Part shown: in pieces, positions 1 to 64,000 of the stretch
Layout of the letters: each line of letters opens with the position of its first letter
How positions within the stretch are numbered: position 1 is the stretch's first letter
Assembly: GCA_036172245.1 (NCBI GenBank)
Contig: JAYWIR010000017.1
Span: forward strand, 1,674,001 to 1,738,000
Reading direction: 5' to 3'
Source of the DNA: Raillietiella orientalis
Lineage: Eukaryota
DNA length: 64,000 nt
Made by a program: the position numbers and the translations under genes
The notes under the pieces: generated by a model
Databases searched by the model: none
Told to the model about the DNA's origin: nothing
Seen by the model: the letters and a program-made list of their open reading frames with translations, nothing else

Positions 1-311
1 AAATATAATCCAATAAAGTATTATACGATTCCGTTTTAATACGCTAATTTGTGTACTCAAAATACCTTTGCTGTCGATAAGAATAAATGTCCTCAGAGAA
101 CCAGGATTTTTAGATACAAAAAAATTGCAAATTCAGTCTTAGCCAAATTCATTGATGAAAATGAAAGGCAAACCCGCATATATTAAACAGTATCCTCAAA
201 ATGAGTCATGTACACCAAAAAAAATGGCCTCATAAAATAAAACGACTTAATCTCCGCTCATACAAAAGCATGAATTTTCGGGAAACTTTTGCAGTTATTA
301 ATCTTAATAAT

Positions 312-3060
312 TCAAGTCACTGCTTCTTTTAACATTCCAATAGGAAGCTGTTCATGTTCATGTTCTATAAAAACAATGTCAGAACCACGACTATGGTTGA
401 CTTCACATTTAAGTTGGTTTCCAGCATATTGCATTCATCTGGGCATTTGAAAAATGATAACTAATTTTCCTCTATATGGACAATTAAATACAACCGAAAA
501 GTTTAAGCTCAAAAAAAAACTGATAGTCCTTATTTACATTTGTGAAATAATTCATCCCCATTGTAGCAGCTTATAATATCAATTGAACACTTGTAGAGAC
601 GAGAATACTCTTCGAAAGATGTCAATTTGAGAGCTGGCCCTTTTCTATGTTGTTCTGTTTATGTTTTCAAAAGCTTTTGTTTATTTACTTTTATACGTTG
701 TCGATGATTTTGTGTGTTTATATATGCAAATTTGAATTTTTCGGATTTGTGTAATCCTCGGTAGACAGAACTAATGTATGCAAACACAAAAGATTTTCAC
801 CACTCAGTGTATGTTCTGTGCAGTTAGGAATCCATTCGTATCAATTCACATCTGTTCTTCAGTTTTTCAGAGATTCACTTTACGGCGTTTCTTAATGTAT
901 GATTCTTAATTAATGTGTTGCTATCTTGAAGGATGCAACGAACACTTTCAAATACCGAAATAACCATGAGTCAAGGGAGAGTTGATATGTGTGTTAGTGT
1001 ATTTCAGGTGGTGTGTTGATGAAACAGAACAAATGACTAAAGCGCTCTTAGTAAAGTACTCGTTTTTAGATGAATCTCAAAAAAGTGGGAATATAATTAA
1101 ACGTGTCTAAAATTAGATTAATATATGTTTTGAGTTTGCAAAAGGAGACAACAAGCAGTCCCCCAAAAATAAAAATTTCATAGGATAATAAATGTTATTA
1201 CATGTTCACGGCAATATCACATTTCACATTTCTTAGACACATTTTCACTTTTCTTAGTCTTTTCTTTTCATCTATCCATAAATAATTATTTTGTGATTTA
1301 TGATGAGAGAATTACATGTCTTAGGAAATCTCTAAAGTCATGTGCATATCGCTGAAAATAGTATCCTATTACAACTCCATGTTTGCCCCTCAAATTTAGT
1401 TTTTCAATCATCATTTCATTAATGATTAGTTTACTGAGACTTTCATTGAAAAAACATTTATTTCAAAGGGGTCGTGTAATCTAATGGCTATGCACGAATG
1501 CATTAAGCAAGGAAGGAATGTCCTCTCAATGATATTCGTAGACTTATTCAACTGGAAGTACACCAAATGTTCACCATCACTTGACGTTTTAACCGCATAA
1601 CTTTAAACAAATTTCGAATCAATTCAAGACAGTCTTTTCTCCAGTTAGTCCAGATTCAACATTCTTTGGATATAGAGTCAATAAAAAAAGGAATCGGTAA
1701 CTCGAAATCCAGAGAAATCACCAAGCATGAATAACAGCTCCAGTTTACCTTTATGTTTGTGGTTAGCAGAGACAACAAAACAGAAGAAAACTGTCATTTG
1801 AAAGATACTTTCTGTCTGAAGCTATAGCTGAGCATTTTGAGTGAAATAAGGCAATCAACTGGTAGCTGGTTAGAAGTGGTAGAAGCTGTTAGCGCACAAG
1901 GGCTATGTTCGTGTTTCGGATGTAATCAGTTACTATAGGATTTCGAAACCAGGGCCTTTTTTGAAGACCACAAGATAATGTGCAATCAGTAAGTATAATC
2001 ATCAAGCGTAACAATCTTGTCTGTAAAAAATAATTTATTGTGTCTCTTTTGCTTAACTCTAAATTTCATTTAACATAGATTTGAATATCTAACAAGGCAC
2101 TATTTTTATTTCATGTCAAATGAAAACATTAAAGTTTCCTTTATTGAGGGCAGATTCAGAATTCTACATCATCAAGACTGATGTAGAATGTAGATTCTAC
2201 ATCATTCTTATCATTCTACATCTACCATTAAAACATGCACCACACAATTATAAAATTATGACTACACCTAAAGCCCAGCATTTTATTTCTGGTATTTGCA
2301 AACCGAAACTGGTCTCAAAAAGCATTTGGCTTTGCTTTATCGGATGAACTTCAAATCTGTATGCAGTCTTAGAGTATCTGTTTGAAGCATATCACACCAC
2401 ACATGTAGCTTTCTTGTGGAAGTAAACCTACAAGCTCATAAATATGAAACTGGCAAGTGAGATATTCTGACCCTTAAGCATTCTCATGGTCTACTTTTTG
2501 TTTTATTTTTCACAACACCAAAATCTTTCCATACACAATTCAGTAAGCTTAAATGACTTGGTACCAAACTTGCAACTTCTTTTTATACAGGAGAATGCCA
2601 TGTTCCCTAGCCTGAACAAAAACTCCTTCAACATCAAGTTGCAGACCTGATGCCTTTTTGTTGATGTATTAGAACTGAATACAAATTTTCTTAAGATACA
2701 TATTCAAAAATCTAAAATGGTGTTAAATAGCATTTCCCTGACAAACATTTCTCAATTTTGTATATCTCCCAAGCTCCCATACTTGCATGATAAAGAATCA
2801 GTTGCCTGCCTATTTTTTTTTTTTCATAGTTGATTGAGCACTATTCTAAAATCCGACTCTAAATACTAAAGATTTCTGTTGGCACATTTTTTTTTTCTTC
2901 CCCTGGTGAAAGTTAGTTCCAGTTCTGTTAGTTTAATTTTGCAATTATCCGTCAACACCATCAAAAGCTGCAAAGCAATTATCCATCAATTTCTTCTTAT
3001 TTTCAATGTTTGTGCCACTCAAACAATTTTCATTCATTCATTGGAGCTGTATTGCAAAAT
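312..3060 (-). pseudogene. Decayed multi-exon coding sequence of unknown family immediately downstream of PCNA
   Basis: Minus-strand segments (~2020-1460, ~965-540, ~460-312) read for long stretches in one frame, broken only by isolated TGA/TAA (e.g. VISVFESVRCILQDSNTLIKNHTLRNAVK*ISEKLKNRC...; last segment LSFFKCPDECNMLENQLKCEV...LKEAVT*). Some have AG acceptor-like starts (TTTTTTACAG near 2020). Family not recognised. Confidence 0.35.
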
Positions 3061-3197
3061 GTTGTAATTGAGTTGCTAGCAAACATCAATAAGCAAACTA
3101 ATGCATGTAATGGCAACTGTAATTAAGGGCCCTCAAACTTCACTCAAGTACGAAAACATATAAAACATAAAAAACTAAAGTTCCTTTTATTATGTGG

Positions 3198-4511
<1,314 letters not shown>

Positions 4512-7500
4512 TTAAAATACCACACTTCTACAAGATCATTATATAACATTCACATTTACGCGGCATCAAACAGGGCTTTCTAGGTCTTTTTTAGGTAACG
4601 GAATAAATAACTTAAACATTCTCATAATATAAAAATTTCGGATAGTAATGATTGAGAAAATGTTTTCTGTATGTTTCAGTTTATCAAGTAAATTTAATTT
4701 ATCATGAGAAAGTTCGATTTAATGTAATTTGATAGAGTTATCTCAAGAAATTCTGGTAGTAATATTCTCGATTGCTGAGAATGATAGATTGATTTCCTTA
4801 CTGGAAGTAACTTTTCCAAAAATAAATTAATAAATTGAAAGCTGGTGATAACTTTATTTATTTTTCTTTTAAGTTTTCTTCCTGCTAGCTATTTCCACTA
4901 TAGATGAATAACTGTATGCGAGAAAAACAGCAAAAATTAAAAAAAAGTAGTTTGTATTCTTTCCCCAATAATTGCACTCGAACCATCATTTAAATTCAAA
5001 TTTCAAATACACAAGATATTATTGCTTCCAAATAAATTTAATTCTGGAGGCTTTCATATTTTTGTTTTCACTACTAAGTGAAAAGATCTTTAGGAAATTT
5101 CCTTGCCAAGTACTATGCCAATTACTTGCATTGTTTGTCATTGTTTTTATATTGCAAGCATAATTTTGTCAACAATTTCAACCCACAGTATTTCTGTAAT
5201 TGCTTATCACAAACATCATTCATTGAAATGACTTGTGATTCCAAACTCAGATGTTTTTTTTCCAATTGCTTTCTTGGAAACCAAAAGGTAAGCGTTATTA
5301 CTTGATATTATTCCTATCTGTAGTGATGATGTCATGTGATTATAGCCAAATAGATTTATAGCTTTCTCAGTTTGTTAGTTTTATGCTCGTTAACTGATTT
5401 TTCTCTTCAAAGAAAAATATATTTTGAAGCCTAATTCAAAATAAACTTACTTGTGTTTTACCCTCAATAATTCAATCTATTTACTCAATCAATCTATTTA
5501 CCCTCTATAATTCTTTTTCTGAACGGTTTCTCTTTATTCGTTTACAATTTAGAAAATCCCGGAAGTGCCTTTACTTTGGTTCCATGAAATCAATGCTTCA
5601 TTAGTTCATGAATGAATACTGACTACATCTTAAATCTCATATAATTGATTTTGCTTTATTCGGTTATTTAGAGACCAGAAGCTCATAAGATAAGAACATA
5701 GGATCGGTGAATTTCCAAAGGGAATCCATCAATCCTGTGATTCTCTTTTGAAGTAGCATTAGAGGAATGCACAAAGTTCGAAAATGTCTCACGGATGGGA
5801 TACTGCTTACCAACTTGCCTCATCTTCAATTCACCTCAATTCTGCTGTTTTGAATCATAGTTCTGTGCTTTATGAGCTTATCGGCAGTTGCAAGTCTATG
5901 CGGATTTTTTTTTTTTAGCATATTTGCAAGCAATCAGAGATGAACAAAGGCACAAAGAGAGAAATGGATAGAAAGTTGACATGTTAACAGGGAGCTGAAT
6001 TCAGCTTCGGATCCTAATAATAATATTTGGTTGTTGCTGAAAAAACTATTGTCCACAGGTTCCTTGCAATTATGAGGAAGTTAGTAACTGAAGCTATACG
6101 TAATGCATACAAATGCTGGTACACAATAGCAAGGGATTTCGGTGACAAAAGGCACGCGTATGTAGATCATTATGATGTCCTTTTATTTGAGCACTTTGCT
6201 AAGATTTGTGCTGAAACAAAACGAAAAGAGAAGGGAGAATGACGAAGTCTTTGTAGAATGAGGAAGATGCGGCTAATTTCTGATTGATGTTTTTTGTTTT
6301 TTTATTTGGGTATTAGTTTTGAAGTCATTACCAACCACTCTTTTTCTGTGTGATGCCATTTGGTTTCCACTTAAGCATCAGGCCGTAGGAACGAAACATT
6401 CAGCTTTAGGGTCTTGTATTTCTCCTTTCTAGTTGAAAAAAGAGGGTTTATCTCAGGACATCACTCAGAAAGTTTGTGCAGACGAATCAATAATTCAAGA
6501 GCATTTCATTTACTTAGACCTCGACTGTTTCTGGGTAGTACAGATAATAACAGAGAAGGGTACCGACTTATGTAAAGATAGGAAACCTTTGAACACGTAT
6601 TTACCCAAAAGAATTGAGAGAATTCAGCGATCTTATTTTTCTTAAGAGATTCGGAAGATGGGTGCAGGACAAAGAACTCTGGTGATCAACAAAGATCAAC
6701 AAAGTACAATTACTGATAGCTCTAGTGGAAATCCAAATTTTGCAAGAGATGAAGATAATGGCAACGGAAATCTCTTGAGAATCCGTCTCGAAGAGAAGTC
6801 TTCCTCACCTGAAGCAAGCCTGTGCTGCTGCCGCTTGCTCAGCAAAGTAGGAGCAGAGACGAGGTAGTCGCAGGAGGTAACCAGAAAACCACCAGATAGT
6901 AAAAATCCACGTGATATTCGTAGCTCAGTGTCTCTCTCAATTATTGGTAGCGGACACATGTCTCCAAGAAGCCAGAGGGGAAGAAGGGGAAGGGGATGAA
7001 AAATAGGGCTACAATGCTAATAAGCTCTGCTCAAAACTGAAAGTGCATCGAAATGATAATGTGCCTTCGGATCACAAGGAAAGGAGAACAACGCTTGAGA
7101 CGAGTAGGGAGGGATTACCAGTTTTTTTACCCGAATATGCCGGAGCCTTCATTATTAAAATTTTTCAATAAAATTTTATAATAAAGTCTAAAAGTGTTTT
7201 TCACTCAGAACGCATGGTTCTGACTGACTTGGGCACTTATCCTTACGGACCCGCAGGCCGGTGAGGTCCTCTCCAATGGTGAAGGGGCGGGAAAACCAGG
7301 AAAAAAAAGAACAGAAAACAACGAGGATTACCAGGTAGAGACCAGTGGAAAGTCTTTAACACTTTATTCTAGTTTCCACTAATCGTTTACGAGATACGCA
7401 TCTGTAGAACTTCTGTTTTACTTAGAGGCATGGGCTGCCTTAATCGCGGAGTAGTCTGAAGTATTTCGAAGGAAGTTGAGGGGAGACGAAGTGCACCCTG

Positions 7501-10394
7501 TAGCGCTGCTGGAGCTCCCGTGGCTGCTTCTGAAAAGCAGATGGATGAAGTTCTGCATTCGGATCCCCCTTTGAATCCTGAAACGTATCACACGTTATAT
7601 CAGAAATCAGCAGAAGAAAACAAGAGTCCAAAGTCTCATCTGATGCCCGCTGGCGGTCCTTCTCTCCAGCGAGGCCTAGAAAAATATCAAGACAGATGGA
7701 GACGTTCTTCTGGGAGCAAAAAGGGAGAGGAACTCATTCACATGAAAAGTAATCATTCAAGAGATATCGGATGATACGTTGTATAAGATATGGAGAAGAG
7801 GCATCCGATCTACTTCCGCAAGGATTACCTCAGAGACAGTTCATTCCGTCCTACACTCAAATTTTTTGCATATTAAGGCATTTTTTTTTTGTTCGAAGAA
7901 ACAAAAAGTCACATGATTTCCATAGGGCAAACGTCGTTTTATGGTAGTTTAAAATGCTTACTTTTTTATGCATCGGAGATCATGGCTGTTATTTCTGGGG
8001 GACGATGTTCACCTGAAAACGTTGTTCTTTAATTTGCATTTGGTGTGCATGGATGAAATATGATGATGGCAACAGAAATGCATTATCATTAGAAATTCAG
8101 ATGATGCAGTTGCTTAGCAACAAAATTTTCTTCTTCCTTCTCTGTAAAATGAACCATGAAATTCTGAGATACTGATCGAGTGATACCAATTTACCCAACA
8201 TAAATTCCATCTGGTTCTTCGTGCTATTCCCCCAAGTATGAGTTTACATGTGAAAGAACTTCTGAAAAAGGCAACTCAGGAAACCACAGAAACAAATCCG
8301 AAAAAACAAGTTTTGTTTTATCGAGAGAAGGTTCCTGATGAATCCACTTTCTATGTCAGAGAAGTTAGAGATACAAGATGCCAGAGTACCCATTCTATAT
8401 GTATATGTGACTGGAATTTGCTTTTGACATTTGTTGCTGTTCTGTCCATCATCATGTGAGTCAGTTTGGAGAAATTTCATTACTGCTAATTAGCAATTTA
8501 ATCAAACTCGTCATGTGGAAGTTGTGTAATTGCTTTTCGAGTTCTAATATCAGATCGATTTTGACTCGAAAGCAAACACATACACACACAATGAACCAAA
8601 GAATTTCTTCTGCTTGATTCTTCACGTTCACGCCTTGGTTATTTTGAGGGCTACTGTACTCATGTGAAACCCTGAGTCTGACTGACCGCTCTGTCGGCGG
8701 ACACGTGGATTTGTCGTTTATTCTGCTTTGAAACAACAAAAGCAGTGTCCTGCTACCGCAGCACAGTGTGTCCTTACATGAGCTTCCGGTATTACAAATA
8801 TTATTCCGCTCATTAAAAACCTCAAGTCAACTTACATAGTTTACTCAACATAGTCTCATTAGAATAGGCCTGCCTTACAGTATCTTTGTGTCATGAAAAT
8901 GATTCCAAGGTTGAATCTATTGGACAGAAGATGAAATATTCAAAATGTACTGACAGCGAAATTTCAAATTTGATCCTTTTGACTCCACTTCTCTTGATAA
9001 TTAGCAATTTTTATTCTATTCCATAAATATAATTCTACAATGGATAAAATCAATGATAAAATCAAGTCTGGACTTTTGTGTAGCTTGCATTGGGTAGTAA
9101 GAAACACATCACAATAGTATGATTGCTATAATTCATGTAATTCCATCAGTCAATGAAGTATCCTGGTGACCGTTGAAAATTTTCCAAGACACCAAAGTTC
9201 CAAACTTTACGTTGTCTAAGTGAAGCTCAGAGGAAACGGCAACATAATGCAGCTGCTGTAATTGATTGGTCCTTCCACAGAGTTCCTTTTTCGTACTTTT
9301 CTGTGTGGGAGACGCTTGAAATTGGATTACGGATTCACTGAAAAGTTTCTATCTATTGAAAAAATATGCAGTTGATGCGATGGTTTTTCTCTCTTTTTTA
9401 TTTTTTCTCCAATGCCGGTATAATTCTTGAAGAAACGCTTTTCAGAACATCAGAACCCACTGCATTTCACTATGGCCGATCTACGTATTTCGTTCTTCAT
9501 CTGTAAGGTCGCAAAATTCTGATTATGCTCCTTGTTCGTGGGCTCCAGTGGGAGTTTCGCTTTCGAATTTTGTCAACTCCAGTCATGGCAACTGATTCTT
9601 AGTGTAATACGTAACATAAGCGGCAGACATCTCCCATGCTTCTCTGTTTCTGAAAACGCTGATATGGGAAGCAGCTATTTGACTTTTAAGAGGGCATTTC
9701 GTGTGGACTCATGGATCGAGTGATATTAAAATTCAAGTCTTAGAGGTAATTATTATAACTGCCAGCTGCAAAGGTGAATGGACTGTTTCAAATTTGTACT
9801 CTGACTTTCCGTTTGATTTATTGGTTTTAACTGAGCCCTTGGTGTGATGGTGGCAGGCAAATTCTATTCCTGATCCTTTCTAGCAGCAGTACTTGCTCCT
9901 CTCGGACATTGACTTGCTTTCCAAGATTTGTACAGAGACCTCTTTCCTCACTCCTCAAGAATCCTCGCGCATTAGACAACACAAACGTTCCTTAGAATCT
10001 CACGGGATATTTATACTGATCAATAGTCAGTAAAGAAGCCATCCAGTCGCTGAGATCTCAGGTGCGTCTTTATAAAAATTTGAGCTGTTAGTTTTCTTCA
10101 TTAACTTTGGTTCTCTCAATGCAGACCATATGTCTAACTTCATCAGCCTTGAGAACTTTGTTTCCCGCGACAGCTATGCATCGTCTTGACTGGTTTCACC
10201 TGGAAGTTTACTGGAAAAGTTTGAAAGAAAAAGACACTAAAAACGAATAAACAGAAACATGAGAAAAACTCCTTCTGACTACTTCTGCCCTGGCAATCCT
10301 TTCTCGGTACCATTTTCTGATTTCGGTTTCTTTCCTCTTTCTTTTCGATTCTTCTTCACTAAACAAATCTTTTTCCAAATACTTTTTTTCGATG

Positions 10395-10878
10395 TCACTG
10401 GTCTGTTCCTGTTTCATCGGAGCCAAATGGGATTCCTGTTTTTTTCATCCAGGTCTGAAGCATATTCCACTTCTGTTTTCTCTCCAGCTCGCTGGGATAG
10501 GAAATTGGCGTTTGCGTGCACACCGGTTCGCTGAGAGCCCTGCGACGAAAGCATGGCAACGCGGCGTTGTGTTCATGGAAGGAAGACTGCCCAGAAACCA
10601 AGAAAGCATCCTCTGCGCTAATGAGCTTTTGCAGATGTTCTGGGAATTCAGAATGTCTAGAAAATTCTCGATTGGGAGAACTGCTCAACTTCGATCGCCA
10701 GAATTCTCGATGTGTTGAAGCCCCTCCTCCATCGCATGGCTGCAGAAGTCATCTGGCGATAAGGAGTGGAATCAGTAGACGATTGAGATCGGGTGGGTTT
10801 TGCGTCTCCCAAGTCCGTGAAAGAGGCCATCAAAACAGAGACCTCTCGGACGATACTGAGCAGTTCAGCTGGAGACAT
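10395..10878 (-). pseudogene. Degenerate tandem death-domain-like modules
   Basis: Two successive motifs resemble death-domain helices: ...ALSEPVCTQTPISYPSELERKQKWNMLQTWMKKTG, and SPAELLSIVREV...DLG...DSTPYRQMTSAAMRWRRG. They are separated by a frameshift. Recognised by eye only. Confidence 0.45.
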
Positions 10879-12619
10879 TGAGTAGCGTTACATGAGGAAG
10901 ACATGGGTTTCACTTTCCTCTCTTTCCTCTTTTCGCACAGCTTCTTTGCCGATGCACTGGTAAATGAACACCGCTTCACGGGAGTCCACCTTCCTCTCGT
11001 TGTTGCGATCCCATCTACCGAAGATTTCGGAGCACATCATGCCTCTACTGAGAAGATTATACTCTCAACGGAAGAAGAAAAAGAAAAAAGACAGTGAAAA
11101 CTGTGATCAAGAAGAAATGCCCTGTAAGCAGAGAACAGGCGAACGTTTATCCGTGACAGAATGGTGGTCCAGTTCCACAGAGTAGCAACTGGTGGAATAG
11201 CTTCTGGTTATTTTCGTGTTGAGTTAAAACCGCTAGAGGACGAAACAGCAGCATGGAACAATGAGAGCAAGACTTTTCCACGAGAGCAAGACTTTCGTGT
11301 GCAATGAAAAGTGCCAAAGTTTTGAAAGTCCATCTTGTAGATTTGGATATTCGTGCATCGACAAAAGCCTATATAATAATATGCGAGTTTTAACGGACAG
11401 CTATAAGACTTGGAGAAAGAGACTGTCTATTGGAATAAAATGGGAACTGTTTCAAGATGTGCCAGTGCTAAAGGTGACTTTTGAACACATGATACAGGAA
11501 TGTTATGATAACTAAGGAAGAGGACAAAGGAAGAGAACAAAAAATCCTAGGCTATGCAGCGGATGATTTCGTTTTCAAAAAGCATCAGTAATTCTAATGA
11601 GATTCTAATCAGGACAGGAAAGCATTCCAATTGCTCAAAACTGTAAGAGTTGTAATAGATTTTCCATAAAGATCAGACGATAAAAGCAGAAAGGCACATT
11701 TCGGGCATTCAAGGTGGACAGAGTTGCGCGAAGAATTTGAAAGAAACTTCGACAGTTCAGGGTTCTGGAATTCTTCTCCAGAGAAATAAAACTTTATTTC
11801 TTGCTGACAATGTAAAAATATAAGGAAAGCTATGTCCGATACGAACATTGACATTTGAGCTATTCAGCTTGATTTTTTATTAAGATTCAGTAGACTAGGA
11901 GACGAAAACTAGAAGAAGGAAAGAGAAACAGGTCTTTCTCTTATTGCAAATATGCATCATATGAAGGTGACAGAGAAGAGCAAAATCGAACACGGCATCT
12001 CAATTACACATCTCAGAAGACTGCCTGATTGAACGTCATCGTCTTAATGAAACCATGAAGCAGTGCAACGACCGAACAAAATTGAACCGTCTTTCAATCA
12101 TCTTGGAAAAATCGATATCATTTTCCTTTCTCTCAATTTGGCAATTTCTGCTTGAGCTACACTTCAAAGATCAACAAGTTAGATCGAATTGTACCGACAA
12201 ATCAATAAGATGTGTGATGCTGGAAATGAAGCTTATCTGTGGCTGCGTATATTTGCTCATAAACTTCATAGTGAGAGTGCTGCCTTAGTGTGTGAATCTC
12301 ACCCGAAAAATGTATAAGCCCATTCAAATCAATTGTACGTATTTACTGTTCCCCAAGTGTGCGAACATGGAGCATCCATCTGATGTGCTGGAACTGGACT
12401 CAATAATTGCAACCCTTCACGTTAGAGGAAGCCGTTACCAACAACCGGAGCACCACAGAACGTGATGGCATTGCCATGGAACACCTATGTCTGTAAATGG
12501 ACATGGTAATGTGGACAGAAAAATATCTTCCTGGTTTAAGGAGGAGACTTAAACCAGAAAGGTTGGTTTGGCTGGTAAATCAGGATTTTCTCCCTCGAAA
12601 CTCGAAGTTTTAAACCGTC

Positions 12620-12970
12620 TTAAACCAGGAGCCTTTTTCTGGGAAGTCTGGTTTGTCAACTATGCTTCTAAGGAAAAAATAGGGAGCTTTAAAATTTGAA
12701 CTGTACTTGGGGCGTTGGGATGCATCTTCTAATCAGAATTATAACCAGAATTGTTATTTAACTCCTTGCTAACCAAATTTAAAAGTCAGCTACCTCGTGA
12801 TACTTTTCATCCTTTTGAATCGTAATCTTTAGATAAAAACAATCGCAAAACAAGATTGGAAACATCCATTCCAACGTCCCGCGTACAGTTCAAATTTCAA
12901 AGGCCTCCTAGTTTCTTTCTCGGAAGCTCAGTTGATAAACCAGGCTTTGAGAAAAAGGCTCATGGTTCAG
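12620..12970. mobile_element. Fold-back/MITE-like element with ~115-bp degenerate inverted repeats
   Basis: 12620-12735 is the approximate reverse complement of 12854-12970 (e.g. AAATTTGAACTGTAC / GTACAGTTCAAATTT; AGCCTTTTTCT / AGAAAAAGGCT), with a ~120-bp spacer. Confidence 0.7.
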
Positions 12971-15900
12971 CAATTTTTTTTCTACCTTTTTTTTTAACCT
13001 CTAGAAATCAATCCTCTACAAAACAAGCTTTCCTAAACGTCCGAGGAGTTGTGGAGGATGGTAAAAATAGATTTACCTATGACCCTATAGAGGGAAGAAG
13101 GTTGAAAGAGATAAAATCATTTGAGCAAGTACGCGATGAGCGTACGGGCTAGTGGAAGACTTGTGCTACTGCAAAATGAGAAGCACCCCCGCATTCAGCG
13201 TCTGCATTAGCAATGCATAAGGCCGAAACTCCATAAACTCCATAACTGCAAAACTCCTGTTATTAGCTTCAGGGCATACGGAATAAACGTTGAAGAGATG
13301 AAAAAAAAATTAATTCCGGTGAAGTGAACGAGCTGGTAAGCGACCCAGATTTATAGTGGCGAATATGGCTACGTGGACTTTTCATGAGATTGAATTCTTA
13401 GTATAAGTCCTATGCTTGTTCCTCTGGGAAAATATAAATTTACTTCAAGGAAAAGCATTTTTTGGGAAACAAAAGGGGATCAAGGAAAATAACACAGTGT
13501 TCCAAGGCATAGGTTAGTTACCTCTATCTTTCCTTAGAGAGAAATGAGGCGATTTTTGAGAAAGCTTGAGATCAGGTGAATTTAACATCAGAAAGGAAGA
13601 AACATCAAGGAAATACTTCTGCTTGAACATCCACCAAGGACATCCCACTCAAGAGAATGATGTCTGGTCTGCAGAACAGAGAGCAAATTCCTCTAAAAAC
13701 TAAAGAGAATTCTTTCCATCCTGACTTTTACATGTTAAGAAAACAGTCATTTTTTTTTTTTTTTTAGCTTCTGGATTCGGGAAGGAGCACACCACCGTTT
13801 CCTAGACCTTTTTCTTTTCCTGATTCACATTAAAAAAAATTTTAATCCACTTTTGTAGCAACTCGTTATAGTACACCTTGGCGATTTTAAGCAGCTTCGT
13901 CGTCGCTTCCTATCGATTTAGGCAAGTCTTTGAAGTCTCTTCCCCATTTGTATTTTATGCTGTTTCGTACAATCGCCAAACTGCTAACAACTCTCGCGCC
14001 ACAGTCATGCTATCAGTAATTTAGCAGAGTTCCTCTCAGTTATTTTTCTCCACGGTAACAAGAAGGATTACGTGGGATCTGCATCTGGAATTCCGGAGGC
14101 AATATGTGAAATCCGTTTTAGGAAATCTTGAATCTTGAAGCATCACATCATTAGACTTCCTCATAACGTGAGGATAACCGATATATCTCAGCTATCTTGA
14201 TTTATGAGAAGAAGGAGGAAGAGACAGGGGAAAAAAATGCCTTCGGCTTATTTTCTTGCCTTAAATATCCGGCTGGCTTTAGGAATGCGTTTTAAAAATC
14301 GAGATTGATCTCGGTGGAAATGAATTCAATACAAATAAAGTCTACTTTTTCGTCGAAGGATCTATGAAATATCCAGGATCTGTGAAAGATAAATGCACTC
14401 AAGGAAGAGGCAATGAAGTACGTCTCAGCATCCAGAGTTTTTCGTTTAACTGAAACGAAGAATGGCATGTGTGTTCGATGATCCTAAATCTCAATACTTG
14501 CGTAAAAGCTAAACGATAGACTTTTGTGGAAGTTACCAGCAAGTCAATCGAATGAATTTGGAAACGTCTCCTCAAAAGTATTTCAGTGTTGCTGTCTGCA
14601 CGTTGTGCACATTCTCTGATGAGATAAAGGTAGCTGCGAATGCTAAACAAGGAAACAGACTTAAAGAACATGAAGCAAATAAACGCACGGAATGGAATCT
14701 GTTCACCTACGGCTTGCTTTCTTCGCTGAAGGACAGACTTTCTGCACATTGCGTTGTTTCCTTTTATATTCTGGTATAAACACTGGATTAAATACGTAAT
14801 ATGCAGTCTTTATTCTAAGATTTGAAGCTGTCCATTTCTCATATAGTGCAGATTTTGAAATGAAAGATGATGATGAATTCTCTTGATAGCATGCTCGTCC
14901 CACACCAGCTGGAACATCTGTTTTCAGATGTCGTTTATCTCTTGATAAGAATGATTTTATACAGCATCGCCTTCAGTAATCTACGTTTTGCCAGAAATCC
15001 AACTCTGCATGTAGGGGTTGAATCTGAGTCTTCCGTGCAAGATGTACCATTTTCTCTTTTCAGGATACTGGTCTTCTAGGTGTCTTCAATGCGATTATTA
15101 TTCTATCCTTCTCTGATCTAAGAAGTGAGAACGAAAATTATCTTTTGCGTCGTGAGGTACATTCTCTTTTTTTCCTCAACTACACAAGATTAGATGTTAT
15201 TCGTTTAGATTCCTGTATTACATGATGATGATTCGAGTGTTTCTAAATCTGCTTTGACAGCTTTTTGCCTAGTGTTTGCAGGAAGCCAAATTCAGATCAA
15301 AAATTCGAAAGATTTAAAATTTAAATAGTAAATCCAACTCAAAGCGTCAGAGTTTCATGGATTGCTGCAAACTTCTATAACCGAACATCCTTGCATCTGA
15401 GCAGCTCGTGACTGAATTCCCTCGTTACAGCATTTTGCTCCAAACCCCATAACAGTGACACTTAGGATCTGTTATATAAAATATAACACAACTGACGATG
15501 TTTCCGTCAATGTTGTTATTGTTTTCACTTTAGCCTCAGTTGAACTTCTCATTCAATACCCTTTCTATGATGAAACAAGTGATGGAAGTCTCACTGCTGG
15601 TGGAATTCAGGGAGATTAATCCTTTCGGATGAATGAGCATCTAATCAGTTAATCGTAAAATAAAAAGCAAATAAACAAACAAAGGTTGCTTCTCCCCACA
15701 GTGTCATCAGTAGTTACACAGATGAGGCGATTCACGGAGGGACATTCCAAGAAAATGGCGAATCATCTTGATTTGAAACAGAAGCAACTGAAAAACATTC
15801 TCTGAACCTTCTGGTTATCACGAATCATGATCTATTGAGCACGAAAAGAACAATGAAAAAAAAAAAACAAATGCTACTTATGAGAATGCAAGAACAGTCA

Positions 15901-16649
15901 TTCTACCTTTTACCATCTATCTCTTATGTTTATCGGGAGCTGTTGAAGTTATCTAATTTTAGAATCATGAAGAAGATTAGATTAGATTCACACAAGATTT
16001 AGACAAGATTAGATTTGCATTTACACAAATCCATTAACTTTGCATTTATATTCGCTTGCATATTTTGCAGTTTGATCCACCACGTGTTTCGAAGTAGGCT
16101 GGCCTCATATTGGAACTACTGCCTGAGAAGGAGTATGTGCGTCATCCTACCACGTGCTTTTCGGACGATGATGGATAGTTGGAACGTCCGCTGTGAAGCC
16201 ACATCTTCTTGTGAATCCTGCTGCTCAGGAAAAAAAAAATCTAGAGTCACATGCGAAGAGGAGAGGGATCCCCTTGAATGCGAACTTCTGAGAATACAGC
16301 TAGAAAATTCTGGAAAAGACGAAGACAGTTATCTGAGTGAATATCCTCGGAGATGTCGCGAGCTTAGTGCATACCAGACAGCTTACTTTCCTGAACGCAA
16401 GATCAGCGACCCGTGTTTGTCTGATCAGGACGAATTTTAAATTCATGACTAGAAAAAGTTATTCAACACTGTGCTTACGAATACAAAATATCATACCTAT
16501 AATCATCGATCTTTGCTTAAGAAGTGCAGAAAAAGCAACTCTTTGTTTTTTTTTTTTTTTTTTTTGAAGAAAAGCATTTTTTTTTTGTTTTAGAAGAACC
16601 ATGGAATGAGCATTTGGTGTGCAGATCGCACGAACTCAGATAGATGAGA

Positions 16650-16860
16650 ATGAGACATATGTGTCAAATCGGCAACTAATCGAGAAATTCTGCCGCTTCT
16701 CGAACTGAATCCAGAATGCACACGAGGAATGAAGCAGAATTTCTCATAATGGCAATGGCAAATTATGAAAGGCACGATTTTCACACAGGATCAGACTTTG
16801 AGACGGACATCATATTGTCAGCTAGTGGGAAATGCATATCAAGTTTGTGGAGAGCTAAAG
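16650..16860 (+). pseudogene. Possible degenerate death-domain-like fragment
   Basis: Frame LLELNPECTRGMKQNFS*WQWQIMKGTIFTQDQTL...CQLVGNAYQVCGELK loosely fits the C-terminal half of a death domain and contains an in-frame stop. Confidence 0.25.
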
Positions 16861-19800
16861 CTTCGGATTTGTTGGGGGTATCTGTGGTTTCATGTATGGT
16901 TTGTTGGTAGCTCCAACTGGGAAGGATGCCTCTGGTTTAGTGTCATCTGCAGCTTCTGGTTTCTCGCTTGCCAGATATCACACGTTCTGTTGCTGCAGGA
17001 TCCACGCACGCACACACAAAACATCGATGGAAGCTTTCAAGAGATCTTTGGTCGTCTATGAGAGACCAGTACGGTATGTCTAATCATCCTGCATATAACC
17101 CATTTAGATTTGAGAAATTGCTGCAGCAAGTCAGGAAAAAAAATCACTATTCACTCCTGGCTGGTTTGGTTGGGTGCTTGTTTCTTCATCTTTGCTAGAG
17201 ATGAGGTGAGTCACACAAGTCGTAGAAAAGAATTGGTAATTACGTTAGGGCGCGCCAATGACTACAGGAAATTCCAATTCATCACTATCAATGGATTTTC
17301 AGGCTTTCCTCTGTAGGCACGAGACTCTTCAGTGTTCAGGGATTCAGGGACATGTGGAAGAGATCAAAGATCTCAAACACACTCAAGCAGAACCAGAAAT
17401 CATTGGGAAATTCTCGTCTCACAAAGTCCGCTTTTCTCTTCAGAGGGATCTCTAAAAGAGTAATCTGCTGAAAACGAACAGCTAAGATTGCTGTGAACGT
17501 TTAAACGCAATTTGCATTTTGACCTCTGAAGGAAGCACATTAATGAAAGGAATAGGTTACTGCTAAGTTGCAACCGAGAGAACAGCCCAGATGGAACTTT
17601 CTGCTCGTGGCCCTTTTCCACCATGGTCTGATCAAAGCGGAAATCGGTACTACCTTCATAAGTTTTTCATGAAATACAGACTCAGTAAACGGGCGATAGC
17701 AGAAAAACAACATCCGCCGGGCGTGGCTGGGGCTTACAGAGGAAAACAAGGAAAAGAGGATCTTTCTACTTCTGCTGGGCTGACTACCGGGCAACATAAT
17801 GACACATCCAAGAATGCGATGTCTCATCGTGAGATCTCTAGGAAAAAAGATCTATGCAGGTGATTAGTTTCTACATGAAAGAAACCGAGCATCAAAAGTT
17901 GTGATTTTAATTATTTATGGAGTGCTAGATGGGGATTCGTCTTCTAATGGTTGCTCCAAGAAATTATCTGGTTTGCTTACGCGATAACACTTACAGTGAG
18001 TTGCCCATTGCATGATATCCAAGTCCTAAGAAACGGAAGCTAACAAGCTAAGAAGAATAATATCGGAAACCAAGGAAACATGAAATTTGCATTGCTCCCA
18101 TTTCATCCTCTGCTAGAATTGTGATTTTGATTTGTTTTTTCCAGTCTGCTGTAACTCCATGCTTTTTACGGAAGTTGTTTACATAAATCTTTCCTTCTAA
18201 ATTCTAATCTTGTGCTTTGTGTTTGCATTGTGCATTATTTGCATCGCGAACCTCAGAATAAGGTAAGAGGAGGTTCTCAAAACCAAAAATGAGCCGTGCT
18301 ATAAGTCTGTCGGTCTCTTTCTAAGTGTGAGCATAGTGAGCACCACCAAGAGTATAAACGGCATTAGACGCAACAGAAGGCGAGATCAACAGATCTTTGA
18401 CCGGAGCACATGGGATCTCCTGAATTCAAACCATCGTCGAAATAAGGAGAAATTATAGAGCGACTGTCACATTCATCTGAAAGAAATGATGCATCCGGAA
18501 CTCCTGCTTTGAGAGGAAGGGCGTCTCTTAGGTCCAACCGAGACCTAAGATTTCACCCGAGAGATGAAAAATCCACAGGATCAAATTTTCTTGGGGTCAC
18601 ATCAAGATCGAGAACTCTGCAGTGATTTATCCAGTCAAAGTGAAGAGGGCAGCAGCAGAGTTGGAAATCAGCGCCTCTTAGAGGGACCAATGTAGCATGA
18701 AGTATGTGATGTCATCTCCTCTTATAATGAGGGGAGAAAATTTACGAGGAATTCGAAACTTCAACAGGAAGAAGGGAGAGCTGCGATGTTTTCAAACTAG
18801 AAGCAAACGAAACCCTAGGTACTTGCTCTGCTTCCTAAACTGTTCTTCTGTAAGAAGACATGAAAGAATTTCTGAAAAGATACATCATTTAAGACGTCTA
18901 AAGATGAAATCCTACTTGTGCCTGTTCTCTGAAAAAATACAGGTGTATTGGAAGTACAAAATCTTCGAAAGGTGTAGATTGCAAGCGACGAGCAGCGATT
19001 TCTACAAGATTTCAGTATTTTCGGTCTTCCGGTACCAAATTACAAACAAACAAAAGAGATTCCAAAAATACTCACGATTTACGAGTTGAAAAGGTGAGAA
19101 AGGTAGGTAGATTCTTTATTCTTATGCTCCTCTGGAATATTACGGCACAAATGTAATTGTGTACTTAAGGGCTTCACATTTATTACCTGTAAAATATTAC
19201 ATTTTGGGTGAGATTATAGCATAAATGTTTTGTTCAATACTTTACACATGTCTCAATGCTTTGAGACGAGGATTCTTCAAAGCATCGAAGAATCCTCGTT
19301 TCTTCACCATCTGTCAATGAAAATGTGCAAGAACGTCTTTCAGAGCTGTTAAGTTGAGAAAAATCAGATGTGAAATACGAGAAAGGAACTTCTCAAGAGA
19401 AACGAAAGAACGAAAGCGATCTGTGAATCTTAATCCCGATCAAGGACTGCTCGTCCTCATTCTATTAGATCATTTGTTAAGCGCAATACATTTTTCTCTA
19501 GAATGGGAATCTACACTTTATTTATCCATTAGGAACCGTGGCCCCTAGTTAGAAACCATCTTTTCACGACATGCTTCTTTTAAGCGCCACATGACAGCAC
19601 CGTCCGTTTCTTGGTCATTTATGAGTTTCCTCAAAAAGTTTTTGCTGCTGTTATGTTTTCTGTTTGTTGGCTATTTGATTTGCACTGGTATTTCCTTTGA
19701 GTTCCACGAACAAAACTCAAACTCGACATTTGAATCCGATCAAAGGTATCGGCAGTTTTCCAGACTTCCACAAGTAGAGTGATCGGTGTCTGATCGGATG

Positions 19801-21729
19801 TTAACTTTTCTGCTCATCCAAGGAAACTAATCCAATTTACATTCTATAATAAGCGAAGAGAAAGCAAAGTCATAGTTCATCTTACTCTTCCTTACTTCCT
19901 TCTGATTAAAAAAAAATTCCTTCCTGAGACGTGTATCATCGCAAGGGAGAAGTCGTCATTTATTATTCTCAAGTACTAGGTATCATCATTACACTTTCAT
20001 CCACCTTATTCTCCGCTTATCTTCACCTCGTTATTCATTGTTTTTGCTACATGTTTGTTACATCACAGTTTTTCTTTCCTAAAGATAAGAAATTCTCCTG
20101 CTTTCGCGTACTTAGCAGGCTATTCCGAGTCTTTCGTATCTGATTTATGGTCCTCTATTACAGGTTTCATCACTTCCTCTCGCCAGGGTGGAAGAGATAT
20201 CCTCCACTTCTGGGTAAATGGCCACTACTATCCACTTCCGGGTTAATGGTGTTTCCTCTTAGCTATATTTTGGGCAATTTTTTTATGTGTATCCAAAGAT
20301 AGATTTCTTCACGCGGAAGGATGACAGCAAGGGTTTTTCATCAAAAGTTGAAAAATCCGCGCTTGAGAATGCCAAGGGCCGATTTTCGTCTGCGCTGCTA
20401 TCATTAGCTTGTAGGTAATGTGATTGCAGCTCCCTGACTCACAATTCTTCTGAAGATATGCATTCTACAAGTATGTAAATTTATTTACACTTCGTCATCA
20501 AACCGTGCTGAATGAGAACGGGATATGGCACTTTACTCGACAAAGTAAGAGGTTGGATATTCAGCTAATTGAAATAGGGAGATCTGCGTCAAGAAGTCGG
20601 GAGAGTATAGGATATTATAACTAGGCTCCAAAACCCCATAATCCGATTTGATGCAAGATTTTTATTCCACAAGAGATGTGCATAGCCAGAGTAAGTTTCA
20701 GTGGTTTCAGATGCGAGTTCATTGCGAAGCATTCCCTTTTTAGGGCTTCTTTATCAGTGCTTTTACACAAAATTGAAAGCTCCTCAACCAAAAAATCCTT
20801 TGCCAAAACAGCCATCTTTTCCTAATGAAAAAGTATCCATCATTTCGTAATTGAGAAGCTGTGTATGGATCGTAAATTGAGTTTTCGAGGAGACGATCTT
20901 GAAGTTTTTATTAGCTTCAATGCTGCTCTGCAGAATGTTGTTCGGCTACTCTGTCGTAGATGCTATTCATTCAAAGAAAAACGATGACGATGAGGTTATT
21001 TGCGGACCGTGAATCTAAAGAATAGGTCTTCAGCAAAGGGTACATCCCTAAGTGTGAAAGGTCTCTTAAAATAAAAGACAGTATGGTATCGATCGTAGCT
21101 AAACACTGTGCACCCATTTCAAATTAAGTGAGTGGAAATCCACTTGGGATTAACGTGAAAAAGAGGGTAAGATTCAGAAGGTCCAACTTCATATCTACTT
21201 GAAATTGTAATCTTGATAGAACTCAAAGGGCTCTTCTGAAGAGAAGACATACTTGTGTGATTCATGAAGCTGAATGATGTCTCACTAATTAAGCAGTTTG
21301 AGAAACCTGTGCTTTAGTGGGAAGATCAAAAAGACAGGAGGGAGTACTGTGGAAGATAGTTTTGCGAGATTTGGGATTCGGCAACGAAACTCGAAACAAG
21401 AGCAATATTCCTTTTTGAAATGATCATCGGCTATTTTTTTTATTTGCTTTTGTCCAGTAGTTTGCCACAGCTACAATTAAGGAGATCCACAGAGAGCCAA
21501 AAGTTCTGATCAGGTTCCATGAAGTAACTGCAAAGTGCAAAGGGTCGATGGGATGATGGAAATCCTTTTGGGTTCTTTGTCTTCGCTATTTTCTGCCTTC
21601 CAGCATTTTTTTTCAGTTTTTTCAGATTTTCTTTTTTTTGGTTTGCTAATTACCTCAATACTAAGTACCTCAAGAGCCAGTCGCGTGCCTCGTGGCTCGC
21701 GTGGCTCTTTAAGACTGTTCCACGCCACC

Positions 21730-23760
21730 CACGGAGGGTGTGTTATTCTTCAAGATAAGGGACACCCCTATTGGGGGTCCGCCCTTTGAATCCAGGAAGG
21801 GCTCGAAGTCCGTTCCTCTCACTCTTGGAGAGGGGGGATCGCACTTCCCACCCTGATTATCTCCGAAGGGGAACCCAGAAGGGAATCTCCTTCCTCATTC
21901 TCTCTGGAGGGATCCCTCCGGAAGGGGGATGGTCCTCTTTATTTCATTTTCTCCGAAGGGAACCCGGAAAGGATCCGCTAGTAGGAATTTCTTCTCCGGA
22001 GGGAACCCACAAGGAAACCGCTCCTCTGAATAGAACCCCGAAGGGACGCTTCCGAGATTCAGAAGGGGCGCTGCAGCTTCCCGCAGGGGGATCGCTCTCG
22101 CTTGCTTCCTTTCACTCTTCTGGAGAGGCGTCCCCCCGCAACAGGGGGGATCCACTCCTGGAGACAACTGGAGAGGTGTCTGCGAAGGCTCCAGCTCCAT
22201 CTTGAACCGGAGGAGTCCCCCCGATGTGGGGGGCTAGCTCTTCATTGTACGACCAGCGGGAGTACTCCCCACTTCTTGATTCCTGGAAGGACCCGAAGGT
22301 CGACTCCCATTGTTCCGGCCTTCATCGGGAACCGCCAGTTTTAATCGCTACTGGTGCCACGCCCGAATGATTAGGCCAACCAGCGCCATTGCAGGAGAAA
22401 CCTGGAACCCAACGACGCAGTGGAGTCAGTTTCTGCCGGAGTATTCGGACCCGTGACGCATGGTGCCACGCGCGGAAGCCTTAACCACAAAGTCTCCGAC
22501 GCGGGCAGAATTCTATTTGAACATGAGCTCCACGTTTCGTGTTGATGGCTCACAGGGAAGGGAGGACATGAAGGATGGCTTTTCGGATGTTCAGTTCCTT
22601 CCTGGAGAGTGCTCAGAACAAGTGAAGCTCTCAAACGAAATTGTTTCTTTCTTGAGCATTGAGATTTTACAAATTCTCTATGTCGTGTCAATAAGCAGGT
22701 CCCCAAAATCTGACTAGATGTTATTGATTGCAGGCAGCATTATTGGTTGGGCAAGCATTTTCCAGCTCTTCCCCGCACTCTTAAGAAATCCACAACCTGA
22801 TCGAGAATGCCATTTTCCTACTTCCCTTTTGCAGTTTTCAAAGGATCTTTTTTCAAGGATTTTCCTCGATATTTCCCTTTGCAGGGCAAATTTTGCATGT
22901 TCAACGGTTTCTCTTCGCGGCAGAAGGTGTTTCAAAGTTTCTTTTGGGTGTTCCCCGCGCATACATGCTCAGCAAGCACCCCGACGGTTCGCTTCATCGA
23001 GCCATTCCCAAGTACAATCCTGTAGATTGGTTTTCTGCATCCGGATCCATGTGGCATCAAAGGAAAGAAAAAAATCCAAGTCTCACTCGTCTTTACTACG
23101 TGGACCCACGCACAGATGCCCCCCGAGCCCTTTCATTTCCCATTTTCAGATTCGCCCAAAAAGCATTGTCGGAGCTACTCAGCACCCCTGATATCGGGGA
23201 GAAACTTCGGGAGAAGACATCGCCTTATTAAACTCGACTGCTGCAAGATGCACAACCCCATCAGTTCGAATGCTCTCGCTCTGCGTCTTGCAGTCCGCAG
23301 ACCAATTCCTGAGAATCGCACGTGTTCTCACGATAGGGTTTCCAGGATTCGCTTTCCCATCCTCGGCAAGTAAAACGGGAAGTTTGCTAGAGTTCTGCCC
23401 GGTTCTTGTAAATTGTTTAGGATGAACAGCGCAAGCGGCTCTTCATCTAAACGGATTCTCGACTTTCATCCGATTCCCTGCAATTCCCTACAGAGGAAAA
23501 GAGGATCATTTGATCGTGATGACCCTCGGAAGAGCGGCTCTGGAGCGATGGTCTCCTGGAACTGGGAAGAAGGTTCAAAGAGCTCCCGGGACAGCTGGAG
23601 CCTCGGCCGTTCCGGGAAGCAAGCGGATTCTAGATGCTTCGTCGGTGGTAGCATCGTCCCCACTCCGTCCGCACCCTTTTCCGTGTCTGTGCTGAGGGGG
23701 ACTTGCATCCCCAGACTGTTTGAGGTGCAGGGCGACTAAATCGTTCCTGCTGTTTCTCAC
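21730..23760 (-). mobile_element. Degraded non-LTR retrotransposon (L1/Tx1-like) ORF2 3' part plus ~600-nt hairpin-rich putative 3' UTR
   Basis: Frameshifted minus-strand coding debris includes a GIGL (GGLGL-like) motif near 23300-23310. It lies next to a clearer L1/Tx1-like copy. 21730-22330 is a GC-rich array of short hairpins. Confidence 0.45.
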
Positions 23761-23774
23761 CCGGGTGCGCCGGG

Positions 23775-24565
23775 GCATTTATTGCTAAACTATCCGGGAA
23801 CAGAGTTCCCGGACAAAGGACACAGAAAAAACGAAGGGAGGGATCCCCGACACGCAGGTCGGTAAACCGAAAGTCCGGAACGGAAGGGAGGGAACCACAA
23901 ATACACATATAAAAAATATAAATAAAGATATGGGAGGGTAGGGGACAGGGGTCTTTGGTTTGGGCCGTTCCTTTCCTTCAGAACCGGCTATGGATGCCGG
24001 TGATCTCGCTCCTAACGTCCTCTGGAAGATGGGCCCACTCGGCAGCCGACGTCATGTTCTCGTCGGCTATTCCGGTGGCCTGCCGACGAATCGCCTGCTT
24101 CTCCAGCTTTCGGTGGGCCTTATCGATGGCGCTGGTGCAACAGACCGTTGCGATGACAGCACCTAAGGACAGGCCACCTGGCGTGAAGAAGCGGCGCATC
24201 AAGTCTGTTGCGGTGTCCCCCTGGTGCAGGAGAGCTGAGGGCAGCCTCCGCCACAGTCCTTGGAAGGTATTGCAGTCCAAGAGCAGGTGGGAAAGCGTTT
24301 CCACCCCACCGCACCTTTTGCAGTTCGGGGAGACAACTACCCCGGAAACACGGTTCGTCTGCTGATTGAAGTGAAAACCCAATGCACCAGCATGATGACG
24401 TCTTGCTTCCAAGAAAGGGGGAACACAGAAGTGTTCAAACAGGAGGGAGGGACCACAAGTTCTTCGGGAGGCACACTCAAAAGTTCGCTCCACCGAAGGA
24501 GTCTCTTCGCGATGTTGCGAGGAGTGGCGGCGTCTGCCAGCTCGCTAGTCCTCCAGCTGCCCATG
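23775..24565 (-). mobile_element. 5'-truncated L1/Tx1-like non-LTR retrotransposon 3' end (zinc knuckle, C-terminus, 3' UTR)
   Basis: CKRCGGVETLSHLLLDC CCHC motif at 24272-24323 is typical of the ORF2 C-terminus. Stop at 23978, followed by a T-rich 3' UTR with perfect hairpins (TCCGGGAAC-AGA-GTTCCCGGA) and AATAAA at 23783-23778 (minus). Confidence 0.75.
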
Positions 24566-24569
24566 GGTC

Positions 24570-25018
24570 GGGTAGTTCCTGCGATGGTGCAGGAGACCTC
24601 TCACCTCCCATCGTTCCTGCTGTTGCACTGCTGCGGTGCCGTCCAGAAGCTTTTTGGAGGAGGCTGGCTGGCTAGCTGACTTCAGCGCTCCTGCACCCGG
24701 AGGATGCTGCTAAGGACTTGCCCCGGGGATTCTTCGTGGGATCTGATGGCATAGTCGCGACGGGCGCCGTAATTGCCACGTCACGCTGCATCCGTGCCAT
24801 TTGCTGGAGTTTCGAGAGCAGCGAAGGGTGGGCACCTGTGTGGCAGCTGTCTGCACGAGGACGTCTGCATTAGAAGTCAAGAAAGAGATCGTCGCTATCC
24901 AGAGGCGGTTCTGCCTGTGACCTCTGTCCCCACCCTCCACTTTATCTGATTTATTTCTTCTCCGATTCCGTTTCCGGACTTTTAGAAATCCCGACCTGAG
25001 TGTTGGTACACCCTCCCC
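24570..25018 (+). mobile_element. Second, diverged L1/Tx1-like 3' end in opposite orientation, joined back-to-back with the previous copy
   Basis: Plus-strand ...LLLHC...FWRRL...LTSALLHPEDAAKDLPRGFF...GAVIAT...KEIVAIQRRF aligns with minus-copy LLLDC...LWRRLPSALLHQGDTATDLMRRFF...GAVIAT...SEITGIHSRF. The 3' UTRs also match (TTCCGGACTTT, CCGACCTG). Confidence 0.75.
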
Positions 25019-25092
25019 TTAACTTCTTTTGTTTCCTAATGAAGCTTTTGTTGTTTCGAGATCAGCTTTACCAGCTCGCCTGTTTATTCGTC

Positions 25093-26160
25093 TTAATCCT
25101 CTAGAGCCCGAGTTCTTTTTACGGCTATAAAAAAATTTATGCAAAGTAAAATTAACAAACACCAACCTCCAAATGCAAATCAGTGATGAATTAAGTAGTT
25201 TGAATGATTTCATTATAACGAATATGTTTCGTAACTTCGGGGTCACAACGGCGTACAACGTTCGCACTTGTGCGTATAAAAGTCCATCCATCTCGTGCAC
25301 GACTCTTCGTATCCTCAACGGCAGATCCTTTCGTCTCTGATTGTCAAACATTCCAGATCTTGGTGATCCGTAAATTGATATAACAACCAAAGAATCGTTC
25401 TATTTCATTAGATGAAACATCTATGGGTTTTTCTGGATCGCGCTGCAGTGCATGTGTATTGGTATACTGGACTATACCGATGCATATGCACAATATAGTT
25501 GACTATACTATATTACTCATAATCTCGTCATCAAATAATTTTCGGAAGTCATAGGAGAGTAGGGTGCTTCAGGATCTTCTGGACAATTTCCTTTCCAACG
25601 AAGGTGAAGACTATTTTTCGGATGGTATACTCACTGCCAAGAGATTCTTTTCGTGATTTTAAATTATCATCATCTGATGATGATTCCCTATGCAATTCAC
25701 CGTCGTTATCCATAATATTTATATGTCGTCGGGTAAATATTATTGGCCGATCTCGGTCCGAGTCAGATTCTAATAAAGAATCCTCGGTTCTATTACTGCT
25801 AGTGCTTCTTCTTATTCTTACTACTATTTTTTTTCATATGCTTTGGTATTCATATTCTAGCCTTCCAGTATATAAAACTGGAAAAAAAAAGGAAAACACA
25901 AGCGTCGTCGCAAATAGACAGAATCCGACCATTAGAGATCATTGTGACCTGAAAGTCACAAAGATGCATCATGTGAAAATAACAACAAAATGATTGTTCA
26001 AATGCAAGCAAATAAGAGATTATTGATACACAGACCAAGAGCTATTAGGTAGGCTTTTTTTGTTTATAAAAACACCGATAGAACGAAAAATAATAACAAC
26101 TGCACATTTATAGACAACTCGCAAAAGCATTTATCTCGATATCTCGGGTTAGAGTTGATA
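25093..26160 (-). mobile_element. Internally deleted piggyBac-like DNA transposon
   Basis: Frameshifted SPM..FRKLFDDEIMSNIV...IVQYTNTHALQRDPEKPIDVSSNEIERFFG...SIYGSPRSGMF matches the N-terminal part of PGBD-type (DDE_Tnp_1_7) transposases. One end is TTAA-TCCTCTAGAGCCCGAG at 25093-25112, with a degenerate counterpart CTCGGGTTAGAG at 26143-26154. Confidence 0.75.
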
Positions 26161-26552
26161 TCCATTACCAAGGTTGTTGTTGGTTACCAAGGAGACGTTA
26201 TAGAACAAGATGTACTTTGGGGTAAAAAATCAAATAAACCAATAAGATATCAATATATTAGTTTGCGACTTCAAAGTCACACCAGGCTATAAATGGTCAT
26301 ATGGATACCCAGGCACCACCGGGTGAAAATCTCCATGCCGAAACTGAGAGCAAGGCGCACCATCTTATCCAGTTCATGCATGGGACCGACTCCCCGTGGC
26401 TTCGGATATCCCGAGATCTGGCAGACATGGCGAAGACTATCTAGCGAGTAGTCGGAGGAGAAAAGTCAAGGAAATGCATGGACGGAGCCCTTCCTCAGGG
26501 CTAAGGAAACCCCCATGGTCAGTTTCCACCTTCTTCCCCTTTTATCCTACAG

Positions 26553-26710
26553 AGACTTCCGAAAACTTTAAACGCGGAATCCTAGATACAGAACCTGTGA
26601 GGAGGTTCTCACGGTGGACGGGTCGCTGGTCCAGGGACAACATGCTGAATCTGCATGCTATAGTCATCCGAGACGAGGAGAATGGTCGTCGCTGGAGTTC
26701 CTACGCGTCT
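26553..26710 (+). pseudogene. 5' half of a death-domain-like exon interrupted by the 20.8-kb insertion
   Basis: Strong acceptor CCCCTTTTATCCTACAG ends at 26552. Frame TSENFKRGILDTEPVRRFSRWTGRWSRDNMLNLHAIVIRDEENGRRWSSYAS continues in frame at 47519 once the insert is removed. Confidence 0.55.
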
Positions 26711-29700
26711 TTTCGTGGGCTCGCATGCGCGCTGCGCGCGCTTCCCGCTTATCGTATGAACTTCCGCTGGTCTCTCCCCCAACCTACACATGCACTTCTT
26801 CTACCTTGATAAATGAAAGAAAACAAAGAGCATGCTACCCAAAGTGGAAGACTTGACAGCCCATATCAAAACATCTTTCCAAAGAGATTCATCGGGTGTC
26901 ATCAGCAGACAAGAAAATTTATTGCCTGCGTTTTCATGAGCAAAAAACCCGCACGAATGAGGGGTGCACGTGCGACAATCGATGTCCACACACTCCATGT
27001 TCGCCTGATCGCGTTTACGTGGGGACCAAAATAAGAAAAAGCCACGGCAGTGGACCGAAATTCTGGAATCGAAAAAGTAACTCCCTTCCCTCCTGCCAAG
27101 AGCGAAGGTTCGACCATGGAAGCGCCCAAAACGAGGCGGGGAAACGGGCGGGAGAGAGACCAAGCCAAGGAGACAAACAGACTTCCCGCCGAGGCAGTCC
27201 ATTCGCGCGATCCGCGTCCCCCACGCATGCCACCTCTGCGTCAGCGCCCGAAATTTCGGTGGCATATCTTGCAGACTCGCCAGCCAACGCTGCAAGCATC
27301 CGAATCGCTGCACGGGAGGTTCGCTTGCAGCCCGCGCTCGCGTCCCGACCCGAGAAACTTCCAACCGCCGCACCCGGTGCTTGCTGGCTTTCCCGTTTTT
27401 CAAGTGCCGAGCCGGAGGAGAGGGATTCGCACTGCGAGAAGGGGCAGCTGCACGCGCTCCATCCTCCGCCACGTGAGCCTGGCGTCGTGGCGAGCCAGGT
27501 GCTCACCCCTTCCTCCCGGCTGCGGAGCGCATCCTCGCTCTCCCGCAACGCCAGAGAAGAGACGGAAGAACGTGCGGTCGCGACCACCGCAGCGCCTGGC
27601 CTCCGGGCGCACCGTTCCGTGCCTCGAGCTTCCTCCCACTGCGACCGCACTCTGCCCTCTGCCTAAATGGAGACGCTGAGGTAAGAACGGCGAGAAGGAA
27701 GGAACGGTCGCACACGCTTCCTTCCTCCCATCTCCCTCCTTGCCTGCCGATCTCCGAGGCGCCCCGAACTCCGCATTCCACCGGATCCCGGATGGTGCGT
27801 TTGCTCTCGCATGTCGCATCCCCGGGAAGGACCGACGTGCAAGGAGTGCAGTGTGCGTTCCGCACCCGCTGAGAAAGAAACGAACACAAAACGCATCTCG
27901 CACTCGAGGAAACTGCGACGTGAGCTCCCGTGGAAAAGCAGCACCCACTGGACGCGCGCGCAAGCAATCGGCGCGAGGGTGGCGCCACGCCAGCAGATGG
28001 CTCTTGAGGGCGCGAAACAGCTCGCTCCCGGAGGATTGGAGCCGCATCCCGGGGATCACACGCACGACAAGAGCCACGCGCTCCGCGTGCGGAAGGATCG
28101 GAGAACCACTGCTGGGACGTGAGCGGCCGCGACGGCGACCCGCTGGCTACGCCCGCGCGGGGAGCACCAGCCAGTCTTCCCTGCCCATCCCTTCCCGAGC
28201 TTTCTCTTCCGTTCCGTCGCATGGCCGCCACCGACCGTCGCGTTTGCCCGCATCGCGCGGTTCCTGCTCCACTTCCGAAAATGTAGCCTCCGTCGTAACG
28301 CAATTTGCGTTGACAACTTGATGACGGCGAATGGAGAAGCCCGTCCAGCGTGAGGTCTGCTGCTTCCCGTCAGCCACCAATCAGCTGCATCCGGAAAGTG
28401 GCTGGAAAAAATGCAAACAAAAGAAGGTGAAAACTGCAATCTCGTAGGTAGGAGAACTCGGTTCATGCCAGAAGCGTGGCGTTCTCTTTCGCAGCACTTT
28501 GCTGACAAAGTCTCTTCAAGATGCTATCCTACGTCCAAGTGATGCTTCCTCCCTCGTCGTGCGGGGTGAATCGAGTCGCGTCTCCCGAAAACCGATCCGC
28601 CGAGCACAACCCCTCCGAAAGTGCACGCATCCCGGATCGAGAATCGGAATCCAACCGGGCAGAGAGCTCGCTTCCACGCGTTCCTGAAGCAGGCCTAAGA
28701 GAAGTCCTGGAAAAGTAGAAGCATCGGCTGATCAGCGTCGTCCTCTTGGAGAAGAGCAGCATCCGGAAACGCAACAGCGCCTCCGCACTATCCCGTTTCC
28801 AATACTCACCTGGCTTCGAGGTGTTCGATTGTGATCCCGCTTCCTCTTGTGAAGAAGAGAGCGAACCCGTGATGCCCCGCAAATCGGAGTCGGCGACGTG
28901 CGCTGGGCGGAGCAGCCTCAGGAACCTGCACGCTTCTTGTCCTCCCCTCGGATTCCGGAGTTGATCTGGAGAGAAATCACTCCTCCGTTTGTCCAGCGGC
29001 CCCGCATCATCATTGCAGTCCATGGACTCTAGTGCCCGAAGCCACGGGATGACGTTCCGCAGCGTGCAGTTGCTGCGGAACAGAAGCACGTGCTAAACCA
29101 CGTTTCCACGTCCATCACTGTGCACTTTTTGTTCGTGCTCTTCCAAAAGAAGGATGGATTTGCTCGCGTCTTGCTGAGTTGCGAGAAGCACGGCGGAAAG
29201 CATTCGCCACGCGCAAAAATTCCCTTTCCCAGTGGTCACACGACACGAAGAGAGCTCTCGTCCAATGCGATCCCAGTCTTGAAGTTGAAGCGTCTCACGA
29301 ATTCCTGAAGGGGATTCGGAATGCTTGAGGCAAACGTGGCACACAGTCACGTCTGCAGAACACGTGTGCACGCTTTGCAACCATCGAACGCTTCGTGCTC
29401 CGTGTGCTGGTCTCCAAATGACAAAAGATCAGGTCTTTGAGATTCTCCTGCTGCCAGCGTCCGGAGAACTACGAAATGGAGAAAGCGGAACCCAAGGAAG
29501 AAGACCGAAACGCCCCTGCGTCTTCCCAGTGTTCCAGCTTTTCCCGGCTGCATCCCTCGATTTTCGACAGCCATCCCATGCCTCGATACGCTCCCCGCAT
29601 TCCGTGACCTTAGGATGGCCTTCTTAAGAATGCGGTAATGTGTCTACAGGTGTCGTTGTGGGAAGCCATCCCTTCCATTGCAGCTTCGCTGCTTCCTTTT

Positions 29701-32700
29701 CCGCTGCCATGAGCCGAACGGCGGCGGCGGCGGCGGACCCATTAGGGATTGCGCTTTATTCCGCAGCCAAGAAGAGATACTTTTGACATGCGACGCGTTT
29801 GCCCTTCCCGTTGAGTGTCGGCTAACGGAGTCCGGGTTTCTCAAGTGAGTCATCGATCAGAGGAAAGCAGGCCACCGGCTTTGTGCGAGAATCGAGCATT
29901 TGAACGTTTCCAGTATATTCATTCTGGGGGATGTCAACGGAGGTTCCTCTACCATCCCTTCCTAGAGCGCTTGTGCATGATTTAGTGCAAAAGCTCATAA
30001 GGAAGCATCTCGAACCCAGAAGGATAAATTCCCGGCAGTGATTGCAGTGCTTCAAGAATCCGCATCAAAGTCCGGCATCGATCCCTTCCTATTCATTTCC
30101 GTCTGCAAGCACAAACTCCTCCATTCGTTGTCGATCTTGAGCACTGCTCATGTGTAGCCTTTCCGTCGGCATTCAACTGCAGCGTTTCACGTGGGATACC
30201 GATTTCCGAAGAAGCTGATCAAGTTTGATACAAGAAATAAGTACGTTTCCTTTTTGTATTCCGCAAAAATTCGCTCTTGCTCAGTATCGCATAGGCAATG
30301 GATGCGCATCCATAAGTTAACCAATCTTCCGCTTTTGCCACTGCCAAGCATTCTCCTCATCCACCCTGTCTGCCTTTATCCTTTGCGCACATGTGGCTCA
30401 AAGCGCCACCCTGCAATCGTCTTCCTGCAGAAAGAAGGGGTGCTGCTGCCGACAAGTGCGCCTTGTCGCAAGCCAAACGAAGAAGCCATGGTGAGCGAAC
30501 ACTCTGCTTGCAAGTTCATCCCGCACCCAAACGAGTCCGCAAAGCACTGGAACCTTCCAGTTTATCGTTTCGGTTTGCAATCATCGTACAAGGATTGGTA
30601 CGGCGCGGATCAGGCGCGACACGGCGCAAGCAAACGCGATCGTCGCCTCAAACGGAAAAGAGCTCGAACCCAGAAGGCCGTGTCGTGTCGTACTGGGCTC
30701 GTTGATTTTCTTCTTCCTCAGAGCTTTCTGATCCAGATCAATCATCGCGATGGAAATCCAATGAGAGGGGAGTGCACTTAAACTCTCGAGAAAGAGGATG
30801 GAGCTTTTCGACCGTCAGGAAACAAGAAAACGTGAACCTGCTAACTCGTCGACATGGATTTGCAGATCGCATGACTTCTCGCAGTCATCCCAAAGAGAGA
30901 CCACTGAGCACTGACAAAGGAATGTCGACATTCACTCGGGTAGGAGACAAAGGCAAAAGACTTTCCAGAAACTGGCGATTTTCTTCCCCTAAGGAAAGTG
31001 CATTTGCAGAATGCGTTTGGAATATAATTTTGTTGGGACACCAAAAGACACACAGGAATACCGCTTGTTTCCGTTTTGATGGAGGCGTCCATTGAAGCCT
31101 GAAAACGTGGTTGTACGCACCTTTTCCCAAGAAGAACGCCTCACACTTGCAAAAAATAGTCCGACGGATCGGCAGTGATTTCGCGTGGTTCGAATCCGCA
31201 GTCTCGACTGAAACGCTGGCAGACAACGAGGAGGACCTGATGATCTGGCCAATGTTTGCACGCAAAGCAGCAAAGAAAAGGTAAAAGAGAAGAAAAGCAG
31301 GATGGCAAGGCGCATGTCCATTTCAGCGAGCACAGGTTTCGGGAAGGGAGGTTTCAGCAGCCCACCGATTCCCGGTGAGAAGTGATAGCAACTTTCCGCT
31401 CGCAGCGGCAACTCGGTATCGAAGGCCGACTCGTAGCCCCAACTGCCAACAGCCGCATCTCCTTTAGATCAGCAGCACTCGGGCGTAATGTAGGGGAAGA
31501 GTTGGCAAGAAGAAGAATTTTGCCCACCGCTTTCCTACGCTTGCTTCGCAATTCTCCGTTTTGTGTCAGAGCGCGATCCCATAGCAACGTCGCGTCTTGG
31601 TTTGCTTCCTCACCCTTTTCCGAACATAACTGGATCATTCGTTTCAGGTGAGCAGCCATTCGTTTCAGTTGCTTCTCTCCCGTACAAACCCATAACATGA
31701 ACTGAAGCAGGAAGCACAGCATGGCACTCGCTCTGAAATTGGCGTTCACATGGGAATGGCAATCGTAACGCAAACGAGGCAGCAAGAGCGTTGGATAGCA
31801 TGCGGTGTCCAACCACCAGTACATCGCGGTGTTCAATTTCCACTCACTTTCTGGAATCCCAGTTTTCAACCGACTGTTGTGGAACGGGCGGAGAATGAAG
31901 ACGAGAAAAGGAGCTATGTGCAATTCCGTTCGGTGATGCTGCAGAAGGAGATTAGACAAACGCCGTTTCTCACTCCAGTCGATGCAGTAGCTTGCCAAAG
32001 GACCTCCGGTTCCATGGTTCCGCTTCGCGGGCTGCATCTATTCGCTTTTCCAATGCCCACACTCTTTGACGCTAGGAAGAAGAAAGACGAACGTTTTGCA
32101 AGAGTGGGAATCGATGGAAATTTGAAACGAATAGGGCGGTGCAACACGCGTCCAAGCGAAATGAATGGGAAAATGAAGTCCAAGCCTTTAAAGAATGATG
32201 AGTTTCGAAGGCCTGCTTCTACGTGGAGCAACAGTTTTTTCCTCTTGGAAGAAACAAAGCAACTTGGTAAGTTTTCGCAAGGGCTTATCTTTGCAAGGAA
32301 GCACTCGCGAACGTGCAAAGTTCGGCACCATTCAGAGAAAGCGAAGAAGACGTAAAAGTTGCCCTTCGGGATCCGAAAAACGAACGGAACGTGCTCTGCT
32401 CTACTCGGCGCCCCCCCATCTCGCATTTTCAGCCGGCTGTTTTTGCAGCGGAATGGCGAATGCACGATATCGACACGATATCAACAACCATCGTGCTGAA
32501 GAGCACGCAAGAGAAGGCAGCCGTGCGATGGTTGAAGGGATTCAATGGAAATTTGCTCGTTGACGTTACCCCCGTCAGCCGACGGATCGTCCAAGCCTCC
32601 ACGTTTGTTCGCGTGCCAAGCACCGAGGCGATAGAATGACTCGCAGCCGCTTTGCTGATCTGACAGGACTCAGCCCACGAATCTGTTTCGTGCGAGCTCC

Positions 32701-32846
32701 CTTTGATTCATCTTTGCCCACGATGGCTCAGTAAGCACAATTCGTGCGGCAGAGGCAGAAAATCTGTTAAAACACTGGCGAGAGCAGCCGTCGATTATGC
32801 TGAAGACTCTGAGAAAGCCGTGCCTCCAGATAAGCCGTTACCTGCT

Positions 32847-32865
32847 CCCCCCCCCCCCCCCCCCC
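32847..32865 (+). repeat. Poly-C run (19 nt)
   Basis: Direct observation. Confidence 0.9.
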
Positions 32866-35800
32866 TGCTGAAGGACAATTTCGCAGCAGATCAGTAGTCA
32901 GAGAGATCGATGCTCGAACTCCCCTCAGGAAGGATCGGGAGACTTTGAAAAGATCCCACGCTTCGGATCGGTCTTTGCTGCCTCCAAGACCGAATGGAAA
33001 GCTCGGCAAAACAGCGCAATCCACCTGAACGGAAGGGAACAAAGGTGCGGAGTTGAACGTGTCCACCACGTAGTCATTAGAAATGAACACCCGTTGGATC
33101 CGAGAACGTTTCGACGAGCTCGCTTCACAAATTTAGCACCATAAGAAGATCTGATCCACAGCAGCGCTTTTTGTTTTGCCCTTCTGTTGATGCATGCGAC
33201 CAAGATATCCAGCCAATTAGGCATCCGCCTTTTTCCGACTCTTTCATTTGTCGCTGGGGACTGCGAGTTCTCCAAGATCGCAAATCGAAAGAGCCTAATG
33301 AAGTGCTTCTCAGCCTAATCCTTGTGGAATGCTTCACCTGGAATTCTTTGCCCTCCCTGTCTCCGTTGGATCATCTGAAAAAGTTCACTTTTCCTGCCGT
33401 TTCTGACCTGGTCTTCGCTGAAGAGCGTCTCGCTTCCAAAGCCAGCCAGGAGAGTTCTAGGGAAATTCCGAATCCGGAAACTGCTGGCTGCGGCAGGATC
33501 GACTACCCATTGCGACCACGAAAGAATTTCGCCAGAACCACTTGACTGCGAGCAGGAATCGCAATTGCTCTCGCGTTCCTCTTCCTTCGCGATGCTGGAT
33601 GTCTGAATTTGCATTCAGACTATTCAGCCACGTTCGAGCGAATGTTCATAGTGGAGTGGACGTCAACGAGGGTGACGTAAGCACTACCTGTGCGTTCAAA
33701 AAAGGAAAAGTCGCAAGATGTACAATATTTTTTTTTCTATTCTTTCCAGATCAAAAAACCCAAATTTTATTCAAAGATGCTTGATGTCGATGACACACAA
33801 TCACGTGGAACGCGCGATTTCTTTCGGATCCATCTAGCTCTTTGGCTGCAACCAGCAGCTTTCGATTGAGCCCCATTCGAGTTTAGGTTGCCTTGGGAAA
33901 GCTAAGAGGCACAGAATATGAAAGCAGCAACGAGAACAAACACGTGGAGAACACATCGGCAGAACACGACTCTGAAATTGGCGTCTGCTGAAACAAACAT
34001 GCAAGAACCAATCTGTTTCCGGCATCACCTTCACGAATTTTGCCTTCCGTCACGCTCTTTTTGCGACTCCTAACCATCAGCGAATGGAACTTTCCAAAAT
34101 GACAGGGGAGCAGAGAAACAGGAAAGAGTTTGGGGCCTCCGTGGCTGCTGCACGTATCTTGCTGAGAGCCGATTCTTGCTTTCCGCGGAACGGCAGCGTC
34201 TTGAGTATCGCAAGAAAAAGTGATTTCGGCATGTAAACCACAATTTGAATGCGACAGCAGCCGGTATGCGGATCTCTCCCAGTCGGAAATCAGGTCTTGT
34301 TTTTGGCAAGGGTGCTGCAGCATGCAGCAAGGCTGATGTGTTGGCAGCAGCGGGTTCGAACGTCGAGAAAGAAGAAGGTGACGCAAAGCAGCAGAACCAG
34401 AAAACTTGAAAGTATTTTCCTGATCGAAGCGGACCGCTTCCGGAAGTCTCCACCTCGTCCAAAGTATGCATTTCTTCACAGACCGGAAGCATACTTGCTT
34501 CCCCCTTCCTTTTCCGTTCCCAATGCTGCTGCCACGGGCTTCCTTTCTGCGTAGGAGCAAACTTGCCTTTTTTTTTCGTCGAATCGTTTCCTTCCTAGAA
34601 TGCGATAACGTCTCTTCACCATCCCTGCGAAAGTCATTCACAGAATGCAGGTCCTCGAAGTCTTTCCTGGGGGTATCTGCAAAGTGGATGAAGGATAGTT
34701 TCCATTCGGCTTGTCAACCTGATTCGCAAAGCACCGAATCATCGATAGTCATGGTGTGATGATCGTCCAACAACAAGAGCACGGCTGTTTTTTGGTGTTT
34801 CGAAATGCGAGCAAGACGAAAGGAGAAATCCTGGACGTCAGAACTGGAACTGTCGCGGCTGTCGAACAGAATGGATGATTTCTGGAAAGTGGAGACTCGG
34901 CCTGGAAATGCACGAGAGCCGGTAAGCGAACCGCTCTGTGCACACAGGGTGCTGGAGAAAAGGAAAAAAGCAGATTGCCAAGTAAGCGTCGTCAAGAACT
35001 CCAAATTTTCCAAATTTCAAAGAAAGTGCTTTGATGTTTACCTACATCCGCATTCCATTTCTCATCGAGTATCTTGAAGAGGAAGCAGTTCGATAAAATG
35101 GAAAATTGGATAAAGTTCAGGATGTCCAATCGGATGGGGAAAGCTGTCCAGATCAAGAAAGTTTCTCGTCGACTAATGAGAAATGGTGAACTGGCGAGGA
35201 AGGTGGAGGTGCTGCGGTGGCAAAACGTAAGGAACGGAGTGGGAATGCAGACTCCTCCCGAGTGGAGAGCCAATCTTTACTGACTTTGAAGAGAAAGGAC
35301 GTCATGTCGGAATATGTCGCAGTCGAAATCATTGGAAGACCTCGCAATTTGCCCTTTGCGCGCCTCGATTCGCGCCTCGACAAGGTGCGCACCACAAGTA
35401 CGACAAGGCATCGAGTGCATTCCGGTGCTTGGAGGAAGATGCATCACTGTCTGGCACTCTAAGCGCACAGCTTGGGGGCACGCGACTCCGGATCTGCCTC
35501 TTCGTCAAGCAAGCAGTGTCCGGACTCCCTTCCATCTTTGGAATTGTGATGTCTAGGGAATCTGTTGGAAAAGCAGTCTGAAAGGCATCCATCAGCCTGA
35601 AGCCTAATCCGTCTATCGTCTATGGCCCACTTCGATATTCTCTGGCATTCTGGGCAAGATGCAGGGTTTACAGAGATGCTACTGCATTTTCAAACTCAGG
35701 TTTCTGATTCCGGTGCTGTTCTCACTTGAGACAAGCACCATCTTATTGAGGGACCTGTTCCTTCTTGACCTCTGAGATCTGGTCCTGCTTCTGGAATCAG

Positions 35801-38800
35801 ACATGTCTCTTCGGCGTTTCAGAAACCAACAGCAACAATCAAGTCTGAACCCAAACTCCCGTCGGAAATTATCCTATCAACAGAAACACAAGTTTAGCAC
35901 TTCTCACATGGATCCATTGGTCGCTTCATTGCTGCATTTTCGTTTTCAACCGTCTTTGGAGATCACCAAAGAATTGAAGAAAAAAAGTGCAGGAAGCAAT
36001 GGAGCGAACGCCTGCTGCGAATGCAGCCTCCCGAGTGCCTTTCGCCTCGTCGCTCAACCCATCCGTTTGTCTCAGCGCTCTTCATCCATTCAAAACGTGA
36101 AAAAAGTATCGTCCGTTCTCTCAAGCCGAGCGGTGTGCAAAAAAGGGAAAAACCATTTTTTTTTGTCGCAACTGATGCCCGTCGCTGGACTTCCGTTTCG
36201 CAGTCATGCCGGCGAGTTCCACAACGGCAAGTGAATTCCAACCGGAAGACGAAACGTTTTCGAACCACACGCTTTGCGATCAGCAGGCGACTGGATCGAC
36301 TTGCAAACGGCTCCTTTCCGCTGTGGAAACTTCTGCCTATCCCTCTCCAACAGTTGCCATCCGGAGTGCACGTTCGAACGCTTTCGAGGTGTACGCGAAA
36401 GCCAAAGACCCCCATGCGTCCAGGTGACAGTTCCACGTAAGCACGTTCGGAGTGTAAGGAGGACACTGAAAACGCCTTTCCCGAAACGAAAGGAGTCCCG
36501 TAGCGCATTCCTGCACTCGCGTCCGCTAAGGTAGCTCTTTGCCCGCTGGCAGAAACCCCTGTATTTCCCGAATCGCTTCGCACCCGTGGCCATGGGAGAG
36601 CAAAGAGAATTCTCGGTTTGCACGCGAACGGAGAGGACGCGTTTGCCAAGCCGTTTCTCCACTTGACGGGCATCCGAGCAAGGCTTTCGAAAGAAATCTC
36701 CTGCATCGCTCTTGGCGCACCGGGAAAAAGTCATTCCTGTCTTGTTTGCGGATCAGGAGCACTGGATCTCCCTATGTTCGACTAGGGTGGCCAACTCTCT
36801 TGAAAACCAGTCCCTCTCGAACCCGGTAAAACATCATCCATCTGCTTCCCATTTTCTCGCTGACAGCGGTTCAGAGAAACCACCCGGAAATCGAAGGAAA
36901 AGCGAACGTGGAACATTCGAAGGTGAAGTGCAAGCAGAGAAGGAGGCCGTGAGGTGATGCAACGATTCGTTTGCAGAGAACGAAAGATCCACCTCAACAC
37001 GCGTTTCCGCTTTGCGGCTTGCAGCGGAACATACCGCGCGCACCCGCAGCGTATGCGTTTCGATTGCTTCGGCAAAGTGCAGCAAACCGGGCACCTGGCT
37101 GGCTGTCAATTCATGTTGGCCCAGGATGCGTTCACCAGGATCGGAAACAAGACGAGCCAGCGTGGCACTTGGGCCACGGGCATCGAAGCAACGCTTGTTG
37201 CCTCCACGCCTTGCTGCGTTTTCCAAGAAAATCTCAAGGCGCATTGGCTCGTTTGGTCAGGGCTACTGGATTCCGTTTCATGCTGACTTTGCAGTGGGAA
37301 GCCCTTCCTATCCGTCCAAGTTCTCTTCACCACCATCCGCGCCTGCAAGTGTTGCTATGTAGTAGATACTCTGCACCAAGCATGACAAGGAGAGCTGGAA
37401 AGCGTCAACCAAGCTGCGCAGCAAAAGCGCAGCGCTGACCCCGGACAGCATAGCACGAGAAAGGTGTCCAGGTAACGTGGAGAAGAAAAGGAAAAAACGC
37501 ATGACGAAAAGTCTAAAGTGCAGCCTAATCTGCAGCCTCGTAGCAGGCAGACTCCTCTCACAAGAATCCCTTGTCGCGTTCTTCTTCCCGTCCTGACAAC
37601 AGGCAGTCTCTCTCCGCATCTCGTTTCTTCACTGGATGGCAACATCTCCAGACACGGATCGTTTTCCGGTCCTTGTTGCTCGCACGGATATTTGGGTTTC
37701 AGAGAGCACTCTTCCCTTTGATTTCGTTTGCAGGGGATGCAATCAGCCCGTTCGAACCATTGCAAACAAAAACAAAAAAAAATCAACGTGGATTACGGAC
37801 CAGTAATTCCATGGGAACGAGGAGATGATCATAGAAGATCGCCTCAGTGTTCAGCGTTTCCATGTCCACCGATTCGTGACTGCTCTTTCGATGATCGTGC
37901 AACAAGTTTCAATCATCTTAATTTCTTCCATAATTAGGAGATGCATGCAGACAAGAAGCACCGCGATCCCTCTCGAACTTACAGCTTCAGCATCGCATCT
38001 GGATTGCCCTTTGCTTCTTCCTGCTTCGTTGGGCGCCCGCCCTCGATTCTTTCTTTCTGCATTACAAGTTCACCACAATTGCACGCTTTCGATGGAGGGA
38101 AAAAAAAATCACGCAGTCAGGCACTTTTCAGCTCCGCGGACATCCAGAAGTAATCTTCCAGTCACTTACACGTTCCATCTTCCTTGCAAATCCTTCCTTC
38201 ACATTCCACCTTCCTTCCTTCTTTCGTGGTGTGCAAACTCTCCGCCCGCTTAGCCTCACCTCTCAACGAAGGTCCCTTTCACGCAGTGCTTGCTCACGGG
38301 AACGTGCATTTCGCACGCCCGTAAAGAGGATGACGTCTGTTGACGAGCCGGAAGGCATTCAGGCGGATCGTGACTTCTTCGCTCCGGATAATATGCTGCC
38401 GGAGATATCCCGCTTCTACTTTCACTGTCCGAAAATCAAGTAGCTTGCCTTCCCTGGTGCGTGGTCCGCGCGACACGAGCAGCGTTCGTCGCTCCCCGTG
38501 CACTCCCCTCCGCAGCCAGCCGCGTGGGCACAGCACACGCAGTGCTCCATTCCCGTGTCCATCTCGTGCCGATGCACGGCGTGCGCTGAAAACCAAGTCA
38601 AGGAATGAGGAATGCGTGACACGCTCGCATTTCCGAACGTGTGCGCCGGATGCCGAGCCGGTAAACTCCTATGCCCTCCGGCATGTTCGTGTTTCCAGTC
38701 CCTTCGGAGCAGCAGTCCAGTCCCTTCGGAGCAACGTGAACTCCGTGCAGAAGGCAAAGTGGGGTCTGTAGCTCTGGAAACGCGTGCACCGAGTCCGAAA

Positions 38801-41689
38801 ATCTGCTGGCACGAAAAGAGGAATGTTGAGGTACGACTTGCGCCGTTGCCGAGCGACTCGTTTGCAATCCAAGTCTGCTGCGATGGAAGAATGGTAAGCG
38901 TGCCTCGTTCAGAGATTGGCAGCACCGGAAGTGCACGCAACAACATGCTTTGGGCATGGATAGAATGAGAAGAATTATCATCACGTGGAAAGGCCGGCGA
39001 GTAGCGCACGTCGTTTTCCGAAGTGGAGCGGTGCATGCCGCGATGAAGTCCTGTTGCGGATCGGTGTGTGGCTGGCGGCCAACAGCGCAAAACGAAGAAC
39101 GCATTTCCTCACCGTCATCGCATGCAGGAAGAAGACGCACGATGGGGGGCGATTCGGGAAGCAGAAGTTTGTTGTGCTGGGTCTTCCATTCGAAGAAGCG
39201 GAAGGGCGCGTAGGCTGCTTCCTGCTTCTAGGAGTTTCTCCACCCTTTGGAGTGCGTTTGAGGTAAAGGAGTGAGAGGTACTCTGAGGAATGCGAACGCG
39301 CAAAAGATGAAACACAAGGAAGAAGAGAAACGATCATCGGTGCGCTCGCGAATGAATTGTTTTTCCGGAGAAAGCAGATCAAGAGACTGCCAATAAGCAG
39401 TGTTGCTGAACACCGTGTCCTCACACTTCGGAAGCCCAAAGGGCCTTTGGTTGTTTGTCATCGTGGCAAGATGTAACTTGGGAATGGGGTTGCTGTTTGC
39501 AGATTCTTAGAGATCCCCGTTCTTCGACTCGAAACGCTTCCATCAGAGAAGTGCAGAAAGGTGTGTGGAAAATGGGGAGTGGGACACCAGCATAAAGTGG
39601 AGTTTGCCTGAATGCAACCCATGTAGGAGTGAGGGACTAAAGGATTCGTACGTCGCATCGACGATTAGTAGAAAAACGCCTTCGGTACAGCGAACTCATC
39701 TATCGAGATGATAATTCACGTCATCTGAAGGATGGAGAGGATTCCTGCCGAAGAATTCCAACTCTAGTGGAGTTGGAAAGATGCAGCATGCTTAGGTCCA
39801 CGTTAGCACAATATGATGAACACCTGTGCGATTTGGGAAGCATTGCAGGAAAGCGTTCAGTTGTGGGACTACATGTGGCGGTAGTTGCTCTGGTCGTGGT
39901 ACATGATGGAAGGCATTGTCGCTGTTGGAAATCTGCAGAGTGAACGGAAATCTCGGAAGAGCAGGAGGCACAATGCAAGGACGGAGGTGGAGAAGACCAC
40001 GATGGAAAGCAATCAAAGCAAAGGAAAAATGAGTTGCACTCCTTGCTTTGATCAGGATGACCGTTTGAGCAAGGTCGAAGGAGACGAGAATCTCCGATCC
40101 ACCTGTGGAGGATAGTGAGAGGGCGAATAGTAAATGAGGCCTTCTTCCTTCCAAAGTAGGAAGCTCGCGGGAGGAGTTCAGGGAAACTGCATGGAAAGTG
40201 GCAAGCGCGGTCTCTATTTTGGCTCGAATCTTCACCCGAATCGGGAATGGAATTTTAAAATGGAACATTGCAGGGGTCCTTTACAGGGAACCGTTAATAA
40301 GGAAGAGAGAAGATGCCTTCTTTCTCATAACGGTAGCGAAACGGTGGAACTCTTTTCCACGATCAGAGAGATCCTTCATGCGTGTGTGTGTATGCGTGCG
40401 TTCCTCAAGTTGATTCATCGAACGAACAGTTGTTGCTGTTGTTTTTGCCTTCAATTTCGTAGCTGACATGTTTTGTTGCACGACGTGGAGCGGAGTATCG
40501 AGGTATCTAAGGGAAAAGAAAGAGAAAAGAAGGACTCGTAACATGCCAGCAGATCAGTACAATACGCGCAGCTGATCTTGCTCATCAGGAGCAAGATCGA
40601 GTTGAAGGCTTGAATCGGGCCGAGCGGAAGCTTCCGGGAGGATTGCAACTCTCCAAACGCTGATCCGGAAGGAAAAGCGCCACCAAGAGCGTGGTGGCTA
40701 TTCCTCACTTCCTACTGAGTGGAAGTTTCTAACAGAGCAATGGCTGTGCACGTGAACGATGGAGACGTACATACATCAATGAGAATCGGAGTTGTCGCCG
40801 AGCATTTACAAAGTCACGGTATTACGAGGCAAGAAGATGGATGTGATCAAGCGAAATCAGGCAGGATAAGAGGAAGAGGAATGTAGACAACGGCGCGAAG
40901 CTACGAGGACATTGCACTGGGAGATGAAAAGTCGAGGTAAAAACTCAAAGCAGGAAGCAGTCTCCAACAGCAGGGTACATGCGCATTCTTCCATGAGGTT
41001 CAACGAGTGACCTTTGATGATCGATGAACAACGGAAGCCTCCTCGGACGCGAGCCCGCATGGACGGCAACCATTCGTCGTCGTTCGGGCTAGGAAGCAAA
41101 GGTGTGCTTAGAAGCGGCCCTTCCAAGGCGCAACGTCCAACGATGGCCAAGTGGCACGCAAAGAAAACTCCGAACGTCGACTGTCGATCCGGAATGAAGA
41201 AAGTGAGCAGGAAGGGACGACGGAACGGCCCTGAGGCGATACGAATGCGGCGCATGTTGTGCCGGATGCCGATTCCGCACACGGGGGAGACTGTGCAATT
41301 TTTTGTTGACAAAAAGGGTGGTTGGTTGCCTGCGCGGTGGCGCAATTGCAGTCCATCGAATCACGCTTTGGGCATTCGGAAGTTCCGGAGTGCATTTCGG
41401 TTTCTTGGTTAACTATTTATCGCACGATTGATGCGAGCATCAATCTCTCCACCTACGAAAGAGATTTATGTACCAAAGCATTCTTGATGAGGCACAATAC
41501 GTGAGCATCTGCCACACTAATTCGCTGAGAGTCGGCGCATGCGGCTTGTTTGAAGCATTCGGAACTTTGCGCATGGTACGTCATCCGAGTTTGTACTCAA
41601 CTTTGCGCATACCTGCCCCAAATTCTTTGCATTTCTGGGCGCTTGGCTGCTATCTCACAGAATTCAAACTTTTCTTTCTCGCAACTTAC

Positions 41690-41780
41690 ATTGTGTATGC
41701 CATATATGAATGGATTGCAGCAGCTGTTGCTCATGGCAAGCCAGTGGAAGCAGAACCAGATGACATTGATATATCTGTAA
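41690..41780 (-). CDS. Lkr: Leucokinin/kinin-receptor-like class A GPCR, TM7 exon (91 nt)
   Basis: (D)YRYINVIWFCFHWLAMSNSCCNPFIYGIHN with NPxxY, closely resembling arthropod kinin receptor TM7. Acceptor TTGTTTTCAG, donor GTAAGT. Phase 2 matches the upstream exon. Confidence 0.85.
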
Positions 41781-41862
41781 CTGAAAACAAGACCAATCAA
41801 TACAATCCTGCAGTCCTCTTCCTGTTGTCATCTATAAGGAAAAATGCTTGCAAAAAACCGGA

Positions 41863-41940
41863 TTAATCCTTTGACCGCAGGGCGTGGTACGCGTACGGTT
41901 ACAGGTGCGCAAAGCCGAGCAACTCACTATCCAGAAGAGT
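41863..41940. mobile_element. Possible solitary piggyBac-like terminus within the GPCR intron
   Basis: TTAA-TCCTTTGACCGC resembles TTAA-CCCT piggyBac ends and the end at 25093. No partner end found. Confidence 0.25.
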
Positions 41941-42481
41941 CGCGAGAAGGTAGCAAAAAAAATAAATAAATAAAGGTAGGGGCGGAACATCTTGATCTGG
42001 CATGCTCGGTAAGCATGCTAAGATAAGACGAAGATTAACTTCAAATGCGAATGAAAGGAACGCATAGGGACAGCGAATGCAATGCTCACAATTGGATGAT
42101 GATACGCATGCTAATCGCAATGTACAGCTGGAGAAACCGAAACAAAAGCGAACTTTTCTACTTCCTCCCGTACGCAGTTGTTGTTTCACAGGGAAGCATC
42201 TTTGCACAGAACGAAACCAGCAGTGGTGGACACCGGCGGCGTCGGCTGCGGTGCGTTGCTGGGGCACCAGCTACCAGGTGTCCCCGCCGTTGATAGACGG
42301 GTATGAGGAAACATTGAAAAGCGAATCAGGAAAGGAGCCCTACCACGGACGATGCCGTTTCGAACGACTCGACTGTGCGCCCCGCGATTCCTTCTACGCG
42401 AAGGAGTCATCGAGCGCGAACCGCGTGCGCGCACCATCACAGCAAGTGCGCGCGCTTCTGCTGCAAGCACGAGCAGTAGCA

Positions 42482-42500
42482 CAGCAGCAGCAGCAGCAGC
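42482..42500 (+). repeat. (CAG)6 microsatellite
   Basis: CAGCAGCAGCAGCAGCAGC seen directly. Confidence 0.85.
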
Positions 42501-44380
42501 TGTTGCCACGATTGGAACCCGGAAAGCCGGAAGCTGCTTCGATCGGAATGAAGAGGGTCGCAACAAGCGTCGGGACACGCAGAAGAACGATGGCAATCCT
42601 CCCTACGCAAGAGATACAGAGCGCAAGCAGTTCGTCTCTCCGAAGAGCCCTTGTGCTTTCTTGCAACTTCCATCCCATCTCCATTCTCTCCGGCAATCTT
42701 TGTTCCGATCGGGAGCACCAACCCAACGGGGCTTTCCTTCCAGAGGAGCGTGCCCGAGAAGGGCTTGGGAAGGGGGAGGAAAGAAAAAAAGGAAACAAAA
42801 CATTTCAGGTGTGCTGCAGTCTCCCATCCTTAATCTGTCCACCGAATGCAACCGGCTAGCCGAACCTGGACTTTGGCGAGTTTCTTTGGATCCTGCATTC
42901 CCTTCTTTGATAGCGCGCGCGCGAATTCCAGCTCCTCGCAAATCCGCAAAGCCTCGTTGCTGGGATATCGAACGGAGCATCCGCACCTTTTGCGAACCGC
43001 TTCTGCCAGGCAGAAGCGGGAGAAGTTGAAGAAGAAGGAGGATGCACAAGTTGCCGGCAGCGGACACCTCCTTCGAGTGTGCCAGAGCCAGTACTGCGAT
43101 GCTCGAGCGCGCTGGCCGCGAGAGCGAAGGAAACGAAGAAACCGGAAGAGCAGGAGACGACACCTGCCTGGAGCCATGACACGGCAGACGCTTGCGACTC
43201 GCGAGTGCACGCAGGAGATTTGCCAGCCTGCCGGAGAAAAGGCAGACTCCGCTCCACCCGCACCAACTGGAAGAGGCACGCGGAAAGGCAGCCGGGGCTC
43301 AGCGCTCCAGATTGCGGAACTGGAAGGTGCGAGACCTGCACGTCTGCAGAGAGGGACGCCTGCCCGCCAACGTCAAGTCGCAGTCGTACACCACGGAGCC
43401 CAGTCGGCCGGCAAAGAATCGCATCGGCGACGGCCCTCCGGCCGCCATCCAGGAAAGTTGGCCCTTCCACGTGGGTAAGTGGATTACTCGCTTAGGTGGC
43501 AACGGCTTGCTGCGATCCGCAGATGTGCAAGAGCATTCGTCTCACGTGCGGGGAAGAAACGGGAAACAACGTGTCCGTTCCAGGCGGTCGAAACAGGGAA
43601 AGAGCGAGCGGTCGCGGCATTCGGCATGCGCCAACACGATTGACGGGAGGCGCATTTCCGAGAAAGCGTGATCCGGAGATCGCCGAAAGAGGCTGGCTCT
43701 TGGGCGCGCATGCGTGCCCGCCCGCCCGTTGACGGAGGGGCTGCGTGACCCTCGTCCTGGAGTCGTCGCACGGAGGGAGCATCGGACTGTTGCCGGTGGA
43801 CCCGGAGCAAAGACAAAGCATCCTCCGGCCGATCGGTCTGTTTTTTTTTTTTTTTTTTCGAGCTCTTCCCGGGAAGTTGGAAGCCGGCGGAGCAGGGATT
43901 CCGGTCTGCCGCCGAGAACCGCTGAAAGCCGTGCCGCTGCCCGCGACGACTCAAGGAGCGCACCGCGTGCCCGTTCCTTCTGGCAGCCTCGCCAGGGGAG
44001 CGAAAAGCTGACGAAGTCGCGTCATCTCCTTCCGAGGAGGCGACCGTGCTCCACGCCGAGAGGCAAATCGCCATCCCTTTTCCCGTGCCCGGTCCTTCTT
44101 CCAGAACGACATCGTCGTTTTCCATGGGGCCGATTGCGCGCCTCCTTTCCCGACGGGAATGAGTGCAACACGTAGCCGCAATTCCTTCCCGTTAACACGC
44201 ACTTTTTCCGTTTGTCTGTGCGCACGTGTTCCAGGAGGCGTGTGGTCTTTCGCGCTTGCCGAGGGTCTCCGAGGGGGAGGTCAAGGGGAGGCAACGAGTG
44301 TTCGCGGTCGCCGCAAGAGGATACGCATGCACTGCATCCGTACCAATCTCGTGCAGGAAATGCCACGCCCTGGTACTTAC

Positions 44381-44481
44381 TCGTTGATGGAAGGAAGGAT
44401 TTCCTGAAGGACGTGGTAAAGCTGGAGCGGGAACCAACAAATTGCGAACAGAATAACAACAATAAGTAGCATTTTTGTGAC
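44381..44481 (-). CDS. Lkr: Leucokinin/kinin-receptor-like class A GPCR, TM6 exon (101 nt)
   Basis: VTKMLLIVVILFAICWFPLQLYHVLQEILPSIN(D) with the CWxP motif. Acceptor TTTTTCCTCCAG, donor GTAAGT. Splices in frame to 41780 across a 2.6-kb intron. Confidence 0.85.
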
Positions 44482-47400
44482 CTGGAGGAAAAATTTGCAT
44501 ACATGAATGACGTTTTCAAATGCCAAATGTCTTTCTTTCAAGGTCAGACCCAGTCGCTTTGCTTTCCTTCCTTTCTCTCCTCCTAAATCATCTGCCGTCC
44601 GGTTGTCGACGAGGTGACAACCACTTCCGCTCGCAACACCGCAGGAAGGAAAGGTGCAGGAGCCTACTACCACCACCTAGACTGGAAGTGGCGTGAAGAC
44701 GAAGACTGTTTTGTTGGTGCAAAGAGGAAGGGCGAGGCGTCGATCCGGATGGCACGTTCTGTAGCCGCTGTCTTTCGGCGCCAAGCATGCCTACGGGCGT
44801 TTTCCGATCGGGCGAGAGCAAGCGGCTCGCCACGAAGAGGGCGGCCAACGTGCCTTCCGGTTCGCGACGCTCCACGAAGCGCCCCGGGTCGGCAGGCGCG
44901 CGGCCCGCGGACCAAGTGCACTTCGTCCCCTGACGAAAGTCCGGTCTTGACTTGCCTGGGGTCTTCCCTTCGGAACGCAGAGGGGGGGACCGCTCGGCAC
45001 TCGGACTTCTCGCCAGACGATCTGGCGAACGCGCGCTGGCTCTTCTCCTCCTGCTCGCCGCATGCCACGGAAGTCCTCAGGATCTGGTTCGGATCCTGGG
45101 CACCGACGGAAAGGACCATGCTGGGTTACGCGAATTCCCGCCCTTCGAGCATCCGCCGACCGGCTTGCCACGCCCCGTCCGCAAAGCAGACGGTCGCCAG
45201 GAAAAGACCCGTTCCGAGGTCGTCGCGAAGGGGCCGTTCCCTCGTCCGCATCTTCACGGACGCGCTAGCCCGTGCGCGTGAGATGTTCCCGCCAACGGGA
45301 GCACCCGAACGATCGATGCGTTCGTGAGGAGATGGGAGGGGGAAGGAGGGAAGAGAGTACCGCAGCTCCCAACGTGCGCGGGATACTCCGTAGCCTGGGT
45401 ACTCATCCGCCTCCATCCCGATCGGAAAGCGAAGCGATGGCAAACGTTGTCAAGAGAAACTCATCTGCGAAGAAACCTCGACGCCCTGTCGCGTGTCGGG
45501 GCGGCGGTGCATGTCGCGTCCGCGTTTTCCTGCCGAGGCATCCCTCGCTCGGCGGTCGACAAGGAGAGCCAACACAAGAGAGTGACGACGAAAGGATGAC
45601 CTCGTCGAGCGACCGTTCGCCGCTGCTGCGCTCCTGAGAAGGGGAAGAAGCAGTTCGGCGGAGACGCGCTCTTTCTCCGACTCTTCGGCCGCTGCACGCA
45701 AGGACGCGGAAGCTTCTGCGCCATCAACTCCGGTCGACGCATGAGGGTGTCCGCCGCACTCGACTGGAAATGGACCCGGTGCCCGTTTGATCCGATCGCC
45801 AGCAAGCCACCACTGCTTCCGGGAAGCGCTCGCTCCCTCAAAGATCAAGGAGGGAACCGAAAGAGCTCGCTCGTGGGCCTGACTTTGACGAGTTTCTGTC
45901 CGCGGGATGCGGTTTGCAGCAGAGCATGCGGCTTTGATTCGCGTCTTGGTCTTCGCCGTGAGAGCTGCATGTGGCGTTTCTCATGCAGACAAGCCGACAA
46001 AGAGCATCATCTTTCCTTGCCAACCGTCCGACTACGTCTTCGTAACGTCGCCGCGTCCGCAATGGCGCGTTGTGCCCCGTACGTCTGCAAGCACCGCAGT
46101 GCTCGCGCTGCAGCCGCCAATCGTGAGCTCCCACTGCTGGTCCGCCACGGAGCGCTCACCCGGAGCCGTTGGTCTCCCGCGAGGCGATATCTCGGGACGG
46201 CACTGCCTGCTTACTGACTGGGGTTCTCATCAACAGTCTTCCCGGTCGGCCCTCTCCCGTAAAAAGGTGCGCTGATTCGGGAGTTTGTGGGCGTTTCCCT
46301 GCTACACGACTGGGCCACTTCCTGCGCGCGCCAGTTCGTTTTCCAGAACTCGAAGAACCGCTCGCGCGTCGGATGCAGAGGAAGCGCTACCTTCCCGGTC
46401 GGGGGTCCGTGAGCGACGGTCTGCCCCGCCGCCCAAGGACCGGGAATGGCAAGTTCTGCCGAGGACGGCGTGTTCCACCGTCTGCTGCGCAACCTGGAAA
46501 CCGATTCACCGACCAGGGATGCTGCAAGCAGTCTGTGCGTGCTCGCAGCACAGAATGATCGACGTTACGCTCTTCGTGCGCCAGCTCTCCCCACCGCCGC
46601 CTTGACCCTGCCGATGCATCGCAAGCGTTTGCCCTGGAGAGGAAGCCAAGGTGCAAGTTGCGTCGTGAAGCCGACAGCCGGCAGCCCGAACCATCGATGG
46701 CGGCGGTAGCGGCAGCGCGGGCGATCGTAGGCGTGCTCGAACGAGCGCGAGCGCAAAGGAGAGAATTGCCGCGGCGACGTGCCGACCGAAGCGGTTGCCA
46801 CGCCGCTTTGGCCCCTCTCGTTTCGCGCGCTCCTCGTAGGGAGCCAGCCGCCGCCTTCTCGACAGGAGCTGTGTGGGATCGGCTGGTTGCGCGGCTCGCC
46901 AAGCAGCATCGTACTCGCCGGTTCCCTGGAAAGGAATGCTCGCCGGCCGGGCAGCGAAGCAGCTTCTGTCTCCGCTTCGTCCCAGGAGCGCTTCCCGAAC
47001 GGAGGGAACGTCTGGCAGCATTCTCCGAATGCTCTGCATTTCTGCTGCGACCGGGCGGCGGTGCCCCGGCAACATCCCCCTGGCTCCGGGGAAAATCGTC
47101 AACAAGGAAGTTCCGTCGCGCAGTCGCGGATGATCGAAGGCCGTCCGAGAGGTGGCCACCAGGGCCGGAGGGGCGCATCCGTTGCCGTGTGTCTTTTTAG
47201 CGAGAAGCGGTCACTGCTGTTGTTCCCTTCCATGAAGGTGCCGCCAGCCGGCCGATGCCGCGGTTCTTCGCGTTGCGCTCCATGCCTGTGCCCCGCGGTC
47301 CTGCGTTCGGCCTTGGAGCAGGAGTGCAGTCGACGAGCCCAGGTCGAACGACCTCTTCCCGTGCTGGGAAGAAGGGAGTGCGTGGGATTCGGACGACGCC

Positions 47401-47511
47401 CTGGAGCCGCTGGTGTGCGTACATCTGCTCTTGGCTCCTTCCGAATCGAGGAAACGACCTCTCCGTAGAGCCACCGCTTTGCTGCGGCCACGGGCCGAGT
47501 CCGCACGAAAG

Positions 47512-47615
47512 CGCGTCTGAGAAATTAAGGAAGTGGGTGCAGGAAAAGCATCAGTTGGTCTCGACTGATGTCAACTCATTTCGGATGTGATCAATGCCGG
47601 CAGCTTTTGCTGAAG
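47512..47615 (+). pseudogene. 3' half of the interrupted death-domain-like exon
   Basis: (AS)EKLRKWVQEKHQLVSTDV followed by the donor GAAG|GTATGA at 47616. The LRKW motif fits a death domain. One in-frame TGA at 47588-47590. Confidence 0.55.
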
Positions 47616-50600
47616 GTATGAGAAATCAATGTTTGGTGTGTAGCACTTTGTTGATCTGATGCTGTTAATTTTCAAGCTCCACTGGTTTTGGGGATGCAGT
47701 CAAGGTGCTGAGAGTGGTGGAGTTTGGTTGACTGGTAGTATATGGTGGTTCGTTTTTTAGCGTTAATGTTAATAGCATTGAGGAGTGTCGCACTCCTTTG
47801 TTTAATTTGAGGTCATTATGAAAAATCACTTTGCATTATTATTATTATTGTCTTGTGAGAATGTAGACGGTCGAATATTTTTCAGTGATTCAGTTGCTGG
47901 ATGCTGGCAGCACTTTTCCTTTGTTGCTATCCTTGTGACGTAGGTTCTATGGCAGTGCTGTTCAAAGCAGCAACGAAATGATCAAATTCTTGTATGCTGG
48001 GTTGGCACTCTGGTATGATCACTTGTAAACGTATGCTTAACAGATCTTTTACCAAGTTGTAATGAAGAAAGAAGAGAAAGGAAGAAAGTAATGAAAGGGA
48101 TCACGTATGTTCGGAAAACTGAAGAACAGATAACCAAAATGCCGCCAGCCACTTTCTATAGTCTTTGTTGAGTTTCTTGCATCTTATTCTTTTGATGTTT
48201 TGTTTTGCCTTATTGTGTGGAAAGATGTTGCACTGCTATGTTTAAACTAGGAACCTTCTGTTGCCAGTATTAATAGGAGTAAAATCTGCTTCTTAGTTTA
48301 ATGAGTTTTCCTTGTGTTGTTTCGTGTGCAACGCTCGAAATCAGGAAAGTTATTAAAAAAGTCTTCCTGTTAGAAGGGAGTAGAAAAAAATGGTCTGGAA
48401 AAGTTGAGATTCTCTGAAAATGAGATGGGCGCATAGCTTTTCAAAAAAAAAAAAATTTACGCAAAGACTACTAGATTGCAGATCAGTGTAGAAAAGGTGG
48501 TGCAGAAAATTCTGCTTGAATACCGTTCTTCTGCCGGAACTGTTCCACTGCTGCTGTTCTCTTGAAATTAATATATGCTCGAAGCAAATGTTCTTGGTTG
48601 CAACGAAAATTTCGGTTTCATCTCATACGAGTCTTCAGTACAATGGATGGTTTGTTTAGAGGTAGTGCTACTTTTGAATCCACTCGTGCACGTACTTGTG
48701 GGAGTGTGGAAGAGACCACAGAGAAACATCATTTTTCCGCTTTCATTTCGTTGTTAATTCCTGGAGAAGAAGCTCGCTCATTGCTGGCCGACCGACTTGT
48801 CTATGGTCTGCATAGCTCGAACAGCCTGAACAATCTTTTATTTTTGTTCCCAGATAAAAGTTGGACTCTGCTCGGGAAATAGCTGATTCCCATATAACGA
48901 GGTTTCACTGGGCATGAAATCTCATTCAGTTGATCTCAATTGAATGCATCTCTCGCGAGTTTCGACATTTATTCTCCTGATATGCTCCTCAGCCAATCAG
49001 CGGCACCAGTTTTGTCCGAATGCCTTTTGTTTCTTTGGAGTGCTGCACTCAGCTTTTTTGTTTTTGTTTTTTCTCCTGAAAATCCTGTATTGCAGACAAT
49101 GAATGATTAGATTGGAATGCCTCAAATAAACTCAACAAAAAAATCCTTCTTGGGAGCATTTATCGGAACTCACTTGTTCTTACCAAGGAGCAAGTTCTTT
49201 TCATTAGTTCTGTCTTATCTCCAAAATCGAAGTTTTCGAGAAAAAATCATTTCCTTCTTTAAGAAGCGCACAGCGAATGCTTTCGTACATTGCTGCTGGC
49301 TTTCTTCATCTTCTACCTATGCTTCACTTTCAGTAGGTGCCCACTTTTTTTGGAAAATTGTTTACAGTTTGAAACAATCGGCTTTAAAAATCACCATCAA
49401 AGAGAATAATAGATTCCTCGCTCCATGAATTTATTCTATTGTAAGCGAGCATTTTTGCTTTTATCTACTGAGCTAAAAAAAAAAACAGATTACAGCTGGA
49501 AATTTTGCGATTTCCATGACTAAGTAGTAATCGAAAATAAGAGGTCCATTTTTTGGATTTTGGGAATATTAACAGCACAAAATATTGTGCGATAATAAAC
49601 ATCAAGATTATGATCATTTCCTGGATGAATCTTGCATTTTTTTTAGGATCACTGTTAAGAATCCGTGCAGAATAAGAGATACAATGGAATTTCACGTAGT
49701 TCGGTAGAGGGTTTTTTTTAGAGACTTCTCCGTAGTCAGCTAGAATGCTTTGCCTTGTCCGGTTCTAGTTATAGTTGGATCCTTTTGCAAAATATTCCTT
49801 TTATGAGACAGTAGACCAACTACTTCTTTTATTTCTTTGATCTTTAGCATGTATCTAGATCTAATCATCAATTTTGAAGTTCATTCATCCATTTCTGTCT
49901 CCTCGAGGAATTCAATATTGCAGTGAAACTTCCGTTTTGAGGACCATCCTCATAAATGTGCTCAATCTCTCCAGCATTGAAGTCAAAGCAGTTATGTAAA
50001 TTTTCTTCCGTTAATGGAAAGATAAGCCTCTCTGGTCATCATGGCATCATCTTCTATATTGAACTTTTCATCTTCAGCGCATCCTTATGTTAAATTTGCT
50101 TCAAAACCTCAGTAAACATCGGGAGATTTTTATCCGTGATTTCAGGATTCAATGCTTTATTTGGTAATAAAAGTTCTGTAGAGATCGATGCTCTTTCAAT
50201 GTTCACTTGTAGGTATTATTAGTTGGAAAATGATAAATGATGCTAGTCATCCACTTTGTTCAGCTGGTCGTTTTGTCTTTGAAAGCCCTGATTTTTTTCA
50301 TAAAAGTTTTTCAAATGTTTGATTTCAGGAAAGCAAGACAAAGAACGAGTTTTCGCCCAAGCCTGACAGCATGAACGCTGCATGGACCACCTGAAAACCC
50401 TCTGTATCTTAGGATCAGGTTTCTTAAGCCTTCCTGGCCTGTTATTTCTTCTGATGTTTTATTCACCCAAATGACATCTCGGTCTGGAATACAAGGCAGT
50501 TTTTTTACAAAAAAAAAAAAAACTGTTCATCGAGAAACGTTTGTAGAAAAAGATCGTTTTCCTAAGTTGATGACAGTCAGAAATTTCTGATGAAATCATA

Positions 50601-52003
50601 TCAGGAGGGAAGCGAAAAACTAAAGATGGGTACTGAAACATCTAAAAGAGTTAAGCAATCCAGATATACAAAACACAGTTATTTCATTTGTTCAAGTTTA
50701 AAGGCATGAAAAATCCATATAGACACTGAATCGGTGATTCTGTAATCTTTTCTTTTATTTCAACAGAGTCTCAGTTTGACTTTAAGTATATAAGCATCGC
50801 AACGGTGGACCATATGATCAGAAGAGCTGTGTCTGTTCCGAACCGGTTCGCGAGCAATGAATGCTTTGCACGCGCTCATGCAACAGTCTGTCAAGATGAC
50901 ATGAAAAGTTGCAATTTTCCGTCAATTTTTTGCTTTTAGCTTTTTTTTTTTTTTTTACAGCATGGATGGCATTAAGAAAGTCTTTCGCTGAGCACACCTG
51001 GTTGTTACAGAACCTTTGCGGTCCTTGCTGAATCTGCGTCAGAGGAATGAATCTGAAAAGATATCTCAAAAGAAGCTCAATTCTCACAGCAAAGCATGTT
51101 CCTTTCACTTTGCTCTTTAAAAGTATACATTGTCTTTTATCGTCACGAGTTTCGTTGTTCGCCTTCAAAAAGGCAATGAGCAAGCTGAAGCATAACTTTG
51201 CCCTGCGTAACTTTTCCAAGAATTTCTTATATGCATAAGAATTTGTTATATATTTGTGTACTTCATGTCCACAGTTATTGTCGTGATGGAAGCCATTATT
51301 TCGTGCAAAAACTCATTTGTTTCTGTTGTCGATCCTAATAGGTTTTCCCACGTTTTTTCGCGCTTCTGGTTGCAGCGGCAGATCTCTTTGTGGCCCTTTG
51401 TAATTCCAACTCTTTAATAGAAAAATAAGCTGGCTACAGAAAAAAAAATGGTACAGCAGACAGCACAAAAACAGGAATGCTGAGCAAAATCGAGTTCCCT
51501 GCGAATATAAACGAATATCCATAAAGAGAGCATGTATATGGACCTCGTGCATTCCAGCTGGGCTACACTGTAAGAACGAACTACGCAGTTGATTATGATT
51601 TAATTGAAAAATGATTTAGTTATAAAGTGTTTTTCGATCTCACTAAGCAAATTATACTATGTTCATGAAATGGAAAATATATCCTTTGCTTCCTTCAGGC
51701 GCGTCACATGAGGTCCCTTCACCACTATCAAACTTCACGAACATATGGAAAACTACATTGCAAACCTCAACATGAGCTTGATGACTTTACGGAAGCAAGC
51801 TTTTTTTGGAGATATATCGTCTTGACACTTCTTTCGCAAACGTTCACACTTTCTACTAATTATCCAGCTGATTAATGTCTTCCAGTTTTGCTTGAAGTAG
51901 TGCAGAATTGCTGAAATGTTTAAAAAAAAAAAAAAAAAACTCTTTAAGCGATGTATAATTTTTGAAATAGAAAAAAAAATTGAAATCGTTTCTCCCGGAT
52001 TAC

Positions 52004-52665
52004 TACGAGGCGCATCTCAAAGGTAAGGGTCGATCGGACGTAAAGAAAGAGTAAATAAGAGAAACAAAAATGTGTGAGCGGTGCTAAACACGTACATTCC
52101 CATGTCATTTCTCTACACAGTCACCATGTTTTTCCAAACACTTTTGATACCGTGGAACGGGTTTTTTGAAATCTCGGCATCAAATTCCGCCTCCTGGGAG
52201 TTCAGGCAGTTCAGCAGCACTGCAGTTTTCAACTCCTCGCTCTCCCTCTCGATTCGCTGAGCCACTTCTTGAGGTGCAGGAAGGAAGACGTGGTAGCCAC
52301 TGGGCAGGACTGTGAGGTGGGTGGGTGATCAAAAAGTTCCCATTTGAATCTCTGAATTGTCTGGAATGTGCGAACAGCAGTGTGTGGGGTCAAAAGGGTG
52401 GACTTTATGGAGCCTGGAACAACCATCGCTTCGCAAGTCCACTGTAGAACACGTTCGAAACTGAAGCGTGCCATTCAAAACCGACGACATGGAATGCTGA
52501 GATTAGGAATCTCTCTTCTTCACGACAACGCGCGCCTTGGCAACACATGCTGTTCGCACACTCCAGACAATCCAGAAATTCAAATGGAAACTTTTTGATC
52601 ACCCACCCACCTTACAGTCCTGCCCAGTGGCTACCACGTCTTCCTTCCTGCACCTCGAGAAGTCG
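52004..52665. mobile_element. Tc1/mariner (mariner-type) remnant rearranged as a fold-back
   Basis: TA-CGAGG mariner-like end at 52004. Minus strand encodes the C-terminus PRYQKCLEKHGDCVEK* and FKWELFDHPP...FLHLKKWL. Plus strand 52390-52660 encodes VDFMEPGTTI...KLKRAIQNRRHGML...LLHDNAR then FKWKLFDHPP. 52265-52379 is an inverted copy of 52548-52661. Confidence 0.9.
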
Positions 52666-54429
52666 CTTGCATTTGAACGACACTCTTCCTTTATATCCGA
52701 TCGGTTCTTACTTTTGAAATTCTTCTCGTACATGACCAGGGACCCCTGGTTACATATGGATGAGGCTTGAAGAAAAGGAAGATGGTACAGAGTCTTCCTA
52801 CATAATATTTTCTGCGTTTGCAATTCTTTCTGTCAGATAAAATCGTCTCTCTTCAGCTCAATAAATTGGTTAAAATGGGTCAAAATTCCAGTTCATGTAG
52901 ATTTCAAGAAAAAACAGTTTAGTAAAGGATGGATATGCCTCCAACCGTGTGTAAGTATTTGCTGGTATGCTGATTTCTAGTACAGATAGATAATTGTACA
53001 TTCTCTAACAATTGTAGTGTTAATTAAATTTATTTTCAGGGATCTTATTGATAGTAAAAAAACATTCAGAAAAACTTTGTTTTGCCAACTATTACTAAGT
53101 TTGAAAAATGCGTCTTGTTCATATACAGTATCGAATCATGGCTAAAATTAGGACATATCAAATATTTGTGTGATGGACTAAACACTTTCCGATGAAAAGG
53201 TTTGAAAGATATAAAACTTGTACATCAGGACTCTTCATCGTGGGATACTTTATATAATGAAATGATTTGGACAAAATGGCAATCTTTCAGTCTTTCAGTT
53301 TCCCCATTGCACAGCCATTTCAGATGCAGTCACCCCAAGCTCGTGAACTAGTGTTACCCTTAACGAAAAACCGAGTAAAAGCAATGATTTCGTGTTTCCC
53401 CAAAAATGACACGAAAATTTCTCTAATAATGCAATACTTTCCTATTCTAATCGTGTCATTGGATTTTGACTTATGGTTATTATGGTTTTCACAAGCACAC
53501 CATAATTGAGATTGCTTCAAGAAATAGAGTCATATAAATATCTAAAAAATGCACCTACAGATCTGTACGTACCATTTGTACGTACGTCTACAGATCTGTG
53601 TCTTCACCTCATCCATCAAAAACCAGTTCTTTTATAAGGAGATTTGCTTTAATCAGCAAAGTAATACTTCAGCCATCCAATTGATGGAACGAATTGGTGG
53701 AATAGTAAAGTTAAAACGAATAGTAGAATACTCTGCTTTGATCTAACTTTCAGAGACGAATAGGCATTTAAAAAACATATGAAAAAGAATAACACGGAAC
53801 TAAATGTTTTCAAAAACAAATAAGCTGATAGGTTCCTTAAAAGACAGACCAGTTGAGTATGAGACGTTAAATCAGAATGCTTGTGAAGAAAATAGAACTA
53901 ATCGTTCCATTTCCCAGTTCCCTGTGATCTGAGTAGCCCACTAAGAATTGAGACTATTCTCCTATCGAGGATGTCGTTTTGTAATTTATAATACATTCAG
54001 TGCTAATTTTCTTTGGGAAAGTGACAGTTTCAAAAGTACCTTTTCATTCCCAGGAAATGCTCGAAGTTTTAGGAACGAATTTATAATGAATTCTCTACCT
54101 AGAACCGCTATGCATAAAGAGCACATATTTTTCTCTTGGGGTCCATTCATGCATAAAGAGCATGACTTTAGGGAGCCGTACGTCTTTCTGGTTCCTAGAA
54201 CTGCAAAGGTTTGCATTCTCTTCATTTTCTTCGACCTCGTTCTTCCACTCTTTAAAAATCATCTTGAAAGTGTTAAAGTTTCGAAGGAGAATTTGAAAAC
54301 GAGCAATGAACTGATACTCGCAAAAACGAATCCTACTTTTTCTGACCCTGTACCTATGGTAACACGTGCTTGTGGTCAGTAAAGAGAAGTTTTTAAAAGT
54401 TGCAGAGACGTAAAGCAAGTGTGAACTAA

Positions 54430-56050
54430 ATAAACACATGTCTTTCAGTGATGAAGCTACCGAATCTCTCAAGATGATAGCTTGCTCATCAAAAATGCAA
54501 GCTTTGAAACATATGGAAGAACCTCCTTCATCCTTTTGCAGAATTCATTGCCGAGGTGGAGAGTGTTGAACTTGAACAAGGTGTTGCTGACGGGTGAATA
54601 CGCTAACTTTGCAGCTGCACCCATCAGAGACCTAATAATATCTTCGTCTTGGACCATTTTTTTTTTTTGATGAACACCCAGCATGTTTTATTTTTCCAAG
54701 TTGATAACCAAAGTGATATTTCTCGATAGCAAACACACAGGGCACAAACAGGGAGCTCTTACAATGATGAGCGAAACCCCAGAAGCAAAGAAACTGAAAA
54801 AATCAATTTAGAATTTAGGAACTGGCTTTCGCCTCCAGTGAACACTTTCCGTTTAACCACATCATAATAAAGTTTTGATGAAGTAGTAATTGTCTTGCAG
54901 TTATAGAAACAAGATGGCTACTCTGAACGCCTAAAGATATTACCTAGGTAACAGAAACGCCTATAAAAAAAGGGAAAATATTTTGATGAATTAATGCAGA
55001 AAATAATCATTCGTTATTTTTCGGACCGACCAGGCACTGAAACTAATACAACTACGTGAGTACATCTTCAGAAAGGAACAGCGCAATTTACATATACGTA
55101 CATCTTTTGTGTACTGGATCTGTGGAAGCTTTTTGAAATTATAATGCGGGCATGTTTTAATGGATTGTCACTTTTTTCTCATGTGTGACTCATCTCTCTC
55201 TGTAAGGGTGATTTCTTTCCGAATTCCTTTAAAGGCCGTAATTCGAAATCCTATTCATTTTGGATTCCTATAGTCATTTTCAATTTGCCATAGAATTCAG
55301 TTGGGATATCTCGGTTTTATGCTGAGACAGAAATGATGAAGAAATGCTTTTTGGTCTTTTCATTTAGCATGAAAGATTTAGGCAAATCAAACAAATCTTG
55401 TAAATAGAAGGATTTTCAATATCGGGGGAGAAAAAAAAACATTTGCTCAAATAATTGCCGACCCTGAATGAACTTTTGCTGCTTCTTATTTGGTTATAGG
55501 TTTAAACAAATCCACCAATCCTCTGTACGGGAATTCTGGAAGCTCAAGGTGGAATTTTTTTACTGTCTTTGCAACTTTTTTTTTTGCATATCCTCTTCTT
55601 GTTCCGCTTCTTCCACAGCATCTCAAGAAACCCAGAGAAACTCTCACTTTCCCCATGCACTTTTCTCTACCCAACGAGAATTTAAGGCAACTTCCCGTGA
55701 TGCGTTTCTCGTTGTCAAAACATTCGAGACTTTGCACTCCTTCAAAGTCCCACCGAAGGAATGGGAAGATACGACTAACGTCCCTGACGACACGTCTGAG
55801 CAGCTTTGCATACGGCGAAATTTTGCAGGAATATCAAAATCAGTTTGTGAACATTCAGGAATGCTTTTCGGAGGCAGTAGCCGCATTATTTTTCAAAAGC
55901 ACTTCCTTGATTAGAACAAGCAGGGATATTAATCCTAATGGGCAGTTACGCTGTTTCCATACATTCCTTGGAAGATCAGGACGTTGATTTCCAAGTTCGA
56001 GTTCCATCAAATTATACTGATGCATTTCTCATAGCAATATAGCTTCATTC
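54430..56050 (-). pseudogene. Degraded NACHT/STAND NTPase-like sequence
   Basis: Frameshifted Walker-A-like GGAAATCAACG (G-K-S-T-like) at ~55982-55995, then a hydrophobic strand (LISLLVLIKEV), a sensor-1-like LKECKV..VLTTR at ~55707-55745, RVSLGF at ~55627-55644 and a winged-helix-like AAKLAY near 54600. Order and spacing fit NACHT. Confidence 0.4.
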
Positions 56051-59000
56051 AAACGTCTTTTCAGCATCTAAGGAACATAATTCAATACTGCTCACTTGGA
56101 GCTATGAGATGCGCATCTCGGGAGGCTGGTTTCAGAACCGATGCTTCAGTTTTATAATAGGGGTAAACTGTAAAACTGAAGTATGTGGCAGGAAAAAAGA
56201 ATCATGTAGCCAATCGAGGAAAACTAAAAGTTTGCTGAAAGTTGAAAACTGCAATTTTTTTTAAAATTTCGTGGAGGATGGACAAAGACGTTTAGTTCTG
56301 CAGCTACCATCAACGAGAGTGAAGAAAATGAAAAAAAAATGTCCGGATTCAATTAAAAATTGACTTTATTTCGTGAGCAGAGATGGAAATAGATAAGTAT
56401 TGATGATGGTTGTGAATGCAGAGCAGTGAGAAATATGAAAGAAAACGTGATATCATCCCAGTTAAAAACATGCAGATGCTCTCATCTTCGGCTGATGCTG
56501 ATTCTACTTTTCATGACCCAACGACACCCATCCACTTATCAACACGAGACGTAGCCGAGCAAAGATTAAAAGATCAGAGAAACAAAATAGACAGGCTTAA
56601 TGTCTCTGTAGAAAAGCAAAATGAATGGAATGGAACAAAATGGATGATCATGTGGATGACTGCCGATAATCTTTGAAGTAATGGATGAGGAATACACAGT
56701 AGTCATCAAAAGAACAAAACAAGACAAGGGGTCTATAAATACTGTGCACTACTGGATTACCGCCATAAGTAAGAAAGCTTCGATTTGGGAACTATCTTAA
56801 AGAATCTGAAACCAACTATTAAGACAGCATTAAGGGCTTAAGAGTCGAATGAATTAGGAGTGTTTTTAGAAACCAAGAGAATGGTTAGTGAAGATATATG
56901 GGAGGGGGGGGATAGTAGCGTTTCACCGTCTTGTTCACAATTAGGTCAAAAAGGTGGTCAAAAATTCCTTCATAATTATACTTTAAGATTTTTCGAAAAG
57001 ATTCAATTTTCAGTCTTTCATTCAAACTGAAAGCCAGACAGCATCGATAGAAGTGTGGGATTTATGAATATTCTCAGCATACACAAACAGCACCCTTCAA
57101 CAACTGTTTGCCGAAGACGAACAAATGAATAGAAGTTCAGAGGAAATTATCCAAGAACGGATCGTGGTTCTGTTGGACAATCGGGAATTCATTAGCAATC
57201 TCCAGCAAGCACCAGAATCTACCGGGATCGTGAAGAGAGATACTCAAAGAACTTGAGGTGTTAAAAAAAGAAGTCCAAGTACCATGAGAAATTTCGTGTC
57301 TTATTTTTTTTAATTTTTATTTTTTTAAGAGGAGTGGGAGGTGGAGTGGACTAAACATTATGTTGCTGTCACGAGAAACAGGGACACACAGCTGTTATTT
57401 TTCTCTGAAGCTGCATGTACAGCAATATGGGAACTGAAGTGCCTAATCAAGGACCAATATCGAGTTTTAAGTAGTGCTGGATTTCATTCCGTTTTTGCTG
57501 CTGTGAGAAACCAAGTCCTCTTGAGTCTCTTGAGAAATTAAAAGATAACACCCCCTTTACGAGCGATTTCGCATAAAATGATACATATCCTCCATCTTCA
57601 AGAAGCTAATTTTTGGTCCAATAAATTGCGTTGACTTAGATCTTTCCAAGCTGTCGTATTTTGCCTAAATTTAGTCTGATATGAAGGAATATACATTGTC
57701 CTTGCCTAAAACTGCAGCTGTGAAATAACAAATATCTAGCTAGTGTACTTTCCAATTCCGTTCTGAGCTGTCCACCTAGTTGTAACCTTTTCCCAATTCA
57801 ATTCAGAATCCATAGAAGTTTGGTAATGTTGCTGCTGATTTTATCGAGCCGGGCAGGACTTCATTATCCCAACGCCAATTTTTTTTTTTTTTTTTGGCTT
57901 CCTGGTTCAAAAAAGAAAGAGGAGCATTCACAGATCCTCAGAGAGATGCCTCCTGTAGAACTAATCATTTTCTATACATGTGTTCCAAAGCGAGTAGCAA
58001 ATGCGGACGCATTACTTTCTCGCTGCTACTATGTGCAGCCTTCTGTGGCCTATGGCAGACTGAGACACTTTTTGATACATTTCCTGGCTAAAAGCTGAGT
58101 TCTGAGATGACAGATGGTCATCTCCCTACATTCCTTCGCATAAACTCATCTGAAAGCTAATGGAAGTTCGACAATACCTTTCCTCGATTTTCAGACTAAC
58201 TTAAAACTGAAAAAGAACTCCTGGAGTCGATCACGAAAAATATAGACGATGGAAAATGTCCCTTTCATCAGATCTCCCTGAATGGTTTTCCTTGGAGATT
58301 AATAAACGCTCGAGCAACCCCAAGTACGAAGGAATGAAAGCTGACAGGATCTCCAGTACGAAATAGACCTACTATGGTACGCAGAAGAAAAAAAAAAAAA
58401 GATCAAGAGATGCAGAAATCACAGGAACTAAACTGTACATCTCAAGGGAACTAATTGGAAAATGGAAACTGCAAATTGGATATCAGAAACAGAGGTACGA
58501 TTGGGGATTGTATAAACCAATGACGAATTTTCAACGCAAAAGCGGAAGAGGCAAGTAAAAAGAAGACAGTGCTTGCTAACTATCGAACTAGCAAGGTGGT
58601 AAAACAGATGTGAACCCGGAATGAACATCGGAAACCATAAAAGGTGTGTACGGGAAGGAAATACTACAGAAGGTCCATTCCGAATCCGATGCTCTTCACA
58701 GTTTTCCAGACTCGAGATGTTCTGTAACTCTGAGCTGAAGAGAGCTGAAGAGACACTGGAGATATGGATTAAACATACCTAAGCTGCAACGCACAAGTCC
58801 ATGAACGAAGGAAAGAAAATGGCTCAACACCTACACTGTCTGAAGGCTCAAGACAGCGCAGAAAGAGTCAAGGGCGCGCATAGGTTCCCAGATCGATACG
58901 TATATTAAGAGCAGTGATCGTAATGATTTTGCCAGAAAACGCTTCCTAATGACATGGCTTCGTTGGTTTTCATAGAAGCAACTCTGTTTCTATAAGATGT

Positions 59001-59059
59001 AGCTACTCAGTTCCCTTTCCTTGCACTGGAACGAATGCGGTGCTGATCAAAATCGCAGA

Positions 59060-59410
59060 TCATTAAAATAAACATATTGCAATCCATATCTATTATCCAT
59101 ATTTAGGATATTATTGACAGTTATATCATAGAAACGAATATGTTATTGCGATTCGGTGAAGCACATTTTATTAATACAATTAATAAGCTGTTGATGATAT
59201 TGTTGATATATGCGTTAAAGATTATATGTATTGATACATGTATTTATGTAACGATTAACATATGGATTGTATCCCTGAATCTTAACAAATATATCTGTTC
59301 CAATAATATTACCGCCAATAACATGCATGTTGATAAATATAAACAACCACGTATGTAAAAATAAATTTGCATATCAATCTACGTAGAATAAGCATATTCG
59401 TTTTTTATCA
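59060..59410. repeat. AT-rich nested inverted repeat (MITE/fold-back-like)
   Basis: AAACGAATATGTTATT (~59133) pairs with AATAAGCATATTCGTTT (~59386). An inner pair GATATATGCGTTAAAGATT / AATCTTAACAAATATATC lies around 59205-59295. Confidence 0.5.
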
Positions 59411-61399
59411 ACTTTCGGGATTACTTTGACCAGGATTTCCGCGTTTAAGATTTGAGACCGGGCCCGAAGAAATGCTGGATCAAAACAGTATAATTCTCTT
59501 GTGTGTGTATTCTAGAATCACGCTTTATATTCTGATGATAAAAAGCAAAACAAAAAACTTTAGAGCTGTTGCAGTGGGGATAACAGATTGGATTAATTAA
59601 CAGGACAGGCAGGATTCATGAGACATTACTACATCTAAGAACAGACCTCTATGGAAAACCTCCAAAATATTCTGAAAGCACAGCTGATACTCGAGCCAGC
59701 TACCGCTGGACCAGAAAATATCGACTTTCGGTTTTAAAGCTGTGGGTTCAGTGTGAAGGGACAAAGGACACGGGAGCGTTGCATGCTCTGAATTTTCTCG
59801 GATTTACAGAAAAGATTTGCCAAGTGCACTCGATCAAAAATCAACGTGCCTGAATGCTGGAAGAATTCGAGGAAGCTACAAACAAGTAAAGATGGCGAGC
59901 GGTCCTTCATCGGCGGAAAAAAAAAAAAAAAAGAAACATTAAAATTGAGGATTCAGGCTAGCCCGAGGACATATTGCACGAAAAGGGGGGAAATCGCAGG
60001 GAAATTCTCATGTGCTCCTGGAGAAAATAGATAGGAAAGGTCGGACCCCACAAAATACACAAGTTGACGAATGATGGAATGGAACATGATAGACACGTTA
60101 GACGGAGGGAAAACTCGATGCGACAAGGGAATATCTCTTCTTAATGTACTCATTTAGCTTCGTGTCACCCTAATAAATCAAAGGAGTGCGCTGTCCTTTT
60201 ACTTTATTATATTTTGATGATTACGTCCATGTTAAGAAAGCACAAATGAACGAAGGGGAGGATTTCTACCATCTTCTCGGCTTGTCTCCTTTCTCCAACT
60301 CGCCCTCGCGACTAGACGGTGAGAACTTTTGAGCATCTCTCATTACTGGTGGTGATCCATCCAGTGTTTGTAATGCGTATCCCAGGAGTATTGGACGTTC
60401 GAGAACACCATATGTCCTTTGATGTGCTTCTTCGCTTCTCCGGAATTCTTAATTCCTTCCATACTTCGTCGTTCGACGGCTCCCAAGATCTTAGAGACCG
60501 TAAGACGGGTTGCTTTCACATTGCGGGCATACCATGAGTTAGAGAGTTATAGCTTTCGTGAGTTGTATGCTACGAACCTTAGGTCAACGCAGGTGGCACC
60601 AAAAACCATAACTAGTGACCACGGAGCATGCTTAATTTTTGCCTCGATTATAAAAGCTGCTCTTATGGATTTGATGCATCCATACATCGATAATTTATTT
60701 TCCTTTAGTTTATCTTTCATTTTAGCTTATGAAAGCATCTAACGAGATTTCAGAGAGCTCAATGCATTTTTCTTTCAATGTAGCCAAAGCTTCTCAGCAT
60801 ACATGCTTTGCACGAGGCCACCTTATTTTCTGATGGAAAATGATTTAACTCCAACAAAGATGTGATAGGGAAGATAGTAGGTTTCATCTCTATTAACATA
60901 CTTTCAGCACAAAAGGCAGGGATCTACTGCAAGAGAAAAGAAAGGTAAGGAAAATTCAGAAATCTGCCATGATTTCTCTGCTGCAAAATGTTTGCTGCGG
61001 TAATATCATAGCAGACTTTATTGCTCGGTTCGCGAAACTCGTTGACTATTTGACAGCTGAAAAAAAAAAAAAAAAAATGGGATGCTTCGTGAGTTATGAG
61101 TGCATTTCGGATGCACATAATAATATGGAAATATTTTTTTTTTTACTGGATTTTCACTGATTTTTCTTCCTATTTTCCTTACAATAAATGTACAGAGGCA
61201 AATTGAATTGAACAAACAAATGGATTCTTTGTGGAAGGATGTTTTTCGTCATGAGTACCTTAAGAGAGGAAAGAAATCTCAATCGAGTCAGACAAATTCT
61301 AGCTGAATCGTGCGTTTCCGTCCATTCTTCGAGCCAATCTTGCAGAGGTTTGACGAAATGGCTGGGCCGAGAAAGTATTTCTTTCCGATTCGCGAGAGA

Positions 61400-62960
61400 G
61401 AACAATCAATTAAAATCATCGGAGTGGCGCTGGCTTCATGGGAATCCCCGATGCAAAAAGAGTACTGCCATATCCTAGAGTGGGAAGTATAGCGGATAGC
61501 CACTCTTAACCGTTGTCCAAACATGCCACCAGTTGGTTTGCAGGAATCCCCAAACGTTTTGCCCGCCACACTATTTCCCGGGCTCGCACACTCGTTGTAG
61601 CCATACTCGGTCTGTCAACTGGTCACCCACCCACCCACCTCGAAGTTCTCGTCTTCTTGCAACTGTGCAAGACACCTTCCATGACGCCGGTCGACTACTG
61701 CGTCTTTCCCATAGGGAAGACAACGGTGTGACCATTCAAGCAGGAACTTGACTTCCACGGAGCAACCACAGGACACTCTCTGTCAACTGCAAGCAACCGC
61801 CTTTGCAGTGAGAAAGTCGCCCACGGACACATCAAAGTGGTTCAAGGCACCATCCACATGCCTCCCCGTGAGAATCCATTCGACTGTGTCTGCAATCTCA
61901 CGGATGCGACTGCTGACTTCTCCCTGGCGGTGCAAATGTCTGTTTCTCAACGAATCATCTTGATGAATTTTTCGAACGATGCTGCTGGGAAAAGCAAAGG
62001 GGTGAGCTGGGGTGAGCAAAGCCACCTGGATACAGTCATCGGAGTAGGCCGTCACGACAGTCGCGGAGGAGGTCGAGCTGGGCGAGGCTCCCAGAGTTTC
62101 ACTCCATGAATTCTGGCTGAGCTCAAAGCAGATGCTAAGAGGCACAGAACGCAACCTGTCCCTTTCCTGATCGCCTCTTCCTTATGGGCACGCCGCACAC
62201 GTGGTGTGAGCTGAAAAAAGGATGTTATTATGCTCATCGAACCAGTGCAAGCACAGGTATTCCAGAAATGGAAGAACGAGTGTAGTCTGGCGTTCCAAGA
62301 GCTTTAGGCGAAGCTTCTTTTCGCAGATTTGGTGGGATATCCGAAGCATTCGTCACTTCCGTTCTCTGGGTTGCCTCGTCGTTTCCGGAGACATGATGAG
62401 TTTTTATCAGTCCCTCAGCTTTCTGCAATCTCAACCTGGTTTGCGCTTGTTGTCCTACATAGTTCTACCAAGAACAGTGCATGGTCTGCGCTGCTCTTTG
62501 GACTGGGCTGCCAACCGCACAGTTTCGACAGCAACTCAGAGTCCTTATTCACTGAAGTGATCGACACGGATTGTGGTGGCTGCGCAAGTCCCTTCCCTCA
62601 GAAAGAAGTTTACTTATGTGGTGAGCTCGAGAACCGGGAAACCAGTTCTACAAAGGAGCTGTCGCAGAATTTTGCTGGAAAATCATATCTCTCGGTGCCT
62701 TCATCAGCAACTTGAACTTATGGAGTGAGGACTCTAGCTCTTGTGCAAAGCTCTGGTAGAACTCCGACAGCTGTCAGACCAAACTCTACCGATAGCTATC
62801 TGAGAGGCCTCGTCGAGCAGCTGGCAATCCTGAGAGATGTCAAGAACTGCCTTGCAAAAATGGATCACTGATAAATTATCTGCTCCAATTTTTAGAAAGC
62901 TTTGAAAATGAAACGTTTTTTTCCTGAGTGGACAATCCGTCCATGGTGATTCACCCAAGC
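61400..62960 (-). mobile_element. Degraded non-LTR retrotransposon reverse transcriptase region
   Basis: VVTAYSDDCI (YxDD) at 62035-62046, preceded by AIRKGTGCVLCLL (an RQGCPLSPLL-like motif). Multiple frameshifts. Confidence 0.65.
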
Positions 62961-62974
62961 CGAAGCTGAAGCCG

Positions 62975-63140
62975 AGCTGGAGATCTCCGGCGTTGGGCGC
63001 CGGTGCTAAGTAGAAAGGAGCTGCCGGTGCTCCGCTCTCCCTTCCTTTATTTATTTATCGTTCCCTTCTCTCCCGCTTCGAGTTCCCCAGTGGACGACTC
63101 GCATCTCGATGATCCCTCCCCAGGAACTTCTTCCTGTTCC
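62975..63140 (+). mobile_element. Short L1/Tx1-like 3' end (plus strand)
   Basis: LEISGVGRRC* resembles the SEITGIHSRF* and KEIVAIQRRF termini of the 24-kb copies. It is followed by the same style of CCCTTCC-TTTATTTATTT...GATCCCTCCCC 3' UTR. Confidence 0.5.
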
Positions 63141-63399
63141 TTTTAGGAAGACTGCGTTCCCAACTTGTTTGTTAATCTTTTCTAAAGGAAACCTGCGGAA
63201 AGAGTAACGAAGCGAAAACCACTCTCTTCAAAGTGGTAGTCACTGTAGTCACGTGTCTGTACCTCACGTTGCAGCCATTCTTCCCATCCTAGGATCCGCA
63301 ACGAAGTTTCTGATGCCTAATAAACAGGAAGATTGAAAATTCGCGGGATTTGTTAGTCTTCGGGACGCCTACAATTGTTCCTAAACATCTAGCTCACCC

Positions 63400-64000
63400 T
63401 CTGCGGCATCACAGGGGAAAGGGAGACAAACAAAAAGAATAAAATAAAATAAAAGAATAATGGAAATGAACAAAACACCCTGTAGAGCCGGGAAGGGATC
63501 ACGGTTCGCTGGAGGGTGCAGGGGAAGATGCCGGCAAGTTCCGGTCTCAATACTCCCACATCTTGACTCTATCCTCATGAAAAGGACAGCAGAGTAGATG
63601 GCGTCTTTGTCGTTCTGGCCTACTCTGGCGTTGCTCCATGCAGCCACGATCCCGCGTGGACAGCGAAAGTGCTGCTAGGGATGAGGCCGGAGTGAGGGCG
63701 CCGGACCGGAAGAGGAGCTTTCAAACGTCTCTGGCGTTGCCGCCGGGGGTTGCAAGGGTCGCGGCAAAGCGTCCCCGAAGCGAACTGCGAACTGGATGGC
63801 GTCCATGTCGTCTCGTCCTCTATCGACTTCGCTTCAGGCTGCCACAATCACGCAGCCCTGGCAGCAAAGTGCTGCTAGAACTGCTGCTGGCTTCAGGGCA
63901 TTTCTCACAAAGAGGAGAGCCGTATGACATCCTTGGAGCTGACAACCGAGGTCCGCAGAGACGTCCCGAAAGGCTGCCACAGGAGTCGGAGTCCACAGGC
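63400..64000 (-). mobile_element. Tandem diverged non-LTR C-terminal fragments running off the window end
   Basis: Two related segments, VIVAA*SEVDRGRDDMDAIQFAV and IVAAWSNARVGQNDKDAIYSAV, share AAAGTGCTGCTAG at ~63666 and ~63866. A T-rich UTR-like tail follows on the minus strand. Confidence 0.45.

What the first reader, a model, noticed from the sequence alone, without database searches (positions are those of the whole stretch)
26704..47518. A 20.8-kb gene-carrying insertion with a 6-7 bp direct repeat and short inverted ends but no visible transposase
Seen: (i) CGCGTCT occurs at both edges (26704-26710, 47512-47518) of the CpG-rich block. (ii) Immediately inside are imperfect inverted ends (left TTTTCGTG-GG-CTCG; right, reverse-complemented, CTTTCGTGCGGACTCG). 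(iii) GC content falls abruptly after 47518. (iv) Deleting the block plus one repeat rejoins an exon with acceptor at 26552 and donor at 47616 that is exactly 255 nt, phase 1 at both ends and in frame across the junction (...RWSSYAS|EKLRKWVQEK...). The cargo is unspliced host-like DNA with two GPCR exons. Known: Mavericks make 6-bp TSDs but have long AG-starting TIRs and viral genes. Cryptons and fungal Starships have short direct repeats and a tyrosine recombinase. L1-type retroposition leaves poly-A. None of those hallmarks was seen. Inference: this may be a non-autonomous giant cargo element, or a genomic circle integrated at a short core, i.e. a little-described route of large-segment gene mobilisation in an animal.
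Basis: partly seen in the sequence, partly recalled or inferred. Interest (0 to 1): 0.85.

Follow-up and report, generated by a model that had tools for sequence, protein, structure and literature searches.

The report
Two abutting cargo transposons, half a receptor gene
A 20.8-kb stretch of compositionally foreign DNA in an arthropod genome looks like two transposase-less mobile elements inserted side by side at one site, one carrying the intact back half of a neuropeptide-receptor gene, but this rests on one locus and could not be checked against reads or other copies.

Summary
The repeat (CGCGTCT at 26704 and 47512), the short inverted ends and the sharp GC drop at 47518 are real. The "rejoined exon" argument fails. 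All three frames of the 255-nt join contain stops, the same frame stays open longer into the block, and the peptide has no true relatives.

New evidence still supports an insertion, as two units and not one. At 32672-32694 a 10-nt partner of the left tip abuts a 9-nt partner of the right tip (chance expectation about 1e-4). That gives E1 (26711-32682) and E2 (32686-47511), head to tail. Their right ends are related over 45 nt (P=0.002).

Both units share a dinucleotide signature unlike the flanks. E2 carries three intact, spliceable 3' exons of an arthropod tachykinin-type receptor; TM1-5 are absent from the window. No transposase, recombinase or polymerase domain was found in 281 ORFs.

Best reading (0.55): non-autonomous TIR elements carrying captured DNA, the closest analogues being Pack-type transposons and macrotransposons. 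No genome, reads or other copies were available, so superfamily, mobility and cargo origin remain open.

The parts
26704..26710 (.). Left copy of the direct repeat CGCGTCT (candidate target-site duplication)
26711..26724 (+). Left tip of unit E1 (TTTCGTGGGCTCG...). Bases 26712-26721 are a perfect inverted match to 32672-32681.
26949..26958 (-). Extra tip-like motif in inverted orientation, 240 nt inside the left edge (possible subterminal repeat)
26711..32682 (+). Unit E1, 5,972 bp: unique, non-coding, GC/CpG-rich and TpA-poor
32638..32682 (+). Right end of E1. It is related over 45 nt to the right end of E2, including CCGCTTTGCTG at 32647-32657.
32683..32685 (.). 3-nt spacer (CTG) between the abutting tips. 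Together with the preceding T it reads TCTG, the same as the last 4 nt of CGCGTCTG at the right flank.
32686..32699 (+). Left tip of unit E2 (TTTCGTGCGAGCTC). Bases 32686-32694 are a perfect inverted match to 47502-47510.
32716..32749 (.). Two further tip-like motifs (32716-32726 inverted and weaker; 32740-32749 direct). With the tips at 32674 and 32687, the core site at 32741 makes three core sites within 70 nt.
32686..47511 (+). Unit E2, 14,826 bp: GC/CpG-rich non-coding DNA plus three receptor exons. Host-like AT-richer patches coincide with the exons (e.g. 41651-42160).
44381..44481 (-). Receptor exon encoding TM6 (CWxP motif), 101 nt, AG acceptor, GTAAGT donor
41690..41780 (-). Receptor exon encoding TM7 (NPxxY motif), 91 nt, AG acceptor, GTAAGT donor
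35679..35873 (-). Receptor last coding exon (helix 8 and C-terminal tail, 64 codons plus stop), AG acceptor
46572..46586 (+). Tip-like motif 940 nt inside the right edge (possible subterminal repeat)
47467..47511 (+). Right end of E2 (ends ...GAGTCCGCACGAAAG), with CCGCTTTGCTG at 47474-47484
47512..47519 (.). Right copy of the direct repeat CGCGTCT (CGCGTCTG as an 8-mer). The compositional change point is at 47518.
26348..26710 (+). It has intermediate composition and no relatives.
47519..47615 (+). The frame ends at the TGA at 47588-47590.

Best explanation
The block 26711-47511 is inserted DNA bounded by short transposon-type ends, and it is a composite. Two non-autonomous units of one end-family lie head to tail, 3 nt apart: E1 (5,972 bp) and E2 (14,826 bp). 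They sit at a single host site, whose left flank ends in CGCGTCT and whose right flank begins with the same heptamer. Neither unit encodes a transposase. Both consist of unique, mostly non-coding, GC/CpG-rich, TpA-poor DNA with one shared signature. E2 carries the intact 3' half of an arthropod tachykinin-type receptor gene.

Inferred mechanism: cut-and-paste mobilisation in trans by a DDE-type enzyme that recognises the TTTCGTG(G/C)G tips and the subterminal copies of that motif. There are two possible routes:
(a) E2 inserted first, duplicating 7-8 bp, and E1 then landed in the left duplicate next to E2's tip, duplicating TCT.
(b) The pair moved together as a macrotransposon, using only the outermost tips.

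What is shown: the ends and their arrangement, the repeat, the composition, the exon structure and the lack of enzyme genes. What is inferred: that it moved, how it moved, the enzyme class, and that the receptor piece is a captured copy.
For: - Direct repeat and inverted tips at the stated places.
- The right compositional change point is exactly at the end of the right repeat copy.
- The internal site at 32672-32694 holds a 10/10 partner of the left tip and, 4 nt on, a 9/9 partner of the right tip. The expected number of such sites by chance is about 1e-4.
- 3 of the 7 core-motif sites lie within 70 nt (P=0.0012).
- The E1 and E2 right ends align over the terminal 45 nt better than 99.8% of random block 45-mers (P=0.002). 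E2's own two ends give P=0.017.
- The 11-mer CCGCTTTGCTG occurs exactly twice in the window, each time about 26 nt inside a right tip.
- The spacer plus the preceding T (TCTG) equals the end of the 8-mer at the right flank, as route (a) predicts.
- E1, E2a and E2b share one dinucleotide signature: delta* is 0.024-0.046 among them, 0.073-0.140 to the flanks, and 0.080-0.117 to the window's other GC-rich segments. TpA rho is 0.32-0.39 against 0.60-0.66, and CpG rho is 0.99-1.13 against 0.74-0.78.
- The receptor exons have GC3 of 0.57 against 0.31 for the flanking PCNA gene (P=4e-7).
- TM1-5 are absent from all 64 kb when searched with 36 full-length arthropod receptors. This fits a captured fragment.
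- Precedent: Pack-MULEs carry GC-rich gene fragments and cause a sharp local GC jump (PMC5861414, passages). Transposition can also use the termini of two nearby elements (PMC4270019, abstract start).
Against: - This is a single locus. No other copy of the ends exists in the window, and no genome, reads or relatives were available to show mobility.
- The 8-mer core motif is not significantly enriched in the block: 7 observed against 3.6 expected, P=0.057.
- Unconstrained local alignments of the ends are not significant. The significance depends on position and was noticed after the fact.
- The left compositional edge is at 26308, not 26711.
- Under route (a) the two units would have different duplication lengths (7-8 bp and 3 bp), which is odd for one enzyme.
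- The tips match no superfamily consensus that I can recall.
- The three receptor exons are fully intact with canonical splice sites. That is also what a native, functional gene with a long upstream intron would look like.
- Other GC-rich segments occur in the window at 21674-24940 and 61309-64000.
Confidence: 0.55

Rival explanations
1. Native receptor locus. The GC-rich stretch is simply the resident 3' territory of a tachykinin-type receptor gene in a compositionally heterogeneous genome. The repeat and the tip-like motifs would be chance, or an unrelated recurring motif.
For: Three exons are intact, splice in frame and are 55-84% identical to arthropod receptors. The left edge is diffuse. 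Other GC-rich segments occur in the same window. The core 8-mer is not significantly enriched. The heptamer is typical of the block's composition. A TM5-TM6 intron longer than 19.5 kb is possible.
Against: The chance expectation of the abutting partner tips is about 1e-4. The right ends are related (P=0.002). The repeat lies directly outside both outer tips. The change point is exactly 47518. The signature differs even from the other GC-rich segments. TM1-5 were not found in 16.5 kb upstream.
Confidence: 0.15
2. Site-specific integration of circular DNA at a 7-bp core (tyrosine-recombinase or Crypton-like logic). CGCGTCT would be the crossover core, and the inverted arms just inside would be the recombinase-binding arms of the element's attachment site.
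For: The anatomy fits attL/attR: a direct repeat with imperfect inverted arms immediately inside. The joined ends of a circle would form arms around a 7-8-nt spacer. The core is rare in the flanks, with 0 other copies in 43 kb.
Against: No recombinase domain was found in 281 ORFs. The internal abutting tips are separated by 3-4 nt, not by the 7-nt core. The host sequence beside the core shows no arm-like motif. The core word is not enriched, and the internal copies lack arms.
Confidence: 0.12
3. Helitron-like (Helentron-type) rolling-circle elements in tandem, which capture gene fragments by read-through.
For: The units lie head to tail, carry a gene fragment and lack a transposase. There are T-runs at the 5' tips, with the inverted motif starting 2-4 nt in. 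A 7-bp-stem palindrome at 47549-47571 lies 38-60 nt beyond the right inverted motif. This matches the layout described for Helentrons (PMC4067079, passages).
Against: A 7-bp direct repeat is present, whereas these families make no TSD. The ends are not 5' TC / 3' CTRR. E2 is not flanked by T on both sides. Composition drops at 47518, not beyond the palindrome. Such a palindrome has roughly a 5% chance expectation (my estimate). No Rep/helicase domain was found.
Confidence: 0.08
4. Assembly chimera or contaminant DNA spliced into the contig.
For: The composition is strongly foreign. There are no shared repeats with the flanks, though the two flanks share none with each other either. The junctions could not be checked against reads.
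Against: A misjoin would not return to the same host site after 20.8 kb, nor be framed by a direct repeat and matching inverted tips.
Confidence: 0.05

Closest known systems
Pack-type TIR transposons (Pack-MULEs of rice; Pack-CACTA recalled from memory)
   Same: Non-autonomous, TIR-bounded and flanked by a TSD. They are filled with unspliced host gene fragments, are richer in GC than their surroundings, and produce an abrupt GC transition at the insertion site (PMC5861414, passages; PMC6431247, passages).
   Different: Here the TIRs are only about 10-16 nt. MULE TIRs are long (recalled), and the MULE TSD is 8-11 bp (PMC5861414), against 6-8 bp here. The units are 6 and 15 kb, not a few kb. The host is an arthropod, and in 2008 transduplication of coding sequence was called unknown in animals apart from one C. 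elegans case (PMC2572040, abstract start). No parental gene or autonomous partner was seen.
Macrotransposons / alternative transposition of linked Ac/Ds elements
   Same: Two nearby elements of one family in direct orientation, whose outermost ends could be used together so that a TSD frames the whole composite (PMC4270019, abstract start; macrotransposition itself recalled from Huang and Dooner 2008, not read).
   Different: That system is hAT in maize with an 8-bp TSD and known transposase. Here the family is unknown and no movement was observed.
Teratorn (medaka)
   Same: A giant TIR element with additional internal TIRs (PMC6431247, passages).
   Different: Teratorn is 41-182 kb, carries its own piggyBac-like transposase and herpesvirus genes, and has 18-bp TIRs. 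None of these is present here.
Mavericks/Polintons
   Same: Size class of about 15-25 kb (recalled). A 6-bp TSD (recalled) is one of the possible registers here.
   Different: There are no long TIRs, and no polymerase B, integrase or capsid genes.
Helentrons/HINEs
   Same: Arthropod hosts, gene-fragment capture, short inverted subterminal repeats close to the 5' end, and T-runs at the boundaries (PMC4067079, passages).
   Different: Those elements make no TSD, and their 3' inverted repeat lies 38-60 bp inside the 3' end. Here the inverted motif is at the compositional edge and a direct repeat is present.

Membership tests
Pack-type non-autonomous TIR transposon (generic) | Inverted termini enclosing host-derived gene fragments, with no transposase inside | tested here: met
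   Tips. Three receptor exons with introns. No enzyme domain in 281 ORFs.
Pack-type non-autonomous TIR transposon (generic) | Target-site duplication directly outside both tips | tested here: met
   CGCGTCT lies outside both outer tips. The register is ambiguous at 6, 7 or 8 bp.
Pack-type non-autonomous TIR transposon (generic) | Multiple copies sharing the ends, a parental gene elsewhere, and an autonomous partner | not testable with these tools
   No genome is held. Only E1 and E2 share ends within the window.
Mutator-like (Pack-MULE) | TSD of 8-11 bp (PMC5861414, passage) | tested here: inconclusive
   An 8-mer, CGCGTCTG, is possible only after conceptually removing E1. Otherwise the repeat is 6-7 bp.
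Mutator-like (Pack-MULE) | Long TIRs of about 100 bp or more (recalled) | tested here: not met
   Inverted similarity ends after about 10-16 nt.
hAT | 8-bp TSD and TIR tips of the form YARNG (recalled) | tested here: not met
   The tips begin TTTCG / (G/C)TTTC. The TSD length is inconclusive.
Maverick/Polinton | Protein-primed polymerase B, retroviral-type integrase and capsid genes; long TIRs | tested here: not met
   No such Pfam family was found in 281 ORFs. There are no long TIRs.
Canonical Helitron | 5' TC and 3' CTRR ends, a palindrome about 11 bp from the 3' end, insertion between A and T, no TSD (PMC4067079, passage) | tested here: not met
   The ends read TTTCGTG... and ...CACGAAAG, and a direct repeat is present.
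Helentron/HINE | 5' subTIR 2-4 nt from the tip; 3' subTIR 38-60 bp from the 3' end, followed by a palindrome; TT target; no TSD (PMC4067079, passages) | tested here: inconclusive
   The 5' layout fits, and a palindrome lies at 47549-47571. However, composition ends at 47518, a repeat is present, and E2 is not flanked by T on both sides.
Crypton / tyrosine-recombinase element / Starship | An element-encoded tyrosine recombinase | tested here: not met
   No integrase or recombinase family was found. A non-autonomous derivative cannot be excluded.
LINE-mediated retroposition | A 3' poly-A or simple-repeat tail and spliced cargo | tested here: not met
   There is no A-run at either end, and the cargo keeps its introns.
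Rhodopsin-family (class A) neuropeptide receptor, tachykinin-like (cargo gene) | Seven transmembrane helices | tested here: not met
   Only TM6, TM7 and the tail are present. TM1-5 are absent from the window. The present part matches 7tm_1 and arthropod tachykinin/'substance-K'-type receptors.

The most novel reading that the evidence does not exclude
The two units are vehicles of horizontal transfer. On this reading, a transposase-less TIR element pair delivered about 21 kb of another, GC-richer arthropod's DNA into this genome, including spliceable exons for half a neuropeptide receptor. It would be a case of transposon-vectored movement of large non-coding and genic host DNA between animals. 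The evidence does not exclude this. The whole block, including synonymous sites of the exons, has a signature unlike the flanks and unlike the window's other GC-rich segments. It shows no CpG depletion.
Probability: 0.15. Interest if true: 0.8.

Novelty: new variant of a known kind. Interest (0 to 1): 0.45.

Why it matters
If confirmed, this would be an animal counterpart of the plant Pack-type elements. Short-ended, enzyme-less transposons would be moving tens of kilobases of host DNA, together with intact, spliceable exons. That would show how large segments and partial genes can be relocated, or possibly transferred between species, in arthropods. It would also define a new end-family whose autonomous partner could be looked for. 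Practically, it warns that half-receptor gene models in arthropod annotations may be cargo and not genes. Several 134-210-aa TM6-TM7-only models appeared among the closest database hits.

Tried and rejected
- Whole genome: none is held.
I replaced it with ORF-wise scans.
- TM6 piece against the 5.8-billion-protein index: no hit.
- Left half of the host 'exon' (52 aa) against 1.84 billion representatives: 2 hits, both repetitive bacterial surface proteins at 30-36% identity. I judged them spurious.
- The same peptide in metagenome contigs: 1 locus, a bacterial contig matched in a non-coding frame. Spurious.
- Sequencing runs for 42519-52518: none was listed, and no RNA holder was listed, so read laying could not be used.
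- Rfam: 0 matches. tRNAs: 0. Tandem repeats in the block: 0.
- Block against flanks and against itself by BLASTN: no shared repeats. The flanks also share none with each other, so the control is uninformative.
- Extended TIR search: none.
- Other GC-rich segments' edges (21668, 24941, 61309): no shared tip motif.
- Profile search for more ends: none beyond the four.
- Idea that 26711-26958 and 46572-47511 are small terminal elements of a composite: no internal homology, so it is left untested.
- Core 8-mer enrichment: P=0.057, not significant.
- Three copies of the 10-mer TTCGTGGGCT: not remarkable as a class, since 405 such words occur in the window.
- Heptamer as an element-specified core: not enriched, and the internal copies have no arms.
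- Long ORFs of the block: no codon-position asymmetry, so they are taken as non-coding.
- Earlier findings of this scan: nothing in 4 look-ups.
- Host species: not determined. The PCNA exon is 75-89% identical to unnamed marine metatranscriptome proteins and to chelicerate and crustacean PCNAs. The PDB entries 4cs5 and 4hk1 rank high; their organisms (shrimp, fly) are recalled, not shown by the tool.
- Two early versions of the TSD/TIR simulation missed the observed pair because of the 1-nt register error. They were corrected.
Full report
WHAT IS THERE

The window is arthropod-like nuclear DNA. A four-exon PCNA gene lies at 3201-4511 on the minus strand. Its first exon is 75-89% identical to unnamed marine metatranscriptome proteins and to chelicerate and crustacean PCNAs. 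Among PDB chains, 4cs5 and 4hk1 rank just below a triple-fusion construct; that these are shrimp and fly PCNA is my recollection. No whole genome is held for this window.

The flanks have about 35-40% GC and a CpG observed/expected ratio of about 0.6-0.8. From roughly 26.3 to 47.5 kb, GC is 48-65% and CpG o/e is 0.96-1.24, apart from one 1-kb bin at 0.77.

(i) CGCGTCT is at 26704-26710 and 47512-47518. The word has 5 further copies inside the block and none in the 43 kb of flanks. It is not over-represented in the block: 5 observed against 3.5-4.2 expected.

With a 7-bp repeat the arms are one base out of register. With a 6-bp repeat (CGCGTC) they match at 8 of 10 positions, with a run of 7. 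In Markov shuffles, a repeat of 6 nt or more with such arms arises in 0.8-3.3% of trials when the left edge may lie anywhere in 26300-27100. In narrow windows the figure is 0.07-0.4%. That is suggestive only. There is no longer TIR.

(iii) A two-model likelihood change point and a two-state HMM both place the right edge at 47517/47518, the last base of the right repeat copy. The left edge falls at 26308, because 26308-26710 has intermediate composition.

(iv) The rejoined 'exon' is indeed 255 nt and open across the junction. However, its frame ends in TGA at 47588-47590, before the proposed donor, and the other two frames also carry stops. The same frame read straight on into the block stays open for 32 codons, against 23 in the rejoined flank.

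The 52-residue left half has no real relative among 1.84 billion representative proteins. There were 2 hits, both repetitive bacterial surface proteins at 30-36% identity. In metagenome contigs there was 1 locus, a bacterial contig matched in a non-coding frame. So point (iv) is not evidence that the flanks were once contiguous.

NEW EVIDENCE THAT THE ENDS ARE REAL, AND THAT THERE ARE TWO UNITS

While scanning for copies of the tips, I found an internal site at 32672-32694. There, a perfect 10-nt inverted partner of the left tip is followed, 4 nt later, by a perfect 9-nt inverted partner of the right tip. Under a second-order Markov model of the block, the expected number of such back-to-back sites is about 1e-4. 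Three of the seven core-motif sites lie within 70 nt there (P=0.0012).

This divides the block into two units:
- E1, 26711-32682 (5,972 bp).
- E2, 32686-47511 (14,826 bp).

Read inward from their tips, the two right ends are related over 45 nt. An anchored global alignment gives P=0.002 against 2,000 random block 45-mers. The 11-mer CCGCTTTGCTG occurs exactly twice in the window, each time about 26 nt inside a right tip. Further tip-like motifs lie 240 nt inside the left edge, at 32716-32749, and 940 nt inside the right edge, as subterminal repeats would.

Cautions:
- The 8-mer core alone is not significantly enriched (7 against 3.6 expected, P=0.057).
- Unconstrained local alignments of the ends are not significant.
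- A profile search finds no fifth end in the window.
- These patterns were found by looking, not predicted in advance.

THE REPEAT UNDER THE TWO-UNIT MODEL

The order on the + strand is as follows:
- left flank ending in CGCGTCT
- E1
- TCT then G (the T being E1's last base in the coordinates above)
- E2
- G, then CGCGTCTG, then the right flank

If E1 and one TCT are taken away, E2 is framed by an 8-nt repeat (CGCGTCTG), or by a 7-nt repeat with tips in register at 9 of 10. So the spacer is what one expects if E2 came first and E1 then landed in its left duplicate.

The weakness of that order is that the two units would have unequal duplication lengths (7-8 bp against 3 bp). The alternative is a single move of the pair using only the outermost ends. 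I cannot decide between the two.

WHAT THE UNITS CONTAIN

I scanned 281 stop-free ORFs of 50 aa or more from the block against Pfam: 144 and 137. The only family with E below 0.001 was 7tm_1, in two ORFs. No transposase, integrase, recombinase, reverse transcriptase, polymerase, Rep/helicase or capsid family appeared. A handful of hits at E of 0.007-0.04 were all far below their curated cut-offs. The long ORFs show no codon-position asymmetry. The block has no tandem repeats, no Rfam match, no tRNA, and no repeats shared with the flanks or within itself.

On the minus strand, E2 carries three consecutive exons of a class A neuropeptide receptor:
- TM6, 44381-44481
- TM7, 41690-41780
- helix 8 and tail, 35679-35873

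Each has an AG acceptor, and the first two have GTAAGT donors. Together they make 128 codons plus a stop, with no internal stop.

The closest proteins are arthropod tachykinin/'substance-K'-type receptors from decapods, a barnacle, springtails and chelicerates. Identity is 59-87% over the TM7 query region and 54-76% over TM6 for those hits. tblastn with 36 full-length relatives finds nothing for TM1-5 anywhere in the 64 kb at E below 0.01. Pfam scans of short minus-strand ORFs upstream agree. So the window holds an intact 3' half-gene.

COMPOSITION

E1 and the two halves of E2 share one dinucleotide signature: delta* is 0.024-0.046 among them. It is distant from the four AT-rich flank segments (0.073-0.140) and from the window's other GC-rich segments at 21.7-24.9 kb and 61.3-64 kb (0.080-0.117). 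TpA rho is 0.32-0.39 against 0.60-0.66 in the two flank segments tabulated, and CpG rho is 0.99-1.13 against 0.74-0.78.

The receptor exons have GC3 of 0.57 against 0.31 for PCNA (Fisher P=4e-7). Host-like AT-richer patches inside the block coincide with the exons. So the block as a whole, including the synonymous sites of its exons, has a different history from its surroundings. The two units probably come from one source.

MOST LIKELY EXPLANATION (0.55)

Two non-autonomous TIR elements of one unclassified end-family, mobilised in trans, sit at a single host site and carry captured DNA. What is shown is the anatomy. What is inferred is that it moved, and by what enzyme.

The closest described things are:
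- Pack-type elements. [quoted passage not shown]
- Transposition that uses the termini of two nearby elements (PMC4270019, abstract start in the search listing).
- Teratorn, which is noted to have internal TIRs (PMC6431247, passage).

Membership in Mutator, hAT, Maverick, canonical Helitron or a recombinase-bearing family fails on at least one tested feature (see the membership table). Several of the defining consensus features there are recalled from memory and marked as such.

RIVALS

- Native receptor locus with coincidental motifs (0.15). It is favoured by the perfect state of the exons and the diffuse left edge. It is disfavoured by the 1e-4 internal arrangement, the repeat outside both tips and the distinct signature.
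- Circle integrated at a 7-bp core (0.12). The anatomy fits attL/attR, but there is no recombinase, the internal junction lacks the core, and the core word is not special.
- Helentron-like rolling-circle elements (0.08). The head-to-tail order, the cargo, the T-runs and a palindrome at 47549-47571 fit the published layout (PMC4067079, passages). The direct repeat and the compositional edge at 47518 do not.
- Assembly chimera (0.05). A misjoin would not return to the same site framed by a repeat and matching tips.

WHAT COULD NOT BE DONE

- No genome was available.
- No sequencing run could be listed, so neither junction could be checked against reads and no empty site could be sought.
- No look-alike stretch exists in this scan's notes.

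The supplementary figures of the Helentron paper, which show boundary details, and of the Pack-MULE paper, which shows the GC profile, were not opened. I rely on the main-text passages only.

VERDICT

This is a real and structured feature. It remains unusual for an animal in its size, its two-unit build, its foreign composition and its intact half-gene. The novelty class is a new variant of a known kind, and interest is 0.45. The boldest reading not excluded is transposon-vectored horizontal transfer of 21 kb of another arthropod's DNA, at probability 0.15.

Noticed in passing
52260-52667: A small mariner-like element. It has 126-nt inverted ends at 52260-52385 and 52543-52667 (93.7% identical), around an ORF with a weak Transposase_1 fragment at 52356-52595 (E=3.7e-4, below cut-off). 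The HMM calls it a GC-richer island at 52150-52689.
   Followed up: partly
21674-24940: A second GC-rich segment (55-57% GC, CpG o/e 0.73-0.83) with a sharp left edge just after a T-rich run at about 21668. It has one weak zf-RVT hit at 23981-24544 on the minus strand (E=0.0019). It is probably a decayed retroelement. Its signature differs from the block (delta* 0.10-0.12).
   Followed up: partly
3201-4511 (minus strand): A PCNA gene in four ORF pieces (PCNA_N and PCNA_C, E from 1e-18 to 1e-37) with short introns and low GC3 (0.31).
   Followed up: partly
12623-12967: An inverted repeat of about 113 nt (78% identical) with arms at 12623-12734 and 12854-12967. It may be a MITE or foldback.
   Followed up: no
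47549-47571: A palindrome with a 7-bp perfect stem (CATCAGT / ACTGATG) and an 8-nt loop, 38-60 nt outside the right tip, in the host flank. It is relevant only to the Helentron rival.
   Followed up: partly
32847-32860: A run of at least 13 C residues about 160 nt inside E2's left end. The view stopped at 32860.
   Followed up: no
(database proteins P0007, P0017, P0023, P0032, P0038 and others): Several arthropod genome annotations (barnacle, ticks, shrimp) contain 134-210-aa proteins that consist only of the TM6-TM7-tail part of this receptor type. They may be split gene models, or similar captured half-genes in other species.
   Followed up: no
9535-9545: The 11-mer TTCGTGGGCTC, identical to the E1 left tip, occurs once in the left flank. 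No similarity extends beyond it.
   Followed up: partly
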